Part shown: positions 1 through 64,000 of the stretch, piece by piece | How the letters are laid out: each line of letters opens with the position of its first letter | Numbering within the stretch: the first letter of the stretch is position 1 | IMG/VR virus record: IMGVR_UViG_3300028591_000093 | Location: 16,765-80,764 of that record | Length of the DNA: 64,000 bases | Origin: a virus | Taxonomy: Duplodnaviria; Heunggongvirae; Uroviricota; Caudoviricetes | Reading direction: 5' to 3' (one strand) | Program-made: the position numbers and the translations under genes | Notes under the pieces: generated by a model | What the model saw: the letters and a program-made list of their open reading frames with translations, nothing else | Told to the model about the DNA's origin: nothing | Database searches by the model: none

Positions 1-99
1 CACTAGATAACCCATGCAAGTGGGTCATAGACCTAACTGTGCAGGTAGAACTTACATGTGTAAATGTAGCCATCTCTTTCTGTGCCCTCCTTCAAGACA

Positions 100-1722
100 T
101 CAATTCTCTTTGGGAACTTGCAACAGTAGAGCATTTCTACTAAACCACGAACTTGCTCTTCTAAACTGCTCATTTCTTTGTATCAATTGTTGTTTAGGAA
201 TTTTTCCAAATCTCTTATATCCATACTCATCTGTATACCAGCCTATCTGTTCTGTGGAAGCTTTGGGAGGTGCTTGTTGAATTGTCTTACCAATCATATC
301 TTCATTAGCAAGCATACACATACCAAAAGCTGCTACAATATCGAACTTTCTTTTGTTAGCATAAGAGTACCTAAGTAACTCATTAAGTAACTCAGGAAAT
401 TCAATATAACTACAGTAGTCTGTTATATAGTCATTGATGAGGTCTAATTGATGGTTAATAATATCATCTGTTGCAGGAGTACCATACTGATTAGGATTTG
501 CTTTCCTAATAGTAGGCATAGTAGCTCTAGGTCTTTTTAGCAATAAGTCCATGCACTTCTTTTCTTTAAAGTAAGTTACAAGACTTATCTTAGTAGCTTC
601 TATCAGTCCTTTGCAGTTATACATTCTCATCAGCTTAATAGCATTATCAAATGCAATTCTAATATCTCTAGGTCTGTCTTTATATATTGCTACAGGTTTT
701 GGCGGGTTTAACCCCATCATCCTTTTATATATAATAATACAGAATTCAGATACATCAGATTGACCTGAAGAAGTAGAAGTATCATTGTCAATAGAGTCAA
801 TACCTGCAACATACAGATTATATGGGATTTGCCCATTATCATCCTTAGTAGGTAACTCTACTATTCTAATCTTACTATGAGAATCATATTCAAACTCAGG
901 AGGAGCAAACCTATCAACTTGATGAGGGTCATTCTTCAAAGGTCTGAATCTTAAACTAATACCTTGTGGAGGGTCAATCAGTTTATGTATCTCAATATTA
1001 TTTAGTTGAGTAGAAAGAGCTTCTTTATCAAACTTGTTCTCACCTTCAAGAATAAGAGCTTCTTCAGGAGTAAAGCAGTACTCTGCTTTATACATCATTA
1101 AATCTTTAGGGGAGTTCTCCAAAAGAGCTCTTCTATCCATGTAGTACTTCTTAGCTCTTTCTTCATCAACAACTCCTCTATTATCATAGCCTATCTCACC
1201 TTTATCTTGCTCGCCAAACCACATGGTGTAAGCAGGAATAAAGTAACCAGTATAAGCTACTTCTTGCGCTTCATTATATCTATTTTTATAAGGAAGAACT
1301 TTATACTTTTTAGGCTCATAGAACATTTTGGTGAGGCCTTCGAGATTAGGGCCAGAGTCACCACCAGTTCCCCAAGCATATCTGATACCAAACTTAATAC
1401 CATTGATTTCTGTTAAAGCTTCTCCTTTAATCCATGAGGCAATAAGGTGTTTATTAGAACCTGCTTCTTCAAATAAAAGCTTGTCAGTTCTATCACCTCT
1501 GACCTTATCTGGTACATCTGCTACTTTACCTTCAATTTCTGACATCCATCCAGATTCATTTCTTTCCTCGTCTAGAACAGATGCTCTCTTAAAGTCAGCA
1601 GTATCAATTACCATTCTTTGATGGGCAAACATTCCTTTAGTCCTTGTATTAAGGAAGTTCAGTTGTGTCCATATCTTATCAAGCAACTTACTCACAAAGA
1701 AGTCATTTGGAGCAGTTGCCAT
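100..1722 (-). CDS. terL: terminase large subunit, C-terminal part (Walker B and motif III of the packaging ATPase plus RNase H-like nuclease domain)
   Basis: 540-aa ORF. DKVRGDRTDKLLFEEAGS...AWGTGGDSGP parallels T4 gp17 DAVRGNSFAMIYIDECAF...TTTPNG. LYVAGIDSIDND fits the nuclease hhhGhD Asp motif. No Walker A here; it lies in ORF 2024-2659. TGA stop. Confidence 0.6.
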   Translation of the reverse strand: MATAPNDFFVSKLLDKIWTQLNFLNTRTKGMFAHQRMVIDTADFKRASVLDEERNESGWMSEIEGKVADVPDKVRGDRTDKLLFEEAGSNKHLIASWIKGEALTEINGIKFGIRYAWGTGGDSGPNLEGLTKMFYEPKKYKVLPYKNRYNEAQEVAYTGYFIPAYTMWFGEQDKGEIGYDNRGVVDEERAKKYYMDRRALLENSPKDLMMYKAEYCFTPEEALILEGENKFDKEALSTQLNNIEIHKLIDPPQGISLRFRPLKNDPHQVDRFAPPEFEYDSHSKIRIVELPTKDDNGQIPYNLYVAGIDSIDNDTSTSSGQSDVSEFCIIIYKRMMGLNPPKPVAIYKDRPRDIRIAFDNAIKLMRMYNCKGLIEATKISLVTYFKEKKCMDLLLKRPRATMPTIRKANPNQYGTPATDDIINHQLDLINDYITDYCSYIEFPELLNELLRYSYANKRKFDIVAAFGMCMLANEDMIGKTIQQAPPKASTEQIGWYTDEYGYKRFGKIPKQQLIQRNEQFRRASSWFSRNALLLQVPKEN

Positions 1723-2023
1723 AACTCTAGTATTTTCAAAAGCTGTGTATAAATTGACTGATATTGAAGCACTAATTTCAGAAGCACCTCAATTTGTTAC
1801 CCTATAGGCTTTTTATCCCATAGCTCTTATAGTTTCCTATAAGTTCAGCATATATTTTCAGCCACTCAAAGGTTGGGCTGTCCAACACTCTTGGGAGAAT
1901 TATATTTATTCATCTCCTATGCGTTACACTACTTACTAGCCTTTCGCTATCTAGTAAGTTAGCTAGATGTTAGCATTTTCAGCCTTCTTCTATTTTGCTG
2001 GATTTATTACCCTAATGTTCCCA

Positions 2024-2659
2024 TTAAGGAGTGCAAGTCTTTACACCTCTGCTCTTGAAAGCAACAACATCTTGCTTCAATTTAGCAGCCAATTCCATGT
2101 AATGAAAATACTCATATTGTTTTGCAATAAATGTAGGAAAGGTCTCATTTCTACCAGTTGCAGCTCCTTTGATACCAACAACACTCTTCATTCTGTAGTA
2201 GTTCAACCAGAAGTAGTTATCACCAGTAATGTGATATTTACCAATGGTAAGACCATTCATACATCTATCTAATTCTCTATAACACAGGTCAGCAAACATT
2301 ACCGTTCCTGGGATAAGAGATGTATACTCCCCAGTTTCTTCATAAGTCCTAGCCATTTCAGTAAATGGCGTAGGGTCAAAGTCTAGACCTTGTGTAGCAC
2401 TAATAGGTCTATAACCAGTGAGTTCATAAGAAAGTTCTGGGTCAAAATACTCTATAGGGTCTCCTATATGTACATCCCAGTCATCCTCTTTCTCAACTTT
2501 CTTAGTTTCCTGAACAGTCTGCTATTCCTTTTTTATATCTTCCTGGGGGATGTCTAGAATAACAGCTCTTCTTTTCTCTCTTTTAGCATCAAGAGCAGCC
2601 GCCTCTTTAGACAACTGCTCTTTTAATGCTGTTTTTTCTTCAGGAGATAACTTACCCAT
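2024..2659 (-). CDS. terL: terminase large subunit, N-terminal ATPase fragment with a P-loop-like GIKGAATGR; one in-frame TAG at 2522-2524 read as sense
   Basis: Frame is open from the ATG at 2659 to the TAA at 2024-2026 apart from a single TAG. No alternative start lies downstream of the TAG before M at 2356. Distance to the P-loop (about 170 aa) matches T4 gp17. The ORF track shows only the post-TAG piece 2024-2356. TAATG overlap with the upstream gene. Confidence 0.5.
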
Positions 2660-3246
2660 TATCTCTTATCAAAGAATCCTGGAGTCCTACCCCCTCTTAA
2701 TCCAGTAGATTCTGATTGTTCAGTTTTAAACTTTTCTTCAGCTTCTCTCTTAGCATCAAAGAGTTTTGGTAATTTGATATAATCATCCATAATATCTTTA
2801 GATGTAGTGAGAAACTTACCAGTAACCTCATCTCTCTCAGAGAGGTCAAGATTTTTATATCTTGCTGTTAACTTATGAACTGCATCGTTCATTGCTGCTA
2901 ACAGAGGACCAAATAAAGAAGAACTATCTTGTAATTGGTTATATCTGTCAAATGCCGCTTTAAACAATGGGTCTTGTAACTCTTCTTTAGTAAGACCTGT
3001 CGAAGCTAATGCCATCTCATGTCTTTCTTGAGGAGTACTCTTATTACCTGGTGCTAACCAATCTATAGCAAGATATATGTATGTCAGTTCCTTATATGCC
3101 TTAAGTCTTTTCTTACCAGTAGGGTCTTCCTTACATTTATTTCTATCTACATCCCATAAATCTTTGAATTCCTTCACTAGTAAAATTTCAGGTTCATTAA
3201 GAGTTAAGGCATTGGACTTATTATCATATACAAAAAACTTAACCAT
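2659..3246 (-). CDS. hypothetical protein (position immediately upstream of terL; possible small terminase subunit)
   Basis: 195-aa ORF, charged and helical. Gene order only; no motif recognised. Confidence 0.35.
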   Translation of the reverse strand: MVKFFVYDNKSNALTLNEPEILLVKEFKDLWDVDRNKCKEDPTGKKRLKAYKELTYIYLAIDWLAPGNKSTPQERHEMALASTGLTKEELQDPLFKAAFDRYNQLQDSSSLFGPLLAAMNDAVHKLTARYKNLDLSERDEVTGKFLTTSKDIMDDYIKLPKLFDAKREAEEKFKTEQSESTGLRGGRTPGFFDKR

Positions 3247-3257
3247 ATAGTAAACAA

Positions 3258-3668
3258 TTAGTGTAAGACAGGCAGGCCAGTACAGCTATCTACTTCAATA
3301 AGCCTGCCTCCAACTCTCTTGAGCATACAAGGACATTTCTTCTTAGGTTTACCACCTTGTCTAAGTTTCTTATAATACTCAAGTTTCATACCACACTTAG
3401 CTTTTGCAACGGCTTGCTGTACAATCTGTACAATTTGTGCAGTAATGTCTTTAGGTTGTGCACCTTCAGCAGCTAACTTACTAACAGATTCTGCTGCTTC
3501 TTTTACACCGCCAGCTGTTTGAATAAAGGCTTGTGCAATCTCAGGAGCATCATTCTCAGAAAGACCACCATCAATCAGAATCTTAACAATTCCTTGCGCA
3601 AGTTCTTCCTCAGAAGGAGCTTGAGTTGCACCACCTTCTTTAAATTTCTGTCTATTAAAGTATTGCAT
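3258..3668 (-). CDS. hypothetical protein with Ala/Gln-rich N-terminus and C-terminal CG...CPC zinc-ribbon-like motif
   Basis: 136-aa ORF, TAA stop. Confidence 0.4.
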   Translation of the reverse strand: MQYFNRQKFKEGGATQAPSEEELAQGIVKILIDGGLSENDAPEIAQAFIQTAGGVKEAAESVSKLAAEGAQPKDITAQIVQIVQQAVAKAKCGMKLEYYKKLRQGGKPKKKCPCMLKRVGGRLIEVDSCTGLPVLH

Positions 3669-3680
3669 AGTTATAAAAAA

Positions 3681-3944
3681 TTAGTCTTCTCTTCCAGACT
3701 TAACAAGAACTAAATCCTTTGTGGAGAATAAATTCTCTTGGAAAGCTCCTTCAGAAGTAAACCAGAAACAACTGATTCCCTTCAAAGTAGAGATAGAATT
3801 ATCCTTCAATTTATAAAGATTCTTGTCAATCTTAGAAACAACCATAATTGGTCTATTAGGAATGTCCTGTCTCAATGTAACAACATCACCAGGAACAAAA
3901 TATACTTTCTCTTCCATATTATTATACATTAGGATTATTGTCAA
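3681..3944 (-). CDS. hypothetical protein (87 aa)
   Basis: ORF track. Its start overlaps the end of the groES-like gene. Confidence 0.35.
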   Translation of the reverse strand: MTIILMYNNMEEKVYFVPGDVVTLRQDIPNRPIMVVSKIDKNLYKLKDNSISTLKGISCFWFTSEGAFQENLFSTKDLVLVKSGRED

Positions 3945-4257
3945 CTAATAAGAGGTTTTGTTCTGCAACAACCATATATCCAGACTCAAAGAATACAGGT
4001 CTAGCTCCTCTCATATCAAATAAAACATTGTCACCTTTGTGGACAACTTCACATTTATTACCAACAGCAAGAACCTTGCCCCATTTAAAGGGTTGTTCCT
4101 TATAATCAAGCTGACCACTGTCAGGGTTCTCAAACTCACCACCTGTTATTTCAAATTCATCCTCAGCAGCTTTCTTCTCATAAGGATTGAATTCATAAGG
4201 GTCAACTAAAATGTTAGTGAACACTGGAATAAAATTTTCTGTCATATCATTAAGCAT
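3922..4257 (-). CDS. groS: GroES-like co-chaperonin (Cpn10) with expanded mobile loop
   Basis: IPVFTNILVDPYE then loop then WGKVLAVGNKCEVVHKGDNVLFD matches GroES IRPLHDRVIVKR...GEVLAVGNG...VKVGDIVIF. Lies directly upstream of the GroEL-like gene. Confidence 0.55.
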   Translation of the reverse strand: MLNDMTENFIPVFTNILVDPYEFNPYEKKAAEDEFEITGGEFENPDSGQLDYKEQPFKWGKVLAVGNKCEVVHKGDNVLFDMRGARPVFFESGYMVVAEQNLLLVDNNPNV

Positions 4258-5707
4258 TAAGAATTAAACAAGAGCATGTTAAAATAATAGAGGCTGTATT
4301 TACAGCATTCTCTAAAGAAGTCTTAACAACTTCATATGGGTCTATCACACCTTCATTATATAAGTCATTTACCCATTTTCTAGTTTTAAAGTTATAACCT
4401 TGCCAATCTTGTGGGCATGGAATAACTTGTTCATTAGGACCAAAACAGTTCTTATATAATATATAATAAGGAGTAGTCAATACTTCTCTCAAGTACTTCA
4501 ATTGACTACCTAAATTAGTAGAAGCATCAAAAAGTGCTGTTCCACCACCAGGAAGAACTCCTCCTCTTAAAGCGGCTCTAGTAGCACCTACAGCATCTTC
4601 TACTCTATCCAATCTTTCTTTAACTTCTATCTCAGAGTAACCACCTACATAAATAGTGGCAATGCCTGCTGTGAAGTTAGCAAGTCTCTTTCTCTGGAAT
4701 TCTAAGTCTCCTTCATCAAGATTACCTTTTTCTAAAAGTCCTTGAATTGCTGTTACTTTTTCAGATACAGCTTGTTCATTACTTTTATATCCTACAAAGG
4801 TACAAGTATCAGCAGTAGCTACAACTTTATCACAATAAAGTGTATCTCCAAGAATATCTCTAATATCAGAAAGCAGAATACTTCTCTGGATACCAAAGTT
4901 AGGAGCAACTACCATACAGGAGTCTAACTTATGTAAGTTATTTAAAAGATTTATTTTTATCTCAGAATCAAAATCTGGAGCAATAAGCAATAGAGCTTTT
5001 TTCTTTCTGAGAGCTTCATTAGCTACCTCAGCAATTTTGGTAATCTCACTAATCTTTGTATCTGAGATGTATATCATTACATTGTTAAGTACACAAGTGT
5101 TTTCAGCAGTATTTACAAATCTGGAATCAAAGTAACCATTGTCAAATTGAAAACCTTCAGAGAATTCAATACCATCTGAGTTAGTTTTAGATTTCTCAAA
5201 CTTAACAATTCCATTCTTGCCTACTTTCTTAAAAGCTTCAGCAACAAGTGCACCTATTTTAATATCGTTGTTTGCAGAAAGTGTAGCAACTTTAGTTAAG
5301 TCATCAAGAGTAATATCTCTTTTATGTTCTTTTAACCAATCTACAACTTTCTTGCAATCTTCTTGTAAATCTCTTTGTATCTCTATAGGATTTTCCTTAC
5401 TATTACAAAGACTATTTACAATCTTGTTAGAAAGAATGGTAGCAGTAGTGCTACCATCTCCAATATCATTAGAAGTTTTTCTTGAAATATCTCTAACTGC
5501 ATCTATACCCATTTGAACAAAAGGATTCTCATGAGTAACATAAGTTGCTACAGTACTACCATCTTTAGTAACATGTAAATGTCTGCCAAGCTTAATCATT
5601 ACATTCTTACCACTTGGACCATAAGTAGCAGCAACACAATTAGAAACTAAATTTACACCTTTAATTAAAGATTCTCTGCATTCTTCAGTAAATTGTACAT
5701 TTTCCAT
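4250..5707 (-). CDS. groL: GroEL-like chaperonin (Cpn60), shortened C-terminus
   Basis: 485 aa. ATYGPSGKNVMIKL...VTKDGSTVA...NDIGDGSTTATILS parallels GroEL TLGPKGRNVVL...ITKDGVSVA...NDAAGDGTTTATVLA. Confidence 0.75.
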   Translation of the reverse strand: MENVQFTEECRESLIKGVNLVSNCVAATYGPSGKNVMIKLGRHLHVTKDGSTVATYVTHENPFVQMGIDAVRDISRKTSNDIGDGSTTATILSNKIVNSLCNSKENPIEIQRDLQEDCKKVVDWLKEHKRDITLDDLTKVATLSANNDIKIGALVAEAFKKVGKNGIVKFEKSKTNSDGIEFSEGFQFDNGYFDSRFVNTAENTCVLNNVMIYISDTKISEITKIAEVANEALRKKKALLLIAPDFDSEIKINLLNNLHKLDSCMVVAPNFGIQRSILLSDIRDILGDTLYCDKVVATADTCTFVGYKSNEQAVSEKVTAIQGLLEKGNLDEGDLEFQRKRLANFTAGIATIYVGGYSEIEVKERLDRVEDAVGATRAALRGGVLPGGGTALFDASTNLGSQLKYLREVLTTPYYILYKNCFGPNEQVIPCPQDWQGYNFKTRKWVNDLYNEGVIDPYEVVKTSLENAVNTASIILTCSCLILNA

Positions 5708-5713
5708 AATTTA

Positions 5714-6004
5714 TTACCATTTATTAAGAGGACACTTCTTAGAAGCTACCCTCAATGCTGCCTCATGTGGGCAGCCACATCCATTTATAAAACCTATTTT
5801 GTATTCCATAGACAATTCTCCTGTCTTTGGATTATACCATTTCATTCTATCACATTTACCTCCACCTACTGTATCAGTATGTAGAGGACAAGCTAAACAA
5901 ATTGGTTTTCTTTTATCGACAAGCTCCTGTTCTTTTTTAAGAACTCTGTTTGTCCACCCTTCTGCAATTTGTTCAACCTATTCAAAAGATTCTATACCAA
6001 ACAT
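5714..6004 (-). CDS. small Cys-rich protein (6 Cys) with in-frame TAG at codon 9
   Basis: ATG at 6004, TAG at 5978-5980, then an 86-codon open frame to TAATAA at 5711-5716. Missed by the ORF track because of the TAG. Confidence 0.45.
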
Positions 6005-6005
6005 T

Positions 6006-6557
6006 TTATCTTCTTTTTATTGGTCCACCTATACCTATCCCAGCATGTATACCAGCTTCAGGACCATGACCAAAAGTTCCATTGTTTACATTTCCATGTC
6101 CACCATAACCAGCTGAAAAACCAACAAACCAAACAATAGTAACTTTCTTAGGTGGTAAAACTACAGTTTCTTTCTTTTCATAATAGTTATGTTTCAAGCC
6201 AACCTCTTCAATGTTAGCATTAAAACCACTATACTTAATGTTAATTTCTGTAGATGTTGAATCTGTAGAAATTGTATCTTTATACTCTTTATGTTCTATT
6301 GGTAAATCTTGTACATAGACTGTATCACCATTATAAACATAAAAAGTATCAATTCTATCTATATATTTTACTTTTGTCTTTTCAACAATTCTTTCTTGAG
6401 TAACAGTTACTGTATCATGTACAGGAATATACTCAACTTTTGTAGTAGGTTCAGAACCTCTACAATTAGACATCAAACATATACACAAGATTATATTGAT
6501 TATAAATGATGCAATAAAATACTTGTGTTTATTCAGATAAGTCATTATCTTGCTCAT
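6006..6557 (-). CDS. lipoprotein with Gly/His-rich C-terminus
   Basis: N-terminal signal peptide with lipobox LMSNC. Start may be the second ATG at 6545. Confidence 0.5.
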   Translation of the reverse strand: MSKIMTYLNKHKYFIASFIINIILCICLMSNCRGSEPTTKVEYIPVHDTVTVTQERIVEKTKVKYIDRIDTFYVYNGDTVYVQDLPIEHKEYKDTISTDSTSTEINIKYSGFNANIEEVGLKHNYYEKKETVVLPPKKVTIVWFVGFSAGYGGHGNVNNGTFGHGPEAGIHAGIGIGGPIKRR

Positions 6558-6978
6558 GTTTCTTTCTCATTTTATGTAAAGCATAAGCTCCACCTAACAA
6601 AAATAAACAGAAAGGAGAGCCAACTGGAAATGTCTTACTGTTATATTCTACAAGGGCTACTTGTATAGCAGCTAAGAGACTTGCTTCACTTCGATAAGTA
6701 TTTTGTAAATCTAAACCTCCATCATTAAGAACATGTGCTATGTTATAATCAATTAGAAGTCCTGCACCAACCCAGTAAGTAACAGTAAAAGAGGTGCCAT
6801 CATTGGCAACTACTGTAACTGAGTGGTATCCAGGAGATTTGAGAGCTTGAGACTATTGATAATTTATATTATAACCAATAGCCTCACTCTATTTAAATCC
6901 CATGTTCTTTTGTATCTGTTCATTGCTAACTGGCTCTATAAGTAAAAGAATAGATAATAGCAATACTTTTAAATTCAT
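6529..6978 (-). CDS. secreted or membrane protein with two in-frame TAG codons (6889-6891 and 6853-6855)
   Basis: ATG at 6978 with signal-like MNLKVLLLSILLLI. Continuous 149-codon frame to TAA at 6529-6531. ATGA overlap with the upstream small gene. Confidence 0.45.
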
Positions 6979-7088
6979 TCTGCTTCTTTAGTTAAATTTT
7001 CAGGTACTTTTCTACCAGTAAATATTAAACTATATACAATCATTGCAATGCATAATTGTTTAAGTAACCATTTCCAAAACTTTTTCAT
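6975..7088 (-). CDS. small single-TM membrane protein (37 aa)
   Basis: MKKFWKWLLKQLCIAMIVYSLIF. ATGA overlaps at both ends link it to its neighbours. Confidence 0.4.
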   Translation of the reverse strand: MKKFWKWLLKQLCIAMIVYSLIFTGRKVPENLTKEAE

Positions 7089-7897
7089 AACATAATTGGA
7101 TTACATTGTTCTAAATCCTTTTTTAACTTTAAATCATTTATATGAAACCTAATCAATTTCTCAACTGTATTTTTAAGATATTCTACAGGATAAATAGCTT
7201 TTGGTTTCATATCTCTTACATGTACAATCTCTAACTTATCTATAATTAAATCTGGGTCTAATTGTTGTAAACACCAAGCATAAATAGAAAGTTGGAGATT
7301 ATAATGTGTGCCATTTACATCAGGTAGAGTATTCAGTGGGTATCTCATGTTTTTAGTCTTCATCCTACCTGTATCAAATCTACCCTTAAAAGATATTTTA
7401 TCAACATCTTTCCAATCAATAATGGAAATGTGTTTTCCTTGTTTGACAACTAAATCAGCTACTCCAACAAGAATATAGTCACCTACATTAACTTCCATCT
7501 TAAACTCTGGAAATAGTCCTGATTCAGTTACCATAAAATTATCAATCTGACAAACTGGAAGTTTTGCAATACCAAAAGTATTTTGTAGAGCTGCAACATC
7601 TTTAGTAAACATTTTCTCTAAAGCTTCATGAGTAGCAAGACCAGCTGCTTTAGCTTCATCGTTCTTATCTTTCCACTCTTTATTTATCTCTTCTAAAGCT
7701 TTCTCATATTCTTCTTTACCAACATCAGCAATGTACATTGGGAGAATTTTCTTACTTCTTAATAAACCTGTCTTAATTTCTGCAAATCTATCAGGTTCCA
7801 TTAACTTCTCTAAAGCTTTATATCCAGCCCAGAAATCACCATCAAAACAGTGATACTGTTGGAGTAATACAGTTGTTGCAATTCTATTGTCTTCCAT
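7085..7897 (-). CDS. PD-(D/E)xK nuclease, RecB/Cas4-like exonuclease family
   Basis: GVADLVV...IIDWKDVDK gives the D...ExK core. QLSIYAW gives a RecB-family QxxxY motif. Confidence 0.5.
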   Translation of the reverse strand: MEDNRIATTVLLQQYHCFDGDFWAGYKALEKLMEPDRFAEIKTGLLRSKKILPMYIADVGKEEYEKALEEINKEWKDKNDEAKAAGLATHEALEKMFTKDVAALQNTFGIAKLPVCQIDNFMVTESGLFPEFKMEVNVGDYILVGVADLVVKQGKHISIIDWKDVDKISFKGRFDTGRMKTKNMRYPLNTLPDVNGTHYNLQLSIYAWCLQQLDPDLIIDKLEIVHVRDMKPKAIYPVEYLKNTVEKLIRFHINDLKLKKDLEQCNPIML

Positions 7898-7900
7898 TTA

Positions 7901-8506
7901 TCATTTAACATTTGAAAAATCAAGGAGGGTTGAAATCTGTTGAGCTTTCTTGCTCAAGTCACCAGTAATAAATGATTTAGCAACTTTATGCTCACTCATG
8001 AATCCAACAATAATAAAACCTATAGGAGTATGCACACCTTGAAGAGGACAGACTACTACAGATTTAAAGCCATCCTCACTAAGTTCTTTATACATACCAG
8101 GGAATACAGATTTTAAGTCTTTGATGTCATCATACCAGACAATACCTTCCTTATCAATCCTATTTATAAAATGAGGTATTGATGAAAGTAACATATTACT
8201 AAACTGATTAGTCAACTCATCAATACCTAGTTTGTTCTGTTGAATAGTAGGAGTCATATGTAAGAATTGTAAACCTGTCAGATTAGCACCACCATTGTGA
8301 TATTCAAACACAATAGCTCTGTCAGCATCTGTTCTGTCTACAAGGTCCTTCATAACTTCCTTAACAAGCAATACTTTTTCTTTTCTTGCTTTTAATGACT
8401 TGGCATGAGTATCTTCTTTAGCATACTCTTCATGCCTTTTTTCAAAGTAGGGTTTCCAACTTGTAATGTAGGTTACAATGGCAAATACTATAAAGAAAAG
8501 TATCAC
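7901..8506 (-). CDS. membrane-anchored hypothetical protein
   Basis: 201 aa with an N-terminal TM helix MILFFIVFAIVTYI. Confidence 0.4.
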   Translation of the reverse strand: MILFFIVFAIVTYITSWKPYFEKRHEEYAKEDTHAKSLKARKEKVLLVKEVMKDLVDRTDADRAIVFEYHNGGANLTGLQFLHMTPTIQQNKLGIDELTNQFSNMLLSSIPHFINRIDKEGIVWYDDIKDLKSVFPGMYKELSEDGFKSVVVCPLQGVHTPIGFIIVGFMSEHKVAKSFITGDLSKKAQQISTLLDFSNVK

Positions 8507-8576
8507 ACCTAGAATACCCCACTAATTAAAAAAATCTAACACTGTACTAATGTTCATCTTTGTTCTTATTTTCTAG

Positions 8577-8648
8577 AGCACCTTTCCAGAATCGAACTGA
8601 AATCATCGGGTTACAAAGCCGAGGTAATAACCATTATACTAAAAGTGC
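8577..8648 (-). tRNA. tRNA-Thr(TGT)
   Basis: Manual cloverleaf. Acceptor GCACTTT/AAGGTGC, T-loop TTCGATT, anticodon loop TTTGTAA. One C-C mismatch closes the anticodon stem. Confidence 0.65.
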
Positions 8649-8652
8649 AAAT

Positions 8653-8727
8653 GCTGGCAGTACTGGACTCGAACCAGTAATCCCCTGATTAACAGTCAGG
8701 TGCAGTAACCATTTTGCTAACTACCAG
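8653..8727 (-). tRNA. tRNA-Asn(GTT)
   Basis: Acceptor CTGGTAG/CTGCCAG, anticodon arm CCTGA-CTGTTAA-TCAGG, T-loop TTCGAGT. Confidence 0.75.
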
Positions 8728-8733
8728 TAAAAG

Positions 8734-8806
8734 TAGTCTGGGATGGAGTTGAACCACCGACCTTCATCTTATCAGGATGACAATCTAACCACTGATATAC
8801 CAGACC
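8734..8806 (-). tRNA. tRNA-Ile(GAT)
   Basis: Acceptor GGTCTGG/CCAGACT, anticodon arm TCATC-CTGATAA-GATGA, T-loop TTCAACT. Confidence 0.75.
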
Positions 8807-8812
8807 AAAAAG

Positions 8813-8886
<74 letters not shown>

Positions 8887-8893
8887 ATATAAG

Positions 8894-8967
8894 ACACACT
8901 GATGAGATTTGAACTCATGAATAGCAGTTTTGCAGACTGCCCCCTTAGACCACTTGGGTACAGTGTG
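8894..8967 (-). tRNA. tRNA-Cys(GCA)
   Basis: Acceptor CACACTG/CAGTGTG, anticodon arm GCAGT-CTGCAAA-ACTGC, T-loop TTCAAAT. Confidence 0.8.
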
Positions 8968-8971
8968 AGAG

Positions 8972-9066
8972 TGGGAAGAGAGGGACTTGAACCCCCCTAC
9001 TGCAAAGGCCAATACAACAATTTGTTAAAGCAGGTAAGTTTTACAGACTTGTGTTGTTATCTTCCC
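8972..9066 (-). tRNA. atypical 95-nt tRNA-like gene (long-arm type II or intron-containing; anticodon unresolved, possibly TAA)
   Basis: Perfect 7-bp acceptor GGGAAGA/TCTTCCC and canonical T-arm GGGGG-TTCAAGT-CCCTC. D-loop lacks GG. There are 46 nt between the D-arm and T-arm that do not fold into a standard anticodon arm. Confidence 0.4.
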
Positions 9067-9071
9067 AATTG

Positions 9072-9144
9072 TCTAGATAGAGAGGCTCGAACTCCCGCTC
9101 ACTTGCTCCCAAAGCAAGAATGTTACCCATTACACCATATCTAG
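9072..9144 (-). tRNA. tRNA-Pro(TGG)
   Basis: Acceptor CTAGATA/TATCTAG, anticodon arm CTTGC-TTTGGGA-GCAAG, T-loop TTCGAGC. Confidence 0.75.
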
Positions 9145-9149
9145 AGTTG

Positions 9150-9221
9150 TGCAGCAGAAAGGATTCAAACCCTCCACTCCTGGTTGGAGGCCAGGTATGT
9201 TGTCACTAACACCACTACTGC
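9150..9221 (-). tRNA. tRNA-Gly(TCC)
   Basis: Acceptor GCAGTAG/CTGCTGC with one GU pair, anticodon arm CCTGG-CCTCCAA-CCAGG, T-loop TTTGAAT. Confidence 0.7.
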
Positions 9222-9226
9222 ATTTG

Positions 9227-9298
9227 TGCAGATAACCAGAATCGAACTGACATTTCCAGGCTGGCAGTCTGGAGCACTAACCGTTGTGCTATATCTGC
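9227..9298 (-). tRNA. tRNA-Gly(GCC)
   Basis: Perfect acceptor GCAGATA/TATCTGC, D-arm GCAC-AACGGTTA-GTGC, anticodon loop CTGCCAG, T-loop TTCGATT. Confidence 0.65.
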
Positions 9299-9302
9299 AT
9301 TG

Positions 9303-9374
9303 TGGAATCATAGGGAATCGAACCCTAATGAATAGCTTGCAAAGCTACCATAATAACCATTATATGATGACCCC
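9303..9374 (-). tRNA. tRNA-Ala(TGC)
   Basis: Acceptor GGGGTCA/TGATTCC with GU pairs, anticodon arm GTAGC-TTTGCAA-GCTAT, T-arm TAGGG-TTCGATT-CCCTA. Confidence 0.75.
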
Positions 9375-9378
9375 AAAG

Positions 9379-9451
9379 TATCCCCATCCTGATTTGAACA
9401 GGACCCTGCACCTTGAAAGAGTGCTGACCTAACCAGCTAGTCTATGAGGAC
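9379..9451 (-). tRNA. tRNA-Glu(TTC)
   Basis: Acceptor GTCCTCA/TGGGGAT, D-arm GACT-AGCTGGTTA-GGTC, anticodon arm GCACT-CTTTCAA-GGTGC, T-loop TTCAAAT. Confidence 0.8.
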
Positions 9452-9456
9452 ATAAG

Positions 9457-9528
9457 TTGCAGGGGCAAGAATCGAACTTGCGACCGTCAGCTTATGAAAC
9501 TGCTTAGCTACCACTGCTACACCCTGCA
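9457..9528 (-). tRNA. tRNA-Met(CAT); could be initiator, elongator or Ile2-type
   Basis: Acceptor TGCAGGG/CCCTGCA, D-arm TAGC-AGTGGTA-GCTA, anticodon loop TTCATAA, T-arm GCAAG-TTCGATT-CTTGC. Confidence 0.7.
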
Positions 9529-9690
9529 TAAAAATTTGCTGCAAAATTACAACAAATTATTCACACAAAAAACCCAAAATATTATTTTATAAAATAAAGC
9601 TCCTATTCACAAATGAGAAGCTTAAATTAAGTTTTGATTTCCTGACTTTTTTAGAAGGTAAATTTGTAGTACCTTTGCAAGCAAATTGAA

Positions 9691-10569
9691 ATGAACATGG
9701 ACAACATCCAAGAACTAATGAAAGACCTGAAAACTCTTCCCATGTTCAAGACTGGTGGAGGGATACACATCAAGCCAGAAAATAAAGGGAAGTTTACAGA
9801 GACTATGAAAAGAACTGGCAAGACTGCTGAGGAACTTTCACATAGTAAAAATGAGTTGACTAGAAAGAGGGCACAATTTGCTCTTAATGCTAGAAAGTGG
9901 AAACATCAAGAAGGTGGTATACTTGGTAAAGTATATTATAAAAGTAGTGAGGTAAAGAAAGAAGAACCTTATAAATATTACAGACAGCCATTACCTGGAG
10001 AGGAGAATTATGAAGAACTTATAGAAGAAGCTCCTGAAGAGGTAGTAGCTGAAGTTGAGGAGAGACCTGTTACTAACCCCACTCCAACCTCACCTAAAAA
10101 AGAAACAAGCCTTTACTATAAAGCACCAAAGCCAACTAGTAAAGAGCAATGGGTAAAGGACATGTATACTGCTTATATAGCAGCAGGAGTAAGCCCATCA
10201 CTAGCTACAGTACTTATAGCACAAGATGCTACAGAGACAGCTTATGGAAGAAAAACAGTTGGTAATTACAATTATGGTAATATACATGCTGGTAAGAATT
10301 GGTCAGGAGCTGTAGCAGTAGCAAATGATAAAGATGCTAATGGCAATCCTTATAGTGCTAGATTTAGAAGTTATGCTAATCTTAACTCATACATTGCTGA
10401 CAAAGTAAGTCTACTTAACAGATTATATGACATTACTAACAGTGATACACCTGAAACAGTTAAAGCTAAACTTGAAGGAAATAACAGAAATGGATATAGA
10501 TATGCTGAGGCTGGACAAGCAAGTCTCTTAACAACAGCAGCAACTATTTCTAGAATGTTACAAGCATAA
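9691..10569 (+). CDS. peptidoglycan hydrolase with C-terminal glucosaminidase (mannosyl-glycoprotein endo-beta-N-acetylglucosaminidase) domain
   Basis: SLATVLIAQDATETAYGRK...GNYNYGNIHAGKNW...YSARFRSYANLNSYIADKVSLL fits the glucosaminidase family (GxxQAxLESxxG...NNxFGIK...FRxY). TAA stop. Confidence 0.6.
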   Translation: MNMDNIQELMKDLKTLPMFKTGGGIHIKPENKGKFTETMKRTGKTAEELSHSKNELTRKRAQFALNARKWKHQEGGILGKVYYKSSEVKKEEPYKYYRQPLPGEENYEELIEEAPEEVVAEVEERPVTNPTPTSPKKETSLYYKAPKPTSKEQWVKDMYTAYIAAGVSPSLATVLIAQDATETAYGRKTVGNYNYGNIHAGKNWSGAVAVANDKDANGNPYSARFRSYANLNSYIADKVSLLNRLYDITNSDTPETVKAKLEGNNRNGYRYAEAGQASLLTTAATISRMLQA

Positions 10570-10609
10570 AAAATACCCCAATAGGAACTCTCCTACTGGG
10601 GTATTTTCG
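10568..10609. terminator. bidirectional rho-independent terminator between convergent genes
   Basis: TACCCCAATAGGAACTCTCCTACTGGGGTA hairpin, flanked by a T-run on the plus strand and by an A-run (a T-run on the minus strand). Confidence 0.6.
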
Positions 10610-11806
10610 TTATACAGTATAAGTAATACTTACAATTTGGTCATCTGCTGTAAGTATTCTAGTTTCCAAAGAAGGTTTGAAGTTCTTATAATCTTCATGA
10701 AAATCCTCTTCTTTTACACTAAAGACCTTACTCTTAGTTTCAATATGGAACTTACTATAGTCAGCTTCATAAGGAAGAAAGATTATAGAAATAGCAACAG
10801 GTTCACCGTTTCTAAATACAACTCTTTCACAATCAACTGAACATAAGTTAATTCCTAACTTGTTTGGGAAGGTTTCTAACTTAATAGGAAATTCTTGATT
10901 AACAGTATCTTCTCTAATTGGAAGTTCAATGGATACTGTATCCTTACATTCTACACAAGGAGCTTCTTCCTTGTTTAAGTCTTCCATATCCTTAACAGGG
11001 ATAAGAGTGTATCCCTCTAATTCATTTCTGGTATCGCACAAGTAGTTACCTTCTACAATCTCTTTACCATCTACTTTGAAAGATGCTTCTACCTTTTCTT
11101 GAGAAGCTTGCATTTCAACATGTAAAGTCTTTACTTGTGGTTCTTTACCTTCTTTTACTACAACAACTTCATCAAATCCAACAGAAGTAATAACATTTCT
11201 CTTTGGCAAAACAAAGAAATCAATGCCAAAGAAATCAAGTACTTCTTGGAATTCTTCCATGTTCATGTTGTGCTTAATTTGAATACACTTAACATCTTCA
11301 TCTTTATTTACTACTGGAGCAGGTTCTGCTGGCAGTGTTTCTACACAAGGAGTAGTAGGCATGAACATTGCTTCTACCTCATCTGGAGTAAGATAATAGA
11401 TTTTATTATCTTTTAATACCAGAACATTACCTTCTACAAAACCAATTCCCTTGAAAGTCATATACAGACAGAAATTAGGTCTGAAGTAGTGATGTAAAAT
11501 CTGGATACTAAATTCTCCAGTAAATGCAGACTTACCATTGTGCAGTAAAATGTTTGCCTTACCTTCAACATCGAAAGGAATTATCTCATGTAGTTTCTTG
11601 CAGTAATCTTCAGCCTCTTCTGCACTAGTAAATACATTCTTAATAACAAGATGAGGACACCAATCAGGAATATACTTAATTGCATCATCACCATTTTCCA
11701 AATGAAAAGCGTCTGCTTCTCTCTTTGCTTCTTGCTCTCTTTCCTTTGAACTATTTTCAAGAGCTTGTGCAAAGGTTCTTAAAACTTCTTCAAAATTCAT
11801 ATTCAT
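10610..11806 (-). CDS. hypothetical protein (398 aa, acidic, Cys-containing)
   Basis: ORF track, TAA stop. No motif recognised. Confidence 0.45.
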   Translation of the reverse strand: MNMNFEEVLRTFAQALENSSKEREQEAKREADAFHLENGDDAIKYIPDWCPHLVIKNVFTSAEEAEDYCKKLHEIIPFDVEGKANILLHNGKSAFTGEFSIQILHHYFRPNFCLYMTFKGIGFVEGNVLVLKDNKIYYLTPDEVEAMFMPTTPCVETLPAEPAPVVNKDEDVKCIQIKHNMNMEEFQEVLDFFGIDFFVLPKRNVITSVGFDEVVVVKEGKEPQVKTLHVEMQASQEKVEASFKVDGKEIVEGNYLCDTRNELEGYTLIPVKDMEDLNKEEAPCVECKDTVSIELPIREDTVNQEFPIKLETFPNKLGINLCSVDCERVVFRNGEPVAISIIFLPYEADYSKFHIETKSKVFSVKEEDFHEDYKNFKPSLETRILTADDQIVSITYTV

Positions 11807-11830
11807 TTACATTTAATTGTTATTGAGTAA

Positions 11831-12226
11831 TTATATAGGAGTATAATATGGATACTTCTTTGGCTGTAAGATTTGTCCTGTTGCACTAACAGCACTATTT
11901 CCTATTTGCTCAGCAGTTTGAAGTGCATTGACACCAACATTACCTGCTGTTTGGATGCCATTTGCTGCAACAGACCCAGCTGCTTGCATTCCTGTATTAG
12001 CCAATTGTCCACCTGCTCTAATACCAGCATTTGCCACCTGAGCAGTTGTTTGGAGACCTGTACCTAATACATTAGCACCTACATCCAATGTAGTACCTAA
12101 AATAGAGCCAATTGCTTGACCACCTATCTTAAGGCCTTCTTTAATACCATTTCCAACCTTTTGCATGAAGTCCACAAAACCTCCTGCATCCAACTTCTTA
12201 GGTTGATAATATGTTAAATTACTCAT
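11831..12226 (-). CDS. Gly/Ala/Gln-rich low-complexity protein
   Basis: 131 aa with repeated G-x-Q-x-A-x-G units. TAA stop. Confidence 0.4.
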   Translation of the reverse strand: MSNLTYYQPKKLDAGGFVDFMQKVGNGIKEGLKIGGQAIGSILGTTLDVGANVLGTGLQTTAQVANAGIRAGGQLANTGMQAAGSVAANGIQTAGNVGVNALQTAEQIGNSAVSATGQILQPKKYPYYTPI

Positions 12227-12229
12227 ATC

Positions 12230-12787
12230 TTATAATGTGTTATCTTTAATAATGTTTTTAATAAGTTCTGCATGTAATTCTGCAACTCTTTGTCTACCTT
12301 CTTCAGACATTATGAACTTGCAGTCTTTTTCTGTATCCATAAAGAAATTCTCAGTTAAGATAGCAGGACATTTAGTATACTTAATTATTTGATAGTTAGC
12401 TTCTTTATGTCCCCTACACTTCCATTCTGGAAATCTTTTCTTGAACATATCTACCATTCTATTAGCAATGGTATCTGATTTTGTTTTACCAGTAGAAGTA
12501 AAGACTTCCCAGCCAGTACCTTTACCAGCATTAGCATGTACTGAAATAAGGAAGCAATCTTTTTCAACATTTGTTCTCCTACATCTCGCGTTTAAGGATA
12601 TATCAGAATCTTCTGGAACTAATATAGAATAAGGGATTTTATCCTTATCTAAAAGTCTAGCAATTCTCTTCACAATATCCCTAGTGAACTCCCATTCAAA
12701 TAACTAGGAGCCATCTTTCCAAACAGGACTTCTCTTTCCAGGAGTTTCCTTACCGTGTCCTGCATCAAGTAATACTTTCTTAATCAT
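12230..12787 (-). CDS. N-acetylmuramoyl-L-alanine amidase (Amidase_3 family) with in-frame TAG at 12704-12706
   Basis: MIKKVLLDAGHG...KDGS[TAG]LFEWEFTRDIVKRIARLL...FLISVHANAG. The His, Glu and SVHANA motifs of one Amidase_3 domain lie on both sides of the TAG. The ORF track only reports 12230-12673, starting at GTG. Confidence 0.65.
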
Positions 12788-12944
12788 TGTGGTCAATTGT
12801 AGATAAATAATTTAAAGAATCCTCAAAATTTAAGAACCATTGAGAGTCTGTTAACTCTTGTTTCTCAACAAGGATTACAAATACATCACACAGTAGAATC
12901 ACTGCTTTAGATAATTGTTTTAAAATCCATTCTTTCATAGTCAT
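12780..12944 (-). CDS. small hypothetical protein (54 aa)
   Basis: ATGA overlap with the upstream stop at 12941-12944. Its TAA overlaps the amidase ATG. Confidence 0.35.
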   Translation of the reverse strand: MTMKEWILKQLSKAVILLCDVFVILVEKQELTDSQWFLNFEDSLNYLSTIDHND

Positions 12945-13228
12945 TCTTCCTTACTTGGAACATATAAAGTACAAACACATTTGTCATGCAATCTATATTG
13001 CTCACATGGACAGTGCTTGTCTCCAGTATCTTCATGATGACAAGGACACTTACCATTACATCTATTGATGCCTCTGATGATTCCTTGCACTATCTTTTCA
13101 TTAGGGTTTAAAATAAAACCTTTCTTACATCCTTTCTTAACTGTTTCTAAATCAATAGAATGCTCTTGCATAACCTTTTCTTTTATCATGTTCTGCACCC
13201 TTATTTGCTCTTTCAAAAGTCTCTTCAA
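12941..13228 (-). CDS. Cys-rich protein with CPC...CPC...CxC arrangement resembling the ferredoxin-thioredoxin reductase catalytic subunit
   Basis: CNGKCPCHHEDTGDKHCPCEQYRLHDKCVCTLY. The true start may be an internal ATG (13189 or 13171), because the first 77 nt overlap the upstream gene. Confidence 0.4.
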   Translation of the reverse strand: MKRLLKEQIRVQNMIKEKVMQEHSIDLETVKKGCKKGFILNPNEKIVQGIIRGINRCNGKCPCHHEDTGDKHCPCEQYRLHDKCVCTLYVPSKEE

Positions 13229-13856
13229 AAAGTACTGTCAAATCATCAAGAGTAGTATCTGGGTTATTCCAAGCTGCTTTGAAATCAACAACAGGAAATA
13301 ATCTACCTTCTCTTTCCCTATCTCCATACATTTTGTCTGTATAAGCAGCAATTTCTTCATAAGACTTCTTTAGTCCTACATTATTAGGATATTTCTCATG
13401 TTCTGCTTTTGCTCTTTCTAAGAGTGCTTTTTGTTTGTTATAGCCATCCATATAAATGTCCTGACCATTGTTAATTACCCATAAGAAGTAATCTACTTCT
13501 GGGTATTTACCTGGCTTATTGTTTTTAAGCCATTCTTTATAGTGTCTAGTTCTATCTCCAAGCATTTGGAAAAGACCAGTAGCACTAGATGTAGTACTAG
13601 AAGCATTTGTGTCAAAGCTAGATTCTTGCATGATATTACCCATCATAGCAGCAGCATTTCTTCTGCTTACTCCTTTTTCCAATAAGTAATTCCACAAGTC
13701 TGCCATTAAATCATATTTAGCAGGAGAGAAGTATTGTTCATTACCAATTCCTTTTAAATAAGATTCAATATCTACCTTAGCTTTAAATGGGGTATTGTCT
13801 TTATTGACATTACCACCAACTTCTAATTTCCTAATTGGTGTATAAAATGTACTCAT
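13152..13856 (-). CDS. putative peptidoglycan hydrolase (phage tail-lysozyme-like GNxMQESSF motif)
   Basis: 234 aa. AAAMMGNIMQESSFDTNASS resembles the phage lysozyme and amidase-associated motif. Lies in the lysis gene block. Confidence 0.4.
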   Translation of the reverse strand: MSTFYTPIRKLEVGGNVNKDNTPFKAKVDIESYLKGIGNEQYFSPAKYDLMADLWNYLLEKGVSRRNAAAMMGNIMQESSFDTNASSTTSSATGLFQMLGDRTRHYKEWLKNNKPGKYPEVDYFLWVINNGQDIYMDGYNKQKALLERAKAEHEKYPNNVGLKKSYEEIAAYTDKMYGDREREGRLFPVVDFKAAWNNPDTTLDDLTVLFEETFERANKGAEHDKRKGYARAFY

Positions 13857-13872
13857 ATATTGTATAATTTAG

Positions 13873-13959
13873 TCGCCCCTGAGGGACTCGAACCCTCACT
13901 TCTTCCAACAGAAGGACATGGTTTTAGAGACCAGCACACTACCATTATGTTAAGGGGCA
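13873..13959 (-). tRNA. suppressor tRNA, anticodon CTA (reads UAG), type II with long variable arm, discriminator A
   Basis: Acceptor TGCCCCT/AGGGGCG, D-arm ACAT-AATGGTA-GTGT, anticodon arm CTGGT-CTCTAAA-ACCAT, variable arm CTTCT-GTTGGA-AGAAG, T-arm GAGGG-TTCGAGT-CCCTC. Confidence 0.7.
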
Positions 13960-13986
13960 GAAAAATCCTCCAATAAGGAGGATGGA

Positions 13987-14157
13987 TTATTCACAAACTT
14001 TATCTGCAATTGCATATCCTGCTAAAGCACCTAAGCCAGCCGCTACAACTGTAAATAACCCTACATACCAGGTAATTGCAAATCCCACAAGTGCGAGGAT
14101 AACAGCTCCTGCACCACCAACCAGCTTTTGCCAGTTTTTCTTAAACCATTCTTTCAT
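13987..14157 (-). CDS. small two-TM membrane protein (holin-like position next to lysis genes)
   Basis: MKEWFKKNWQKLVGGAGAVILALVGFAITWYVGLFTVVAAGLGALAGYAIADKVCE. Replaces the spurious plus-strand ORF 13982-14167. Confidence 0.45.
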   Translation of the reverse strand: MKEWFKKNWQKLVGGAGAVILALVGFAITWYVGLFTVVAAGLGALAGYAIADKVCE

Positions 14158-14291
14158 AACTTCTTAACTTTAATTTATCATTCTTAATTTCTGTAAGAGC
14201 TTGCGCTATCTTGAAGTAAGCATCATCTCTTACCTTATCTCCTAGTAAGTGTTGATAACAGTATAGTATACAACTTTCTAGGAATTCTATT

Positions 14292-14447
14292 TCATTTAAC
14301 TGATTCATATTTATCTATCATTGTTGCCATTCCACTTAATCCTATAAAGAACCAAGTTGGAACCATTACTAAGCAAATAATTGCAATAATAAAAAATACT
14401 AAACCTGCATACCAGGCATAAGCTAAATCCTTAAAATACTTTCTCAT
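14292..14447 (-). CDS. small membrane protein (51 aa)
   Basis: MRKYFKDLAYAWYAGLVFFIIAIICLVMVPTWFFIGL. ATGA overlap with the stop of gene 14444-14674. Confidence 0.4.
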   Translation of the reverse strand: MRKYFKDLAYAWYAGLVFFIIAIICLVMVPTWFFIGLSGMATMIDKYESVK

Positions 14448-14674
14448 TTCTTTCTACTTGCTACATTTAAAATATAATCTATTGCTTCAGCTGCATAAGC
14501 AAACTTAACTCTTAATACAATATGAGTAAGAGAACTTACTATAATTGTACCATTAACATGGTTAAATACTACTTTAGGCCATCCTTTCTGAGAATATACC
14601 TGGCTGAACTCTTTATCTTCTCTAATATACCCAAACATTATGAGTAATTCCTTAAGATTATTTACATCATTCAT
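14444..14674 (-). CDS. hypothetical protein (76 aa)
   Basis: ORF track, TGA stop. Confidence 0.4.
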   Translation of the reverse strand: MNDVNNLKELLIMFGYIREDKEFSQVYSQKGWPKVVFNHVNGTIIVSSLTHIVLRVKFAYAAEAIDYILNVASRKK

Positions 14675-14793
14675 AACACATTAGTTTAATAATTATGATG
14701 CAAAATTACTATAAAATTAAGCAATAAAAAACCCAAACTATTAAAAATAAATTTAGCCCCCTCATTGTGTAATGAGAGAGCTAAATTTTTTGG

Positions 14794-15621
14794 TTATGCT
14801 CCACCTGAATGAGAACATCCTTCTGGAACAGATGAAGATAGTTGATTTATAGTATGGAATCCTGTACTATCATAAGTAAATACATGCCACCAAAGTTCAC
14901 CGTTTTCTACAGTTGGTGGGTATATTGTTTGAGATGTACCATCATCAAAAGTTACCTCAACTCTAGCCCCCATACTTGAAATTGTGCCACTTCCTGTATA
15001 GAAATGTACATAAAATTTAGTAGTATATTTATTATTATTCCAGGTACCAGACCTTAAATATAAAGAAGATGTTTCTACTGCATAATCTACATCAGCATGT
15101 TTATAGTGAGTTCCAGCTCCTGGTAAATCATCAGTATCCAATGAAATATATGCATTGTCTCCTACTGGCAATTCAGTATTAACATGTCCGTCTGCATAGT
15201 TAGCATATGCCGTTTTTGTATGAGGATTATCATCTTCATTCCACACAATCAAATGACTATCAAGGTCTTGACTTGTAGGAGGTTTGCCATCACACCATTT
15301 TAGAATAGCACTCATGAATGCTCCAATAAGATAAATAATCACATCACCATCTATACTTGGTACTGTAAATGTAGTATTTTTATATTGATTTTGTTCATCA
15401 ACAAATGTAACAGTTCTACCAATCCAGATGCTGTCAAATATAATTTTAGAAAAGTCAGAACTGTATGAAATTCCATCTGTTGTAATTCCTTGTGAATTAG
15501 ATAGAACTGTTGCACCACCATATGTTATAGAAGTATAATGATTATCGTGAGCATTACCAGTATTCTGTTCTATAAATTGTATTTTACAACCTTTAGGATA
15601 TAAATATTTCTTACAAATCAT
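14794..15621 (-). CDS. tail fibre or receptor-binding-like protein (Ser/Thr/Gly/Tyr-rich, beta-rich)
   Basis: 275-aa ORF. Composition only. ATGA overlap with the upstream gene. Confidence 0.4.
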   Translation of the reverse strand: MICKKYLYPKGCKIQFIEQNTGNAHDNHYTSITYGGATVLSNSQGITTDGISYSSDFSKIIFDSIWIGRTVTFVDEQNQYKNTTFTVPSIDGDVIIYLIGAFMSAILKWCDGKPPTSQDLDSHLIVWNEDDNPHTKTAYANYADGHVNTELPVGDNAYISLDTDDLPGAGTHYKHADVDYAVETSSLYLRSGTWNNNKYTTKFYVHFYTGSGTISSMGARVEVTFDDGTSQTIYPPTVENGELWWHVFTYDSTGFHTINQLSSSVPEGCSHSGGA

Positions 15622-16511
15622 TTTAATATTGGGTTAAAAAACAAACTCCTGGAGTTACCAGTTCTTAATGTGAAATCATTTAACTAAGGTACTACAAGTT
15701 GCCAAGTATTTGAAGAAATTTTGGTAGCTGTCACAACTGTGGTTTTAGTTTCTGATATTGATATTGGGTCAGTAAGTAATTCAAAACCATCAAGAATATC
15801 AGTATCTGAGGTTGTTATAGTAATAGTATCTCCATAACCAAATCCTGTATAACTAGCATAACCTGTCTGGGAATCATAAAGGGGTTGAGAAGATTCTCCT
15901 CCTGAAGAAAAACTTGTAGACCAAGTTTGACTCCAAGCTTGCCCATCTAATCCTATAGCTGAAAATGTAAAAGAATAAGATGTCTTATCTGTCTATAAAC
16001 TACCTTTTAGCCTAGACCTGTTATATCTAAATATACCATCTCTAGTTAACTTGAAAGTATTAACAACATCAGAAGAACCAATAGTACCAGAACTGTTTGT
16101 TTGAGATGAATATGTGTAACCAGATTTAGCGACATAAGAAAAAGTAAAGTAATCTCCTGTGTGTACAATAGTAGAGTTATTAGTAGCTACATCTCTACCA
16201 TTAACTCTAATTGTATAACTGGTTAAAGCTTTTAAACAACCAGCAGCAGAGAGATTATACCTATATAATTGATTAAATGTTGCATAATAATCTTGGTCTT
16301 GTGTTACTATTGCAATAGCTGGATTCCAACCATTGAAGGTATAATCATATATGGAATCACTAGCTTTCGTTGGTGTAGCACCTTTATAAGAAGGTGTTTG
16401 ACCACTTACATAAGTTTCTGTATCTAAAAGTGAGTCACCACCTGACAAGGATTGTAACCATCTAATTGTATATTCTGCAAAATTATATAAATATTTCTTT
16501 GAATATAACAT
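15618..16511 (-). CDS. tail fibre-like protein with two in-frame TAG codons (15993-15995 and 15684-15686)
   Basis: Frame is continuous for 297 codons from the ATG at 16511 to the TGA at 15618-15620. The ORF track truncates at the first TAG (15993-16511). Ser/Thr-rich composition is maintained across both TAGs. Confidence 0.55.
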
Positions 16512-16837
16512 TACTTTGTGGGTTTAATAGTTATTTCTGGAAGTACATTACCAGGAATACCAATATGTTTAAGTTTACTTAATTTATTGAGTCTATCTTT
16601 ATGATAATTATAAGCTTCTGGATTCTTTTTCTTATAAAAAGAATATGCTGTTTCATTACCTAAATCAATGTTTACAAGGTCTGGTGTAATTACAGTAGAT
16701 TCTGAACCAAGAGAACTTGTAAATGTATAATTCTTATCTTTACCTGTATTTGTAAGAGATGTGATTTGATAGCTCATTTTATTAGGATTATTTGATAACC
16801 ATTGATATATAATAGAGTTTACATCATATGGTGCCAA
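16511..16837 (-). CDS. hypothetical structural protein (108 aa)
   Basis: ORF track. TAATG overlap with the downstream gene. Confidence 0.4.
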   Translation of the reverse strand: MAPYDVNSIIYQWLSNNPNKMSYQITSLTNTGKDKNYTFTSSLGSESTVITPDLVNIDLGNETAYSFYKKKNPEAYNYHKDRLNKLSKLKHIGIPGNVLPEITIKPTK

Positions 16838-16875
16838 ACCTCCTTGCTATAATTTATAAGGTTTATAATATGTCA

Positions 16876-17214
16876 TTATTTAAAAAGTTTAATTATTTTA
16901 CTCCACAAAGAAAGTTTATCTTCAGCATTTTTCCATGCTTGTCTAGCTTGATTTAACCACATTTCTTTAGAATCAAAATCCTAGTCTTCTTTAAATCCTC
17001 CCCATTCATATGGGTCAGCCATGTAAACTTTTGGTTCTGTTTTAGAACCTATTGCTGGCCAAGTTACTTTATGTGTTGTTCCTCTAACACTTTTAGGTGT
17101 AATTAAAACAGTAGTATCACTAGGTGTAGCAGATAATAATTGTATGTCTGCCTTGATTGTATCAGTGGTATTACTATTTGACTTAGTGTACCAAGTTTGT
17201 TTTGTTTTACTCAT
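16876..17214 (-). CDS. hypothetical protein with in-frame TAG at 16981-16983
   Basis: The ORF-track ORF 16981-17214 ends in TAG. The frame continues 34 codons to TAA at 16876-16878. Confidence 0.4.
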
Positions 17215-17533
17215 ATCTGTACATGTATAAATAGTTATCTTCTATTTCTCCTTCTTCAAAGCCTAATCTCTTATAATAGGCAATTAACTTACTTAAATCT
17301 TCCTTAACTCTCAAGTAAGGAATCTTACCAGGGTATATACTAATTGCTTTTTCCAGTAAAAGCCTGCTATAACCCCTCCCCCTCTCTCCTGGAAAAATCC
17401 AAAGGTCAGAAAGACATACATATTTAGGGTCATCACTAAACACACTAGCTCTTATCATACTCAACATACTTTCTGTAAAGATATAAGTAGTGTGCATATC
17501 TCCCCAATCTTGAGTGTGTGTTATAAATTCCAT
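17207..17533 (-). CDS. GNAT-family N-acetyltransferase-like protein
   Basis: GERGRGYSRLLLEKAI resembles GNAT motif A (R/QxxGxG/A). Confidence 0.4.
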   Translation of the reverse strand: MEFITHTQDWGDMHTTYIFTESMLSMIRASVFSDDPKYVCLSDLWIFPGERGRGYSRLLLEKAISIYPGKIPYLRVKEDLSKLIAYYKRLGFEEGEIEDNYLYMYRYE

Positions 17534-17886
17534 ATAATATAAAATTTGGGTACAAAAGTACTATAAAAAGAGTAAAAGAAAAAGTCAAAATAATAAATAA
17601 TAAAATAAGCTTCTCATTGATAAATAAGACTGTTAATCTCATCTTTTAGTAAAAGAAGTATAAGTAGCCCTCACACATGTGTGTGCACATGTATATATAA
17701 TAAGGTGTAAAATAATGAGCAAAAAGAGGTGTTTTTGTGCAAGATTGTGAGCAAAAATATACAAGATTTAAAATTGTATATATGAATTAGATGTGCAAAG
17801 TGTATGGTAATCGGCCCCCTCCCCTCAACGGAGGAAAACCCAAAACTGAATCCTCTTTTAATTTTACAATCCAAAATAAAACCATT

Positions 17887-18177
17887 ATGAGACTCATTGG
17901 CATTCACAGTGGAGACTGCATTATTTGCACTGACTCTACTAGACTTATCTTTGTGGTTAATCCCACAAAGCGTTTTGACTACAACTCTAACCTTGCTACC
18001 TTAAAGGTTATGGCCATAGATATGGCATTGAAGGGAGAGTTAAATCCTGCACGCTCTTTGAAGAAGTTGCACACTATTGTGCACTTACAAGAGGAGCAGT
18101 ATGCTTTGGTGCTTAGAGCAGCAGAGACACACAATGCAGAGATATTTGAGAGTGTGGCAGAGATGATTCTGCCATAA
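17887..18177 (+). CDS. hypothetical protein
   Basis: Internal ATG of ORF 17791-18177. Lies in a GC-richer segment. Confidence 0.3.
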   Translation: MRLIGIHSGDCIICTDSTRLIFVVNPTKRFDYNSNLATLKVMAIDMALKGELNPARSLKKLHTIVHLQEEQYALVLRAAETHNAEIFESVAEMILP

Positions 18178-18290
18178 TCTCTGAGCCTATGCTTCCTTGA
18201 TTGGGGGCATAGGCACTTATTTATTTAGTTAACTGAACAGTGTCCGCATTGGGCTGTTCTAATTATTTACCTTTTTAAACTAGTTTTAAT

Positions 18291-18848
18291 ATGAAATTAG
18301 ATGAACTGAAAGCCTCTGAGGCCAAGTTGGCTGCTATGGGCTACAAAATTGATGATGGTTCCAAGAACCTGAATCAGGCATTTATGCCTCAGTCTTTTGC
18401 TGAGGGAGATACTATTGAGTCTCTTGACACTGCAATGGTTGCCAATGATGTAGAAATCAATGGTGAGACTCGTACTGTGATTGGTGTAGTCTGCAAGATT
18501 ACCAACAAAGCAGGTGTCAGCAGAACTCAGGTTGTTGCTTACAACACTCTGACAGGTTCTCTGATTATGGAGAAGAATGCTCTGACCACTGCTCCTCGCA
18601 AGCCTCGCTTTGCTGCACTGTTTGGTGCTCAATTTGAGGAGGTTAAGAATGAGGAAGGTAAGACTGTTGGTCGCAACTTCCCATTCAACTTCAAGTTGAA
18701 GATTGACCAGGAGGTTGATGCATTCAACACTGTCTTCCAGGATGGTTCTACCATCTATGAGGATGAGAATGGTGCTAAACACTATCGCACTGCTGAGGAG
18801 CCTGTTAAGAAGGGCATTTCCACAGGTGCTAACTTGATTAAGCACTAA
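18291..18848 (+). CDS. hypothetical, probably very highly expressed protein (strong codon bias: CTG, CGC/CGT, GCT; local GC about 45%)
   Basis: 185-aa ORF, TAA stop. Codon usage and GC content differ from the rest of the window. Confidence 0.5.
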   Translation: MKLDELKASEAKLAAMGYKIDDGSKNLNQAFMPQSFAEGDTIESLDTAMVANDVEINGETRTVIGVVCKITNKAGVSRTQVVAYNTLTGSLIMEKNALTTAPRKPRFAALFGAQFEEVKNEEGKTVGRNFPFNFKLKIDQEVDAFNTVFQDGSTIYEDENGAKHYRTAEEPVKKGISTGANLIKH

Positions 18849-19087
18849 TGAGGACACTTAGGACTGTAAAGGCATTCCACCATTGTGGTTGTGCCTTTAC
18901 TCTCCTACCTCAACTTCCTTATGGGGAGAAATCAAGTATTAGTCCAACCTTAGGTAAGACTTCTGAGATACTAGGAGTACAGCCATATATTTTACCCACA
19001 CTACAAGACAACAGGTATTACTACATCTTGTTAAAAGGTAAAGTTGTTATTGGTGCTATCTTATGTACAGAAGATGAGGAAGGTTAG
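18848..19087 (+). CDS. hypothetical protein (79 aa)
   Basis: ORF track. Confidence 0.3.
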   Translation: MRTLRTVKAFHHCGCAFTLLPQLPYGEKSSISPTLGKTSEILGVQPYILPTLQDNRYYYILLKGKVVIGAILCTEDEEG

Positions 19088-19312
19088 ACATATAGGTACA
19101 GGTTATTGGTTTAATCTGTACTTTCTAGGTTTGTTCATGATGGTTATTTAAGGTGCAAGGGTGTTTCTGTCTGTGAAGATAGAGCACCCAAGATTGGTTT
19201 TTGAGGTCTCATCTCAGTGTAATGGAATGGGCTGGTTGGCACTTGGCTGGAATCTCTTTTTTTATTTTCTCTATTAAGTTTAGTTCTATAAGTTTAGGTA
19301 AGTATAGTTAGA

Positions 19313-19420
19313 GTAAAGAAATTTTAGACAACCAGTAAAAAATTTTTAGGTAAGCAGTATTATTTTTTTAGGTAACCAGTAAAGAAATTTTAGGTGGTAA
19401 AGAAACTAGTAAAGTTTATT
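19313..19420 (+). repeat. array of 4-5 direct repeats CCAGTAAAGAAATTTTAGG (iteron-like) upstream of the winged-helix gene
   Basis: Repeat units at about 19316, 19336, 19356, 19377 and 19397. Confidence 0.5.
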
Positions 19421-19596
19421 TTAAAAACTGACTGCTTATTTGATAATGAGGAGCTTAATTTAACATTATTTACTCTGGCTTTTTTCTTTTGTAAAAATGT
19501 ATTACCTTTGCAGTATATTTTAAATACTATAATATTATGGAAGAAAGTAAGCAACATGTTTAGGTTCCAAGTATTCCTTCTCTTAAAGAAGAAGGT

Positions 19597-20289
19597 TTGA
19601 ACAACATTGACCCTTATGTATATGCACTTATTGCAGATTGTAAGAATGCAGAAACAGGAGAGTCATTTCCAAGTATTGAATATTTGATGTCTAAAAGTAA
19701 GTTAAGTAAACCTACAATCTTAAATGCAATTAACAGACTTGAACAAGCTCATTATTTGCATATAAGAAAAACTTTTGGTAAACCAAATATTTATACTTTT
19801 AATCAAAACAAGAAATTTGAGATATTTTCTAGAGAGTTTCTTTATAATGATGCTCTCACTGCTAAAGAGAAAGCATATTGGATTTCTACACAACAATTTA
19901 TGTTTAAAAATCCAGATTTGCACACAGGTAAGATAAGCTATAATACAGAAGTATTAGCACAAAAAATAAATTTATCTGTACCTACACTTATGCAAAGAGA
20001 ACAATCCTTAATTAAGAAAAATATCTTAACAATAGTTCCTTTAGAAAAAAGAGATAATATAACAGGTTTAGAGAAACAAGAAAGAATCTATAATTATGAT
20101 GAAGCTTTTAATATTGTAGCTCTTAAATTCATAGAAACTGATTCTAGACTTGAGAATTTGGAAAATACTAAGGTTGATAAAGCTGATTATGATAAGCTCT
20201 TAGAAGCTGTTAAACAACAACAACAGACTATTGAAGAATTGAAAAAGGAGTTGTACATGCAAAAGCCTCTGATTATGGGAAATTGTTAA
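19597..20289 (+). CDS. winged-helix DNA-binding protein (two wH-like repeats; replication initiator or transcription regulator-like)
   Basis: ETGESFPSIEYLMSKSKLSKPTILNAINRLEQAHYLHI has a wHTH-like pattern. C-terminal coiled coil. Iteron-like repeats lie upstream. Confidence 0.4.
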   Translation: MNNIDPYVYALIADCKNAETGESFPSIEYLMSKSKLSKPTILNAINRLEQAHYLHIRKTFGKPNIYTFNQNKKFEIFSREFLYNDALTAKEKAYWISTQQFMFKNPDLHTGKISYNTEVLAQKINLSVPTLMQREQSLIKKNILTIVPLEKRDNITGLEKQERIYNYDEAFNIVALKFIETDSRLENLENTKVDKADYDKLLEAVKQQQQTIEELKKELYMQKPLIMGNC

Positions 20290-20591
20290 TAAAGCTTGAC
20301 TTTGTTAAAGTTGTATGTGAGGTAAAGTGTGTAACTGACTGATACATAACACATTACAACCTTTCAACTTTCTCTTTTTCATCTCTCAGGCAGGGTCCAA
20401 CTCGGGGCAGTTTGGAATCAGAAAAATTATTTCCTATTAAAATTATAGTCTTTTTAGATATGTTTAGGTGGGTTTAAGAATTTTGAAAATTTCAAATTGG
20501 TTGTTTTTCTCTTCTTTTGTAGGTTTTTCCAGTATTTTTCTCTTTTGAATATTTCAAACTTAGGTTTAACAGCCTGAGTACACATTTTTAT

Positions 20592-20984
20592 ATGTCACAA
20601 ATTACTAAAGTCCTTCTGACCATTAACTTGGAGGGAGGCCTCACTGGAGCAGTGAGCAATGCAGGTTCTAAGAAAGAAAAGAACCGAATGAAGAAGTCAC
20701 CTATGTGGCTTGGTAAAGGACCACTTCCTAAAGGGTATTATCACTCTCAGGAGAAGTACAATGAGAGACCTCAGACTCAGTGTATTCAGAAGGTCAGAAT
20801 TTCTGAGGAGAATTATCGGGCTTATATTGCTCCTGTACCAAAGGAGAAATTTGAGACCAAGCAACAAGCAGCCAAGAGAGTTTGGTGGAACAAGTTAGAG
20901 CCGAAGCAGAGGCTTGAGTTCCATTTGGAACAAATTTCCTCTTCCCTTGGAGGTAAGTCTTACACTTATGAGATGATTGACTAA
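20592..20984 (+). CDS. hypothetical basic protein (130 aa)
   Basis: ORF track, TAA stop. TAATG overlap with the next gene. Confidence 0.4.
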   Translation: MSQITKVLLTINLEGGLTGAVSNAGSKKEKNRMKKSPMWLGKGPLPKGYYHSQEKYNERPQTQCIQKVRISEENYRAYIAPVPKEKFETKQQAAKRVWWNKLEPKQRLEFHLEQISSSLGGKSYTYEMID

Positions 20985-21229
20985 TGGCAACTGGAAGTAC
21001 TCTGCTTTGTAGACATGGCAGAATAAACCAGAAAGTTGCTATGCCTGTTAATCCTATTGGGTATATGTCTACTATGCCCAAAGGTACAGTTCTTGAACAT
21101 TGTGTTAAGACTGGCAGGCCTGGAAGATTTGCTTATAAGAAGACTTATTGGTCTTCTATGGGTAATGGAAAGGTTATTAGAACTCAAGAATATTCAAATT
21201 GTGAATAGTCATGTTTAGTCTTGGTGTAA
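20984..21229 (+). CDS. hypothetical Cys-containing protein; the ORF ends at TAG 21206-21208 and may read through 7 codons to TAA
   Basis: ORF track 20984-21208, extended. Confidence 0.3.
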
Positions 21230-21468
21230 TCTTGTGCATTATTGCCTTTCTTCTCTTAATCTTCTTATGTATTGTTTTGGGTTGTACTCATTATAATACT
21301 ATTATAGAGATTGGAGATTACAAGGTATTTTTCCATCTTATTGGTACAAGTATTTTCAGTACTAATGGTGCTAAAGTAATTCACCTCTCTTATTGGGATA
21401 TGATATTACTTTTGGTAGCTTTGGTATCATGTTCTATATTTGGACCTATGATTCTAGTTCTAGTTTAA
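21211..21468 (+). CDS. small membrane protein (two TM helices)
   Basis: MFSLGVILCIIAFLLLIFLCIVLG...MILLLVALVSCSIFGPMILVLV. Confidence 0.4.
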   Translation: MFSLGVILCIIAFLLLIFLCIVLGCTHYNTIIEIGDYKVFFHLIGTSIFSTNGAKVIHLSYWDMILLLVALVSCSIFGPMILVLV

Positions 21469-21734
21469 CTAGAGCTTGTTAGGGGTGTGTCTATTGGTTT
21501 AGGCACACCTTTCTTTTTTCATTCAATGTAGCCATTTTGATTGAACTTGCTTGCTTGTGATAAGTAGGCAAGGACTTACACTTGATAGGAGATTTTGGAT
21601 TAGACTATCCGAGGCTGTTTTTATCCTATTATTGAACTTACAAAACAGTTGATTAGTTTAGGTTTTGGCTGCCCTAACAGACTGGAAACCGACATCCTTT
21701 AAGATTTAGGGTATTATAGGATGTATAAAAACAG

Positions 21735-21804
21735 AGTATATTAGCTCAGTTGGTAGAGCACTACAGAGATGTAGCGGTCGGAGGTTCAAGTCCTTCATAT
21801 ACTC
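21735..21804 (+). ncRNA. tRNA-like RNA with canonical acceptor, D- and T-arms but a truncated anticodon arm (5-bp stem, 4-nt loop); pseudo-tRNA or Y-RNA-like
   Basis: AGTATAT/ATATACT acceptor, GCTC-AGTTGGTA-GAGC, CTACA-GAGA-TGTAG, GGAGG-TTCAAGT-CCTTC. Only 70 nt long. Confidence 0.45.
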
Positions 21805-21888
21805 CTTTGGTGAGAGTGGGGTTAGACTCACAAACAAAACAGATATGTGCTCACAGAATCTATATTACTAAAAAGTATATAAACTACA

Positions 21889-22749
21889 ATGAGAGAACAA
21901 TTTTTTGGACAAACTGGTTTGACTAGTACCAGTGCTAATCACACTGCTAATCTTGCTAAGGAGTTTATCCAATCTCAGAAGATGTATCTTAACAATCTTT
22001 GCTTTGTAGGTAAGACTACACAAGCAGGAGGTAACTCTTATGAGACTGGTGTTGCTACTCCAAGAGAGCAGTTTACTAGTATTAGTGTTGTTCTTGATAA
22101 GATTGCTCTTGCTACCCAGCTTATTGCTTGGTTAAGAGAAGCACTTAAAGAGAAGACTGATGCTTCTAACAACATCATGGATTTTGATGCTTGGTGTGTG
22201 GCTAATAAGGTAGAACTTACTAGACCTGTTAGGGAAGCTTATCTTACTGAAGCACAGGTTATTAAGTCTTGGGACATCAATAAGCTTAATGCTTATCTCC
22301 AAGCTCAGACTTATGCATCTGTAATTGGTGAATTTGTACATCCTGCTGGTCAGTATAGTAGTGCTAGAAAGCATCTTACTGATGTCATTGCTAATCCTAT
22401 TGAGGTAGAAGGTACTGGTCAGGATATTACTGTTATTACCTATAACCCTGTTTATTCACTTGAAGAAGTGGATAAGAAGTTCTTTGAACTCCAGGGTTCT
22501 CAAAGGGAACATCAGGCTAAGTTTAACCAGTATCAGCATGAGATTACTTCTGCTGTAGAAGCAGACAAAGCTAAGAAAGACAATGAGTTTGCTAAGGCAT
22601 ATTCTGAGTATTCTAAAGCTTTTGATAAGGCTTATGCTGAATATACTGCTTGGAAGACATCTGAGGGTCAGCACATAGCAGACCTTAAGATAGTTGTTCC
22701 TGAGGCTCTTGCAGGTATCTACAAAGAGATTCAGGGACTTGGTAAGTAA
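21889..22749 (+). CDS. hypothetical protein (286 aa, helical, Lys/Ala/Glu-rich C-terminus)
   Basis: ORF track, TAA stop. Confidence 0.45.
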   Translation: MREQFFGQTGLTSTSANHTANLAKEFIQSQKMYLNNLCFVGKTTQAGGNSYETGVATPREQFTSISVVLDKIALATQLIAWLREALKEKTDASNNIMDFDAWCVANKVELTRPVREAYLTEAQVIKSWDINKLNAYLQAQTYASVIGEFVHPAGQYSSARKHLTDVIANPIEVEGTGQDITVITYNPVYSLEEVDKKFFELQGSQREHQAKFNQYQHEITSAVEADKAKKDNEFAKAYSEYSKAFDKAYAEYTAWKTSEGQHIADLKIVVPEALAGIYKEIQGLGK

Positions 22750-23024
22750 CATTCTGGATTGCCAGAGGAATTACTGTATATGTAAGTAAGTAAGTGTATC
22801 TGTATTACTAATAACACTGTTTTATCATAACTGCAAGTTATTCAGCCCTGATGTCTTTTTAGGAGGACTGGTCTCGGGGCTATCATGAGCTTTGGGTTTA
22901 CCAAAGTGTTTTTCAAAGGAATATCAATAAAGAATCTTTTTCTTTGCTCTTGCTTTTGTAGATATTCCTTGCTTTTGTACTTGTTATTGTTATTGGTCAT
23001 TATTACACTGAAAACTTACATAGC

Positions 23025-23058
23025 CACCCCCAGGGAGAAGTAGTTGGTTCTACTTCTC
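23025..23058 (+). terminator. stem-loop GGAGAAGTAG-TTGGTT-CTACTTCTCC followed by TTTCT (possible terminator)
   Basis: Perfect 10-bp hairpin. Weak T-run. Confidence 0.35.
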
Positions 23059-23386
23059 CTTTCTAGTGCAGGCATAACCAATGTACACTTACCCCCAAGT
23101 TAAGTATACATTCCTGCCAAAAGTGGTAAGCTTGGGCAGTTTCAAACCTCCTGATGTGCAGCTGAAAACTGGGTTGATGGAGGTTCTAACTTGTTTATTA
23201 TGATTTTACAACACAATATTCTTTTTACTCTTAAAGATGGTTCAGTTAAGAAAGTCTCTACTTGTGTGGAGATAGGTTCTTTTGTTATACCAATTAAGAC
23301 AGTTTGTGACTTTGATGCTATACCTATACAGGATGTAGTAAATATAGCCACAGAAACAAAGTTAGACCAAATAATTGAGTGCTAGT

Positions 23387-23518
23387 ATGAAATACAAAAA
23401 GAAACTTGAGAAGCTTGCAGCAAGGCAGGCTTTTTATGAGCTGCATCCTAATAGTGCAGCAGGTGCAGGTGTAGCAAAGAAAGCTTTTAAGTTTACTAAA
23501 CCTGGGAGTATTAAGTAA
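23387..23518 (+). CDS. small basic protein (43 aa)
   Basis: MKYKKKLEKLAARQAFYELHPNSAAGAGVAKKAFKFTKPGSIK. TAATG overlap with the next gene. Confidence 0.35.
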   Translation: MKYKKKLEKLAARQAFYELHPNSAAGAGVAKKAFKFTKPGSIK

Positions 23519-23721
23519 TGACAAACAAGCAACTACAAAAACTTCTCTCTCATTATGCAGATGATGAAGAGATATTTATCTTTACTGGTAATTGGCCTAC
23601 TGAGATGCATGAACCTGTTGTAGGTACTAGAATTCAGGATGTCAACACCAATAAAGGTAAAGGAAGAGATAAGTTAGGAAAATGCTATAATGCCATTGTT
23701 TTAACTACTGTCAAAAGCTAG
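23518..23721 (+). CDS. hypothetical protein (67 aa)
   Basis: ORF track. Confidence 0.35.
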   Translation: MTNKQLQKLLSHYADDEEIFIFTGNWPTEMHEPVVGTRIQDVNTNKGKGRDKLGKCYNAIVLTTVKS

Positions 23722-23817
23722 GCATCTTAATGTCTCAAAGCTCAATTTGGCAGTAGGAGTATAAAGAGGTGACACAAAGCCAATTCCTCTTGGATTAGGT
23801 GTTCTAAACATCTCAAA

Positions 23818-24168
23818 GTGCAGTTGTGGCCGTTGGCACCATTAGAGTTGAAGAAGCCAAGACTCTTTGCTCATGTTTTCTTGGTTGAAAATGTGAGCTC
23901 TATGAAAACAGACTATGAAATTTTTAAGGAATTATCTCTCATACAGAAAACTTCTTTCTTAAAGAAGCATCCTGAATATGATAAAAGTTATTATGTCTCT
24001 TATGCTTTTAACAGAGATGGTTTTATGGGATTTGGTAGTACTACTTTAAGTGGCACTATACCTCTTCTACAGTATGGACCATCAAAAGGACATTTAGCAG
24101 AATATTTTGAGAAAGAGTTAAGAAAAAACTATTCTCATGTTGTCATAGTCAACTTTTGGGAGATATAA
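23818..24168 (+). CDS. hypothetical protein (116 aa)
   Basis: ORF track. Confidence 0.35.
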   Translation: MQLWPLAPLELKKPRLFAHVFLVENVSSMKTDYEIFKELSLIQKTSFLKKHPEYDKSYYVSYAFNRDGFMGFGSTTLSGTIPLLQYGPSKGHLAEYFEKELRKNYSHVVIVNFWEI

Positions 24169-25739
24169 CTATCCCTTCAGAACAATAGAAGGGTGTCAAG
24201 GAAGCTGAGGTTGTATGCTAGCTTAAAGCTAAAGCAGCATTCTAAGGTCGAGGTTGTGGATGAAAGTGTAGGTTTCCTTTTACTAAAAACTACTTGAGAG
24301 AGTTGCCAGGTTCCCCTCTCTCAGAATTACCTTACTGTCTGGAGTTAAGGTATGGGACAGTTTGAGTAGTGACTGTCACCTTTATTTGTAGTTCTCTACA
24401 AATCTTCTTAAGGTTGTCCAACAATGAGGACAATCTGACATGTGGGAAAGACCACAGCCTTATACAAAGTTTTGTTTGGAAGGTAATTCTTAGTTGCAAA
24501 TAAGGATTATTGAGTAGGACATTATGGAGTAAATGTTACTAGGGTGACTAGTATATAATGACTAGTGTTTGTAGCATTAACTAGTAAAAACATCTCTAAT
24601 TTAGCTCAAGGAAAGTAAATAGAGATATGAGGTATGAGTTTTGCTGAGTTTCTAGAGCTCAAAGTTTATAAGCCTCTTTACCATAACAGTTTACAGTCTG
24701 TTTAAAACTGTCCCTTTTCTCAATTAAAGTCCTATGAATATCCATTGTAGACTCTAATCTATATTATGGTAATGAAGGAAGATGTTTGGGTAAGAACCAA
24801 CTTCATAGGCAATTAGTCAAGATACTTCTAGTCACAATTCTTGACACAAATCTACAAAGATGTGAGTAGGTTTTTATTTAAATTAAAAATTCAGACCTTT
24901 TTATTATAGTTAAAGGAAAATAACTTTAAAAACCATTAAAAAGTAAGACATGCATGGTTAACTCCCTCCTGTCCACGAGAGATTGTTTACTTCTTATAAG
25001 AATACTAGTAAAACTTATAAGTTTCTTTATCGTGGAGTCAATAGTTGAAAGATACAACTATAAAAATATATAAGGATATTGCAGAGTGATTACTAGATTA
25101 GTCAAGACTGTCATGAAGGCCAAGGTGGTGAGAATCCTCAATAATAGAGTCTTATATCCTTATTAACCAAGTTGAAGGACATACAACTTAAATAAACCCC
25201 TTGACAGTTGGTCGTTAGTAAATTGTACAAAGTGTGTAGAGGAATAGTGGAAAAAAGACACCAAGAGAGATGAAATTCTAGGCTCTCAATTTTTTATAAC
25301 TTTAATTTTGTCTATCAGTTAAAACTATGACAACCCTATGATTGTTGTGGGATAGTAAATGGGAACTTATATAACCAAGCAAATTAAAGTTTTAATTTTA
25401 TTAGATTAGTTTTATCTTTCTGTAATTTGTAGGTTGGGCGACCTTAAAAACAGATGGCTGATAGGAAAGACTATCAATTTTGTAATCCGAGGTAGGAAAT
25501 TGTAGTAATACAAGAAGGTTAGGGATATAAAAATCCTTTACTAAAAGGATAATATATCATTAGGAAAGAAGTTGGGAATTGCGCAACTGTGTAGGATTAC
25601 ATTATTTTTACTTAAAAATTATATCTTCTCAAAGAATAAATAGGAGTAATTGCCCTATTCATGTAGCAAACCACTATTACACGCTTTGAAAACAGTATAG
25701 GAGAGATGTGGGAATCTCCTATACTTGAAGATATTATAC

Positions 25740-25815
25740 TCTCCATTAGCTCAGTTGGTCCAGTAGCAATACACTCATAATGTAGAGGTCCCTGGTTCAA
25801 GTCCAGGATGGAGAA
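25740..25815 (+). tRNA. tRNA-Met(CAT) with enlarged D-loop
   Basis: Acceptor TCTCCAT/ATGGAGA, anticodon arm ATACA-CTCATAA-TGTAG, T-arm CCTGG-TTCAAGT-CCAGG. Confidence 0.65.
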
Positions 25816-26008
25816 CTATCAACATAACAGAAACAAGGCTGAGATACTAATAGGGAAAAGTGATAAGGCTAACAGAAACATTGTTGATATTTACAGTGGC
25901 AGAGTGGAACGCATAAGCTTAACTAATCATTAGGCAAAAACCATCAGAGGCTCATAACCTCTGGATAGCAGGTTGGACTCCTGTTGCCGCAACTAAAAAC
26001 AGAAACAA

Positions 26009-26266
26009 ATGAAAGCAATTAAAGATAAAATTGTAATGAGTGATGCATATTATTTTGTGCTAGCTTATTTGAATGCAACAAATTTTGCTCCTGTTCAAGC
26101 AAAAGGTTTTTGTAAAATTGACCAAAGAACAGGACATCCAATATTTAGAATGAATATGCTTGATTATGAAACATTCAAAGAATTGTTTTATGATGGTATG
26201 CATTGGATGTTAAGCAAATCACAAGAGTTGACATTAGAAAATATTGACAAATACAATCTTGAATAA
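26009..26266 (+). CDS. hypothetical protein (85 aa)
   Basis: ORF track, TAA stop. Confidence 0.4.
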   Translation: MKAIKDKIVMSDAYYFVLAYLNATNFAPVQAKGFCKIDQRTGHPIFRMNMLDYETFKELFYDGMHWMLSKSQELTLENIDKYNLE

Positions 26267-26267
26267 T

Positions 26268-27083
26268 ATGGAAATCAACAAACAGTTATTTGAAGATGTA
26301 CTTGCTGGTAAATTAGAGGGGAATTTTGTACTTAAAAATGGATTTAGAGTTAATAGTAGTAGACTCTGTAAAAAAGAAGGAAAAAGAGCTATTTATTGTT
26401 ATTGGTTAAAAGGATTTTCTCCTTTATATACAGTAAATGGTATTCCTAACTCTATATTTGCTAGAAACTATACTATTGTAGATTTTATACCCAAATATCG
26501 AACAATAGATTTGGAAATGCTAGAATATTGCAGAAAAGATTTTGAGTTTTCACAAATGTTATCAAAAGCAATAAATAATATGAATACACTTGAAATTGAG
26601 ATTCCAGAAGGAAAAGAGATTGACTGGAAAGAATCTGAAAAACAAAATAGGATTATTCTGAAAGATAAGCAGTTGACTTATAAGGATATTTGTGAGAAAT
26701 TGTTTAAGTATAAAGAATTTTTCTTTACAAACAATACTGGAGTGATTCAAAGTAGTTCTCCTACTTCCAAAGAATATTTAGCTAATGCAGCAAATAATTC
26801 AACTTCCTATCATCAACTTGAGTGTATTCTTGCAAAAAATATGCTTGCTAATGTTGCAAAGTATCTAAATAATGGATGGAAGCCATCATATACCAGTGAA
26901 GGTCACTATGATGCCTGGATTTTATTCACAACTCCAGATAAAAATTACATAGGTACATTTAAAATAAATAATTGTAGTCAAAATAGTAATGTAATATTCA
27001 AGTCCTTTGAACTTGCACAACAAGCAATAAAAATCCTTGGAGAGGAAACTGTTAAACTTGCATTAGAACCTTTAGGAATATGA
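26268..27083 (+). CDS. hypothetical protein, member of a three-gene paralogous family (with 27343-27819 and 48265-48783)
   Basis: Shares LEIEIPEGKEIDWKESEKQNRIIL with 27343, and LANVAKYLNNGWKP / KSFELAQQAIKILGEETVKLALEPLGI with 48265. Confidence 0.45.
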   Translation: MEINKQLFEDVLAGKLEGNFVLKNGFRVNSSRLCKKEGKRAIYCYWLKGFSPLYTVNGIPNSIFARNYTIVDFIPKYRTIDLEMLEYCRKDFEFSQMLSKAINNMNTLEIEIPEGKEIDWKESEKQNRIILKDKQLTYKDICEKLFKYKEFFFTNNTGVIQSSSPTSKEYLANAANNSTSYHQLECILAKNMLANVAKYLNNGWKPSYTSEGHYDAWILFTTPDKNYIGTFKINNCSQNSNVIFKSFELAQQAIKILGEETVKLALEPLGI

Positions 27084-27361
27084 TAATAGCACAATATATC
27101 TGTGGAGGACTTATTATTCTTTTATCACTAATTCTTATCGGTATTGGAATATATGTCATTTGTAAAGGAGAAAGAAATGGATTTCTTCCAATACTGTTAG
27201 GCATTATGTTTACTTCTCCTGGTGTGGTGATTATTACTGATAAACCTATTCCTACTAAACAAGATGTTCTTGATGGTAAAGCAATTTATCAGGAGAGTAT
27301 TCACATTAGAAATAATGATACTATTAAGACTTATGAAATAGTATGGAAACAAAAGAATTAA
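27080..27361 (+). CDS. membrane protein (two TM helices)
   Basis: ORF track. Hydrophobic N-terminal half. Confidence 0.4.
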   Translation: MIIAQYICGGLIILLSLILIGIGIYVICKGERNGFLPILLGIMFTSPGVVIITDKPIPTKQDVLDGKAIYQESIHIRNNDTIKTYEIVWKQKN

Positions 27362-27819
27362 AAATTACAATTCCTGAAGGACAAGAAATTGATTGGCAAG
27401 AAAGTGCTAAGCAAGAGAAAATAGTGTTTAAGAAGAAGGATACTAAACCAAGAAGTTGGGAAGAGTATTTGAGGTTAAACACTGGATTTGATGGTATAGG
27501 AATTGATTGGAATATAGTTGGTGGTATTCAAGCAACTGGATTACATCACAGAGGTAAAGCAATTGTTCCAACTAAGTATGGTGCTCCATTTATTGCCATG
27601 ATGCAACTCATGTCTGTGAGAGAAGACTGGATTGGTAATTGGGAGCCTAATTGGAAAAATCCTGATACAAAGAAATGGTGTATTATCTTTGAATGTGAAT
27701 TAAAAGTTAGCTACTTTTATTCTAATTCAAGAGCTTTATCTTTTCCAACAGAAGAAATGGCAGTGGACTTTATAAATTGCTTCAAAGATTTGTTAGGAAT
27801 TGCAAAGTCATTGATTTAA
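27343..27819 (+). CDS. hypothetical protein, paralog family member
   Basis: LKITIPEGQEIDWQESAKQEKIVF matches 26268-27083. Confidence 0.45.
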   Translation: METKELKITIPEGQEIDWQESAKQEKIVFKKKDTKPRSWEEYLRLNTGFDGIGIDWNIVGGIQATGLHHRGKAIVPTKYGAPFIAMMQLMSVREDWIGNWEPNWKNPDTKKWCIIFECELKVSYFYSNSRALSFPTEEMAVDFINCFKDLLGIAKSLI

Positions 27820-27997
27820 AACAAATTACAAACTATCGGACAAGGCTTAGGCAGGTGATATTGAAGTGAATCAGGAGAATACTAGACTCAAAAGGTTTGG
27901 TGTAGGAATTCATTTGTACTGAATAGTTTCAATAAACAAACTGGTGGGATGCGAGTGGATAGTTTGTAGTTTTAAGTAACTAATTTTTCAAAAACAT

Positions 27998-28306
27998 ATG
28001 TTAATCTTGTTAAGACTTCTTTTTGTAATCCTAGGAATTGTATTATTTCCTATTTGGTTGATTACATGTCTAATCTGTGGTATTTACTCTATTCTTAGGT
28101 ACATACTTGTACCATTTGTTTGGATAGCAGGTGGTGGAGATGTCACAGATGATTATCTTGAGAAGAGTAGTATGGAATACATTGATGAGTATCTCTTTAA
28201 TGATTCTATCTCACCATGTTTTCCTATGTGGTATCCTTCTCTTCTAGAAAAAGTATACTCATATATCTATGAGTTGGATGAACAAAAACAAAAGAAAAAG
28301 AAATGA
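27998..28306 (+). CDS. membrane protein
   Basis: ORF track with N-terminal TM helices. Confidence 0.4.
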   Translation: MLILLRLLFVILGIVLFPIWLITCLICGIYSILRYILVPFVWIAGGGDVTDDYLEKSSMEYIDEYLFNDSISPCFPMWYPSLLEKVYSYIYELDEQKQKKKK

Positions 28307-28872
28307 AAAAGTTTATTTCACTATTAGTTGTATGCTTGTTAAGCATTACACTATTTGCAAAGACAAACGATGCTGAGATTGTCAAGGAAGCATCAGGAAA
28401 TTTTGTTGATGCTGTTAGTACAGTTCATCAAGATGTAAACACTGTAGTTGGTACAGTTTATAATGATGCTAAGTCTGTAACTACAACTCTTTATGAGGAT
28501 GGTAAGGATTTTGCTAAGGACCTCTATCCAGAGGTAAAAGCAGCTGTTATTTCTATTGCTAAAGGCCTTGGAGTAGCAGCAGAACATCTTTACACAGTTT
28601 TGGTAAAGAAATATGTAGTTGAAGGACTTGTACAACTCATACCATTTATAATTGGTCTTATCTTGGTAATAGTTGGTTGGATAAAGACAGAGAAATACTT
28701 TAAGACTGCTGAAAAGATTAAGTGGCAGTGTCTTTATCCAATTAGTCTCTTAGTTGTTGGTGCTATTACTCTTTCTTGTGTAGATTATAACACAATGTTT
28801 ATGGGTATCATCAATCCTGAATATGGAGCAATTAACTATATTCTTGAATATGCAAAAGAGATGATAAAATGA
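28303..28872 (+). CDS. secreted or membrane protein (signal peptide and C-terminal TM)
   Basis: MKKFISLLVVCLLSITLFA signal. ATGA overlap. Confidence 0.4.
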   Translation: MKKFISLLVVCLLSITLFAKTNDAEIVKEASGNFVDAVSTVHQDVNTVVGTVYNDAKSVTTTLYEDGKDFAKDLYPEVKAAVISIAKGLGVAAEHLYTVLVKKYVVEGLVQLIPFIIGLILVIVGWIKTEKYFKTAEKIKWQCLYPISLLVVGAITLSCVDYNTMFMGIINPEYGAINYILEYAKEMIK

Positions 28873-29384
28873 TAAGGCAATTCATAAATTGGGGTCTTTT
28901 CATATTATTTATTGTTCTTAATGTACTTATCTGGAAACCTACTTGGATTTACAAAGAAAAAGGAACTATCTGTAGTAAAGTTGTTAAGACTGAACAAGAT
29001 AGATTTATTGATGGTAATCCAACAGGTAGAAAGAACATTTCCTATGAATTTTCCTATAAAACACCTAAAGGAAGAACTGTCAAGGAGTCTGTAGACTATG
29101 TAGATGAACCTGATGGTTATGATAGGTATAAACTTAGGAAAATCACAGAAGAACATAAATATTATGGATGTAATGGCTGGATTATTTTTGGCAATATTCT
29201 CTTTATTATCTGGAGTGTTATTTGGTTAATCTTCTGTATATTCTCCACTTGTTGTTGGAGTGATATATTAGATAGAGGACTAACTCACTGTCATGAAGAA
29301 GATTGTTTCTTATACTTTATGTGTAGTGGCAAAAATGACATTAAAGAAGAATCTCAGAAAATAAGAGAATTCTGGGGGTACTAA
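28869..29384 (+). CDS. membrane protein, Cys-rich C-terminus
   Basis: ORF track. ATGA overlap. Confidence 0.4.
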   Translation: MIRQFINWGLFILFIVLNVLIWKPTWIYKEKGTICSKVVKTEQDRFIDGNPTGRKNISYEFSYKTPKGRTVKESVDYVDEPDGYDRYKLRKITEEHKYYGCNGWIIFGNILFIIWSVIWLIFCIFSTCCWSDILDRGLTHCHEEDCFLYFMCSGKNDIKEESQKIREFWGY

Positions 29385-29391
29385 CCCTGGA

Positions 29392-29463
29392 TGGCCCATT
29401 CTTCTATCGGTTAGGAAGGTAGGTTTTCATCCTAATAAGAGCAGTTCGACTCTGCTATGGGCT
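29392..29463 (+). tRNA. tRNA-Glu(TTC), second copy
   Basis: Acceptor GGCCCAT/ATGGGCT, D-arm TTCT-ATCGGTTA-GGAA, anticodon loop TTTTCAT, T-arm AGCAG-TTCGACT-CTGCT. Confidence 0.55.
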
Positions 29464-29577
29464 TCTTCCCATACAATGTCAAAAATTTGTCAAATTACAG
29501 GCAAGAAAGCCAAGAGTTCTTTCTGGGTGGTTAGGGTCAATTGAGTTTGGCCCTAATCTCTAAAAAATTAAACAACA

Positions 29578-29781
29578 ATGAAAAAGATTATTATTTGTGC
29601 AATTTGTGTTCTTGGACTAATTTTGTGTGCATTTGGTCCTAAATTAAGAGGAACATCACAAAGAGTTGCTTCTGGTAGCAGAGTTGAGGTAGAAGAAGTA
29701 AAGATAGATACTTGTGTTTATCATGCTTTCTATAACTGTTACAATGGTACAGGAGGAATTTTTGTAATTAGAGTCAAATAA
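29578..29781 (+). CDS. small secreted protein
   Basis: Signal peptide MKKIIICAICVLGLILCAFG. Confidence 0.4.
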   Translation: MKKIIICAICVLGLILCAFGPKLRGTSQRVASGSRVEVEEVKIDTCVYHAFYNCYNGTGGIFVIRVK

Positions 29782-29799
29782 CTTAAAAATCAAAAAATT

Positions 29800-29964
29800 A
29801 TGAGTTTTACAATTTATGACATCAAGGCTAAAAATCGCCGTGGTAGAAGAGCAGGTTTGAATATGCCTAGGAGAGCTAACTGTAGAAAAATGACTAAAGC
29901 TAGAATAGCTAATGGTCAACATGGTTATCTCTGTCACACTGGTGGTATTGTGCCTTCAAAGTAA
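29800..29964 (+). CDS. small basic Cys/His protein (54 aa)
   Basis: MSFTIYDIKAKNRRGRRAGLNMPRRANCRKMTKARIANGQHGYLCHTGGIVPSK. Not in the ORF track (under 60 aa). Confidence 0.35.
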   Translation: MSFTIYDIKAKNRRGRRAGLNMPRRANCRKMTKARIANGQHGYLCHTGGIVPSK

Positions 29965-30081
29965 ATAACAACTGAGTAATAAGAGTTCTAACTTGACAAA
30001 GAGAGTGAATGACTGTCTTTTGGATTGTAGCATATATTTTAAAAAAAGAATCAGTCAAGGATTCTCTCTTATTACTAAACT

Positions 30082-30219
30082 GGGGAGATGGTGAAATTTT
30101 TGAACAACCTCTTATGTATTTCTTCCTGAAAGGGATTGTCAACATGAGAGTTACTTCTATGGTTATACACGCTTTTTATTGGAAAAAAGATTCTCCTGGT
30201 TCGAGTCCAGGTCTCCCCA
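30082..30219 (+). ncRNA. 138-nt tRNA-like RNA: perfect 7-bp acceptor GGGGAGA/TCTCCCC with discriminator A and canonical T-arm, but about 107 nt in place of the D and anticodon arms (Y-RNA-like or tRNA with a large insertion)
   Basis: CCTGG-TTCGAGT-CCAGG T-arm. Internal 8-bp helix CTCTTATG/CATGAGAG. Contains a copy of the GGATTGTCA-N7-AGTTACTTC motif. D-region lacks GG. Confidence 0.45.
30132..30156 (+). promoter_or_regulatory. copy of the conserved motif GG(T/A)TGTCA-N6-7-(G/A)GTTACTTC
   Basis: One of four copies. This one lies inside the tRNA-like element. Confidence 0.3.
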
Positions 30220-30243
30220 CTTAATTTAAAAACAATTAAAAAT

Positions 30244-30549
30244 ATGAGTAATTTGCTTGCTTGTATTGTAGTAATTCTTCTTATAATCTTCTTTATAGGA
30301 ATAATTGTACTACAAGTTCATGAAAAAGTTAAGAATTTCCCACAAAGTATTTATGAGGTAATTACCCCATTACATACTGGGATTCTTCTAGTTATCTGTG
30401 CCATATTTTCTGGTTTAATGGGTCTATTATTTGACTATAATTGCCATGATTTTTGGGCAGAATTCTTGTTGTTGATAGCTTTAGTAGTTATCTGGGATTT
30501 TATTGTGAAATGTATTGCTTGGTTAATCTGTAAAATTAAATACAAATGA
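30244..30549 (+). CDS. membrane protein
   Basis: ORF track. Multiple TM helices. Confidence 0.4.
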   Translation: MSNLLACIVVILLIIFFIGIIVLQVHEKVKNFPQSIYEVITPLHTGILLVICAIFSGLMGLLFDYNCHDFWAEFLLLIALVVIWDFIVKCIAWLICKIKYK

Positions 30550-31052
30550 CTTGGTATTATGCACTAACTGGTACTGTTTATGCTATTTTTCTAATTCAGT
30601 TTTTGTTAGCTCTTCTTGGAGCTGATGCAGATGTGGATATAGATTTTGATGCAGATGGTACTGCTGATATAGGATGGTCAGACATTCTATCATTTAAAGG
30701 TCTTATTCATTTCCTTATGGGATTTGGTGGTTGGTTATCAGTTATGGGTTACAACAGAGGAACTCTTGTCTGGTATGATTACCTAATTGCCTTAGGCTTT
30801 GGTATCTGTTTCTTCTTATCTCTTTACTATCTTGGTAAGAGCATGTTAAAGTTGGAAAGTAAACCTACTCAACTAACAGGTAAAGACCTTATTGGCTCAG
30901 AAGCAATAGTTACAGTTGTATCAGCTGACTCTAATTATTACATTGGTCTGGTTGATGGTAGAGAATATATGGCAAAAGCCTGTAAGAAATTTTCACCTGG
31001 AGACAAAGTAGTAATTGCTGACTATGTTAATGGAATGTACATTATTCAATAA
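30546..31052 (+). CDS. NfeD-like membrane protein (TM helices plus C-terminal OB-fold-like domain), partner of the flotillin-like gene
   Basis: Architecture and position directly upstream of the SPFH gene. ATGA overlap. Confidence 0.45.
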   Translation: MTWYYALTGTVYAIFLIQFLLALLGADADVDIDFDADGTADIGWSDILSFKGLIHFLMGFGGWLSVMGYNRGTLVWYDYLIALGFGICFFLSLYYLGKSMLKLESKPTQLTGKDLIGSEAIVTVVSADSNYYIGLVDGREYMAKACKKFSPGDKVVIADYVNGMYIIQ

Positions 31053-31067
31053 TAAAATCAAACAAGT

Positions 31068-32948
31068 ATGAATTGGACAATTTTTGCTGTAATTGCAGTG
31101 ATTTTAGTAGTCCTAGTCATATCTGCTATCTGGCTTCTGTCCAGGTATCGGAGATGTCCTAGTGATGAAATTTTAGTAGTCTTTGGTAAGGCTGGTAAGA
31201 AAGAAGTAATGGTAAATGGAGAGAAGATTGAAACAATCTTACCTTCTAAAATTATTCATGGTGGTGGTACATTTGTATGGCCTGTAATCCAAGATTATAG
31301 GATGATGCAGTTGACACCTCATAAGATTCAACCTACTGTTACTGGTCTTTCTTCACAGAATATTAAGGTTACTATTCCTGTAACTCTTACCACTGGTATT
31401 GGTACAACTGATAATCTCATGCAGAATGCTGCTAGTAGATTCTTGAGTTCTTCTGTTCAACAGATGGATAATCAGTTGGAAGATATTATCATTGGTGAGG
31501 TTCGTTCCTTGATGGCTACAATGACCATTGAGGAAATCAATGCTGACAGAAATAAATTCCTGGATGAGGCCAAGAAAAGAATTGAGGTAGAACTGAACAA
31601 AGTAGGTTTCACTATCATTAACATCAATGTAGCTGACATTTCAGATAATGCTAACTACATCAACAATCTTGGTAAGAAAGCTGCAACTCAAGCACAAGCA
31701 CAGGCTGAGGCTGACATTGCAGAACAGGAGAAACAAGGTCAGGTAAAGATTGCTAACACCCAAAAGGAGAAAGAAATCCAAGTAGCTGCTGCTGAAAAGG
31801 AGAAAGCTACAACTGTAGCAAAGACTAAGCAAGAAGAAAGAGTAACTGTTGCTGAGGTAAACAAAGAACAGGATATTCAACTTGCTGAGGCTGCTAGAGC
31901 TAAAGCAGAAGGTGTTGCAATTGCCCAATCAGAACAAGCTATTGCTGTTGCTAAAGCAGAGCAGAAAGCACAATCTGAGCAGGCAGCACAGGAATCTATT
32001 AAGCAGATTAACATTGCTAAAGCAAAGGCAGAAGCAGCAGCAAAAGCCGCAGCTGCTGAGCAAGCAAAAGAATCTGCTGTTGCAGAAGCTACACAAGAGA
32101 AAGAGGCAAAGATTGCAGAGTATGAGTCTAATAAAAGACAAGTAGCTGCTGAAGCTTCTAAGAAAGCAGGTGTAGCAGAGCAAATGGCTACTATTGATGT
32201 AGCCAAAGCAAAAGCTGAAGCTGGTAAAGCAGAAGCTGATGCACAAAAAATAACAGGCATGGCCAAAGTTGAGGCTGAAATGGCAGTTGCTCAGAAAGAG
32301 CAGGAACAAAGAATTAAGGTCAATGAGACTACTGCAAAAGCCAAAGAGGCTGAAATGCAGGCAACAATGATTGTTCCTACTCAGAAAGCAAAAGAAAAAG
32401 CTGTCATTGAAGCTGAGAAAGTAAAACAAGTAGCAGTACTTGAAGCAGAAGCAAAAGCTGCACAAATCTTGAAAGAAGCTGAGGCTCAAGCTGAAGCAAT
32501 CAAGATTAAACAGTTAGCTGAGGCTGAAGGTAAAAGAAAAGTTTTACTTGCTGAAGCAGAAGGTAAGAGAGCATCTCTTATGGCTGAAGCAGAACAGCAA
32601 CAAGCTATTGCACTTGCACCAGCTCTCGCATTTGAGAAGATGGTTCAAACAGCAGGTGGTAATCCTGATGTAGTTGTTCAGTACATGATGACTGACAAGT
32701 ATGAAGGTATTGTAGGACAGCAAGTTAAGGCTCTTGAGCATATTCAGCTTGGTAATGTAAATGTGTATGGTGATGCCAACACAGGTGCACAATTCATGCA
32801 GAGTATGATTAAGAACTTTGCTCCTATGATGGATGGATTTAATGTAGGATTGAAAGACAAAGTTAAGAGTCTGTTCTTGGGCTCTAGTCCTAGTACTACT
32901 AATCCTCCTGTTACTGAAACAAAGGTGGAAATGCCTGAAGTAAAGTAA
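31068..32948 (+). CDS. SPFH/Band-7 (flotillin-like) membrane protein with long Ala/Glu/Lys/Gln-rich coiled coil
   Basis: N-terminal TM, SPFH-like region (EVRSLMATMTIEEINADRNKFLDEAKK), then about 300 aa of EA-type coiled-coil repeats typical of flotillins. Confidence 0.55.
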   Translation: MNWTIFAVIAVILVVLVISAIWLLSRYRRCPSDEILVVFGKAGKKEVMVNGEKIETILPSKIIHGGGTFVWPVIQDYRMMQLTPHKIQPTVTGLSSQNIKVTIPVTLTTGIGTTDNLMQNAASRFLSSSVQQMDNQLEDIIIGEVRSLMATMTIEEINADRNKFLDEAKKRIEVELNKVGFTIININVADISDNANYINNLGKKAATQAQAQAEADIAEQEKQGQVKIANTQKEKEIQVAAAEKEKATTVAKTKQEERVTVAEVNKEQDIQLAEAARAKAEGVAIAQSEQAIAVAKAEQKAQSEQAAQESIKQINIAKAKAEAAAKAAAAEQAKESAVAEATQEKEAKIAEYESNKRQVAAEASKKAGVAEQMATIDVAKAKAEAGKAEADAQKITGMAKVEAEMAVAQKEQEQRIKVNETTAKAKEAEMQATMIVPTQKAKEKAVIEAEKVKQVAVLEAEAKAAQILKEAEAQAEAIKIKQLAEAEGKRKVLLAEAEGKRASLMAEAEQQQAIALAPALAFEKMVQTAGGNPDVVVQYMMTDKYEGIVGQQVKALEHIQLGNVNVYGDANTGAQFMQSMIKNFAPMMDGFNVGLKDKVKSLFLGSSPSTTNPPVTETKVEMPEVK

Positions 32949-32974
32949 GTTAGGTAACTAACATGAGAACTGTA

Positions 32975-33017
32975 GTGAGGAAGCATACCATAAGAACTGC
33001 TCCTCACTCTTTCTCTC
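32975..33017 (+). terminator. hairpin GTGAGGAAGCA...TGCTCCTCAC followed by T/C-rich run
   Basis: Downstream of the flotillin gene stop. Confidence 0.35.
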
Positions 33018-33018
33018 T

Positions 33019-33092
33019 GACCCAGTAGCTCAGTTGGATAGAGCAACAGCCTTCTAAGCTGTGGGTCGAGTGTTCGAGTCACTCCTGGGCCA
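33019..33092 (+). tRNA. tRNA-Arg(TCT)
   Basis: Acceptor GACCCAG/CTGGGCC (one A-C mismatch), D-arm GCTC-AGTTGGATA-GAGC, anticodon arm ACAGC-CTTCTAA-GCTGT, T-arm GAGTG-TTCGAGT-CACTC. Confidence 0.75.
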
Positions 33093-33109
33093 CATAAAAC
33101 AAAAACAAT

Positions 33110-33331
33110 ATGAAAAAGGAAATAATTGAAAAATTAAAATCTCATAAACTTTTTAGAAATCCAAACATTATTAGTAATTTAGTGTTTGAACCTCTAGAAG
33201 TTGATGAAGAAAAGAAAACAATTAAAGTAAATTGTATTGATAGAGTATCAGGTTATTCTCATATAGAAGTATGGGATGATTGGGATATTACTCTCAATGC
33301 TTTTCTACTTGGTGAATATAAATTTCTTTAA
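33110..33331 (+). CDS. hypothetical protein (73 aa)
   Basis: ORF track. Confidence 0.35.
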   Translation: MKKEIIEKLKSHKLFRNPNIISNLVFEPLEVDEEKKTIKVNCIDRVSGYSHIEVWDDWDITLNAFLLGEYKFL

Positions 33332-33332
33332 T

Positions 33333-33980
33333 ATGGGATGTCATACATGGTTTTATGTTTATCTTGAACAAAAACAAAAGGAATTAAAGGAAGAATATTT
33401 TAACAGAATAGTAGATGGTGCTAGATTACTGTTAAAATTATATAAAGAAACAACTGAAGAGGAATGGAATAAAGATTTTACATCTTATGAAAAGGATGAT
33501 AATAGAGCTTATTGGAAAGATAAGACTTATCCTGAATGTAAATCTTTATCAGAACTTAAAGGTTGGTCTGATAAGAGTATACTTGAAGAAATCAAGCTTG
33601 CACAAACAAAAACTTGGCAAGAGTATAGAGATTTCTTCATTGGTTTAAACTCTTTACTTGTTGAAAGTCTTGAAACAAATTGTCATTGTCTAGAAGATGT
33701 AGCAAATTTGTTACCTGAACAATTGCATAGTGTAACGGGTCTTAAATATAAGAATGGTAAAGTTTACATAGATGCTAGTTCAGAAATTGCTGATAAATAT
33801 CTATCTAGAAGAATATGTGACATCTTTAGAATACATGATTATAGTGCAAAACCTTGCTACAGTGTAGCAGATTGTGTACAAAGATGTAAAGAACATAATG
33901 TTATTCTAAAAGATGAAGAGTTTCAAGAATTAAAAGAATGGTACCAGGAATATCCTGATACTATGATTACTTTTGGTTAA
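33333..33980 (+). CDS. hypothetical protein (about 215 aa, Cys-containing)
   Basis: Internal ATG of ORF 33276-33980, placed just after the stop of the upstream gene. Confidence 0.4.
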   Translation: MGCHTWFYVYLEQKQKELKEEYFNRIVDGARLLLKLYKETTEEEWNKDFTSYEKDDNRAYWKDKTYPECKSLSELKGWSDKSILEEIKLAQTKTWQEYRDFFIGLNSLLVESLETNCHCLEDVANLLPEQLHSVTGLKYKNGKVYIDASSEIADKYLSRRICDIFRIHDYSAKPCYSVADCVQRCKEHNVILKDEEFQELKEWYQEYPDTMITFG

Positions 33981-33988
33981 TCTAAGGA

Positions 33989-34013
33989 GGGTTGTCACAG
34001 AGAGGGTTACTTC
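33989..34013 (+). promoter_or_regulatory. conserved motif GGTTGTCA-CAGAGAG-GGTTACTTC abutting the tRNA-Thr 5' end
   Basis: Motif copy. The tRNA position 1 follows directly. Confidence 0.35.
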
Positions 34014-34087
34014 GTTTTATTAGCTCATTTGGTAGAGCACAAAAATTGGTAATTTTGGGGTACCTTGTTCAACTCAAGGATGAAACT
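34014..34087 (+). tRNA. tRNA-Thr(GGT)
   Basis: Acceptor GTTTTAT/ATGAAAC, D-arm GCTC-ATTTGGTA-GAGC, anticodon loop region ATTGGTAA, T-arm CCTTG-TTCAACT-CAAGG. Confidence 0.65.
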
Positions 34088-34132
34088 TTTATATCCCTTT
34101 CTACCTCTCTCCCTCCTTTTTACTATAAAGCA

Positions 34133-34156
34133 GGTTGTCAAATATGGAGTTACTTC
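34133..34156 (+). promoter_or_regulatory. conserved motif GGTTGTCA-AATATG-GAGTTACTTC overlapping the tRNA-Arg(CCT) 5' end
   Basis: Motif copy. Confidence 0.35.
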
Positions 34157-34226
34157 TTTTAGCTCAGCTGGATAGAGCATTTGCCTCCTAAGCAAAGTGT
34201 CGGTGGTTCAATTCCACTAAAGAAAT
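34153..34226 (+). tRNA. tRNA-Arg(CCT)
   Basis: D-arm GCTC-AGCTGGATA-GAGC, anticodon arm TTTGC-CTCCTAA-GCAAA, T-arm GGTGG-TTCAATT-CCACT. First acceptor pair is mismatched. Confidence 0.65.
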
Positions 34227-34267
34227 CCTTAAACACTCTATATTATTTCTCCTGCTTTTCCCATAGG

Positions 34268-34290
34268 GGATGTCAGTGTAAAGTTACTTC
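34268..34290 (+). promoter_or_regulatory. conserved motif GGATGTCA-GTGTAA-AGTTACTTC, about 108 nt upstream of the tmRNA
   Basis: Motif copy. Confidence 0.3.
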
Positions 34291-34397
34291 TATAATTAGC
34301 GTCATGGTTTGCCAATAACTGAAAAATACTTTGCTCTTTTTCTCCCCTTTTTACAATAGGAGAGGGTGGAGTTAATACCTCATCCTCTTTCTTATTA

Positions 34398-34771
34398 GGG
34401 CCTATTTGGTTTTGACAGCATTATATGATTAATGGGAACATGCAAAGAGAGTACTGCTCTAAATTACGGTACAAAAAATAAATGCTAGCAGAAGAAGACC
34501 TGTTAGATTGGTTGCCTAAGCTTAGGCTTACTTAACTGTAAACTAGCTTATTATGGCATAACCTGGGTAATTATACCTGGAAACAGAAAATAATTGACAT
34601 TGTGGAAAGACACATTTAACTTTCTTCAAAGTATAAATGAAGTGGTGGAGTGGCTAGTTGCCAAACCAATTAGCCCCTGTGGGTAAAGTAACCACATTAA
34701 AAAGAACTAAGCATGTAAAGTTTCCTATTAGTTGATATTGTTGGACCTGGGTTCGACTCCCAGTAGGTCCA
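34398..34771 (+). ncRNA. ssrA: tmRNA (SsrA), about 374 nt. Predicted tag reading frame GCT AGC AGA AGA AGA CCT GTT AGA TTG GTT GCC TAA, giving (A)SRRRPVRLVA
   Basis: 5' GGGCCTA pairs with 3' TAGGTCC plus discriminator A next to the T-arm CTGGG-TTCGACT-CCCAG. The segment AACTAAGCATGTA matches the conserved E. coli tmRNA segment CUAAGCAUGUAG. Resume codon lies at nt 87, preceded by AAAAAATAAAT as in E. coli AAAAAAUAGUC. Confidence 0.6.
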
Positions 34772-35307
34772 CTGGTCCTTGAGGTTTTTGTTTCTCTGTT
34801 AGTTTTTCTACGATTTTTCCTAGCAGAGTTTTTGTTTTTCCTCAAGAGTAGGTCTCTCCATCCCTATATAAAAAAGATGGTATCTATATAGACATAAGTC
34901 CACAATTAAGGAGGTCATTGTAGTGATACAGAATAGGCAAAAGCTATTTGTCAGAGAGCCTTGCTCACTAGGTTAAGACAAACTACATAATAAGCTAGAA
35001 TAAAAGTATGGAGACTCAGAGCACCTAGTATGGCAGTCTATAACCATAGGTATTTATATACTTTATTTTACTGTGTTTGGGCAAACACTTGAAACGGCAT
35101 CCTAGTTTGGAGGTTTAAAAGTTAAAACCTTCTGCGAGCATAGGCATCCCTTCACTGGGAAAGTTATGCTCAACATCTGGTGTTAAGTAGCACCTAAAAT
35201 ATACTTCTTATGTGATTCAATGGTTAATATTGTGTTTTTGTTTGCGCGGTGACTCTAGGCAAGATGGGTTGTGAAACTAGTCTTGCCACCTTCTTTTTCT
35301 AAAGTTT

Positions 35308-36519
35308 ATGAAAAATGTAAAAATATATGCAAAAACAGTTGAAGATGAGGCAATGTTACAAATTCAAAACATGTCTTTATCTGATGCTTATGGAGAATGT
35401 CCTGTAAGAATAATGCCTGATTGTCATGCAGGTGCAGGATGTACAATTGGTACTGTAATAGGTATTAAAGATAGAGTTGTACCTAATACAGTTGGAGTAG
35501 ATATAGGATGTGGAATGTTGGTTGTTCCTTTAGGTAATATTGAGATTGATTTAGCAGCTCTAGATAATTTCATTAAAACTGAAATACCTTCTGGATTCAA
35601 TATCAATGAACAGTTTCTTGGTAAAAGTTTTTATCATCCTAGTACACTTACTCAATTTAAATGTCAAGAAGTTATAGATGCTGATATGGCTTTAAAGTCT
35701 ATTGGTAGTCTTGGAGGAGGTAATCATTTTATTGAAGTTGATATAAATGAAAATGATGAAAAATTTCTTGTAATTCATACTGGTAGTAGAAATCTTGGTG
35801 TAAGAGTATGTAAGTATTATCAAGAAAAAGCTATAAAGAGTTGTAAAGCAAAGAGAACTGATTTTATAGAAATTATTAACAGTCTTAAAGAACAAGGAAG
35901 ACAGTCTGAAATCAATGCTACTCTTGCACAAATTAAAGCAACTCAATCACCTTTCAATGCTGAATTGGCATATCTTGAAGGTAAAGACCTTGAGGATTAT
36001 CTTAATGATATGAGATTATGTCAAGGATATGCTTCTTGTAATAGAAGAGCAATTGCTATTAGAATTCTTGATTTCTTAGGACTTTCTAATCTTCTTTCTG
36101 ATTTCTTAGAAGGACATGATAAATCTTTTACAACTATTCATAATTATATTGATTTACCACATAAGATTCTTAGAAAAGGTGCTGTGAGTGCACTTAATGG
36201 AGAAAAGCTTATTATTCCTATTAACATGAGAGATGGTTCTCTTATCTGTATAGGTAAAGGTAATCTTGATTGGTTGTATTCTGCACCTCATGGAGCAGGT
36301 AGACTTATGTCTAGAAAGAAAGCAAAAGAAAGTCTTAAAGAAGAGGACTTTATTGAAGCAATGAAAGGTATTTATACAACTACAGCAACTAAAGATACTA
36401 TTGATGAAGCACCTATGGTATATAAACCGATGGATGAAATCATGGAGTGTATCAAAGATACTGTAGATGTTGTAGATATTATTAAACCTATATATAATTT
36501 TAAAGCAGCAGAGCAATGA
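35308..36519 (+). CDS. rtcB: RtcB-family RNA 3'-phosphate/2',3'-cyclic phosphate ligase
   Basis: 403 aa. RIMPDCHAGAGCTIG and VGVDIGCGM match the RtcB metal-binding motifs. Confidence 0.75.
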   Translation: MKNVKIYAKTVEDEAMLQIQNMSLSDAYGECPVRIMPDCHAGAGCTIGTVIGIKDRVVPNTVGVDIGCGMLVVPLGNIEIDLAALDNFIKTEIPSGFNINEQFLGKSFYHPSTLTQFKCQEVIDADMALKSIGSLGGGNHFIEVDINENDEKFLVIHTGSRNLGVRVCKYYQEKAIKSCKAKRTDFIEIINSLKEQGRQSEINATLAQIKATQSPFNAELAYLEGKDLEDYLNDMRLCQGYASCNRRAIAIRILDFLGLSNLLSDFLEGHDKSFTTIHNYIDLPHKILRKGAVSALNGEKLIIPINMRDGSLICIGKGNLDWLYSAPHGAGRLMSRKKAKESLKEEDFIEAMKGIYTTTATKDTIDEAPMVYKPMDEIMECIKDTVDVVDIIKPIYNFKAAEQ

Positions 36520-36968
36520 TAAATAATCAAATTGATAAACTTATCATGGAGGCTATGAAGTCTCATGAGAATGTAAGAAAAGAGGCTTTAAGAGCAATTA
36601 AAGCTGCTTTCTTATTATGGAGAACTCAGAAAGAAAATGTTAATAAACCATTTACTGATGAAGTAGAAATTCAAATCATCAAGAAAATGGTAAAACAAAG
36701 AGAGGATTCTATTGAGCAATTTAAACAGGCTAATAGAATGGATTTAGTTGAGGCAGAAGAAGCACAACTTAAAGTTCTTAAAGAGTTTTTACCAGTAGAA
36801 GCAACTAGGGAAGACATTTTGAAATGTTTCAATGATGTAATTGGACAAGATGGTTTTGAGCCTGTAAAGAAGAACATGGGTGTCATTATCAAAACAATAA
36901 AAGGTTCACTTCCTAATGCTGATGGCAAATTAGTTGCAGAAGTTGTACAAGAATTTTTAAACAAATGA
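36516..36968 (+). CDS. GatB/YqeY-domain protein
   Basis: 150 aa. NVRKEALRAIKAAFLL and overall size and pattern match YqeY. ATGA overlap with rtcB. Confidence 0.5.
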   Translation: MINNQIDKLIMEAMKSHENVRKEALRAIKAAFLLWRTQKENVNKPFTDEVEIQIIKKMVKQREDSIEQFKQANRMDLVEAEEAQLKVLKEFLPVEATREDILKCFNDVIGQDGFEPVKKNMGVIIKTIKGSLPNADGKLVAEVVQEFLNK

Positions 36969-37561
36969 AAAAGACATTATTTGTTTTTAATATTCAAAGT
37001 ATTTCTGATGTTATTACTAATAGTTCTAGTGAACTGTTTGTTTTTGACAATAAAAATACTGTTGCAGAAGTAATAGCAATTCTTGATAGTATTTATCCTA
37101 ATTGGTCAACTGAGTATAATGACCCAGTTCTCCTTAGAGATGCAGATGATGAAGAGGTTGAAACCTACTTTGATTATAGTATGGCTTATTCAGATATTGA
37201 GGATTATGGTACATACTATAGAGAAGAAGATGGAAACCCCATTGAGTATGCTAAAAAGAGAGCTAAGACTTATAAATCTGCAATAACTAAGTTCCTTAAA
37301 AAGAATTGGAATCTTGATGTAAAATTCTCTGATTTCTACAAAGATGCAGATGATTGTTATAAGAAGTTTTTACCACACCATATGGAACAATTCAGAGGTT
37401 CTCTTAATATGTGGTGGTATCCTCAAATAACTGATTCTGGACTTTCTATGTTAAGAGAAAAGAATGGTGACAGAATTCTTTTGTTCTCTAAGGATGAGAA
37501 TCCTAATTGGGATTATCAAGAAAAGTTAATGGAAGTAGCAGAAAGGTATCATTTAGGATGA
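36965..37561 (+). CDS. hypothetical protein, paralog of 37558-38001
   Basis: Shares the N-terminal block FNIQSISDVITNSSSELFVF with the next gene. Confidence 0.4.
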   Translation: MKKTLFVFNIQSISDVITNSSSELFVFDNKNTVAEVIAILDSIYPNWSTEYNDPVLLRDADDEEVETYFDYSMAYSDIEDYGTYYREEDGNPIEYAKKRAKTYKSAITKFLKKNWNLDVKFSDFYKDADDCYKKFLPHHMEQFRGSLNMWWYPQITDSGLSMLREKNGDRILLFSKDENPNWDYQEKLMEVAERYHLG

Positions 37562-38001
37562 TTACATTCATTATACCTATTCAAAGTATATCTGACATAA
37601 TAACCAATAGTTCATCTGAACTCTTTGTAGCATTTGCAAATCCTGAACAAGAATTTACTAGTACTATTGTTGCTAAGAAATTACAGGAAATTTGGGATAA
37701 TGATGATAAAAAGAGAGAGGAGCTTTGGAACCAATACTGTAGTAGAGGTAAAAATAACTGGGATAAATATGATGAAGCTTTATACAAGTTAGGACTTGAT
37801 GAGTCTTCAGGTGATGCAGCAGAATGTGAAGTCACTACACTTTCTTATAAAGATATTGCTCATGATGTTAAAAGACATTTCAGGGGTAATGTTGATAAGA
37901 AAAATGGTTTGTTCTTACAAATTAGAATTGACCATAATAGAAGACATTCAATTGATTGGATTAGAAATAATCTGTCTGTTGTATCTAGTTACAGTTGTTA
38001 A
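37558..38001 (+). CDS. hypothetical protein, paralog of 36965-37561
   Basis: Starts MITFIIPIQSISDIITNSSSELFVAF. ATGA overlap. Confidence 0.4.
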   Translation: MITFIIPIQSISDIITNSSSELFVAFANPEQEFTSTIVAKKLQEIWDNDDKKREELWNQYCSRGKNNWDKYDEALYKLGLDESSGDAAECEVTTLSYKDIAHDVKRHFRGNVDKKNGLFLQIRIDHNRRHSIDWIRNNLSVVSSYSC

Positions 38002-38894
38002 TTATGAAAGATTTTACTCACTTTGGTATTAAACAGAGGAATTTTTCAGAATATAACTATAATGCTATATGGCAAAATCTAAAAACAGTAAGATTAGGAC
38101 AAGGAGTAGCTCAAGAGTTACCACCTATCTGTTCTGAGTTTTATGATGTAAGTCTTGGTACTAAGTGTAATCTAGAATGTCCTTTCTGTTATACTAATGC
38201 ATTACATACAGGTGTATTCTATAAGGATGTATGTGAGAAAGCAAAAAAGTTCTTTGGAGAGATGGATGAAAATTCCAAACCTTTTCAAATAGCAATAGGG
38301 AGTGAAGGTGAGCCAACAATTCATCCTGAATTCATTCCTTTCTTACAAACTATATATAACTTAGGAATAGTACCTAACTACACTACCAATGGTATAACTC
38401 TAGCTTCTGAAGACAATAAAGAATTGTTGGAAGCAACAGAGAAGTACTGTGGTGGTGTAGCTGTAAGTGCAAACACTTGGAATGAAAATATCAATAAGAC
38501 TTGGAAGAAAGCTGTTGATAATTTAAAAGGTATAGACATTAACATTAACATTCATTACATAATTTCAGATAAAGCTTCTGTTGACAAATTTGTCAGTGAA
38601 GTATATCCATATGTAAATGATATATTGTATTTTGTTCTATTACCACTTATGCCTTCTGGTAGAAGTGTTTGCAAATATACACAAGAAGAATTTGAGTATT
38701 TGTTAAGTAAAAATTTAAATTGGTCTAAAATAGCTTTTGGAGCACATTTCTATGACTTACTTAAACAACAAAATAAAATCAAATGCTGGTTGTATCCTCC
38801 TGAGAGTTTCTCAAAGAATTTAATTTTGGGAAATCCTATAAAAATAACAAAAAGTTCTTTTCACAAAGAGCCAATCTGGCAAAAAGATGTATGA
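37995..38894 (+). CDS. radical SAM enzyme (299 aa)
   Basis: CNLECPFC gives the Cx3Cx2C cluster motif. GSEGEPTIHPEF...TTNGITL is the SAM-binding glycine-rich motif. Confidence 0.55.
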   Translation: MLIMKDFTHFGIKQRNFSEYNYNAIWQNLKTVRLGQGVAQELPPICSEFYDVSLGTKCNLECPFCYTNALHTGVFYKDVCEKAKKFFGEMDENSKPFQIAIGSEGEPTIHPEFIPFLQTIYNLGIVPNYTTNGITLASEDNKELLEATEKYCGGVAVSANTWNENINKTWKKAVDNLKGIDININIHYIISDKASVDKFVSEVYPYVNDILYFVLLPLMPSGRSVCKYTQEEFEYLLSKNLNWSKIAFGAHFYDLLKQQNKIKCWLYPPESFSKNLILGNPIKITKSSFHKEPIWQKDV

Positions 38895-39487
38895 GAAGTG
38901 GTGTTTTCTGTTTAGACACTTATATGGAACCCTTTGAGCGGGGTCAGTGGAAAGACTACAGAGAACCTCAAGGAGTTCTTGTAATGAAGGATGATTATGG
39001 TATTATATTACCACCTGCTCCTCCATTTAGAGCTGCTTGGGGAGTTCCTGGAAGTAATGAAAGACTCATTACTGATGTGGAAACTATCAGTGGTCTTGGA
39101 GCTACTTTAAGAATGCATGAAGTTCTAAAAGATAAAGAATATACTGTTCAAGGAGAACCTTTCTCTTATTTTAAAGGTTCACCTGCTGCACAAGGAGCAC
39201 TTAACTTAAGTTATGGTTCTATTGGTAAAGGTAGATGGTATGTTCCTAGTAAGATAGAACTTAACATGGTATTCTTTAACAATTGGTTAGAGGAAATAAA
39301 TAAATGCTATCTAGTAATGGGTATTCCAGTAATCAGATATGGTTATTATTGGAGTAGTATTGCTAGAGAAGGATACCAGTCTAATGCCTGGTATGTGTAC
39401 CAGAGTTACGCTGACTATGCTCTCTGGGACAATGGTAGCAAGCGTTACCAGGATGGTGTGCTGGCCTGTGCTTCTTTTATCCTTTAA
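38891..39487 (+). CDS. hypothetical protein (198 aa)
   Basis: ORF track. ATGA overlap with the radical SAM gene. Confidence 0.4.
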   Translation: MRSGVFCLDTYMEPFERGQWKDYREPQGVLVMKDDYGIILPPAPPFRAAWGVPGSNERLITDVETISGLGATLRMHEVLKDKEYTVQGEPFSYFKGSPAAQGALNLSYGSIGKGRWYVPSKIELNMVFFNNWLEEINKCYLVMGIPVIRYGYYWSSIAREGYQSNAWYVYQSYADYALWDNGSKRYQDGVLACASFIL

Positions 39488-39551
39488 TCTTGTTACCGAC
39501 CCACTCACTTTAATGAGTGGGTAAATAAATATAAACTAACAATATAGACTT

Positions 39552-40397
39552 ATGAAATATAGGTTTTTAGCTAAAGAAACAACTGAAGCTCTTATAAAGT
39601 ATTTACAATCTTGGTTTGAACAAAATGGACCAGGATGTAATGCTGTAATAGGTATATCAGGAGGTAAAGACTCTACTATTGCAGCAGCACTCTGTGTAAA
39701 AGCTTTAGGTGCTGAAAGAGTCATAGGTGTATTGTTGCCAAATGGTGTTCAACATGATTTCAATATAGCACAGAAAGTGTGTGAAACTCTTGGAATCAAG
39801 AACCTGTCTATTCCTATTGGGACTATCTTTGAAGAATTCCAGGATAGATATAAGATGGCAAATGTACACAATACTCTTAATGAAGTAACTGAGCAAGCAA
39901 GAATTAACTTAGCTCCTAGAATTAGGATGACTATGTTAAGATATGTAGCACAAGCAAATAATGGCAGATTGATTAACACTTCTAACTTATCTGAAGACTG
40001 GGTTGGTTATGCAACTGTTGATGGAGATAGTGCAGGAGATGTATCACCATTATGTATGCTTACTGTACAAGAAGTAAAAGCTATTGGACATGAACTTGGA
40101 CTTCCTGCTGAACTTGTTGAGAAAGTTCCTGAAGATGGACTTGTTGGTACATCTGATGAACAAACACTTGGAATCACTTACAAAGATATAGACACCTATA
40201 TCAGAGAAGGTGAAGGAAGTGCTGAAGTAATTGAAAAGATTAACAAAAAGTTTGAAGCAAACAAGTTCAAGATTTATAGAATGGCAAGTATGCCTTGCTT
40301 CTGGCCTGAAATTGAAATGTTGTTTGACTTAACTGAAAAGCCTACCAATGTAGAGATAATGTCTCTAGGTATGGCTAAAGACCCAAGATTCCAATGA
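39552..40397 (+). CDS. nadE: NH3-dependent NAD+ synthetase
   Basis: 281 aa. VIGISGGKDSTIAAAL gives the PP-loop SGGxDS. Overall NadE pattern. Confidence 0.7.
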   Translation: MKYRFLAKETTEALIKYLQSWFEQNGPGCNAVIGISGGKDSTIAAALCVKALGAERVIGVLLPNGVQHDFNIAQKVCETLGIKNLSIPIGTIFEEFQDRYKMANVHNTLNEVTEQARINLAPRIRMTMLRYVAQANNGRLINTSNLSEDWVGYATVDGDSAGDVSPLCMLTVQEVKAIGHELGLPAELVEKVPEDGLVGTSDEQTLGITYKDIDTYIREGEGSAEVIEKINKKFEANKFKIYRMASMPCFWPEIEMLFDLTEKPTNVEIMSLGMAKDPRFQ

Positions 40398-40945
40398 GAA
40401 AGGTTCTTATTTTGATTGATTGTCAAAATGATTTCTGTGCACAAGGTGGTGTTTTGGCAAATAAAGAGTCTATTGCAATTGCAAAAGACATTGCTAAAAC
40501 ATTACCTGAGCTTATTTCTGAAAAAGGTTTTGACTATATTCTTGCTACAAGAGATACTCATTATAGGCAATCTTATGATGTCACAGTAGAAGGTAAACAT
40601 TTACCTGTTTTACATTGTATATGTGAAACTGCTGGTTGGTGTCTAAGAGATGATATTATGGAAGCTCTTGACAATTGTCAAGTTCCTAAAAAGTTTATAA
40701 ACAAACATACATTTGGTTATAACAATTGGGAACAAATAATTGGTTCAGATAAGTCAGAAATAAGAGAGTTCTATTTAGTAGGATTCTGTACTGATATTTG
40801 TGTTGTTACCAATGCTCTTGTTCTCAAGACATTATACCCTAATTCAGAAGTGTATGTCTATGAAGGACTGACAGCAGGTGTAACTCCTGAAAAGAAAGAG
40901 GCAGCTATTGAGACAATGAGAAGCTGCCACATAAACATTATTTGA
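40394..40945 (+). CDS. pncA: nicotinamidase/pyrazinamidase (isochorismatase fold)
   Basis: LILIDCQNDF (Asp), GFCTDICV (catalytic Cys), 183 aa. ATGA overlap with nadE. Confidence 0.65.
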   Translation: MRKVLILIDCQNDFCAQGGVLANKESIAIAKDIAKTLPELISEKGFDYILATRDTHYRQSYDVTVEGKHLPVLHCICETAGWCLRDDIMEALDNCQVPKKFINKHTFGYNNWEQIIGSDKSEIREFYLVGFCTDICVVTNALVLKTLYPNSEVYVYEGLTAGVTPEKKEAAIETMRSCHINII

Positions 40946-41020
40946 TATGGACAATATTGTTGAGATGGCAAGTTTTATTGCAGGTGTAACAGTTGGTTTC
41001 GCTTCAATGTTTCTTTTCTT

Positions 41021-41230
41021 ATGAGTGAAAATGCTAAAACAAATATAACTATAAGTTTCAATCTTCCACTTATTTTAACAATTGCTTTCTTTATTGCTAA
41101 GGTGACAGAGAAAATTGATTGGAATTGGTGGTGGGTATTTAGTCCTTTGTGGATTACTGGAACTTTAGTTGTTTTAATGTTTATAATCTACATAATTATT
41201 CAATGCTTTTCGTCAACAAAATACCTGTAA
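41021..41230 (+). CDS. small membrane protein (69 aa)
   Basis: ORF track. Two TM helices. Confidence 0.35.
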   Translation: MSENAKTNITISFNLPLILTIAFFIAKVTEKIDWNWWWVFSPLWITGTLVVLMFIIYIIIQCFSSTKYL

Positions 41231-42033
41231 AGGTAGAACATTTCCAGGATGGTACTCAAAAGATAAATATGCCAGATTTTGGTGTAAATGCTTTTCATAT
41301 AGTATGGAAGTATCATTGTGATGAAGAATTAGTCACATTGATATTTGTTTGTGGTTATCTCAGAGATAATTATCAAGACTGTACTATATCTCTGGAAATG
41401 TTGTATGTTCCTAATGCTAGAATGGACAGAGTAGAAGAAAGAGGAGATGTCTTTACCCTTAAGTATTTCTGCAATGTTATTAACAGTTTACAGTTTGAAA
41501 GTGTAACAGTTTTTGATACTCATTCAAAAGTAACTGATGCTCTAGTTGATAGGATGTGTAAAATACCAACTGATGTATCATTGAAAGAAGCCCTTGATGT
41601 TATACATAGTGGGATGTTTGATGATAAATTCAGTAAGGTTACAATTGTATTTCCTGATAGAGGTGCTTATGATAGATACAGTTCTCTTGAAATCTTAAAG
41701 CCTTTTAGAAAGGTAATAGGAAACAAATCAAGAGACTGGAAAACTGGCACTTTGCAAGACCAGGAGCTATATGGAGTAGATACATTGGAGACAGGTATTC
41801 CTGTTCTGATTATTGATGACATATTATCCTCAGGTGGTACCATCTGTAAGACTATTGCAAATATCAGGGAAAAAGTGAATTGTCCAATTTATGTATATGC
41901 TTCCCACTGTGAGAATAAACTTATAGAAGATAATACAGAGAATTGGCAATACATTCTAAGTAATGTAACAAAATTGTTTACAACAAATGGGATATATTCT
42001 CATGAAATTGAAAAGGTTGTGATATTATGGTAG
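41203..42033 (+). CDS. prs: ribose-phosphate pyrophosphokinase (PRPP synthetase)
   Basis: FQDGTQKINM, YVPNARMDRVEERG (compare Prs YARQDRK), VFDTHS (compare DLHA) and PRPP-binding VLIIDDILSSGGTICK. Start taken at the internal ATG 41203. Confidence 0.6.
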   Translation: MLFVNKIPVKVEHFQDGTQKINMPDFGVNAFHIVWKYHCDEELVTLIFVCGYLRDNYQDCTISLEMLYVPNARMDRVEERGDVFTLKYFCNVINSLQFESVTVFDTHSKVTDALVDRMCKIPTDVSLKEALDVIHSGMFDDKFSKVTIVFPDRGAYDRYSSLEILKPFRKVIGNKSRDWKTGTLQDQELYGVDTLETGIPVLIIDDILSSGGTICKTIANIREKVNCPIYVYASHCENKLIEDNTENWQYILSNVTKLFTTNGIYSHEIEKVVILW

Positions 42034-43208
42034 CAATAAACCCTGCAAGTATGTTGGATAATGACCTCTATAAGTTTAGCATGAGCTATGCTTATATGAA
42101 GTTATTTCCTGAAGCAGAGGGTACATTTGTTTTCTGTGATAGAGGTAAAACAGAGTATACTGCTAAATTTGTAACCGCTTTGCAACAAGAGTTACATAGA
42201 CTGGCAGAAAGAATGTTGTCTAATGCAGAGAGACAATGGTGTGTACAAAACATACCATACATTCCTGAGTGGTATTGGGAATGGTTAGAGTCTTTCTATT
42301 TTAATCCAAACTTAATTAAACTTTCCCTTGAGAAAGATGGTGAGTTGAAGATTGAAGTTACAGATAAACTTTATAAAGTTACTCTGTATGAGGTACCTAT
42401 TCTCTATACAGTTGCAGAAACATACTATAAAATCTATGGTAAATCTCTAACTGTTGACCAGTATCAAGAGATATGTAGAAAAACTGAAGAGAAATGTAAG
42501 ATTGCTGAAGAAGCAGGATTTAAATTCTCTGAGTTTGGTACCAGAAGAAGATATAGTTATGAAGTACAAGATACAGTTGTAGCTGTTTGTAAGAACTCTA
42601 CATCCTGCGTCGGTACTTCAAATGTACATCTTGCAATGAAATATGACATGAAACCTATTGGAACTGTAGCACATGAATGGGTAATGTTTCATGGTGCTAT
42701 GTATGGTTACAATGAGGCTAACTACATGGCATATAAAAACTGGGTAAAGGTTTATGATGGCAATCTTGGTATTGCTTTAACTGATACCTATACTTCTAAA
42801 GTCTTTTTCAAGAATTTTTCTTTACAACATGCAAAATTGTTTGATGGTATAAGACAAGATTCTGGAGATGAGAAAGACTTTGTTGAGAGAGCACTAGTTA
42901 GATATGATGAGTTAGGTATCAACCCACTCACAAAAACTATAGTGTTCTCTAATGCTTTGGATTTTCCAAAAGCTGCTCAAATTGCTGAATACTGTAAAGG
43001 AAAGATAAAAGCTTCCTTTGGTATAGGCACTAATCTTACCAATGATATTGAAGGTGTACAGCCTAGAAATATTGTCATGAAGTTAATGCATTGCAGAATG
43101 AACCCAAGACAAGAATGGGTAAATTGTGTAAAGATTTCTGATGACATTGGTAAAGTAATGGGAGCAGATGAGGAAGTAAAAACTGCTATTTATAAATTAG
43201 GTCTATGA
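42027..43208 (+). CDS. pncB: nicotinate phosphoribosyltransferase
   Basis: 393 aa. N-terminal LDNDLYKFSM and EFGTRRR signature of PncB. Confidence 0.65.
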   Translation: MVAINPASMLDNDLYKFSMSYAYMKLFPEAEGTFVFCDRGKTEYTAKFVTALQQELHRLAERMLSNAERQWCVQNIPYIPEWYWEWLESFYFNPNLIKLSLEKDGELKIEVTDKLYKVTLYEVPILYTVAETYYKIYGKSLTVDQYQEICRKTEEKCKIAEEAGFKFSEFGTRRRYSYEVQDTVVAVCKNSTSCVGTSNVHLAMKYDMKPIGTVAHEWVMFHGAMYGYNEANYMAYKNWVKVYDGNLGIALTDTYTSKVFFKNFSLQHAKLFDGIRQDSGDEKDFVERALVRYDELGINPLTKTIVFSNALDFPKAAQIAEYCKGKIKASFGIGTNLTNDIEGVQPRNIVMKLMHCRMNPRQEWVNCVKISDDIGKVMGADEEVKTAIYKLGL

Positions 43209-43681
43209 GAAATTTTCCAGTAGAACATGAAGGAAAAACCTACTGGATAAGTAGGTCTGTAGCAGTTGCAGGTTTCATCTTCACCAAAGATAGTCAAGGA
43301 AATTGGTTAGTTCTTGCAAATAAGAGAGGACCAGGTTGTCCTGATAATGTTGGTAAATGGGTTTGTCCTTGTGGATACCTAGATTATGATGAAACCCTCA
43401 AAACAGCTATTATAAGAGAAGTTTATGAGGAAACAGGAGTTCTTGTACCTGCTGATAAACTTCAATTTGCAGGTATAGATGATGTACCTGAAGGTAGACA
43501 AAACTTAACAGTAAAATTTACTGCATATCTTGGTTCTGATTCACCTGCTGTGAAGATGTTATCTAAAGAGCATTGTGAACCAGATGAGGTAGATGAAGTT
43601 ATGTGGATACCAGTAGCTAAAGCAGGTGAGTATGATTGGGCTTTTGGACATTATGAACTAATTAGGAGTTTTGTACCATGA
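43205..43681 (+). CDS. Nudix hydrolase (ADP-ribose/NADH pyrophosphatase-like)
   Basis: Nudix box GYLDYDETLKTAIIREVYEETGV. ATGA overlap. Confidence 0.65.
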   Translation: MRNFPVEHEGKTYWISRSVAVAGFIFTKDSQGNWLVLANKRGPGCPDNVGKWVCPCGYLDYDETLKTAIIREVYEETGVLVPADKLQFAGIDDVPEGRQNLTVKFTAYLGSDSPAVKMLSKEHCEPDEVDEVMWIPVAKAGEYDWAFGHYELIRSFVP

Positions 43682-44265
43682 ACCCAAAAGTAGCTCATCT
43701 ATTTCTTACAGACAAGTGCACTAATCAGTGTCCTATGTGCTGTAACAACAACTACACTGTAGACAGTATTCCTTTTATAACAAAAGAGGAGTTGTCTACA
43801 GTGGAAACTGTTTGTTTAACAGGTGGTGAACCTTTTCTTCTAGATAATCTTTATGGGATTGTAAATGTAATAAGTTCTTTTGCTAAGAATATCTATGTTT
43901 ATACTTCAGGTTATGAGTTACTCTATTACTTGAAAAAACATACCTTACCTTGTATAACTGGAATTTCCATTTGTCCAAAAGGTAAAAAAGATTGGGATGC
44001 ATTACAAGAACTTATACACAATACAAGAGCTAGATTGAGGATTTCAGAATGTAGTAATAGACTATATGTTCTTTTAAAACAAGAAGATAGAGCTAACTAT
44101 GTTACTGAAACTGATATTAGTTTGAGGGCAATTGAACATTTTGCTGAAGAGTTAAATGCTAAGATATTGTTCAGAACTTGGCTTCCTGAAATTACATCTC
44201 CAGATGGAGAGATATTTAGAAGAGTTAATTTAGAGGATTTAAAACAATGGAAATCAGAACTATAA
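43678..44265 (+). CDS. small radical SAM protein (QueE/NrdG-size)
   Basis: CTNQCPMC Cx3Cx2C motif and LTGGEPFL SAM motif. 195 aa. ATGA overlap. Confidence 0.5.
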   Translation: MNPKVAHLFLTDKCTNQCPMCCNNNYTVDSIPFITKEELSTVETVCLTGGEPFLLDNLYGIVNVISSFAKNIYVYTSGYELLYYLKKHTLPCITGISICPKGKKDWDALQELIHNTRARLRISECSNRLYVLLKQEDRANYVTETDISLRAIEHFAEELNAKILFRTWLPEITSPDGEIFRRVNLEDLKQWKSEL

Positions 44266-44879
44266 GAGGAAGAGCTGTCTTATATGGAGGTTCTTTCAAT
44301 CCTATACATAATGGACATATAGAAGCAATACAAATGCTCTTAGATAGAAGAGATACCAATGGTATGTACTATTATAATAAGGTAATTGTAGCTCCAAGCT
44401 TTGCAAGTCCTTTTAAGGAGTTTAATGTGTGTTTTGCAGACAGATTTGAAATGGCTGCAACTTCTATAAAAAGAGTAATAGGAGATGAAAGAGTAGAAGT
44501 CATCTTTGATAGTAATGCATCGCCATTATTTCAATATACTTACTATTTCCTAAAGCATCTATCTCTTAAGTATTCTGATTATTCCATTGATTTAGCTATA
44601 GGTGCAGATTGTCTTGCACAAATAACTAAATGGGCATGTTTTAAAGACATACTTTATCAGTTTGATATTGTAGTAATACCTAGAGAAGGAGTTGAAATGA
44701 AAGTTCCTGAGGGATTAACTCTAGCTAGAAGTATTACTAAAATGTCAGAAATTCCTTCTAATATAAGTTCAACCTATATCAGACAATGTATTGATGAGTG
44801 TAATCCAGAATGGAAAACACTTGTTCCTAAATATGTTGCTGATTATATTCAAAAACATCATCTATATGACTGTAGTTAA
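44247..44879 (+). CDS. nadD: nicotinate-nucleotide adenylyltransferase
   Basis: YGGSFNPIHNGH (HxGH nucleotidyltransferase motif) and C-terminal ISSTYIR (NadD ISSTxIR motif). 210 aa. Confidence 0.7.
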   Translation: MEIRTIRGRAVLYGGSFNPIHNGHIEAIQMLLDRRDTNGMYYYNKVIVAPSFASPFKEFNVCFADRFEMAATSIKRVIGDERVEVIFDSNASPLFQYTYYFLKHLSLKYSDYSIDLAIGADCLAQITKWACFKDILYQFDIVVIPREGVEMKVPEGLTLARSITKMSEIPSNISSTYIRQCIDECNPEWKTLVPKYVADYIQKHHLYDCS

Positions 44880-45372
44880 TCGGACAGGAAATCTATTAGA
44901 TTCAGAAGCACAGATAATCATGCACCAAGTAAATGATGCTGGTGTAATGGGGAGTGGAGTTGCTGCTGCTATTGCACACAAGTGGCCTTATGTACAAGAA
45001 CAATACACTGTTCTTATGCAACAAGGTGGCCTTAAACTAGGTGTTGTACAGGTTGTTGAGCATGAACAATGTGTAGAAGGACAGGAAGAACCAAACTATC
45101 CTTACATTGCAAATTTGTGTGCTCAAGACTTATACCAAAAAGAGCATTCTTTCTTGAGTATAGGATGTCCTACAAGTTATGATGCTTTGTGGATGTGCCT
45201 AGTTAAATTGGCAAAAATCTGTGAAGAAAACAAAATAAGAACAATTGCAATGCCTTATCTCATGAGTTCTTGTAGAGGTGGTGCTAACTGGAATGTAGTA
45301 CATTCTATGGTTCTAGCAGCATTTGAAAACCTTGATATTACTATTGAGATTTGGCAGTTGCCAAAAGAATAG
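44866..45372 (+). CDS. macro-domain protein (ADP-ribose binding or hydrolysing)
   Basis: IMHQVNDAGVMGSGVAAAIAHKWP resembles the macro-domain NAANxxLxGGGGVxGAI motif. Start at the internal ATG 44866 just before the nadD stop. Confidence 0.55.
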   Translation: MTVVNRTGNLLDSEAQIIMHQVNDAGVMGSGVAAAIAHKWPYVQEQYTVLMQQGGLKLGVVQVVEHEQCVEGQEEPNYPYIANLCAQDLYQKEHSFLSIGCPTSYDALWMCLVKLAKICEENKIRTIAMPYLMSSCRGGANWNVVHSMVLAAFENLDITIEIWQLPKE

Positions 45373-45641
45373 CAATGATAACAATAAAGGTAGTATTTGT
45401 TCAGCAACCAGTACCTGAACAACAAGCTTCACGGCTAAGGCAGTATACTTTTGCAGCTGAAACTGAAGAAGGTATGGAACTACATGTAGGAGATTGCATA
45501 CAATCTCCAAGATATGATTCCCTACTTCAAGTTTGTGAAATAATCAATGAGCAGTATCTGTTCTATAGCCCTATAACAGGAGCTTTGAGCAGAGAAGCTG
45601 GACCAGGTTATTTGCCTTTAAAGTTGCTAAAAGTTCATTGA
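45351..45641 (+). CDS. hypothetical protein (96 aa)
   Basis: ORF track. Confidence 0.35.
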   Translation: MAVAKRIAMITIKVVFVQQPVPEQQASRLRQYTFAAETEEGMELHVGDCIQSPRYDSLLQVCEIINEQYLFYSPITGALSREAGPGYLPLKLLKVH

Positions 45642-46189
45642 AATATTGCTGGCTCATAGCCTTTCTGTAAAGAAACAAGCATACATGAGCCTGTCCATAG
45701 GGACTGCACCCAGTCATAGGGTAAAGAAAAAATATATGAATACTGTGCTCTCCTAACAGGAAATTTTAATACTTATTTGGTGTATCTTGAATTAGTAATT
45801 CCCTATTACAAAAGGGGACTAAGGATGGTGTGCCCAGGAGTCCTGGTAGAGTTTAAAAGAACAAGTAGCCTTGTAGTTCCTGCCAAAAGAAAAAAATCCA
45901 TAGCCCAAAAGTACCTAATATATTTTAGCGGGGTAAGCAAATAATGTATGGCTATGAGAAAGTTAAGGTAACTCACTATTGGCAATAGTGAAGTTTGTAT
46001 AGTAAAGTGCCAATTGTTATAAGTATATCTCCAGACATATTAAAAAGTAAGGCTGTGTTGAGCTTTATTTCTTCTGTAAAGTGACAGTGCAGAGATGTGC
46101 TACTGGGGTTTGCAGTTATGCTTCTGCATAGGCTCTGGGATAACAATTTATAGGGTAGAGGGATTAGTTTCTCTCTGCCCTTCTATTAT

Positions 46190-46262
46190 GCATGTGTAGC
46201 TCAATTGGTAGAGTGCTAGTCTCCAAAACTAGTTGTTGTGGGTTCGAGTCCTTCCACATGTG
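46190..46262 (+). tRNA. tRNA-Trp(CCA)
   Basis: Acceptor GCATGTG/CACATGT, D-arm GCTC-AATTGGTA-GAGT, anticodon arm CTAGT-CTCCAAA-ACTAG, T-loop TTCGAGT. Confidence 0.75.
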
Positions 46263-46283
46263 CTAACTAAAAACAACAAAAAT

Positions 46284-46700
46284 ATGTGTTTACTTGATAC
46301 AAGAAGATTCAGGTTTACTCTGAAAAGAATACCTGTATATAAAGTGGTTGTAGAAAGAGATAATCATTATAGGTCTCCATATAAAAGTGGATTTATTTCT
46401 AAATGTTTACCTTTTATACAGAAAAGCATTACAGATAATTCACCACATTACATTAAATATTATAAATGTTATGAATATGGTCCTGGATTTGTATTTGCTT
46501 TTGCTTCAAAGTCAATGGCAGAACTCAGAAAATTTCATTTAGAGGCAGAAGATGAATTTAACTTTCTTAATGAAAATACAGAAATTGCTCATTTTGTAAT
46601 TCTTGAAGGATATATTCCTGCATTTACAAGATATGCAATTGATGGCAGATGCCAAATTTGTGCTAGAGAAATGGTATTTACAAAAGTGTTACAATCATGA
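46284..46700 (+). CDS. hypothetical protein (138 aa)
   Basis: Internal ATG of ORF 46233-46700, placed downstream of tRNA-Trp. Confidence 0.4.
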   Translation: MCLLDTRRFRFTLKRIPVYKVVVERDNHYRSPYKSGFISKCLPFIQKSITDNSPHYIKYYKCYEYGPGFVFAFASKSMAELRKFHLEAEDEFNFLNENTEIAHFVILEGYIPAFTRYAIDGRCQICAREMVFTKVLQS

Positions 46701-47053
46701 ATATATATTGGTTAAAGAAGCTTAGAAAAGAAGCTAAGAAAAATGTCTGTGCTGTTGTAAATCAGGATTTAGATAGTTGGGCAGTAGTTTGTGACAACTA
46801 TTTTAAAGAAAGACATTTTTTAAGAATCTATATGGATGATTCTTGGCGATGTAAGCAGCCTACAGAAAGGTTAGAGTGGAATACAGAAAGATATAACTAC
46901 AGTAGCTTTGATTCTGTAGAAAAAGTCAAAGAAGCTCTTACTAAAGCTAGAAGATTTTATATATCTACTAGACTAGAAGCTTTAAAGAAAGCAAGAATTA
47001 AACAACAAAAGGCTGTTGAAGCTGATAAAGTTCTTAAAGCTTTAAACGGATAA
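46697..47053 (+). CDS. hypothetical basic protein (118 aa)
   Basis: ORF track. ATGA overlap. Confidence 0.4.
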   Translation: MNIYWLKKLRKEAKKNVCAVVNQDLDSWAVVCDNYFKERHFLRIYMDDSWRCKQPTERLEWNTERYNYSSFDSVEKVKEALTKARRFYISTRLEALKKARIKQQKAVEADKVLKALNG

Positions 47054-47059
47054 AGTGAT

Positions 47060-47130
47060 TGCCCTTTAGCATAGTGGTAGTGCATCAGATTTTGGTTCTG
47101 GGTAGGTAGGTTCGATTCCTGCAAGGGCAA
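47060..47130 (+). tRNA. tRNA-Gln(TTG)
   Basis: Acceptor TGCCCTT/AAGGGCA, D-arm GCAT-AGTGGTA-GTGC, anticodon arm TCAGA-TTTTGGT-TCTGG, T-arm GTAGG-TTCGATT-CCTGC. Confidence 0.7.
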
Positions 47131-47147
47131 CTAAATTTAAAAACATT

Positions 47148-47483
47148 ATGGCAGACTTAGATATAATAGTTAGAGCACAAAATCAGTCATATGAAAATAT
47201 TATGAAGACTTATGAGTTACTAGTTGAGAGTATTAGACAATACTTATCTAGAATGCTCATGTTTCATGATGAAAATAATCCATTAGACTGTAACTTTATT
47301 ATTTCTACTTCTGAAGATTGTGGACTTAGTGAATTGGAAAAGCCTACAGTCATTAGTATGTATCAAATGTCAGGTGAAGGTATCATCTATCTCAAGTTTG
47401 AAGGAGATAATGATTATATTGAACTTGATGAGTTAGAGGTAGAGATACAGTTAAGTATTCTTGAAGCAATTGAAAATAGCTAA
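47148..47483 (+). CDS. hypothetical acidic protein (111 aa)
   Basis: ORF track. Confidence 0.4.
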   Translation: MADLDIIVRAQNQSYENIMKTYELLVESIRQYLSRMLMFHDENNPLDCNFIISTSEDCGLSELEKPTVISMYQMSGEGIIYLKFEGDNDYIELDELEVEIQLSILEAIENS

Positions 47484-47856
47484 TATGTTTGGAATATTAC
47501 AAGACAGAATTGATAAGTTACAGAAAGATGTAGAATCTTTGACTATCAAGGAAATAGACAAAATTAACAAACAAGGTGGTGCTTTAATTGCTATTAGAGG
47601 TCACAGAGATAGTTATTATGGTTTTGTAGACAAGATTGTAACAGATGACTTGAGAAATGCTGTACAGTTCCATTTTACAACAGTTGTATGCAATGTACCA
47701 GGTCATGGTGAAGAAGGTTATAAGTATGTATTTGAAAAAGATTTTGATATGATAATCAGTATTTCTATCAAAGATTCAAATACTGTAGAGTATATTACTC
47801 CTAAAACTTTTGCAAATATTGTTGCAGCTTGTCTTACAGAAAATAAAATTTGTTAA
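47461..47856 (+). CDS. hypothetical protein (131 aa)
   Basis: ORF track. Confidence 0.4.
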   Translation: MKQLKIANMFGILQDRIDKLQKDVESLTIKEIDKINKQGGALIAIRGHRDSYYGFVDKIVTDDLRNAVQFHFTTVVCNVPGHGEEGYKYVFEKDFDMIISISIKDSNTVEYITPKTFANIVAACLTENKIC

Positions 47857-48275
47857 TTGTGGATGTAACTAATGAAAAAATCAGTAAACTTCTTAAAAAG
47901 AAAGAACAACTAACTGAATTTTTAAGAGATGTTGAAAACGAGTTAAGAGCAGTTCAAGCACAAGAATATAATGATAAATATAAAGGACATTACATTATTG
48001 TTCAAAGACAAGGTGAGACTTATTATGGCCTTGTAACAGAAGTAATGAAACTTAACCCTAATTGTTGTTCTTTTTATGTATCTTTTGGTATTATAGAAAG
48101 ACATACTTTAATAGGCAAAAGTGCATATAGTTTTGTTGATGATAGCTGTTTTTCACTTAGCTCAACTGATAACATAAAAATTATTAGCAAAGAATCTTTT
48201 AAGGAAGCTATTGAAGCATTTAAAAGAAGTTTAAGTGAAAGTATAGATAAATATCTAGATTCAGATGGAAAGTGA
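47850..48275 (+). CDS. hypothetical protein (141 aa)
   Basis: ORF track. Confidence 0.4.
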   Translation: MLIVDVTNEKISKLLKKKEQLTEFLRDVENELRAVQAQEYNDKYKGHYIIVQRQGETYYGLVTEVMKLNPNCCSFYVSFGIIERHTLIGKSAYSFVDDSCFSLSSTDNIKIISKESFKEAIEAFKRSLSESIDKYLDSDGK

Positions 48276-48783
48276 TACTACAAGACAAGTTGAAATTAGT
48301 TTTACAACTGCTAAAGAGTGGTACAATAAAGGAGGTTTCCTTAAATCAGTAGCTTTACAAGCATTTACTGAGGAAGAATTAAAATCTCCAACATATGAAG
48401 ATATTGCTAAAGAAATGTTTAAGAATAATAGAGGAGTATACATTACATTCAGAGGTACTATTCTAAATAATTATAATAGAACACCTTTTGAAGGTCAAAC
48501 AGTTGCTCCAAATAATTCTTTACATAAGTCTAATTTAGAAGCACTACTTGCAAAGAATAAACTCATCAATGTTGCTAATTATTTGAACGGTGATTGGAAA
48601 CCAGAACCCTGTACAAAAGTGTATTATCTTGCAGGATGTAATCCTATTACTGTAAAACCAGCAATGTTTAATCATATTGATTTTGATGCAGTTGTCTTTA
48701 AAAGTGCTAACCTAGCAATACAAGCCAAATTTATATTAGGAGATAGAACTATTAGATTAGCTTTATCTCCTTTAGGCTTTTAA
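48265..48783 (+). CDS. hypothetical protein, paralog family member (with 26268 and 27343)
   Basis: C-terminal LINVANYLNGDWKP...VFKSANLAIQAKFILGDRTIRLALSPLGF matches 26268-27083. Confidence 0.45.
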   Translation: MESDTTRQVEISFTTAKEWYNKGGFLKSVALQAFTEEELKSPTYEDIAKEMFKNNRGVYITFRGTILNNYNRTPFEGQTVAPNNSLHKSNLEALLAKNKLINVANYLNGDWKPEPCTKVYYLAGCNPITVKPAMFNHIDFDAVVFKSANLAIQAKFILGDRTIRLALSPLGF

Positions 48784-48790
48784 ATAAGGA

Positions 48791-48863
48791 GCCTCTATAG
48801 CTTAGTTGGTAAAGCATCTGACTCTTAATCAGAGGAGCCTAGGTTCGAGTTCTAGTGGAGGCA
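48791..48863 (+). tRNA. tRNA-Lys(CTT)
   Basis: Acceptor GCCTCTA/TGGAGGC, D-arm GCTT-AGTTGGTA-AAGC, anticodon arm TCTGA-CTCTTAA-TCAGA, T-arm CTAGG-TTCGAGT-TCTAG. Confidence 0.8.
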
Positions 48864-48968
48864 CATGAGTAAATTAAGAACATGTAAAAATTGTTGGCAT
48901 GACTATCATTGTCCTGCAAGGCAGGAAGGATTAGATTTAGCACCAACTTGTGAAGATTATTCAGAGGT

Positions 48969-49322
48969 ATGAGTAATGTAGTAATTTTGATTATCCTCAT
49001 CTTTATCATGGTTGGACTTCCAGCAATGTTAGTTTATGAGGATGAAAAGAAAATGGAAAAAGTTGATAAGTTATATGAAGAATTGAAAGAAAGTCAAGTA
49101 CTTCATATTACTGATGAGAACAGATTCCCAAAAACAACGTTTTACATTTATCATAAGGTAACAAAGAGAGATGACATTCAAGCTTTAATTCTAGATGTAG
49201 ATACAATTACATATGAAGGAACAAAGCCTCAGCAATCTGTTGTACCTATGATAATCTCTTATAGGGAAATTACTTCTGGTAAGAAGACCTATAAAGTAAC
49301 AAATAAGTATTTAAATGTTTGA
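48969..49322 (+). CDS. hypothetical protein with N-terminal TM (117 aa)
   Basis: ORF track. Confidence 0.4.
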   Translation: MSNVVILIILIFIMVGLPAMLVYEDEKKMEKVDKLYEELKESQVLHITDENRFPKTTFYIYHKVTKRDDIQALILDVDTITYEGTKPQQSVVPMIISYREITSGKKTYKVTNKYLNV

Positions 49323-49608
49323 TGGTAGAACACTTTCTGAAATGTTTGAGGATACTATGGCAAATTTTCTAGATAATGTAGAGAATATGCACAAAGCAGC
49401 TCTCAAACAACTTCAGAATCAATTAAATATAGCACTTACTTTCAATCAAACTCTATTGTCTGTTATACAAAGAGCTTACAATGAGGGTAAGCTTGATAAG
49501 GAATACTATGATATAATTTGTGTCATGGTAAATGGTCCTGAAGAGAAAGAAGAAGAACCAAAACAGGTTATTATACCATTACATAAACCAAATGAAAGTC
49601 AAGTATGA
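49315..49608 (+). CDS. hypothetical protein (97 aa)
   Basis: ORF track. Confidence 0.4.
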   Translation: MFDGRTLSEMFEDTMANFLDNVENMHKAALKQLQNQLNIALTFNQTLLSVIQRAYNEGKLDKEYYDIICVMVNGPEEKEEEPKQVIIPLHKPNESQV

Positions 49609-49799
49609 TAACAGTATATTATCCACTTTGTTCATGTAGGAATAATAAATGTTCATATAACACAATAGCTTATGATTTAACAGGAACTTATAGTGCTTTT
49701 AGTGATATAAGAGATTTCTTTAAGTTCTTTGTTAAATGTTTCTTCTCAAAAAAGAGATGTGATAAGTTTTGTGAGAAATTAAATAAGGAATATGGCTAA
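49605..49799 (+). CDS. hypothetical Cys-rich protein (64 aa)
   Basis: ORF track. ATGA overlap. Confidence 0.35.
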   Translation: MITVYYPLCSCRNNKCSYNTIAYDLTGTYSAFSDIRDFFKFFVKCFFSKKRCDKFCEKLNKEYG

Positions 49800-50037
49800 T
49801 GCAATATTTAATCCATCTTTTTCTATAACAGCAAGAGAATCTGCTCAACTAGAAAAAGAGTATGAAATAAACAATATTCTTTATTATCTTAATAGGGCAA
49901 GTATGTTAGTTGGAGGTGGACATAAGACAATCAATGAAGCAATTGATATTCTTAAACCTCAAACTAGATTTGCAAAAGAAGTTGAAAAACAAATCAATAG
50001 TGCATGGAGTTATGAAACCGAACATAAAACAGTGTAA
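49792..50037 (+). CDS. hypothetical protein (81 aa)
   Basis: ORF track. Confidence 0.35.
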   Translation: MANAIFNPSFSITARESAQLEKEYEINNILYYLNRASMLVGGGHKTINEAIDILKPQTRFAKEVEKQINSAWSYETEHKTV

Positions 50038-50272
50038 AGATTTAATCAAGAAACATAAACAAATTCTTGAAAAAGAAGTACAAATTGAAGAACAAAAACA
50101 AAAGTTCTTCAAACAGCAATTGGAAGATTCCAGAACTGGGATTCATAACCACAAACTGTTGAATCACATAAGTGATGACACTTCTGTCATGATAAACTCT
50201 CTTAAAGTTCTTAATAAAGAATTTAACTTACTTATGGAAGAGTTTGAAAAAGTAGTAAACCAAAAAGAATAA
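50012..50272 (+). CDS. hypothetical coiled-coil protein
   Basis: Internal ATG (MKPNIKQ) of ORF 49910-50272, chosen to limit overlap with the upstream gene. Confidence 0.3.
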   Translation: MKPNIKQCKDLIKKHKQILEKEVQIEEQKQKFFKQQLEDSRTGIHNHKLLNHISDDTSVMINSLKVLNKEFNLLMEEFEKVVNQKE

Positions 50273-50274
50273 TT

Positions 50275-50679
50275 ATGAATCAAGAACAAGTATTACAACT
50301 TGCTAATTTGCAGTTAGCACTTGAACAAAGAGTTGAAGAAATCAGAGATATTCTTGGTGGATGTAAAAAGTATGAGGCTGCTAATTATGTAAAGGGTGAC
50401 GCTTGTACTCTTTATGTATATAAGAATCAAAATAACACACTTGATATAAATGTAACAGGTAGTGGTTATGGTAATTGTTGCATGGGAGAATGTGAGCATT
50501 TTGAACTTTGGTTTCCTGCTGAATATCTTTGGATGTCAAAAGAAGAACTTATCTCAACTATAGAAAAAATTAAGGAGGAGGAAAAACAATCTGAACTTCT
50601 TCTTGAGAAAAAGAGAAAAGAGTGTATTGAAGCAAATGAAAGAGCTCAATATGAGAAGTTAAAAGCAAAATATGGCTAA
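50275..50679 (+). CDS. hypothetical protein (134 aa)
   Basis: ORF track. Confidence 0.4.
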   Translation: MNQEQVLQLANLQLALEQRVEEIRDILGGCKKYEAANYVKGDACTLYVYKNQNNTLDINVTGSGYGNCCMGECEHFELWFPAEYLWMSKEELISTIEKIKEEEKQSELLLEKKRKECIEANERAQYEKLKAKYG

Positions 50680-50929
50680 TATGATATACAGATTACTATT
50701 TTTATGGTTACTTTTACATTTGATTGCTATTTTACATGAAGTAGCTCAGTATAGTAGAAGTAAAAAGTGGGGAATTAAATGGTGGATGGACAACCATTTA
50801 GGAGGTCTTTCTGGAGCTCTTTTAGCTATAGATGTAATTGGTTTAGGTATATTAGCAATTCTTCTTATAATAGCTTTTGTTGCTGAAGGATTAGAAGGCA
50901 TTGTCAAAATATTTAGATTTATATTCTAA
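50672..50929 (+). CDS. membrane protein (85 aa)
   Basis: ORF track. TM helices. Confidence 0.4.
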   Translation: MANMIYRLLFLWLLLHLIAILHEVAQYSRSKKWGIKWWMDNHLGGLSGALLAIDVIGLGILAILLIIAFVAEGLEGIVKIFRFIF

Positions 50930-51041
50930 TGAGTAGAATTTTTGATGTATGCTTTCCAAAATGTCCATTGTTTTATATGTGTGAGAATTTCCATATACAT
51001 AACAGTTTAAATCAATGTGCAGGATTTAAGCTTAGAAAAGA

Positions 51042-51446
51042 ATGGAAAAGAATTTACAAGAATTGATTATGGAACATGAACCTCATGTATCATTAGATAC
51101 TGCAAACCTTCTTAAACAGGCAGGATTTGATTGGAATTGTCAAGGCTTCTATAAAGAAAATGTCTTCTATAGTGGTTCTATAGAATACTGTTCTAATTAT
51201 CATTATCAAGAGTCTGTTTATGCAAAAGCTCCAACTCTCGATGTAGCACAAAGATGGTTAAGAGAAGTACATCATTTACATATAACTATCTTTTCATCAT
51301 CACAAGAGTCTTGGATGTTTAGAATTACCAAACAACATCAAAGTTTAGAAGATGGTGTTTATGGAGAAGATTTTTATACTTATGAAGAAGCTCAAGAAGC
51401 AAGTATAAAGAAAGCACTTGAAATAATTTTGGAAAAAGGAGAATAA
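51042..51446 (+). CDS. hypothetical protein, paralog of 52605-53012
   Basis: VSLDTANLLKQAGF...APTLDVAQRWLREVHH parallels VSLETAKMLKEAGF...APTLATAQRWLQQVHH. Confidence 0.4.
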   Translation: MEKNLQELIMEHEPHVSLDTANLLKQAGFDWNCQGFYKENVFYSGSIEYCSNYHYQESVYAKAPTLDVAQRWLREVHHLHITIFSSSQESWMFRITKQHQSLEDGVYGEDFYTYEEAQEASIKKALEIILEKGE

Positions 51447-51448
51447 TT

Positions 51449-51685
51449 ATGTCAGAATTAGGATTAGATATGCTTGATGGTTGTCTAAAAGCATTTGCAT
51501 GGATAGCTGGAATTTGCATAATCACTATGATATTAGGATTATGTATTTGGGACTTAGAAGTTCCTAAAGACCATTGTATTAAGTGTGGTAGGGTTATCTG
51601 CAATGAAAACTATTGTCCTAATTGTGGTATGTCAACAGATAGTGTTGATACATATAATTATTGGAATAATCCAAAGAGAAAATGA
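51449..51685 (+). CDS. small membrane protein with CxxC...CPNC zinc-ribbon
   Basis: ORF track. Confidence 0.4.
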   Translation: MSELGLDMLDGCLKAFAWIAGICIITMILGLCIWDLEVPKDHCIKCGRVICNENYCPNCGMSTDSVDTYNYWNNPKRK

Positions 51686-51689
51686 AGTT

Positions 51690-51830
51690 ATGACAAGCAA
51701 TCAAAAATTTGGGAGACTTGTTGCTAACCTAATGTGGAATACTGGATGGGAAAAATGTCCATTTATTTTAAACATGGAGCAGACAGTGGCATGTTGGAGT
51801 AGATGGAAAGAATTAAAGAAAGGACAATAA
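51690..51830 (+). CDS. small hypothetical protein (46 aa)
   Basis: Internal ATG of ORF 51585-51830, placed after the upstream TGA. Confidence 0.3.
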   Translation: MTSNQKFGRLVANLMWNTGWEKCPFILNMEQTVACWSRWKELKKGQ

Positions 51831-51833
51831 GTT

Positions 51834-51980
51834 ATGATAGCTAAGGAATTAGCAGAAATTTTATTGCAAAATCCAGACAAAGAAGTTCATTTTGCAACTG
51901 GTGATGGTGGATGTTCTGGTGCACTTCCAGTAGAAACAGTCGAAATATTTAATAATAATATTTTATTAGATTGTAAATAA
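51834..51980 (+). CDS. small hypothetical protein (48 aa)
   Basis: MIAKELAEILLQNPDKEVHFATGDGGCSGALPVETVEIFNNNILLDCK. Fills the gap between called ORFs. Confidence 0.3.
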   Translation: MIAKELAEILLQNPDKEVHFATGDGGCSGALPVETVEIFNNNILLDCK

Positions 51981-51982
51981 TC

Positions 51983-52192
51983 ATGGAAGAGACAATTACT
52001 GCTTGGATAGCAAGAGATAAAGTTGAGAATAGAATATACTTATATCTTTACAAACCACATAAAAATCCTAAGGGATGGTGGTATTTAGAAAATGACAAAG
52101 ATAAGGTAATTGATTCTAATTTATTTCCTGAAGTCAAATGGGAAGATAAAGAACCTACTAAAGTGGAATTGACCATTAAAATTTGTGAATAA
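51983..52192 (+). CDS. hypothetical protein (69 aa)
   Basis: ORF track. Confidence 0.35.
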   Translation: MEETITAWIARDKVENRIYLYLYKPHKNPKGWWYLENDKDKVIDSNLFPEVKWEDKEPTKVELTIKICE

Positions 52193-52194
52193 AC

Positions 52195-52404
52195 ATGAAA
52201 ACTTTATTTGAAATTTTACCAGATTTTCTTAATGGTAAGAAAATTCGTAGAGTATCTTGGAATCAAAATCTTTGGCTTGAAACTACAGATGGTACATTAA
52301 CTAGGTTAATGATTAAAGAAGATTCTGGTATTAGACTGTTACATATAGGTGAAGGATTTTCTCTTGATGATGTTAAAGCAAAAGATTGGGAAATAGTACA
52401 ATAA
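52195..52404 (+). CDS. hypothetical protein (69 aa)
   Basis: ORF track. Confidence 0.35.
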   Translation: MKTLFEILPDFLNGKKIRRVSWNQNLWLETTDGTLTRLMIKEDSGIRLLHIGEGFSLDDVKAKDWEIVQ

Positions 52405-52420
52405 AAATAACAGTTAAAAT

Positions 52421-52618
52421 TTGTGGGTAATTATGACTAAGAAAGAATTTATATTAGCCATAAATGAGGAATATGGTACTCCTGGATTTAGCAGTATAAT
52501 CTGGCACCCTGAATGTAAAAAATGGAGAGCTAGGAAAGTTATAGGTGGTAATAATGTTTGTATGTGGCTTACAACAGCATATAAACATAAAATACAGAAA
52601 GAAAATGGTATGGGATAA
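52421..52618 (+). CDS. hypothetical protein (65 aa)
   Basis: ORF track. Confidence 0.35.
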   Translation: MWVIMTKKEFILAINEEYGTPGFSSIIWHPECKKWRARKVIGGNNVCMWLTTAYKHKIQKENGMG

Positions 52619-53012
52619 ATGTGTGAGTCTTGAAACTGCTAAAATGTTGAAAGAAGCAGGTTTCAATCTTGAATGTATGTCTTACTATCAGCATGGTATT
52701 TTCTATCAATATTCTGTAGATAGGGATAGGATTGTATTGTGTGATTGTAATGCAGCTCCTGCGTATATGGACCAATATTCTGCACCTACTTTGGCAACAG
52801 CTCAAAGATGGTTACAACAAGTTCACCATATTGAGGTATATGGCTGCAAGAATTTCTTTCCAAATGAGAAAGAGACAGCTAATACTTATGGAGCTTTCAT
52901 AGGAAATGTTGGTGTTGAGTGTATTGCTTTATATCCTGACTATGATTCTGCATTAGAAGCAGGAATACAATATGCACTTAATATAATCATAAAAGGTTTA
53001 CCATTTGCATGA
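52605..53012 (+). CDS. hypothetical protein, paralog of 51042-51446
   Basis: Internal ATG (MVWDKCVSLETAKM) of ORF 52545-53012. Confidence 0.4.
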   Translation: MVWDKCVSLETAKMLKEAGFNLECMSYYQHGIFYQYSVDRDRIVLCDCNAAPAYMDQYSAPTLATAQRWLQQVHHIEVYGCKNFFPNEKETANTYGAFIGNVGVECIALYPDYDSALEAGIQYALNIIIKGLPFA

Positions 53013-53185
53013 ATGAAACATTAAATAGTCTTATTAAGGCTGCAAGTAATTTTGGCTTAAATTATGTGTTTGTTGATAAGTATTTACTTGATAATGATAC
53101 AATTGAACACTTAAAAAGTCAGAATTATTCAATTTTAATAGGTCAAGGAACTGCTGCTAGGATAAAGATTAGCTGGTAAGTTACA

Positions 53186-53763
53186 GGGCACCTTGGCGAA
53201 ATTGGCAGACGCGCTAGACTTTATCTATAATTTGAGTGCTTATAAAGAAACTTATAGAGTAGAACCTCCCTAATTCGGTGAAGACTAAGTTAGAATAAAA
53301 AAGAAAGTGTAAGTTTTGAAGAAGATTTCACGAATCTCTGGACAATCCTGCATCCTCGCTGAGTTTTTCTTTTTCTAATATGTTAATACCGAGCCAATGT
53401 TAAAACTCAATGATAGGTCTCAATAAAATGGAAGAAGAGACTGATGATATGTCATCCTGAAAGAATTGAGATAATAGACAGTGTGTAGAGACTATACAGG
53501 AGGAACCTAAGTTAGAATTGTAAATTAGAGAACCATATGCATTCTGGGTAAACCGCTAGGTCAGTGAACATCTAATTTACATCTTGCAAGATTCTAATAA
53601 GGTTAAGATAGAGTCCAGACTACAACAAATAATTAGTTTACAGCCATGCAAAACGAGCTAGGTGAACATGCAATCGTTCTAGTTATTTGGCTATGGAAAC
53701 ATAGAGTAGTAAGAAAATCTAGTGGCCAGTGATGGCTGTGTGGGTTCAAGTCCCATAGGTGCT
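53186..53763 (+). tRNA. tRNA-Leu(TAA) interrupted by a group I intron: exon 1 53186-53220, exon 2 53713-53763
   Basis: Exons join to GGCACCT-TG-GCG-AAATTGGCAGA-CGC-G-CTAGA-CTTAAAA-TCTAG plus a 17-nt variable arm and GTGGG-TTCAAGT-CCCAT-AGGTGCT-A. The split lies between U34 and A35, the classical tRNA-Leu(UAA) intron site. Confidence 0.7.
53221..53712 (+). other. group I intron (492 nt, no ORF) in the anticodon loop of tRNA-Leu(UAA)
   Basis: Last exon-1 base is U and the intron ends in G. GGTGAAGACTAAGT (about 53278) resembles the group I R element. TAAGATAGAGTCC (about 53594) resembles the S element AAGATATAGTCC. Confidence 0.6.
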
Positions 53764-53769
53764 ACAATT

Positions 53770-54189
53770 ATGGAATTGACATTAGAACAATATCTTGAAA
53801 GAGAGAAAAGGTTTTTTGATAAGTATGATGAATATATCAGAAAACTTATAGCAATTAACAAATCAGAAAATGACAGTAATGAAGAGGAATGTGTGGAGAA
53901 GAGAAAAGCCTTAAAGAAAGAATATGAAGGTTATACTTCTATTTACCATTGTGACTTCTTTACTGAACTAACACAAAGTTATATTGATACTCATCCTGGA
54001 TGTGTCAATGCTCCTAAAATTCTAAAAGAAGTGGAGAAGAACAAGGGAAGAAAGTTTTTCTTTGGCGATAAAATCTGCACTATGACAAGAGCAATTGTTG
54101 GAACAGATGATTATTACTATGAACTTGTAGATAACAAACAAGGAAGACATTACTATACTTGTGTTGGATTTCCAACTAGAGCTGATTAA
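53770..54189 (+). CDS. hypothetical Cys-containing protein (139 aa)
   Basis: Internal ATG (MELTLEQ) of ORF 53722-54189, placed beyond the tRNA-Leu 3' end. Confidence 0.4.
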   Translation: MELTLEQYLEREKRFFDKYDEYIRKLIAINKSENDSNEEECVEKRKALKKEYEGYTSIYHCDFFTELTQSYIDTHPGCVNAPKILKEVEKNKGRKFFFGDKICTMTRAIVGTDDYYYELVDNKQGRHYYTCVGFPTRAD

Positions 54190-54194
54190 CTCTT

Positions 54195-54779
54195 ATGAAT
54201 TACATATTTGGAATAGATATTGATGAAGTACTTAGGAGTACTCTATCAAAGATGTTAGAGGTGTATAATAGAGAATTCAAAGACAATAAGACAATGGATG
54301 ATGTTCATAGTTTTGTTGTTGAGGAAAGTTTTCCAAGAATTCTTACTGAAACTGGTATAAAAGCTGGAGATTGGTTCTTCCAATTACACAGTAAGGAAAT
54401 CTTTGAAGATGCTGCTTTACTGCCTCATGTTGTAGAAGCAATAGAGATTCTCAAGAAGTTTGGTAAGATAGTCATTATATCCTACCAGAAAACACCTCTT
54501 AATAAAGAACAAGCTATTGAATGGCTTGACAAACATGGGATTACCTATGATGGATTATGTTTCCTTAAAGATAAATCATTGCTTCATGTAGATTATCTTA
54601 TTGATGATAATGATTGGAACTTTAAAGGAAGTACTGCTCAATATGGTGTACTTATTAAAGCACCATATAATAAAAATGTAGATGTTTCAGAACTCTGTAC
54701 ACACGGAGATTGTATGGACATCTACAGATTTGATACTTTGCATGATTTTGCTAAATGGTTTGAAATGTGTCATGAGTAA
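54195..54779 (+). CDS. HAD-superfamily phosphatase, 5'(3')-deoxyribonucleotidase-like
   Basis: HAD motif I FGIDIDEVL (DxDxV). Size (194 aa) and pattern are similar to the NT5C family. Confidence 0.45.
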   Translation: MNYIFGIDIDEVLRSTLSKMLEVYNREFKDNKTMDDVHSFVVEESFPRILTETGIKAGDWFFQLHSKEIFEDAALLPHVVEAIEILKKFGKIVIISYQKTPLNKEQAIEWLDKHGITYDGLCFLKDKSLLHVDYLIDDNDWNFKGSTAQYGVLIKAPYNKNVDVSELCTHGDCMDIYRFDTLHDFAKWFEMCHE

Positions 54780-55392
54780 AATTGTTGATAATATTGACAA
54801 AGTTATTCCTTTACTTGATTTTGAACCAGGCGGAAGGTCACTTATACTTGTATGGGTTGTAAGTAGACACAAAGATGGTAACACCACAGTAAAAGGAAGC
54901 AACAGAGTGAGAACTATTAAGTCTTATCATTTCCAATCTAAGGAACATTTCTTGGAGAAAGTAGATGAGATAAAGCAACTATGTAATATGTTCAATTGTA
55001 GAGCATATGTCTGCTTAAATAGTAAACACTTAATCAAGGTATTATTCAGACTATTAAGCATTATAACAGACAATATACAAGGTTTAATGTCTTCAAAACA
55101 GATTATATCTTTAAGAGGTACCATAGATTCGGCAATTATGAAAACTGAAGGTATCAAAGGACATAAATTTTGGTTGATAGATGTTGATACTAAAGATGAT
55201 GAAGTACTTAAAAAGGTTCTGGATGAAGTAAAATCTGCTCAAAGTGGATTTGAAAATCCTGTTGAAGCTGTTCTTGAAACTGTAAGTGGGAGACATGTTA
55301 TTACTAGACCTTTTGACAGAAGAGTACTTACATCATCTGATGTTGTTAGTTTGCAAACACAATGTTTAGCTTTACTATATTGTAATGTATAA
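54772..55392 (+). CDS. hypothetical protein (about 206 aa)
   Basis: Internal ATG (MSKIVDN) of ORF 54682-55392. Confidence 0.4.
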   Translation: MSKIVDNIDKVIPLLDFEPGGRSLILVWVVSRHKDGNTTVKGSNRVRTIKSYHFQSKEHFLEKVDEIKQLCNMFNCRAYVCLNSKHLIKVLFRLLSIITDNIQGLMSSKQIISLRGTIDSAIMKTEGIKGHKFWLIDVDTKDDEVLKKVLDEVKSAQSGFENPVEAVLETVSGRHVITRPFDRRVLTSSDVVSLQTQCLALLYCNV

Positions 55393-55655
55393 TGGCACAA
55401 TATCAAGGTAAAGAACTATTTGTGGAGAAATCTAAAAGGGATGGAAGATTGTTTACTCCAGAAGAGCAAATATCTGAAATTCCCTTTGTAGATGGCTCTG
55501 AACTAATTGAAACTACAGAGGATGAGATAAAAGCAGGAGTAGAGTATTACTTAAAGTACAAGCAATGTAAGTTGCATATGGTATATGATACTTCTTCTTG
55601 GATTTATCATGAAAGAATCTGTGGTATTTGTGGGCAACATATAGCATTTATTTGA
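55392..55655 (+). CDS. hypothetical protein (87 aa)
   Basis: ORF track. Confidence 0.35.
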   Translation: MAQYQGKELFVEKSKRDGRLFTPEEQISEIPFVDGSELIETTEDEIKAGVEYYLKYKQCKLHMVYDTSSWIYHERICGICGQHIAFI

Positions 55656-55656
55656 T

Positions 55657-55866
55657 ATGTGGATAGTACAAGATGGTAGAGGTAAACAGTTTATTACTGC
55701 AATAAGACCTACTGATTATGAATGTAAAGATATGTCTAACTGGTTGCCAAAGAAGTTATATGACTTTAAACAAGAACTTCATTGTGACTATGGTAGAATT
55801 AACTTTGCAGACCCTAATACTTGTGCAGTAGCTCAGTTAGAACCTACAAAACTAATGTATATATGA
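55657..55866 (+). CDS. hypothetical protein (69 aa)
   Basis: ORF track. ATGA overlap with the next gene. Confidence 0.35.
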   Translation: MWIVQDGRGKQFITAIRPTDYECKDMSNWLPKKLYDFKQELHCDYGRINFADPNTCAVAQLEPTKLMYI

Positions 55867-57086
55867 GTGAATTACATTTTACTGTTGGAACTAATATAGG
55901 AGAAATCCTGTATGATATAGCAACTGAGAAACTGTTACAAAAAGCAAATTATCAAGGATGTATAGATACCTATCTAAAGAGTTTTAGAGGAATTGAACTA
56001 GAAATGGTAAAAAGAATTCTTCTAGGAGAACTGGCTGTAGTAGGCAATAATGATTGTACAGTTAGTATAGGTAAATATAGTCCTGAGGAATTTCCTGATT
56101 TTACTCCTATTGATTTTAAGAATTGGATTACTGAAAAAGTAAACAAGTTAAAAGAGACTTCTCAAAGTGGTAGTTTACAAGTAGCTTGGAACAATCTGGA
56201 AATCTGTAGGAATGATTCAGTGACAGTAGAAGTAGAAAAGGATAACTTTGAGAAAATTTGTTTACTGTGTGGTTATGACTGTAAGTTACCAAATCTTAAT
56301 ATAGAGATTGGTGCTTATGTTAGATTTACTCCAATGAAGCTATTAGCAGCTTTAACTAGTCTTGAAACTCCTGAATTTCTATTTACTGATGCATTACTAG
56401 ATTATTGTGATGATGAAAAATTTAGAAGGTTATACTATCAAATGAAGTTCCTTTTAGGATATAGACTTGATTGTATACACTATTACAAAGTAAATGAAAT
56501 TCTGTTACAAGAACTTGGAGTAGATGCTGGTGTAAAGCCTTGGTTAGAAAATCAAATGGTAGATTGGAAGATAAAGTTTGATTACTATATCAGTTCTGAT
56601 TTTAGTGAAAGAGACCAAGTTAAAGATTCAATTAAGGCTTTTATAGCTGCTGAACTTGATTATGCTAAGATGGGTGCTATTGAACCTGTAAACATTAAAG
56701 ACAAATATGATGCTGGATGGATAAATCCAGATGGTCTGGTGTTTGCAATGAATGGTGAGATAAGCAACATGCTACACTGTAAAATTGCTGATAAAATAGC
56801 AGAAAAGTATGATATGAAATTTACTTATGCTTCTGAATCTGACAGATGGTTAGAGAAGGAAGGTTGGGTTAAGTTTCATAATGGTTGGGTGTTGTTTGAA
56901 GGCAGATGGGATGAAAGACATCCTGCTACTTGGAAGAAACTTACTGATGCACAAGTTAATGTAATTGCAGATTATATTGATACTTGTGAGGAAGGATGTA
57001 TCTTTGGTTTCAGAAGGATTCCTGTAACTCGCAATATGTGGATTAATATGGAACCTTTAATGAGAGAACAATTATTTATGTATTGA
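55863..57086 (+). CDS. hypothetical protein (407 aa)
   Basis: Internal ATG (MSELHF) of ORF 55821-57086, at the ATGA overlap. Confidence 0.45.
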   Translation: MSELHFTVGTNIGEILYDIATEKLLQKANYQGCIDTYLKSFRGIELEMVKRILLGELAVVGNNDCTVSIGKYSPEEFPDFTPIDFKNWITEKVNKLKETSQSGSLQVAWNNLEICRNDSVTVEVEKDNFEKICLLCGYDCKLPNLNIEIGAYVRFTPMKLLAALTSLETPEFLFTDALLDYCDDEKFRRLYYQMKFLLGYRLDCIHYYKVNEILLQELGVDAGVKPWLENQMVDWKIKFDYYISSDFSERDQVKDSIKAFIAAELDYAKMGAIEPVNIKDKYDAGWINPDGLVFAMNGEISNMLHCKIADKIAEKYDMKFTYASESDRWLEKEGWVKFHNGWVLFEGRWDERHPATWKKLTDAQVNVIADYIDTCEEGCIFGFRRIPVTRNMWINMEPLMREQLFMY

Positions 57087-57412
57087 TGAAAAAACAAATT
57101 ATATTTTTATTATTTGTACTATTTACATTAGTAGGATGTGGTAGTACAAAGAATCTTAACAAACCAAAATGGTTTGAAAGAGATTCTAGAATTGAAGTTG
57201 TTAATGAATCTACAGTCATCTTTAAAGATGTATTGAAGATTGAAATTAAAACTAATGACAAAAATCAAGTTACATATGTTTATAATTTAAATCATAGTAA
57301 ACTTGTAAAGGTAGCTAGAGGTTCTTTTGAAGTTGATTTGTCAAGAGGAGATTATCTTGTACAATCTGATAAAAGAATTACAAAAACAATTTATGAAGTT
57401 GTTATTGAATAA
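57083..57412 (+). CDS. lipoprotein
   Basis: Signal peptide with lipobox LVGC. Confidence 0.5.
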   Translation: MMKKQIIFLLFVLFTLVGCGSTKNLNKPKWFERDSRIEVVNESTVIFKDVLKIEIKTNDKNQVTYVYNLNHSKLVKVARGSFEVDLSRGDYLVQSDKRITKTIYEVVIE

Positions 57413-57433
57413 CATTTAAAATTTAGATATATT

Positions 57434-57775
57434 ATGAATTTACAATCTTTTGAAAAGGCATTGAATGCTTCTGCCGCTGATTTGCGGCAAACTAGAGTAA
57501 GTAACTTTGTGAAGAATGCAAAAGCTGATGCTGATTTGCTGATTCAGACAAAGGAGAGAACTATCCGCCAGATGGAAGACAGACTTTCTAGTTTGCTTGA
57601 CCTTGGTGAGGATAATACTATGTCCATTGCTAAGAAGGTACAGAATGTAAATACCAACCAGTTGATGAGTAAAATCTATCAGCTGTCTGTTGATATTGAA
57701 CTGGCTAAGCAGGACTTAGAGATTATGAAGAAAGTAAATGCACAACTGTTCCCTGAGAAGGAGGAAACAAAATGA
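57434..57775 (+). CDS. hypothetical coiled-coil protein (113 aa)
   Basis: ORF track. Confidence 0.4.
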   Translation: MNLQSFEKALNASAADLRQTRVSNFVKNAKADADLLIQTKERTIRQMEDRLSSLLDLGEDNTMSIAKKVQNVNTNQLMSKIYQLSVDIELAKQDLEIMKKVNAQLFPEKEETK

Positions 57776-58293
57776 AAACTTTTGAAGAGATAGATGCTAT
57801 CTTGATGAAAATTGGTACAGCAGAATATGCTTGTGCAACTCTTACTGATGGTAGTAAAATTTTATTTTATATACCAGATAGTTATGATAACTCTTTCTCA
57901 TCTAGATTCATGTTTTCTTGTTGTGCTCAAAGTACTGATGAAGTAGAAGATAAGTGTGATAATTTCTCTCATAGTTTCCTTATGCTACATCCAGAAGATA
58001 TTGCTAATATTGTAGCAATTGACTATTGTCAAATTGAAAAACTACTTACTGCTCCAGATAGTAGTTTTGACATTATGGATGATGACTTTGATTTTTGTAA
58101 CTTTGAGGATTATCTTATGGACTTCTTTTCTGAAGGAGGAACTGTTGCTTTTTATAGTAATCCTTTTGAATCCTTTGACCAACAAAGAAATCTTCCTAAC
58201 CCTTCTGTAGTAGTTGCTAAAGAAGCTCCTGTAACAAAAGATGTTACAACACAGTCTATTGTTATCGGTAGAAAAAGAAAACTTTTTGTATGA
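57772..58293 (+). CDS. hypothetical acidic protein (173 aa)
   Basis: ORF track. ATGA overlap. Confidence 0.4.
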   Translation: MKTFEEIDAILMKIGTAEYACATLTDGSKILFYIPDSYDNSFSSRFMFSCCAQSTDEVEDKCDNFSHSFLMLHPEDIANIVAIDYCQIEKLLTAPDSSFDIMDDDFDFCNFEDYLMDFFSEGGTVAFYSNPFESFDQQRNLPNPSVVVAKEAPVTKDVTTQSIVIGRKRKLFV

Positions 58294-58592
58294 TTAAACC
58301 AGAAGTCTGGAAATATCTTGCTAGAGTTTATCCAGAAATTGCATTAAAACCCTCTATAGACATATTGAGTGTTCTTGATGCATTAGCTAAAAGAGGCTGG
58401 GAGGTCACTGTTAACCATTTTCTTGAGTCTAGAGAGCATGGACCTGTTAAAAGGTATAAATATACCATTGAAGGTCAGATAACCTCTATACAGGGCTCTT
58501 TTGAGTCTTATACAGAAGCTTATGAAAATGCTCTCATAGAAATTGGTAAAACAGAGTACTGTCTTAGACAAAACTCTACTGCAAAAGATTAA
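58290..58592 (+). CDS. hypothetical protein (100 aa)
   Basis: ORF track. ATGA overlap. Confidence 0.4.
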   Translation: MIKPEVWKYLARVYPEIALKPSIDILSVLDALAKRGWEVTVNHFLESREHGPVKRYKYTIEGQITSIQGSFESYTEAYENALIEIGKTEYCLRQNSTAKD

Positions 58593-58674
58593 AAACTATG
58601 CACAAGAAGGGTAATACCTAATTGTGTTTACACCTGATTAAGTTCTTACTGTGTAAGTTTATAGGGTGTTGTGT

Positions 58675-58749
58675 GGTGTTGTTAGTTCAGTTGGTTAGAA
58701 TTCCTGTTTGTGGCACAGGAGGTCCTCAGTTCGAGTCTGAGACAATACC
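58675..58749 (+). tRNA. tRNA-His(GTG) with genomically encoded G-1
   Basis: G-1 paired to C73, acceptor GTGTTGT/ACAATAC, D-arm GTTC-AGTTGGTTA-GAAT, anticodon arm CCTGT-TTGTGGC-ACAGG, T-arm CTCAG-TTCGAGT-CTGAG. Confidence 0.75.
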
Positions 58750-58759
58750 CCACAAAAAT

Positions 58760-58833
58760 AGGGTAATAGTTCAGTTGATTAGAATGCTAGTTTTGGGAAC
58801 TAGTGGTCGCCAGTTTGAGTCTGGCTTACCCTA
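58760..58833 (+). tRNA. tRNA-Pro(TGG), second copy
   Basis: Acceptor AGGGTAA/TTACCCT, D-arm GTTC-AGTTGATTA-GAAT, anticodon arm CTAGT-TTTGGGA-ACTAG, T-arm GCCAG-TTTGAGT-CTGGC. Confidence 0.65.
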
Positions 58834-58854
58834 CTAATTAAAAACAAAGTTATT

Positions 58855-59778
58855 ATGCCAAAGGTAAGAGATTTAGAAGCTGATTATCTGCAAAGAAGTT
58901 CTAGTAAGAAAGCAGTAAGAGAAAGTACTCGCTATCATAAATGGTGGGGGCATGGTGATGAAAAATGGCATTATCTTTATACAGTTCTTGATGCTATGCT
59001 TGAAAAAGGTATAGGTAAGAATGTAGATGATGTCTTTTCTGAGTACTGTAAAAAGTTTGCTAGTGGTTGGGATAGTTTTGACTATAAGAAAATATTCTGG
59101 GATAATTTTAGACTTAAATACTATTATTATTTTAAACCTGAATATTACTTAGAAGGTAAGATTATCAGAAAAAGACCAACTACATCTAAGCATAGAAGAA
59201 GGACAATTACTGTTGGTGGTTATTGGAAAGAAGTAAAGATTTTCAAAAAGGATAAACCTTATTATACACATACTTATGACAAACAGAAATTTGTTGAGAA
59301 TTATTTTAGGCTTAGAAATTGGCCTTTAGATAAGTCTTTTGAGGTATGGGAAATGTCTGATGTAATTGAAGATATTGTTTCTTATTATAGAACACATCCT
59401 CAATTATGGATTGATGAAGGTAATAGTAACTTTCACAGAATTGTATATCCTGAAGAGATTAGATATTATCTACAAGGAGCTTTTTGTAAAGAATCTCTTT
59501 TAGTAGGTAGTCATGTGGTTGTTCCTGGAACAGCTGAATGGAGAAAAGTTAAAGCTAAAGAGAAAGGAGAAAGCCAAAGAGCTGCTCTTTCTAGAAAGTT
59601 AGCTGAAAAAGAAAGTGCTAAAACTTTTGATTATACTTTGTGGTATAAGAAAAAGACTAGACAAAATAAACTTCATGAAAGTGAAGACATAATAACAAGA
59701 GATAGATTAGGCTTTGATGAGTATTCATTCAAAGGAGAATTTTATCATGGATGCAAGAGAAAGAAAAAAAGCAGTTGA
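58855..59778 (+). CDS. hypothetical basic protein (307 aa, Lys/Tyr/Trp-rich)
   Basis: ORF track. Confidence 0.45.
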   Translation: MPKVRDLEADYLQRSSSKKAVRESTRYHKWWGHGDEKWHYLYTVLDAMLEKGIGKNVDDVFSEYCKKFASGWDSFDYKKIFWDNFRLKYYYYFKPEYYLEGKIIRKRPTTSKHRRRTITVGGYWKEVKIFKKDKPYYTHTYDKQKFVENYFRLRNWPLDKSFEVWEMSDVIEDIVSYYRTHPQLWIDEGNSNFHRIVYPEEIRYYLQGAFCKESLLVGSHVVVPGTAEWRKVKAKEKGESQRAALSRKLAEKESAKTFDYTLWYKKKTRQNKLHESEDIITRDRLGFDEYSFKGEFYHGCKRKKKSS

Positions 59779-60100
59779 ACTTCTTTCTGATGTTGGAGAT
59801 AGACACAATGCTTACAAGCATCTAAGAAAATCTATCTGTGATAATATGTACCAAGATTTCTTGAATTTCTTTTTACTAAATGGTCAAGAATTTCCTTGTG
59901 AATTTTGGGCTGGTGGTAGAGTTAAGATTACAAGTTTCTTTATTGAGAGAAACACTGTATATTGTAAATGTTTAGAGAATCCTTTATTTGGTTTTTCTAA
60001 AGTATCTACACCAAATGTAAGAAGACTAGATAGAGTCTTTGGTGATAAGACATTAGAGAAGTACCTTGAACTGTCACAACTGCTTATAAGCAAAATATAA
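59747..60100 (+). CDS. hypothetical protein (117 aa)
   Basis: Internal ATG (MDARERKK) of ORF 59714-60100. Confidence 0.35.
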   Translation: MDARERKKAVELLSDVGDRHNAYKHLRKSICDNMYQDFLNFFLLNGQEFPCEFWAGGRVKITSFFIERNTVYCKCLENPLFGFSKVSTPNVRRLDRVFGDKTLEKYLELSQLLISKI

Positions 60101-60103
60101 GAT

Positions 60104-60595
60104 ATGAAAGGTGCTGATTTATTAACTGCAAAAAGAATAGGAGAATTCCTTAAAAGTAAGTCCTGGACTATAGCAACAGCTGAATCTTGTACGGCAGGAG
60201 GTATATCTAATGCTTTAGCAAGAGTTGAAGGAGCTTCCCAATATCTCAAAGGTGGTGTTGTGTCCTATACTAATGAGATTAAAGAGAAAATCTTATGGGT
60301 AAATCCTAAAACAATTGAGAATTTTGATGTTGTTAGTCTTGAAGTAGCTCAAGAAATGGCTAGTTCAATTAGAAACCTTTACAATACAGATGTAGGAGTT
60401 GGAATTACAGGGTATGTAGGTCAAACTGGTGGTAATAGTAAGGTTCCTAATGGTACAGTTTGGATTAGTGTTAAATGTGAAGGTATTCAGAATACAGTTA
60501 GATGTAGTGTATGTAATTCCAGAAATGAAAACATAGATGAAATGATAGGAACTGCATTGAACTTAATTCTGGAAACACTTGAGTGTACTAACTAA
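60104..60595 (+). CDS. pncC: CinA C-terminal domain protein, NMN deamidase
   Basis: TIATAESCTAGGISNALARVEGASQYLKGGVVSYTNEIKEKIL matches the CinA/PncC core (ATAESCTGG...pGsS...gGvVaYsneaK). 163 aa. Confidence 0.6.
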   Translation: MKGADLLTAKRIGEFLKSKSWTIATAESCTAGGISNALARVEGASQYLKGGVVSYTNEIKEKILWVNPKTIENFDVVSLEVAQEMASSIRNLYNTDVGVGITGYVGQTGGNSKVPNGTVWISVKCEGIQNTVRCSVCNSRNENIDEMIGTALNLILETLECTN

Positions 60596-60776
60596 ATCCA
60601 TATCATTTCGAGACTTTGAAAGGATATTACTTAAAAATGGTTATACCTTAGACAGAAAGAAAGGAGACCATTTCATTTATACTAAACCTTCTGCTAATCA
60701 TATTAGTATTCCTAAAAACATATGTTTTATGATAGCAAGAAGATTGGTAAAAGAAAATAATTTAGATATAGACTGA
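60579..60776 (+). CDS. hicA: HicA-like mRNA interferase toxin domain protein
   Basis: FRDFERILLKNGYTLDRKKGDHFIYTKPSANHISIPKN fits the HicA pattern (...iLkkaGfelvrqkGSHhiy...vtvPvH). Confidence 0.5.
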   Translation: MSVLTKSISFRDFERILLKNGYTLDRKKGDHFIYTKPSANHISIPKNICFMIARRLVKENNLDID

Positions 60777-60779
60777 TAT

Positions 60780-61211
60780 ATGTTTTATAAAATTTTAAGA
60801 GGTAGACCTAGTAGTCACAGATGGGCAATTGCACTTGTATCATTACCAAAAGAGGCTGAATACGATGTTTGGCCACTTAAAGTAAGAGCTTCTGCAATTC
60901 ACATCAACCATATTTTTGAAGTAACAGCAAAAGACAACAAGTTTGCTTTTGTGCCAGTAAATGAGTTTGAACATGCTAATACTTTCAGTTTAGATGCTAC
61001 TCCAACTACCTTTGTTGTAGGTAAGGATTTTGTAGTTCAGAACTTTGAAAACAAACATTTGTTAACAGGTAATGGATATTACTTTCTGCAAACACCTGAT
61101 AACTTACAGAAGTTTTATAACATGATTTCAGGCTCTAACGATGACCATTGTATAATCAAAGCCTTTTTAAATGATAAAGGCGTTAAAAATGCTATGTGTC
61201 AATGCAAATAG
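60780..61211 (+). CDS. hypothetical protein (possible HicB-position antitoxin; no motif support)
   Basis: ORF track, directly downstream of the hicA-like gene. Confidence 0.3.
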   Translation: MFYKILRGRPSSHRWAIALVSLPKEAEYDVWPLKVRASAIHINHIFEVTAKDNKFAFVPVNEFEHANTFSLDATPTTFVVGKDFVVQNFENKHLLTGNGYYFLQTPDNLQKFYNMISGSNDDHCIIKAFLNDKGVKNAMCQCK

Positions 61212-61492
61212 ATGTTCCATACAGTATAGGTCAAGAGCTGTTTTATGTGAGACCTTGTAGTTATTTATCTTCTGAACCTGAAAACAAGGATAAGATAATA
61301 ACCAAGTATAATGTTGAGAAAGTACCTATTACTCACTTACATATTCATCTTACAAACAAAGAGATGGAAGTAGAAGTGTATGTTGAGATAAATAGATTAT
61401 CTATCAACAGAAAGCTTGCAGCAAATATCTTTGATACAGAGGAAGAAGCAATTGAAAAAGCTAATGAACTTAATTCTAAAAGGACATCTTAG
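61196..61492 (+). CDS. hypothetical protein (98 aa)
   Basis: ORF track. Confidence 0.35.
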   Translation: MSMQIDVPYSIGQELFYVRPCSYLSSEPENKDKIITKYNVEKVPITHLHIHLTNKEMEVEVYVEINRLSINRKLAANIFDTEEEAIEKANELNSKRTS

Positions 61493-61817
61493 CATCTTTA
61501 AACAGAAGTTGGAAGACATACAAGAATATCGAGAAAACTTGATAGGCAGTATTGAAGGTTTGTTTACCAACAATGTTGTTGAAAGTATTGTCTTTCCAAA
61601 AGATGTTGAAGTTGTAATGATTGGTACAAAATCTGTGCCTGTCAGAATTGACAAGGTTCTTTATGATTGGGAAGAAAATGAAGCATATGTAGTTGATAAC
61701 AAAGGAATTGCATATGGTTGGGATTGGATTTCCAATGATGAACTTGTAAAAATTGCTGAAGCAATAATTAAATTTTACAAAGATGAATCTGAAATACCGT
61801 TTCCTGTACAAGAATAA
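61464..61817 (+). CDS. hypothetical protein
   Basis: Internal ATG of ORF 61416-61817. Confidence 0.35.
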   Translation: MNLILKGHLSIFKQKLEDIQEYRENLIGSIEGLFTNNVVESIVFPKDVEVVMIGTKSVPVRIDKVLYDWEENEAYVVDNKGIAYGWDWISNDELVKIAEAIIKFYKDESEIPFPVQE

Positions 61818-61968
61818 TCCACAGGATAAGCAGAAAATGATTGTAGTTCAAGCACAAAGTAATGCTGAGGCATTTATTCAACTTAGAACTATTTGTGAGA
61901 AGAGAAAGTTAGACCCTAATGACTTTACTGGTTATTTAGGTGACAACTTGCAGTATGCTGTAAAGTAA
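61783..61968 (+). CDS. hypothetical protein (start uncertain; may be the internal ATG at 61837)
   Basis: ORF track. Confidence 0.3.
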   Translation: MNLKYRFLYKNNPQDKQKMIVVQAQSNAEAFIQLRTICEKRKLDPNDFTGYLGDNLQYAVK

Positions 61969-61995
61969 GCTAATTATTATTCTTTCTGTAAAGAA

Positions 61996-63612
61996 ATGTC
62001 AAGATTTAGCAAAATGAATGTAGGAGTTCTTGCTACTACTAAAGTACAAGCTCCTAACACTGTTAATAGACAAGGACATGCTGCTTATGCATTAGGAGAT
62101 GAGTTAAAACTTTTATCAGCACTGAATGTTCTCAAGTTAGAACAACAGTACTATAGAGGTGTTAACCAACAAATGCTAGAAGTTATTGAACTTGTTGAAA
62201 AAGTGGCAAGGAAAGACCCTTATTTGGCTGCACAATGTATTGTGTATTCTAGATGGGAGGGAGAAGGTTTAAGAAGTGTAAATCATTTAGCAGCAGCCGC
62301 ATTGGCTGATTACATTGCTGGAAGAGAATGGGCTAAGAGATTTTACAGTTCTTATGATAAAAAGAACAAGAGAGGTGGATGTATATGTAGACCTGATGAT
62401 ATGTCTGAGATTAAGATGATTTATTTCGCTATGAATGCTCCTCATAAACTCAGTATGGCAATGAAGAAAGGTTTCAAGAACTATATTGAAGCATTGTCAC
62501 CATATCAGATGTTTAAATATAAAAAGCCTGTTATTGATATATCTAACTTAGTACATCCAAATCCTAATGTTACAGAAGACATTGAGGCTGAAGGTAGAAG
62601 AGTTAAGTCATTAACTGCTCTCATGACTGGTATGCATGTTGCTGCTAATACATGGGAGACTAGACAGTCTGCTGCTGGACAAGAAATAGCAGAACAAGTA
62701 AAAAGAGGTGAAATATCTGCACAAGAGGCTGAGTTGGCTCTTGACCAGGCTAAGAGTGAAAACTGGAATGACATGTTGATGAACAATCAACTTGGTATTC
62801 TTGCTGCTCTTAGAAACATAAGAAACATTCTCAAGACTGCTAACATCAATTCTATCAAGAAACTTTGTGGAATGTTAGAAGATGCTAAAAGAATCAGAGA
62901 AGGTAATATTATGCCACAACAGATAGATGTAGCCTATGACATTGTTATGGATGAATTTGCAAGTACTCAGACTGGTAAATTGATAGCTGCTTCCTTGATA
63001 AAAGGATATGAACTGTCTACTACTAATCTTGGTCCTGCATTGCCAGGTAGAAATTTGGTTATCTTAGATTGCTCAGGCTCTATGGGTTGGAGTAATGTAT
63101 ATGACCTTAGAAAGAAATCTGCTGGTAGAAATACAGTTCTGGATAAAGCATCACTTGTAGCTGCTACTATTTTAAAAGCAACTGGTGGTGATTTAATTGT
63201 ATTTGGTAGTGGTGCAAGAGAAGGTACCTATAATCCTATGCAAAATGTATTTGAGATTGCAAGAAGTCTCAGAAATACCAGCATGGGTGGTACTAACTTA
63301 GCTTCTGCTTTTGATTTAGTAGCTAAGAATTGGAACAATATCAAGTATAACAGAATTTTCATTCTTTCTGACAATGAATGCAATCAGGGTAGTAATGTAC
63401 AAGCTTATAAGAGATTACTGTCTAAATGTAGTGCAGATGAAATGCCTTACATTTACTCAGTAGATATGGCTGCATATGGTACTACTCCTATTAAACATGA
63501 TGGTAGAGTTAACTACTATTATGGCTTTGGATATGCAATGTTTGATGATGTAGCTAAACTGGAGTTCAATCCACAAGCTCACATTGAAAAAGTTAAACAG
63601 ATTGTCATTTAA
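61996..63612 (+). CDS. rsr: Ro60-like ribonucleoprotein (TROVE domain plus C-terminal vWA domain)
   Basis: 538 aa. N-terminal NRQGHAAYALGDELKLLSAL...YYRGVN...DPYLAAQCIVYSRWEGE fits the TROVE pattern. C-terminal LVILDCSGSM gives the vWA MIDAS DxSxS motif. Confidence 0.6.
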   Translation: MSRFSKMNVGVLATTKVQAPNTVNRQGHAAYALGDELKLLSALNVLKLEQQYYRGVNQQMLEVIELVEKVARKDPYLAAQCIVYSRWEGEGLRSVNHLAAAALADYIAGREWAKRFYSSYDKKNKRGGCICRPDDMSEIKMIYFAMNAPHKLSMAMKKGFKNYIEALSPYQMFKYKKPVIDISNLVHPNPNVTEDIEAEGRRVKSLTALMTGMHVAANTWETRQSAAGQEIAEQVKRGEISAQEAELALDQAKSENWNDMLMNNQLGILAALRNIRNILKTANINSIKKLCGMLEDAKRIREGNIMPQQIDVAYDIVMDEFASTQTGKLIAASLIKGYELSTTNLGPALPGRNLVILDCSGSMGWSNVYDLRKKSAGRNTVLDKASLVAATILKATGGDLIVFGSGAREGTYNPMQNVFEIARSLRNTSMGGTNLASAFDLVAKNWNNIKYNRIFILSDNECNQGSNVQAYKRLLSKCSADEMPYIYSVDMAAYGTTPIKHDGRVNYYYGFGYAMFDDVAKLEFNPQAHIEKVKQIVI

Positions 63613-63926
63613 TGACTACTGAAGAAGCTATCCTAGCAAAAATTTTGAAGTTAAGAAGTGCATTAGTTCAAAGAGCTGTTATTACAAATCCTAATTTACT
63701 ACAAATGGTGATACTAGATATAGGAGATTTGACTCTAGAAGTTAAGTTAGCTGAATCTAGGAAGAAGATACCTTTGTGGGATATTTCTCTAAAAAGAAAT
63801 GGACAGTTTGTGTTTATTACACAAACAGAGGATAAACAGTACTTTGACTATTGTACTGTCTTAGCTCAAACTTGGAGACAACAAAATACTGAAATAGGAA
63901 TCCAAGAATTTCTCAGACTTGTATGA
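63612..63926 (+). CDS. hypothetical protein (104 aa)
   Basis: ORF track. TAATG overlap with rsr. Confidence 0.35.
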   Translation: MTTEEAILAKILKLRSALVQRAVITNPNLLQMVILDIGDLTLEVKLAESRKKIPLWDISLKRNGQFVFITQTEDKQYFDYCTVLAQTWRQQNTEIGIQEFLRLV

Positions 63927-64000
63927 GAGTATATAGATGTAGGGGTGCTGGTCATCCCAAGTTACTGTTAGCAATAATGATACTTGTATTTAGTATCTTT

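Follow-up and report, generated by a model that had tools for sequence, protein, structure and literature searches.

It is textbook knowledge that phage core genes can carry group I introns, and those of T4 td and nrdB, SPO1 and Twort are the classical IA2 phage introns. Introns in terL, the gene for the terminase large subunit (TerL), are known from experiments to splice in SIOphi and other Bastillevirinae, which infect Bacillus (PMC11878797). Among crAss-like phages, the Delta and Zeta groups are reported to carry group I introns and inteins at a density without precedent, along with TAG/TGA recoding and suppressor tRNAs; the introns in that study were located via endonuclease domains, and inteins were described as typical of Delta-group TerL (Yutin et al. 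2021, PMC7886860). Phage terL group I introns and dense crAss-like introns are thus already published, and the element described here is an additional, ORF-less case.

The element lies in a 64-kb stretch of tailed-phage DNA from IMG/VR (hereafter the window). Judged from sequence comparison, it is very probably a 253-nt group I intron (2042..1790) that interrupts terL of a crAss-like phage within a Walker A-like motif; we put the probability of this reading at roughly 0.92. Like the Delta and Zeta introns, it goes together with an interrupted core gene, TAG recoding and a suppressor tRNA in the same virus assemblage, where members of its own family also occur (cr6_1, cr7_1, and cr131_1); unlike the introns found by endonuclease screening, it is ORF-less and would escape such a screen. 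In common with the Bacillus terL introns and the classical IA2 introns, it is inserted at a highly conserved catalytic motif of a tailed-phage gene for DNA metabolism or packaging, and its core is putatively IA-like, one extra helix separating P7 from P3'. However, those phages show no DNA similarity to the window intron in our BLAST list, and a homing endonuclease ORF is found in 32 of 45 of their introns, whose mean length is 802 nt. Introns of Staphylococcus (Sextaecvirus SA2/6ec and ROSA-like), Clostridium/Clostridioides, and Leptolyngbya phages have 68–87% nucleotide identity to it over the P3–P9.1 core and the same helices with compensatory changes, and that of SA2 likewise interrupts terL; they differ in host phylum, site, and gene (tape measure, dUTPase region, ATPase), and many have HNH or LAGLIDADG ORFs.

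Intron boundaries and the predicted spliced gene

The preliminary description of this locus had proposed a structured non-coding insert, a candidate group I intron, between two minus-strand ORFs of a single terL, one ending at TAA 2026-2024 and the other starting at ATG 1722. Both ORFs are present, the stretch between them contains TAA, TGA, and TAG in every frame, and both belong to one TerL: a single continuous match of the predicted spliced protein to PHROG 6681 (‘terminase large subunit’; E=3e-75) covers residues 100–718 and with them the junction. The group I proposal itself is upheld by Rfam, by covariation, and by intron-less alleles, but its borders have to be moved. They had been given as 1723-2025 and 301 nt, a range that in fact spans 303 nt, whereas the inserted DNA is 2042..1790 (Table 1).

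Table 1. Coordinates of terL, the predicted intron and its helices, and the suppressor tRNA in the window
Feature	Coordinates	Strand	Description
terL exon 1	2043..2659	(-)	ATG 2659 to U2043; 205 codons + 2 nt; from translation
Predicted group I intron, ORF-less, IA-like	2042..1790	(-)	253 nt; A2042 to terminal G1790
terL exon 2	100..1789	(-)	A1789 to TGA 102-100
P1	2030..2047	(-)	Exon GGUGU 2047-2043 / internal guide GCACU 2034-2030; loop AAAGACUU
P2 hairpin	2010..2029	(-)	CCUUAAUG-GGAA-CAUUAGGG, 8 bp; GNRA loop GGAA 2021-2018
P3	1881..2002	(-)	UCCAGC 2002-1997 / GUUGGA 1886-1881; encloses P4–P6a, 5' strand of P7, and P7.1
P4	1992-1987/1969-1964	(-)	Within P3
P5	1984-1982/1974-1972	(-)	Within P3
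P6	1962-1961/1930-1929	(-)	Within P3
P6a	1958-1951/1939-1932	(-)	Within P3; hairpin of the preliminary description, CUUACUAG/CUAGUAAG
P7	1848..1922	(-)	GCAUA 1922-1918 / UAUGC 1852-1848; pseudoknot helix
P7.1 hairpin	1894..1917	(-)	GGAGA/UCUCC, 14-nt loop UGAAUAAAUAUAAU; between P7 and P3'
P8 hairpin	1859..1880	(-)	CAGCC...GGCUG
P9	1843-1826	(-)	CUUAUAG-GAAA-CUAUAAG; GNRA loop GAAA 1836-1833
P9.1	1823-1802	(-)	CUAUGGG...CCUAUAG; then tail GGUAACAAAUUG ending G1790
Amber-suppressor tRNA, anticodon CUA	13872..13959	(-)	ARAGORN; Rfam tRNA 51.2 bits

Exactly these 253 nt are missing from two related contigs. One (L007, from IMG/VR) has a TerL of 89% amino acid identity and flanks of 83% and 86% nucleotide identity, and is collinear with the window as far as 2043 and from 1788 onward, the two segments being separated by a single shared A. 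The other (L130, Ga0326511_10018849) has 80–90% nucleotide identity and is collinear over 5.1 kb upstream; in a scan of metagenome contigs it was found to contain, verbatim and once, the predicted 29-nt ligated junction AAGAGCAGAGGTGT|AGGTGCTTCTGAAAT (the ligated exons may also be written ...AAGAGCAGAGGTGT|AGGTGCTTCTG...). These two contigs fix the border to within 1 nt. The remaining ambiguity, A2042 and A1789 being the same base, is settled only by the rule that group I introns end in G, which makes G1790 the last intron nucleotide; this G stands at the edge of flank conservation in most members of the 37-member family alignment described below, as read by eye and not counted.

The predicted junction is GGUGU(2043)|A(2042)...UUG(1790)|A(1789)GGUGCU, which would give ...AFKSRGV-GASEISAS.... 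The insertion splits a codon halfway along the Walker A-like motif K-S-R-G-V-G-A-S: the 3' end of exon 1 codes for ...AFKSRG(V), and the first base of exon 2 completes the Val codon as its third, ahead of GASEISAS. In the protein the predicted junction would be spanned by SRGVGASEISASISVNLYTAFENTR, with (R)GVGASEISASISVNLYTAFENTR as the junction peptide. Excision of the 253 nt restores the conserved uninterrupted frame, with a junction identical to that of L130 and matching those of L007 and of GenBank record MT835470.1 (L004), whose uninterrupted TerL reads KARGVGFSEI across the site (KARGVGFSEIAAS / ALKARGVGFSEIAAS). Other crAss-like TerLs with an uninterrupted site read KARRKGFS (cr55_1) and KSRQRGYS (cr131_1); MT835470.1 and cr55_1 are more distant from the window than the two intron-less contigs. 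The predicted spliced ORF has 768 codons, a length divisible by 3, and exon 2 encodes Walker B (LLFEE) and the nuclease domain.

The splice suggested earlier, ACU CCU U|...G|UU AUG GCA with the product TCTPF-MATAPND, gives way to this junction, GGU GU|A...UUG|A GGU GCU (SRGV-GASEIS); the 5' site moves 17 nt upstream and the 3' site ∼65 nt upstream. Nor do the two ORFs as first read fit together with no residues missing, as had been claimed, since they add six intron-encoded residues (KTCTP plus F at the join) and omit 22 conserved ones. The frame of exon 2 is open for 22 codons 5' of ATG 1722, back to TGA 1791-1789 (open from 1788), and these codons (GASEISASISVNLYTAFENTRV) are kept in TerL homologues, whereas the terminal KTCTP of the first ORF is not. 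At the other end of the gene, ATG 2356 is not the start of the N-terminal piece, whose frame remains open above that codon, through a single TAG, as far as ATG 2659.

The TerL itself is crAss-like: in tblastn it is 27–45% identical to Crassvirales TerL over 70–89% of its length, its nearest relatives are Crassvirales and ‘Bacteriophage sp.’ gut contigs, and the nearest GenBank phage record is 45% identical. The alignment to T4 gp17 on which the two pieces had first been joined was not reproduced by sequence, with no Pfam match to either fragment and no PDB match to the spliced TerL. Two other ways of reading the insert were considered and rejected. A junction inside the GAGGTG repeat that flanks it would give SRG-ASE, while homologues retain R-x-x-G-x-S, and an intein is incompatible with the TAA and TGA stops in all three frames of the insert. 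Stops in every frame also mean that the 253 nt hold no homing endonuclease ORF.

Secondary structure

The insert has an RNA fold z-score of -3.2, and its helices can be laid out as a group I core (Table 1) in which P3 and P7 cross to form the group I pseudoknot. At the 5' splice site, U2043 forms in P1 the U-G wobble characteristic of group I introns, with G2034 as partner, and Rfam aligns P1 here. A candidate P10, seen in the sequence only, would pair ACUU (2038-2035) with AGGU of exon 2 (1789-1786) in 4 bp, one of them a wobble. The P2 stem differs from one relative to the next, always with a GNRA loop (GAAA, GGAA, or GUGA) at its tip. In the window, P5 has just 3 bp and P4 one A-A mismatch.

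The preliminary description had singled out an 8-bp hairpin capped by a GAAA tetraloop. Its stem is real and corresponds to P6a, but the cap is no GNRA tetraloop; the GAAA lies within an 11-nt loop, AUAGCGAAAGG, that is conserved in sampled members as AUWNCGAAAGG. Rfam aligns P7 to the consensus GACUA/UAGUC, and the G-C and C-G pairs of this helix are invariant or nearly so, which fits its presumed role as the guanosine-binding helix. The extra helix P7.1 between P7 and P3' may be an IA-like feature; one covarying hairpin occupies this interval, and no second extra helix was found there at the P7.2 position.

Intron family and covariation

The comparison with group I models that had been proposed as a check returned an end-to-end match to Rfam RF00028 (Intron_gpI) over model positions 1-253 in a 291-nt search, with 35.2 bits and E=1.2e-7. 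The match is full-length but falls short of the RF00028 gathering score of 50, which is one model's threshold and not a structural criterion. Relatives of the intron score 34.1 and 21.8 bits, and the whole family is under-scored by this model. An Rfam E-value search of window positions 1-4000 (4 kb) reported no intron, which we take to be a filter artefact given the RF00028 match in the 291-nt search. Similar searches of the ORF-poor regions 24100-26300 and 50600-53650 also reported no intron, and a gathering-threshold search of the whole window gave tRNAs and one tmRNA only.

When 2.7 kb of the region was compared by BLASTN with 50 697 phage records, the insert was matched in 49 records and the exons in none. 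The matched phages belong to Staphylococcus, Clostridium/Clostridioides, the crAss-like group (cr6_1, cr7_1, and cr131_1), Leptolyngbya, Alicyclobacillus, and Arcanobacterium, at 68–87% identity, and the matches typically adjoin HNH or LAGLIDADG endonuclease genes or sit in split terL genes. A 27-nt degenerate pattern taken from the most conserved block of the intron matched at least 120 stretches in IMG/VR. A family nhmmer profile recovered the terL copy with E=3.5e-47 and 155.9 bits over 2004-1791, and found no other copy in the 64-kb window.

For covariation we used a MAFFT alignment (A2) of 37 non-redundant members, each running without a break between P3 and the 3' end. Helices were written from the window sequence and pairs were then counted, with slid controls in which the 3' partners were moved by 1–3 columns. 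Over P3–P9.1, 91.9% of cells are paired, compared to 33.9–43.0% in the slid controls, and both partners have changed in 44 of the 54 pairs. Covariation scores 0.58 (0.06–0.13 in the slid controls), and the observed values were reached in none of 500 shuffles.

The signal extends over the individual helices. Pairing in P3 is 97.7%, with five of six pairs changed on both sides, and in P4–P5 93.1%; in P6/P6a it is 99.5%, with changes on both sides at all ten pairs (eight in P6a and two in P6). P7 is 100% paired, with an A-U to G-C switch in 15 of the 37 members, and so is P7.1, where four of five pairs changed on both sides; P8 is 95.5% paired, with both sides changed in all five pairs. Counts for P9 and P9.1 are lower (65–78%) because MAFFT misaligns indels there, although all seven P9.1 pairs have changed on both sides. 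Mean column identity in the family is 54–62%. The 14-nt loop of P7.1 and the 11-nt loop of P6a are conserved, in part as a result of how members were fetched: the invariance of the P7.1 14-mer in A2 is partly built in, the search pattern having contained it. The same loop is also invariant in five BLAST-found sequences of a separate alignment (A1).

Occupied and empty sites in relatives

The terL site is empty in L007 and L130 and occupied in the window and in one further phage, MT835539.1 (L005), whose TerL is 41% identical. In the latter an insert of ∼1066 nt lies at the identical position (KARGA|GYSEI), so that both phages are interrupted between codon bases 2 and 3 of K-A/S-R-G-x|G. This insert, intron 1 of MT835539.1, is another member of the family (nhmmer E=3.6e-20), and its P1 and P2 helices are homologous to those of the window intron; in P1, GGGGC/GCCCU differs from the window helix by a compensatory change. 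It differs from the window intron in its greater length, in having C rather than U as the last exon base, and in an ORF remnant for a 113-aa LAGLIDADG-type endonuclease (phrog_4645, E=2e-15), located after P4/P5. Farther downstream, the same terL contains another member of the family, which has an endonuclease ORF of 310 aa, and cr131_1 has a family member at a third terL position.

Homing endonuclease ORFs (LAGLIDADG or HNH) thus occur in relatives only, and the window intron is best interpreted as a mobile intron in ORF-less form, its endonuclease gene either lost or never present. Its movement could depend on an endonuclease supplied in trans or on recombination during co-infection. Occupied and empty alleles, together with an endonuclease-bearing relative at the same site, illustrate in natural genomes how a Walker A motif can gain or lose an intron.

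Predicted splicing and alternative explanations

We infer that the terL intron splices, either autocatalytically or with the assistance of factors. The pre-mRNA would fold as a group I core comprising P1–P2, P3–P8 with the P3/P7 pseudoknot, P7.1, P9, and P9.1. Exogenous guanosine would attack after U2043, held by the guide GCACU in the U-G wobble; the free 3'-OH of exon 1 would then attack after G1790, joining GGUGU to AGGUGCU. The mature mRNA would yield one 768-residue TerL (...AFKSRGV-GASEISAS...), with the TAG at codon 46 decoded, most likely as Gln, by the phage-encoded tRNA(CUA). Without splicing, translation would stop after 211 residues, leaving the ATPase incomplete.

The preliminary description had itself offered another reading, with two separately translated pieces of TerL. 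On this view terL would be split into an N piece (to TAA 2024) and a C piece (from ATG 1722 or an upstream start) that assemble in trans into an active terminase, the spacer being no more than a structured non-coding RNA. Each ORF does have its own stop and start, and relatives are sometimes annotated in this way, e.g. with two ‘terminase large subunit’ CDSs in Staphylococcus phage SA2. The break nevertheless cuts through a codon within the Walker A-like motif (KSRGV|GAS); the N piece would finish in five intron-encoded residues, and the C piece, whose first ATG is 22 conserved codons inside exon 2, would go without those residues. With a spacer that is a full group I core with covariation, and a gene that is uninterrupted in close relatives, we consider a split terL very unlikely. 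About as little weight attaches to a decayed, splicing-dead relic in a terL pseudogene of a defective or mis-assembled genome. Such a relic would fit the missing homing endonuclease ORF (lost or never had), the P4 mismatch and short P5, and an Rfam score under the gathering score. Yet where the other 36 members are ≥90% conserved, in 93 columns, the window intron follows them in 88, and four of its five differences amount to two compensatory pair swaps in P4; its nhmmer score is like those of other members (154–184 bits). TerL is essential in tailed phages, and the exons of the window terL are free of frameshifts and of TAA or TGA stops. Intact conserved columns, profile score, clean exons, and the PHROG 6681 match all argue for a working intron in a working gene. 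The window copy thus looks intact, and its splicing is predicted.

That the intron copy comes from elsewhere and was misjoined into terL during assembly is extremely improbable. An IMG/VR contig of 100% identity (L008) does begin exactly at the first base of exon 2. The exact search of IMG/VR found neither the spliced junction nor the exon 1-intron junction in any other assembly, and no second, independent assembly with both intron junctions. A contig break at the intron border is, however, expected from intron presence/absence polymorphism in the population, and the start of L008 may reflect such polymorphism breaking the assembly. Moreover, the 64-kb window has a single family copy and so no repeat to mis-join; the insertion is nucleotide-precise and obeys the U and G rules, with a P1 guide that complements the exon it adjoins; and an intron occupies the same site in a related phage. 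A ribosome hop between the GAGGUG repeats at 2049-2044 and 1790-1785, as in T4 gene 60, would make use of the 6-nt direct repeat GAGGTG that flanks the insert in the same reading frame, but we regard such bypassing as having a practically negligible chance. A GGU-to-GGU hop would produce SRG-ASE and lose the Val-Gly found in all homologues, no stop codon follows the take-off codon, and the repeat is accounted for by the exon sequence (GGTGT|AGGTG) plus the terminal G. To our knowledge no translational bypass comes near 253 nt, about five times the longest.

Annotation and significance

The locus is correctly annotated as encoding one intact 768-residue TerL, not two fragments, if the predicted splicing holds, and the exact exon borders permit correct gene calling and TerL phylogeny in the crAss-like lineage of the window. 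The intron leaves the current understanding of group I introns unchanged. Its bearing is on detection. Short ORF-less group I introns escape endonuclease-domain screens, and Rfam also misses them, through sub-gathering scores and through speed filters behind which they are lost in searches over kilobases. With both routes missing them, the intron load in crAss-like and other phages is probably underestimated. The sub-gathering scores of the family also explain why relatives are annotated as having split or truncated terL genes.

The family might further represent a distinct IA-like intron clade, very widespread and exceptionally conserved in sequence, that is systematically under-scored by Rfam and whose ORF-less members spread via endonucleases that relatives with an ORF at the same site provide in trans, a tentative proposal that we rate at somewhat worse than even odds. 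If it is true, many of the core genes that databases list as ‘split’ or truncated in phages would be mis-annotated hosts of the clade. The hosts of the proposed clade span Bacillota, Bacteroidota, and Cyanobacteria.

Probable TAG recoding in terL

Codon 46 of terL exon 1 is an in-frame TAG (2524-2522), the one through which the N-terminal frame passes on its way up to ATG 2659. It is almost certainly read as sense, in view of the tRNA(CUA) encoded in the window (Table 1) and of the TAG codons of the L007 terL, which align with Gln in the window TerL. The residue inserted at codon 46 is, on this alignment, most likely Gln. The annotated cr131_1 terL CDS contains seven stops under table 11.

Detection and relatives of the terL intron

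The group I intron of terL matches the Rfam Intron_gpI model (RF00028) with 35 bits in window 1770-2060, a match that depends on limiting the search to a few hundred bases; an Rfam search of window 1-4000 did not find it, because the speed filters drop the match. Members of the intron family score 22-35 bits with this model, all below its gathering score of 50. Given these scores and the loss of the match in the 4-kb search, the family will therefore be missed by routine Rfam annotation.

Two introns of the same family interrupt terL in MT835539.1 (1938-3005 and 3439-4543), and both contain an ORF for a LAGLIDADG-type endonuclease. The first of these has an insertion site identical to that of the window intron, although its last preceding exon base is C where the window has U, and its P1 accordingly carries a C-G pair in place of the U-G wobble. 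In two other phages, the database annotation near family members seems to be incomplete. The annotated terL CDS of cr131_1 (NC_055902.1, 470-3467 region) contains seven standard stops, and downstream of the intron another segment homologous to TerL lies at 3168-3467; in Staphylococcus phage SA2 (MH356730.1, 2386-5228), terL is annotated as two separate CDSs with a “hypothetical protein” in between. The IMG/VR contig IMGVR_UViG_3300024345_000685 is 100% identical to the window, and its position 1 is window 1789, exactly the base at which exon 2 of terL begins. An assembly break of this kind would be expected if intron-plus and intron-minus genomes coexisted in the sampled population.

Probable recoding of TAG

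Codon 46 of the window terL is an in-frame TAG (2522-2524, minus strand), and the intron-less terL of a related phage (IMG/VR contig L007) has one at codon 45, essentially the same place. Other TAG codons of the L007 gene align to Gln in the window terL. Together with an amber-suppressor tRNA gene in the window (see table), these codons point to recoding of TAG to Gln in the late genes.

Other features of the window

Features annotated in the window
Feature	Position	Strand	Remarks
111-aa ORF	3922-4257	-	next after the chaperonin gene
Cpn60/GroEL-family chaperonin gene	4250-5707	-	Pfam PF00118, E=4e-36
Tight tRNA array	8576-9528	-	10-11 genes (tRNA calls); further tRNA genes at scattered sites
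Amber-suppressor tRNA	13872-13959	-	anticodon CUA; 88 nt; long variable arm; ARAGORN label “Pyl”
ORF-poor gap	14168-14793
22-nt tandem repeat	19312-19395		3.8 copies of AGTAAAAAATTTTTAGGTAACC; non-coding gap
ORF-poor gap	21133-21882
tRNA-Met	25740-25816		within ORF-poor stretch
Weak tRNA-like match	25895-25992		within ORF-poor stretch
tmRNA gene	34398-34774	+	phage-encoded; Rfam RF00023, 93.2 bits, E=5e-35
ORF-poor gap	51831-52499
ORF-poor gap	53013-53576

The chaperonin gene lies directly upstream of the terL block. The 111-aa ORF has no Pfam match; its position and size suggest a candidate GroES-like co-chaperonin.

The common bacterial tmRNA tag is ANDENYALAA; the tag that ARAGORN predicts for the phage tmRNA, ASRRRPVRLVA, is unlike it. 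There are 23 tRNA gene calls in the 64-kb window; one of them, at 21735-21805, shows an unusual anticodon of two bases.

The 2-kb stretch at 24169-26231 lacks any open frame of at least 90 codons, even with TAG read as sense, and has no Rfam intron match. The tandem repeat, which may have a regulatory or origin-type role, lies close to the switch of gene orientation from minus to plus.

Follow-up and report, generated by a model that had tools for sequence, protein, structure and literature searches.

Comparison with related genomes indicates that TAG is read as glutamine in the packaging, lysis and tail genes of a crAss-like phage. The window, that is the whole 64,000-nucleotide stretch analysed here, very probably belongs to a crAss-like gut phage, part of whose genome is written in genetic code 15. 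Glutamine-coding TAG is found in about nine genes of the minus-strand (late) arm, those for the terminase, the lysis amidase, a tail-fibre-like protein and small structural proteins, and TAA and TGA are the terminators of the TAG-containing genes.

TAG as a sense codon in the late arm

The original prediction held that late genes use TAG as a sense codon and named six genes with in-frame TAGs; we find all of these TAGs, on the minus strand and where they had been placed (Table 1). TAA and TGA together make up 8.5% of codons in the non-coding frames of the late arm, yet past most TAGs the frames stay open for 87 to 165 codons (P from 4x10-7 to 4x10-4), for example 87 codons in the small Cys-rich gene (P=4x10-4) and 124 after the first TAG of the tail-fibre-like gene (P=2x10-5); past the TAG at 16981-16983 the frame is open for 34 codons (P=0.05). 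Re-prediction with TAG as sense raises the share of the late arm covered by ORFs of 100 aa or more from 71% under the standard code to 86%, as against only 76% when TGA is made sense instead. The standard-code ORF calls do truncate or miss the late TAG genes, and these genes terminate at TAA or TGA, frequently within TAATG or ATGA overlaps, both as predicted. The start of terL exon 1 overlaps the upstream stop as TAATG, and the gene for the 121-aa protein overlaps both neighbours at its start and stop. Glutamine TAG is also present beyond the left window edge, in a likely portal gene, so named from its position, and in the gene for a 1245-aa protein. Three TAG genes were absent from the original list, those for the membrane protein, the 121-aa protein and the plus-strand DnaD_N/HTH_36-like protein.

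Table 1. Features of the window and the TAG codons they carry
Feature	Coordinates	Strand	Remarks
terL exon 2	100..1789	-	No TAG in window; tblastn match to crAss-like terminases
Group I intron	1790..2042	-	Splits terL in the codon after ...KSRG
terL exon 1	2043..2659	-	PHROG terminase large subunit family; TAG 2522-2524 (codon 46)
Small Cys-rich protein	5714..6004	-	TAG 5978-5980 (codon 9)
Signal-peptide protein	6529..6978	-	TAGs 6889-6891, 6853-6855
Membrane protein	7901..8557	-	TAG 8522-8524 (codon 12)
N-acetylmuramoyl-L-alanine amidase (lysis)	12230..12787	-	Pfam Amidase_3; TAG 12704-12706 (codon 28)
Phage_lysozyme2 protein	13152..13856	-	Pfam PF18013 on L003-L005 orthologues; no TAG
Amber-suppressor tRNA, anticodon CUA	13872..13959	-	ARAGORN; Rfam tRNA, 51 bits; fold
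Ser/Thr-rich repeat protein, tail-fibre-like	15618..16511	-	TAGs 15993-15995, 15684-15686
121-aa protein	16511..16876	-	TAG 16847-16849 (codon 10)
112-aa protein	16876..17214	-	TAG 16981-16983 (codon 78)
DnaD_N/HTH_36-like gene	19537..20289	+	TAG 19561-19563 (codon 9); exception to late-only pattern
Plus-arm gene ending at TAG	41161..42033	+	TAG 42031-42033, TAA two codons later; weak Pfam Pribosyltran match
Ordinary phage tRNA-Gln(UUG)	47060..47131	+	72 nt, 4-nt variable loop; closest match to suppressor acceptor stem/D arm

Could these TAGs be true stops, left by pseudogenes or by assembly or sequencing errors, or lying between separate short genes? Standard-code ORF calling does return separate fragments. 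However, at least six relatives, independently assembled from other sequencing runs (L003, L004, L005, L007, L011 and L017), carry the same TAGs, and because of this recurrence they are not the sequencing errors that the original prediction had named as a possible refutation. Conserved protein sequence flanks the TAGs on both sides, several of them are sense codons in relatives, the amidase TAG lies inside a single Pfam domain, and at most sites frames as open as those given above would hardly arise by chance. We give true stops next to no probability; comparisons with relatives have already refuted them.

The Amidase_3 match runs end to end, 1-174 of 174, TAG included, and this TAG is retained in L003, L004, L007 and L011; it does sit within one domain as had been claimed, not after EWEF but between GHG and EWEF (DGS-TAG-LFEWEF). 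L002, L004 and L011 retain the terL TAG, next to which lies an in-frame 2-codon indel, and two CAA glutamine codons of the window's terL are TAG in relatives, one (first base 2119) in L002 and L011, the other (first base 1008, in exon 2) in L002. Exon 2 is 30-44% identical to crAss-like phage terminases by tblastn. The stop at 2024 first assigned to the terL N-terminal fragment falls inside the group I intron, so that assignment does not stand; the intron is missing from L002, where TerL is continuous as ...AFKSRGVGASEIS..., and in the window it covers the full Rfam Intron_gpI model at 35.2 bits (E=2x10-7), under the gathering score of 50.

L002, L004 and L011 all share the TAG of the Cys-rich gene and the residues on either side of it, and in the 121-aa gene the TAG and the nine residues before it are conserved in L011. 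The two TAGs of the signal-peptide gene stand opposite CAA in L002 (6889-6891) and CAG in L004 (6853-6855), and the L002 gene carries five more TAGs, opposite CAG, CAA, GAG, AAG and TAT. The membrane-protein TAG is opposite CAA in L011 (VLDFFN-Q-WGILGV), and two CAG codons of this gene are TAG in both L002 and L011. For the tail-fibre-like gene, 15684-15686 is opposite CAG in L017, L017 has TAG at codon 215, where the window has CAG, and the repeat pattern runs on past TAG in an alignment with P0130, a PF18998 carrier. At 16981-16983 the L011 orthologue is continuous, with ACT adjoining a 2-codon indel, and L003 retains the TAG.

The inserted amino acid

We compared distinct sites at which one relative has TAG and another a sense codon in well-aligned context. 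Glutamine is the partner in 17 of 21 such pairs (9 CAG, 8 CAA; binomial P 10-21 against a Gln codon usage of 3.5%), and the log-likelihood of the meaning of TAG is -21 for Gln, against -82 for the second-best residue and -109 for Ser. Each of the eight CAA partners differs from TAG by two base changes. The alignment of the amidase across its TAG, suggested in the original prediction, gives the inserted residue as glutamine: of 33 full-length homologues, 31 have Q in this column and the other 2 have R.

The suppressor tRNA

The predicted CTA-anticodon tRNA of the late block is confirmed (Table 1), and a terminator-like hairpin is recorded with it. It is 88 nt long, folds as a cloverleaf with the canonical 7/5 branch, and has a U1.G72 pair, A73, no encoded CCA and a 5-bp extra arm formed by its 19-nt variable region. 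The sequence is identical in L003, L004, L005 and L017; in L007 and L011 the anticodon, T and D stems carry paired changes that preserve the stems, U1/U72 stands in place of U1.G72, and the extra arm is kept. Given the cloverleaf and these paired changes, the tRNA is judged functional. Two distant relatives, L012 and L013, have as suppressor a 73-nt tRNA with an ordinary short loop and the same acceptor stem. The extra arm is lineage-specific and conserved, a Ser/Leu/Tyr-class shape that seems to leave the meaning of the codon unchanged. The acceptor stem and D arm, with the weak 1:72 pair with U1 and A73, match the phage's own tRNA-Gln(UUG); the ancestry is ambiguous because the anticodon arm is closer to the phage tRNA-Trp than to its tRNA-Gln.

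Such an arm raises the question of whether the tRNA is charged in class II style, so that TAG would mean Ser, Leu or Tyr, as the original prediction implied when it set this suppressor apart from the Gln type. The shape is indeed that of bacterial Ser, Leu and Tyr tRNAs, A73 is found in Leu and Tyr tRNAs, and one TAG/TAT and one TAG/TCG pair were observed. Among the elements that SerRS recognizes is a long variable arm, and bacterial TyrRS uses the G1-C72 pair. The suppressor lacks G1-C72, and it lacks G73, the residue that forms the SerRS determinant in combination with a long arm (PMC7609411). Against the 17 Gln partners there is a single class II partner (TAT, Tyr) and none for Ser or Leu, the likelihood of Ser is far below that of Gln, the amidase site is a near-invariant Q, and a short-loop tRNA shares the acceptor stem in the distant relatives. 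We therefore regard class II decoding as very improbable: the long arm of the original prediction stands, its non-Gln meaning does not. TAG/CAG exchanges are seen among genomes all of which have the long-arm tRNA (L004, L011 and L017), so this tRNA should read TAG as Gln or as a residue interchangeable with it; some mischarging by SerRS may occur given the long arm.

Glutamine decoding would be carried out by the phage's own tRNA(CUA), most likely charged through the glutamine pathway of the host, as in supE and su7. A Pfam scan of the ten largest plus-arm proteins in the window detected neither a release factor nor an aminoacyl-tRNA synthetase.

The plus-strand arm and a possible timing role in late translation

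The claim that early genes lack TAG is roughly right: the plus-strand arm has no mid-gene TAG, the exceptions being the TAG at codon 9 of the DnaD_N/HTH_36-like gene and about five genes that end at TAG (first base at 19085, 42031, 45370, 61209 and 61490), with TAA or TGA 2-13 codons later. At codon 9 the motif MEESKQHV-Q-VP is conserved, with CAG in L003 and L011 and CAA in L012 and L013, and the L011 sequence around it differs from the window solely in the C/T of that codon. The plus arm is probably written to work under the standard code, its TAG-ending genes being backed by a close TAA or TGA; late proteins with TAG would then reach full length only after the suppressor has built up. That recoding gates late-gene translation is a published model, and it is plausible here, as it fits the layout: the suppressor tRNA lies directly upstream of the lysozyme, with which the lysis cassette begins, and of the recoded amidase.

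Are the TAGs a timing switch at all? With the same Gln decoding, the suppressor might serve another purpose, for example read-through of host TAG stops that disturbs host translation, while CAG drifts neutrally to TAG in any gene expressed while the suppressor is present. Several findings favour such drift, the first three of them also counting against gating. TAG accounts for only 10 of 154 late-arm Gln codons (6.5%), 12 of 21 late-arm genes, the lysozyme among them, have no TAG, and a replication-type plus-arm gene carries a young one. Turnover is fast: the window differs from L004 at 6853-6855 and 3419 despite 98% identity, and TAG and CAG are swapped between the window and L017 at two sites. 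A paper on zeta crAss-like phages, moreover, describes phages that retain suppressor tRNAs without any recoding (PMC12386605). On the other side, TAG takes an about 30 times larger share of the Gln codons in the late arm than in the plus arm (1 of 433; Fisher P=10-5), the TAGs at amidase codon 28, terL codon 46, 5978-5980 and 16847-16849 are fixed across lineages of about 75-85% identity, and the tRNA heads the lysis cassette. We hold the absence of a switch to be possible but rather unlikely.

Comparison with known systems

Ivanova reportedly described code 15 in gut phages in 2014. Genetic code 15 (TAG=Gln) has been described in crAss-like and other gut phages (Yutin 2021, PMC7886860; Borges 2021/2022, bioRxiv 10.1101/2021.08.26.457843) and validated by proteomics (Peters 2022, PMC9523058), and crAss-like phages are known to place the suppressor tRNA directly before a recoded lysis cassette (Yutin, PMC7886860). 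Like those phages, this one has in-frame TAG opposite homologue Gln in terL, lysis and structural genes, a phage-encoded tRNA(CUA), a recoded amidase within its lysis cassette, and recoding mostly in the late arm, with a replication and auxiliary arm compatible with the standard code. Unlike them, it is only lightly recoded, has TAG in one plus-arm gene and carries a long-arm suppressor, the described Gln suppressors being ordinary short-loop tRNAs.

E. coli supE is a tRNA-Gln with CUA and su7 a tRNA-Trp with CUA that inserts Gln; in both, U35 of the anticodon directs GlnRS. The phage suppressor similarly puts CUA on a Gln- and Trp-like body, Gln-like in acceptor stem and D arm and Trp-like in the anticodon arm, but it is a natural phage gene rather than a laboratory mutant and has the extra variable arm, U1.G72 (or U1/U72) and A73.

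The zeta group of crAss-like phages has large genomes, many tRNAs, introns, and amber or opal suppression (PMC7886860, PMC12386605). The window resembles it in its 22 tRNAs and tmRNA in 64 kb, its GC content of about 33%, the group I intron in its signature gene terL, and an amber suppressor with TAG stops backed by a second stop soon after; the likeness is one of features only, and even the closest terL in the phage collection is only 44% identical (MT835470.1).

TAG=Gln recoding is already well documented, the extra tRNA arm is the sole unusual detail, and what is new is possibly limited to this arm on a glutamine suppressor. Long variable arms with anticodons unusual for class II are also found in allo-tRNAs (PMC5389517) and nematode V-arm tRNAs. 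Those are charged according to their class II body, with Ser or Leu, and the allo-tRNAs have 8/4 or 9/3 acceptor branches in place of the canonical 7/5, whereas for the suppressor described here the codon evidence points to glutamine.

Organization of the window and affiliation of the phage

GC skew places the meeting point of two divergent arms near 18,000 in the 64-kb window (GC ~33%), and the features of both arms are collected in the table. The window encodes 22 tRNA genes (21 detected by ARAGORN and one by Rfam alone) and a tmRNA, and no tRNA genes were found in MT835470.1, which has the nearest terL in the phage collection. A tblastn search with TerL returned 123 records at 25-44% identity, almost all of them from crAss-like phages or phages of Bacteroidota, and the C-terminal part of the protein finds almost nothing but crAss-like terminases, again at 25-44% identity. 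The predicted crAss-like affiliation of the phage rests on this homology. The gene next after terL, a 731-aa ORF, lies outside the window, past its left edge, on L001, an IMG/VR contig identical to the window and extending past it; its position suggests that it encodes the portal.

In the window a group I intron splits terL; the IMG/VR relative L002 lacks it and has a continuous TerL. The L001 contig starts at position 1789, precisely where exon 2 of terL begins, suggesting that forms with and without the intron coexist and break assemblies.

Coordinates of the features of the window described in the text
Feature	Position	Strand	Description
Minus-strand arm	1 to ~17,900	-	terminase, chaperonin, lysis cassette, tail-fibre-like genes
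Group I intron	1790-2042	-	~253 nt, within the terL codon after ...KSRG; Rfam Intron_gpI 35 bits, E=2e-7, under the gathering score
Gene	7901-8557		TAG 8522-8524, CAA in the relative L011
tRNA, Rfam only	9150-9221	-	43 bits, missed by ARAGORN; anticodon loop UCC (Gly), D arm atypical
Suppressor tRNA(CUA)	13872-13959	-	88 nt
Ser/Thr-rich cassette	14794-16839	-	two repeat proteins, 275 aa and 297 aa
Gene	16511-16876		
Plus-strand arm		+	RtcB, NAD-salvage enzymes, Ro/VWA protein, SPFH protein, many small genes
Replication-type (DnaD_N/HTH_36-like) gene	19537-20289	+	TAG 19561-19563 at codon 9, motif MEESKQHV-Q-VP
tRNA-like gene	21735-21805	+	Rfam 53 bits; abnormal 4-6-nt anticodon loop, two-base 'anticodon' by ARAGORN
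tmRNA	34398-34772	+	Rfam 93 bits; ARAGORN tag peptide ASRRRPVRLVA; adjoins tRNA genes, upstream of RtcB
RtcB RNA ligase	35308-36519	+	among tRNA genes
NAD-salvage block	39552-44879	+	contiguous; Pfam-supported NAD synthase, phosphoribosyltransferase-like protein, NAPRTase; by eye also nicotinamidase-like, Nudix-like and NadD-like genes
tRNA-Gln(UUG)	47060-47131		
Ro/TROVE-plus-VWA protein	61996-63612	+	among tRNA genes

The RtcB ligase and the Ro/TROVE-plus-VWA protein suggest tRNA repair against host anticodon nucleases, and the NAD-salvage block may counter NAD-depleting host defences. The tRNA-like gene at 21735-21805 is 96% conserved in L003, a relative found in Logan/ENA contigs, where one change breaks the anticodon stem, indicating that it is probably a decaying tRNA; after its counterpart L003 carries a 262-bp insertion with a short flanking direct repeat.

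TAG is a sense codon in late-arm genes

All TAGs that the original prediction had listed as sense codons in late genes are present and in frame, and two genes that it had missed were added (7901-8557 and 16511-16876). Ten TAGs are distributed over nine late-arm genes in the window, and three more lie just past its left edge on L001, where the 731-aa ORF contains one and a 1245-aa protein the other two. Gln codons of L002 stand opposite two of the three; the remaining one falls in a poorly aligned stretch. Measured against a TAA plus TGA background of 8.5% per codon, taken from the late arm's non-coding frames, the reading frame remains open for 87-165 codons past most TAGs (P 4e-7 to 4e-4), the weakest case being 16981-16983 with 34 open codons (P=0.05). 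Reading TAG as sense, Pfam Amidase_3 aligns end to end over the TAG of the amidase, and long-ORF coverage of the late arm rises from 71% to 86%, compared with just 76% when TGA is read as sense. The same comparison for TAA is uninformative, because in an AT-rich genome TAA as sense inflates everything. Identical TAGs are found in assemblies made independently from other sequencing runs (L003, L004, L005, L007, L011 and L017, all relatives in Logan/ENA contigs), and public gene calls on the relatives' contigs already read through TAG, with Q at these positions. Given the open frames, the domain that spans a TAG and the recurrence of the same codons across assemblies, both sequencing error and pseudogenes are excluded. 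The core interpretation, namely that late genes use TAG as sense and stop at TAA and TGA, with a phage suppressor involved, is supported.

Additional TAG extensions were judged spurious, in the late arm at 3945-3947, 8573-8575, 13090-13092, 17263-17265 and 17242-17244, and in the plus arm at 20520, 33264, 41140, 46197-46230, 47067/47103, 48244/48256 and 54433-54679, as each lies upstream of a better start or overlaps a tRNA or a gene in another frame. At 13090-13092, the code-15 gene calls on L003 pick a different frame.

Alignments assign TAG to glutamine

Which amino acid is inserted at TAG? Codon-by-codon comparison of the window and its extension L001 with L002, L004, L007, L011 and L017 (75-98% identity) yielded 21 distinct, well-aligned sites at which TAG faces a sense codon. 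The partner is Gln at 17 of them, CAG nine times and CAA eight times (binomial P=1e-21, given a Gln codon usage of 3.5%), and the other partners are GAG, AAG, TAT and AAT, one each. Since CAA is two base changes away from TAG, its frequency fits only if the two codons are synonymous. Log-likelihoods based on substitution frequencies from those same alignments are -21 for Gln, -82 for His, the next best, and -109 for Ser. Likewise, the TAG of the amidase corresponds to the Q of DGSQLFEWEF, a column occupied by Q in 31 of 33 full-length homologues (57-98% identity) and by R in two. Judged by this comparative evidence, the alignments show TAG to be a glutamine codon in these late genes. In other crAss-like phages, proteomics has confirmed Gln at TAG (Peters et al. 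2022, PMC9523058).

A probable glutamine suppressor tRNA with a long variable arm

The suppressor tRNA has a canonical 7/5 acceptor/T branch, the anticodon loop CU-CUA-AA, A73 and a U1.G72 pair, which is U1/U72 in L007 and L011. A CUA tRNA is present in the phage and is conserved among relatives. The original prediction had assigned it to the long-variable-arm class rather than to the Gln type. The structural half of this remark is correct: the variable region measures 19 nt in the window and 19-22 nt across the long-arm clade, instead of the short 4-5-nt class I loop, and forms an extra arm with a 5-bp stem and a 4-6-nt loop in the window, L007, L011 and L017. Its meaning, that the suppressor would not be of the Gln type, is refuted by the partner codons and the amidase column, and amino acids of class II tRNAs are nearly missing from the 21 partners (Ser 0, Leu 0, Tyr 1). 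Moreover, TAG/CAG swaps are found between carriers of the long-arm tRNA themselves (window versus L004, L011 and L017), so the long-arm tRNA inserts Gln or something interchangeable with it.

The identity elements were examined in the same light. G1-C72 is an identity element for bacterial TyrRS, and the determinants for Leu are A73 and D-loop geometry. G73 together with a long arm is a SerRS determinant (PMC7609411). Both G73 and G1-C72 are absent from the suppressor, which shares with Gln tRNAs a U1, a weak 1:72 pair and the type of its acceptor stem and D arm. Of its first 23 bases, 20 agree with the phage tRNA-Gln(UUG) (TGCCCcTTAaCATAaTGGTAGTG), and U1 and A73 are common to both. With the anticodon arm set aside, tRNA-Gln ranks first among the 22 tRNAs of the phage, narrowly (40 matches versus 38 for Trp). 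At full length the suppressor is closest to the phage tRNA-Trp, owing to the anticodon arm, which resembles that of tRNA-Trp(CCA) and in L007 differs from it essentially by C35 to U; this speaks against a near-copy of tRNA-Gln. Its ancestry, as far as the sequence tells, is ambiguous. A Gln body and a Trp body both lead to Gln in classical genetics, where supE is a CUA-bearing tRNA-Gln and su7 a CUA-bearing tRNA-Trp that is charged by GlnRS.

Late genes, lytic timing and turnover of recoded sites

The decoder would be the phage tRNA(CUA) encoded beside the recoded genes, presumably charged via the host glutamine pathway; a Pfam scan of the ten largest plus-arm proteins detected neither a synthetase nor a release factor. 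The tRNA gene follows a terminator-like hairpin by 5 nt and lies immediately upstream of a cassette of lysozyme, small-protein and amidase genes. This layout, with the suppressor gene heading a recoded lysis cassette, combines two features already described in phages. The phage tmRNA may matter for ribosome rescue where stop-codon reading is altered.

'Late' and 'early' being assigned from gene content and strand, TAG makes up 10 of 154 Gln codons (6.5%) in the late-arm genes of the window, 9 of 21 of which carry at least one, compared with 1 of 433 in the plus arm (Fisher P=1e-5). This is a share ~30x higher on the late arm, with the plus-arm exception included. The claim that early genes lack TAG therefore holds in part: no plus-arm gene is split mid-way by TAG, but one contains TAG in frame (19561-19563) and ~5 end at it, the next TAA or TGA being 2, 2, 3, 9 and 13 codons on. 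The non-coding gaps of the plus arm contain no TAG-sense ORFs. The plus arm would be translatable by an uninfected-type ribosome pool, and with the suppressor present its TAG-terminated genes would gain a few residues only. Under the published model, recoding would delay late and lytic proteins. An alternative is that recoding reflects neutral drift or host interference and not a timing switch. It draws some support from the light recoding, by the rapid turnover of TAG and CAG and by the plus-arm TAG itself, and we consider it possible though doubtful. In place of the TAG at 19561-19563, CAG stands in L003 and L011, and CAA in the more distant relatives L012 and L013; the flank in L011 differs at the C/T of that codon alone, indicating that the change is recent. 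Over window 1-8829 and ~8 kb past the left edge, the span aligned with L002, TAG in L002 faces CAG or CAA in the window at ~12 sites and the reverse holds at 3. L002 is thus more heavily recoded, and the number of recoded sites is shifting fast within the genus.

The Ser/Thr-rich cassette is swapped for unrelated genes of similar size in L003, L007 and L011, between flanks that are 77-98% identical, and is likely a swapped host-range module.

Origin of the extra arm

Selection on the suppressor tRNA is indicated by L007 and L011, where the anticodon, T and D stems have changed by paired substitutions that keep each stem intact. The extra arm is identical in L007; in L011 its 3' strand is altered and a 5-bp stem is still predicted (CCUUC/GGAGG). 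L012 and L013, whose lysozyme2 is 41% identical, encode a 73-nt CUA tRNA whose acceptor is of the same U1.G72/A73 type and whose loop is short, so the extra arm is an insertion specific to this clade. Beyond the window, carriers of the long-arm suppressor were found in the Logan and ENA contigs L003-L005, L007, L011 and L017. An exact-pattern search found no relatives of the long-arm tRNA in IMG/VR or the JGI metagenomes, blastn in the phage collection matched just a Rhodococcus phage tRNA-Leu at chance level, and neither the protein encoded at 10610-11806 nor lysozyme2 had relatives in IMG/VR.

Is the arm a selected innovation on a Gln amber suppressor or a tolerated insertion? Selection is suggested by the preservation of its sequence or pairing where the other stems changed by paired substitutions, and the arm is missing from more distant relatives with the same acceptor stem; even so, we regard a selected innovation as rather improbable. 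If selected, the arm could set the suppressor apart from the host's tRNA-Gln and so let it evade, for instance, a modification enzyme or a host defence aimed at tRNAs, or could recruit a phage factor or tune competition with release factor 1. It would then be the first natural class-II-shaped tRNA inserting glutamine. The suppressor would probe how much GlnRS or GatCAB, EF-Tu and the ribosome tolerate a class-II-type arm, and any advantage to the phage.

Comparison with known recoded phages

Standard-code annotation breaks or loses terL, the lysis amidase, the tail-fibre-like protein and several small proteins, and the late arm should be annotated with table 15. The many tRNAs, the group I intron in a signature gene and the backed-up TAG stops recall the zeta group, a resemblance by features. 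Yutin et al. 2021 (PMC7886860) described the reading of TAG as Gln in crAss-like phages, mostly in late genes and with suppressor tRNAs, code-15 recoding was surveyed by Borges et al. (bioRxiv 10.1101/2021.08.26.457843), and further recoded lineages have been reported since (PMC10607447, PMC12386605 and a 2026 preprint). Recoding is thus already known, and for one feature only, a Gln suppressor with a long variable arm, a limited full-text search yielded no published report in phages. The phage adds one lineage to an established phenomenon, together with a clean within-lineage set of TAG/CAG/CAA exchanges that shows the turnover rate of recoded sites. In phages that depart from the code of their host, Borges et al. 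report TAG-to-Gln and TGA-to-Trp as the only changes observed, and by its predicted decoding this phage obeys that rule.

Follow-up and report, generated by a model that had tools for sequence, protein, structure and literature searches.

The window, a stretch of 64,000 nucleotides of viral DNA, is very probably part of a crAss-like phage genome of ~169 kb with a group I chaperonin system of its own, in which a groEL gene is followed by a tightly coupled groES gene. The phage chaperonin and co-chaperonin pair is real, and a preliminary description of this DNA had located it correctly. The pair is linked to the terminase gene, and this linkage is conserved in the lineage. The finding places a complete folding machine just ahead of the packaging and structural genes of large crAss-like phages. 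Our observations concern homology, fold, the conserved ATP site, the architecture of loop and roof, and gene linkage.

The chaperonin locus

Open reading frames (ORFs) of 485 amino acids (aa) and 111 aa were found exactly where they had been reported, at 4250..5707 for the GroEL homologue (GroEL/Cpn60) and at 3922..4257 for the divergent GroES/Cpn10 homologue, both on the minus strand. The smaller gene had been called upstream; on the minus strand, from which both are read, its position is downstream of groEL. With translation from its first ATG (4257), it shares 8 nt with the end of groEL, stop codon included (ATGCTTAA). A second ATG at 4245, which leaves a 4-nt gap after groEL, yields a 107-aa form, which is reported by most gene callers and aligns better with the relatives than the 111-aa form.

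On the minus strand, the tightly packed genes follow each other in the order 96-aa gene, groEL, GroES-like gene, 78-aa gene, 136-aa gene, 195-aa gene, and TerL. The location next to packaging genes was thus confirmed: TerL is nearby on the same strand, and the portal gene comes after it. TerL is crAss-like; its identity was ~31% in comparisons with uncultured crAss-like phages and 44% for a contig from human faeces. A metagenomic contig of 169,149 bp (ENA ERZ27256846 k141_4368301) matches the window with 100% identity over part of its length.

A GroEL homologue of reduced length

The 485-aa protein is a phage group I chaperonin and a homologue of GroEL, and the evidence from sequence and from fold agrees. 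It matched Pfam Cpn60_TCP1 (PF00118) with 125 bits (cut-off, 34.3; E 4.4e-36) and PHROG 5725 (chaperonin groEL) over residues 3-484 (E 2.7e-103). Its best sequence matches in the PDB were group I chaperonins of bacteria and mitochondria (9e-79 to 1e-66), headed by a reconstructed ancestral chaperonin of the Fibrobacteres-Chlorobi-Bacteroidetes group; identity to bacterial GroELs was ~33-35% at most. An AF2 model built from a 69-sequence alignment reached a pLDDT of 91.2 and a pTM of 0.80. When this model was compared with the PDB by Foldseek, the top 50 matches were all GroEL/Hsp60 (TM 0.77-0.80). AF2 and Foldseek together revealed the three-domain fold with equatorial, intermediate, and apical domains.

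GroEL residues were numbered by alignment to Salmonella GroEL (548 aa), using the E. coli numbering, and the short phage GroEL family was represented by 59 aligned members. All ATP-site motifs are present in the window (GP.G, TKDG, DG[ST]TT, D398, GGG414-416, and D495). In the family, T50/K51/D52/G53, D87, D398, G414, and G416 are invariant (59/59). The two ATP-binding motifs named in the preliminary description, GPSGKNV and DGSTTAT, were found as TYGPSGKNVMIK and IGDGSTTATILS.

Compared with the GroEL of Salmonella and E. coli, the phage protein is shorter by 63 aa. The shortening had been estimated at ~60 aa and assigned to the C-terminus, which is correct for 24 of the missing residues (525-548, including the Gly-Gly-Met [GGM] tail). 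The protein terminates at the equivalent of GroEL residue 524, and the remaining losses are internal deletions. An apical-domain segment of 18 aa (302-319) and residues 107-109 are missing from the window protein and from each of the 59 family members; other deletions comprise 427-436, 466-469, and a few single residues.

The inter-ring contact residues of E. coli GroEL (K105, A108, A109, E434, R452, E461, S463, and V464) were not found in the 485-aa protein. At five of these sites the residue is replaced (K105 by N, R452 by Y, E461 by P, S463 by E, and V464 by Q). A108 and A109 are deleted in all 59 members, E434 and D435 are deleted in the window, and in half of the short GroEL family, residues 455-481 are largely absent. 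The window protein also lacks the R197-E386 pair. In its apical groove, Y199 and F204 are retained, V263 is changed to L, and five further positions differ (Y203 to R, L234 to A, L237 to A, L259 to K, and V264 to N). The family shows Ala at L237 in 55 of the 59 members and mainly polar residues at V263 and V264.

A divergent GroES with a long mobile loop

When used alone, the 111-aa protein gave marginal results. It scored 16.7 bits on Pfam Cpn10 (PF00166), below the cut-off of 21.1 (E 0.0078), phmmer against the PDB returned no GroES match, and no PHROG profile matched it. Thus, the profile search proposed in the preliminary description succeeded with Cpn60 and fell short with Cpn10 for the single sequence, and family-level and structural evidence was needed to establish the GroES identity.

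When 1.84 billion representative proteins were searched exhaustively with phmmer, 84 relatives of the 111-aa protein were obtained. A word-indexed search of 5.8 billion proteins detected two, both near-identical to it, and among 50,697 phage records, tblastn detected a single weak match, to an unannotated human-faecal contig that also carries the closest TerL. Three candidate relatives from the phmmer search, all very long proteins that scored well, were rejected as spurious: in the cadherin-like repeat proteins P0123 and P0131, a short acidic motif was matched repeatedly, and the match to P0158 (4,499 aa) was limited to a 38-residue stretch.

We then used an alignment of 36 members of the GroES-like family (A1). 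Its profile matched Thermus thermophilus GroES (4v4o_O) in the PDB over the full length (3.9e-8). Pfam Cpn10 was matched by 22 of the 36 members (best E-value, 3.2e-7), and hhalign of A1 against a small GroES alignment gave a probability of 97.9% (E 4.5e-13). The AF2 model of the small protein (pLDDT 78, with a core above 90) has the GroES beta-barrel fold, and the GroES core motif VLAVGN noted previously is present within GKVLAVGNK. The stretch of lowest confidence, ORF residues 30-38 (AAEDEFEIT), is exactly where hhalign aligns the GroES mobile loop. It is very improbable that the 111-aa protein shares only the beta-barrel fold with GroES, as the N-terminal domain of alcohol dehydrogenase does, and has another role, for example as a structural or decoration protein.

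According to hhalign, the mobile-loop region is 16 residues longer than that of GroES, with a 4-residue insertion (NPY.) before the loop and a 12-residue insertion after its tip. The latter bears a near-invariant NPDSG. Only two residues are invariant across the family in A1, P in NPY and G in NPDSG, and since both are within the insertions, these probably serve as more than linkers. The roof hairpin has been lost through a 9-residue deletion, which leaves VLAVG and GDNVLF only 10 residues apart. In comparison to the I-V-L docking tripeptide of GroES, the window has F-E-I and most relatives have L-x-L, with a middle residue that is not hydrophobic. The acidic central residue in the window counts against the co-chaperonin reading.

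The long mobile loop and the missing roof hairpin are shared with T4 gp31 (PDB 1g31) and RB49 CocO. In a structure-based alignment, the identity of the window protein to gp31 was 11%, vs. 28% to bacterial GroES. The enlarged mobile loop described previously as being like that of T4 gp31 therefore resembles it in shape and not in sequence. Its sequence marks the small protein as a diverged form of GroES that is not specifically related to gp31.

Conservation and distribution of the linked pair

Homologues of GroEL with a similarly short length (449-500 aa; 39-54% identity) formed ~90 clusters, encoded on metagenomic contigs of up to ~177 kb. We examined eight diverged relative loci, whose GroEL is 39-50% identical to that of the window. 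In all eight, the GroEL gene is directly followed by a gene for 108-121 aa. Seven of the products aligned as members of the GroES-like family, and the eighth, whose gene carries a TAG, matches on translation. At the position of the 78-aa gene, a homologue of 71-75 aa is present in seven of the eight relatives, and the ORF of the remaining one ends at a TAG. A gene of ~192 aa and a TerL of ~760 aa were found further along in the relatives whose contig continues. Additionally, IMG/VR locus L017 (48% identity) contains the GroEL and GroES-like pair in the same arrangement. The genomes of the window lineage have ~150-175 kb, and the nearest catalogued relatives are from human faeces.

These data bear on whether the pair is bacterial DNA, derived from host contamination or from a recent capture of host groESL. 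The ubiquity of GroEL among bacteria and the best PDB match mentioned above, a reconstructed bacterial ancestor, would both suit such an origin. Against it stand the identity to bacterial GroELs of merely ~33-35%, the reversed gene order, the position within a dense series of genes that leads to a crAss-like TerL and portal on a contig of 169 kb, and the ~90 clusters of short homologues on contigs of up to ~177 kb, with the same neighbouring genes at the eight examined loci. We consider a bacterial origin extremely improbable and the locus a genuine part of the phage genome.

One GroES-like variant was present on about 500 contigs, and in every source giving a name, the GroES-like proteins are labelled "hypothetical protein." The profile built here would correct this label in a widespread lineage. 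The pairing of GroEL with this family is not universal in crAss-like phages, because the cultured Cellulophaga podovirus phi14:2, which is classified in Crassvirales, has a GroEL whose gene is followed by one that showed no similarity to the GroES-like family (hhalign probability 0.1%) and no Pfam match.

Comparison with known chaperonin systems

Compared to the bacterial GroEL/GroES systems of E. coli and T. thermophilus (PDB 1aon and 4v4o), both subunits are homologous and have the same folds, ATP-site residues, and mobile-loop position. In contrast, the gene order in the window is reversed; the GroEL is 63 aa shorter, with residues 302-319 deleted and no GGM tail, E. coli-type inter-ring contacts, or R197-E386 pair; and the GroES has a loop with 16 additional residues and no roof hairpin.

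The closest GroELs of cultured phages are those of Flavobacterium phage immuto and the Bacteroides phages DAC/SJC, with ~34% identity. These phages differ from the window in having the GroES>GroEL order, a full-length GroEL of ~540 aa, and a GroES of 87-101 aa that reaches 75-77 bits on Cpn10. Phages immuto and DAC16 encode GroEL and an adjacent Cpn10. In an IMG/VR sample, a Cpn10 gene was found at 65 of 80 GroEL loci, 58 of them in canonical order with a canonical GroES; a bacterial origin is possible for some of these contigs.

Virus-encoded GroEL>GroES pairs with a roofless GroES have already been published (Marine et al. 2017, ISME J; PMC5649160), and the window does not reveal a new principle. 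In that study, a co-chaperonin was present on 40% of the virioplankton GroEL contigs, about half of them in the GroEL>GroES order (clades "GroEL>GroES-1/-2"). Some GroES clusters from GroEL>GroES contigs lack the roof hairpin, and in 23% of the viral GroES sequences the mobile-loop tripeptide includes a polar or charged residue. The associated structural genes resemble those of Cellulophaga podoviruses (PMC5649160). Reversed gene order, a roofless GroES (in some clusters), and polar or charged tripeptide residues are thus common to these operons and the window. The virioplankton operons are marine, whereas the window belongs to a lineage with ~150-175-kb genomes and human-faecal relatives. Features that may be specific to this lineage are the NPDSG insertion, the ~75-aa gene linked to the pair, and the very short length of the GroEL. 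A literature search for chaperonins in crAss-like phages or Crassvirales retrieved nothing specific.

The preliminary description regarded the presence of both subunits in one phage as uncommon. The 40% of virioplankton GroEL contigs (PMC5649160), 65 of the 80 IMG/VR loci, and phages immuto and DAC16 contradict this. The statement is true solely of the few phage chaperonins that have been studied biochemically.

The window phage encodes its own Cpn60 immediately upstream of the GroES-like gene, a difference from the gp31 and CocO systems. T4 lacks a GroEL of its own, and its gp31 partners with host GroEL. Gp146 of Pseudomonas phage EL has been found to function without a lid, and Bacillus phage AR9 has a single-ring, co-chaperonin-independent chaperonin. 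To our knowledge, phages with co-chaperonin-independent chaperonins, such as EL and AR9, encode no GroES. The window does encode a GroES-like protein, and it possibly shares the single-ring architecture with these phages. Like the window protein, EL gp146 (PDB 6tmt) is a phage-encoded member of the Cpn60 family; the match between the two is partial and weak (3.4e-24, residues 19-237).

The precedents of gp31 and EL gp146 raise the possibility that the two proteins of the window act separately, the GroES-like protein redirecting host GroEL and the phage GroEL-like protein working without a lid. We consider this unlikely. All examined relatives, with a GroEL identity of 39-50%, have the two genes side by side, and in the window the genes are tightly coupled. 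Furthermore, the 485-aa protein is far nearer to the group I chaperonins that depend on a co-chaperonin (1e-66 to 9e-79) than to EL gp146, for which the match is confined to the N-terminal part, and groove and loop are both changed, consistent with co-adaptation. There are signs of such co-adaptation in the remodelled helix H/I groove, the altered docking tripeptide, and the invariant residues in the insertions. The matched changes in groove and loop and the strict adjacency of the genes favour a cognate pair over hijacking of the host GroEL.

Proposed mode of action

For a cognate pair, we infer oligomeric state, physical pairing of both proteins, substrate, and partner specificity as follows. 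By analogy to the GroEL/GroES and GroEL/gp31 cycles, the 485-aa subunits would form one or more heptameric, ATP-driven rings, and their apical domains would bind unfolded phage proteins. The 107/111-aa protein would form a heptameric lid that docks via its long flexible loop. With 16 extra residues in this loop and no roof hairpin, the cage under the lid should be taller and possibly open at the top, like that provided by T4 gp31 for the T4 capsid protein. The likeliest clients would be large virion or packaging proteins that are synthesized concurrently, because the genes belong to a tightly packed same-strand string that runs into terminase and portal. A dedicated capsid- or TerL-folding system, as suggested in the preliminary description, is plausible by this analogy and by gene position.

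The chaperonin might work as a single ring, because the E. coli inter-ring contact residues and the GGM tail are lost; it is this loss that suggests a single-ring machine. Mitochondrial Hsp60 also differs at the inter-ring sites, yet it forms transient double rings. This precedent counts against deducing a single ring from missing E. coli contacts.

A more far-reaching reading is that the group I chaperonin of this lineage is minimal, obligately single-ring, remodelled in its lid docking, and specialised for folding crAss-like capsid or packaging proteins, with the ~75-aa DUF2158-like protein as a third component. We put this forward tentatively, as possible rather than probable. If the minimal single-ring reading is true, the pair would rank among the smallest GroEL/GroES systems known and represent a single-ring design that occurs naturally. 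A compact GroEL with lost ring-ring contacts, combined with a long-looped, roofless lid, could serve as a natural test of the minimum size of a group I chaperonin, and these compact-architecture features of the pair merit structural attention.

Small genes flanking the pair

The conserved 78-aa gene (3681..3917, minus strand) is located directly 3' of the GroES-like gene, from which it is separated by a 4-nt gap in the window. Its product shows a DUF2158/YodC-like pattern; the DUF2158 matches were weak (best E 0.0018) and all below the cut-off, and PHROG 3261 (function unknown) was matched with 9.8e-5. This gene may be a member of the chaperonin module.

TAG recoding was also considered for the chaperonin genes and was rejected, because groEL, the GroES-like gene, and the 78-aa gene contain no in-frame TAG in the window. 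The conserved, Cys-rich 96-aa gene (5714..6004, minus strand), which is located directly 5' of groEL, is readable solely if one in-frame TAG is decoded, as seen in its translation and in the gene call of the 100%-identical contig L015. Its product matches PHROG 13558 (function unknown; 2e-7), and homologues of 90-96 aa are encoded directly 5' of groEL in loci L002, L004, L006, and L007.

Probable TAG recoding, a TerL intron and a split portal gene call

A suppressor tRNA gene of 88 nt with the anticodon CTA is located on the minus strand of the window (13872-13959). In relatives (loci L002 to L009), in-frame TAG codons sit where homologues have Gln, as exemplified by KIL[TAG]GIVCRWF versus VLQGIVCRWF. 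The suppressor tRNA and these TAG positions together point to recoding of TAG to Gln in this lineage of phages. Two genes of the window require one TAG read-through each: TerL, within its exon 1 (2659 to 2043), and the Cys-rich 96-aa gene upstream of groEL (5714-6004); the chaperonin genes require none.

The gene for the large terminase, TerL, also harbors a group I intron of 253 nt with no ORF inside (1790-2042, minus strand), which separates exon 1 (2659 to 2043) from exon 2 (1789 to 100), both on the minus strand. It matched Rfam RF00028 with 35.2 bits (E 2.5e-7), under the gathering score of 50. U is the last nucleotide of the 5' exon and G the last nucleotide of the intron. The insertion point falls between ...KSRGV and GAS... 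in the TerL reading, and the spliced product has 772 aa. The intron is lacking in the 86%-identical relative L001, and DNA resembling it was found in the crAss-like phages cr131_1 and cr7_1 and also in Staphylococcus phages.

Downstream of TerL, the portal gene lies just past window position 1; in the fetched locus L014, it was called as two ORFs of 159 and 547 aa (15848-16327 and 16400-18043). Both ORFs match one common portal PHROG, a sign that a further intron or a stop codon subject to recoding may divide the gene.

Genes accompanying the chaperonin pair

Directly after the GroES-like gene there is always a small gene encoding 71 to 78 aa, located in the window at 3681-3917 (minus strand) and at the equivalent position in L002 to L008. 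Its product follows the pattern YFxPGDxV...P.M.V...GIxCRWF...G...E.xFSTKDL and has a weak, sub-threshold match to DUF2158/YodC. It is a possible third component of the chaperonin module.

Among the GroES-like proteins of the NPDSG type, the search matches P0124, P0133, P0136, and others form a subfamily with a predicted N-terminal extension of 55 to 85 aa, as called. The extension begins with a conserved GK.FYMGD, and has a Lys/Glu-rich stretch that looks helical. In the cultured Bacteroides phage DAC16 (locus L013), the GroES gene DAC16_261 (2218-2478) matched Cpn10 with 76.6 bits; in GenBank, both this GroES and the GroEL (DAC16_262) are labeled "hypothetical protein."

tmRNA and tRNA genes

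The phage encodes a tmRNA on the plus strand (34398-34772; Rfam RF00023, 93 bits), for which ARAGORN gave the tag peptide ASRRRPVRLVA. There are 22 tRNA genes, ten of which form an array on the minus strand at 8576-9528.
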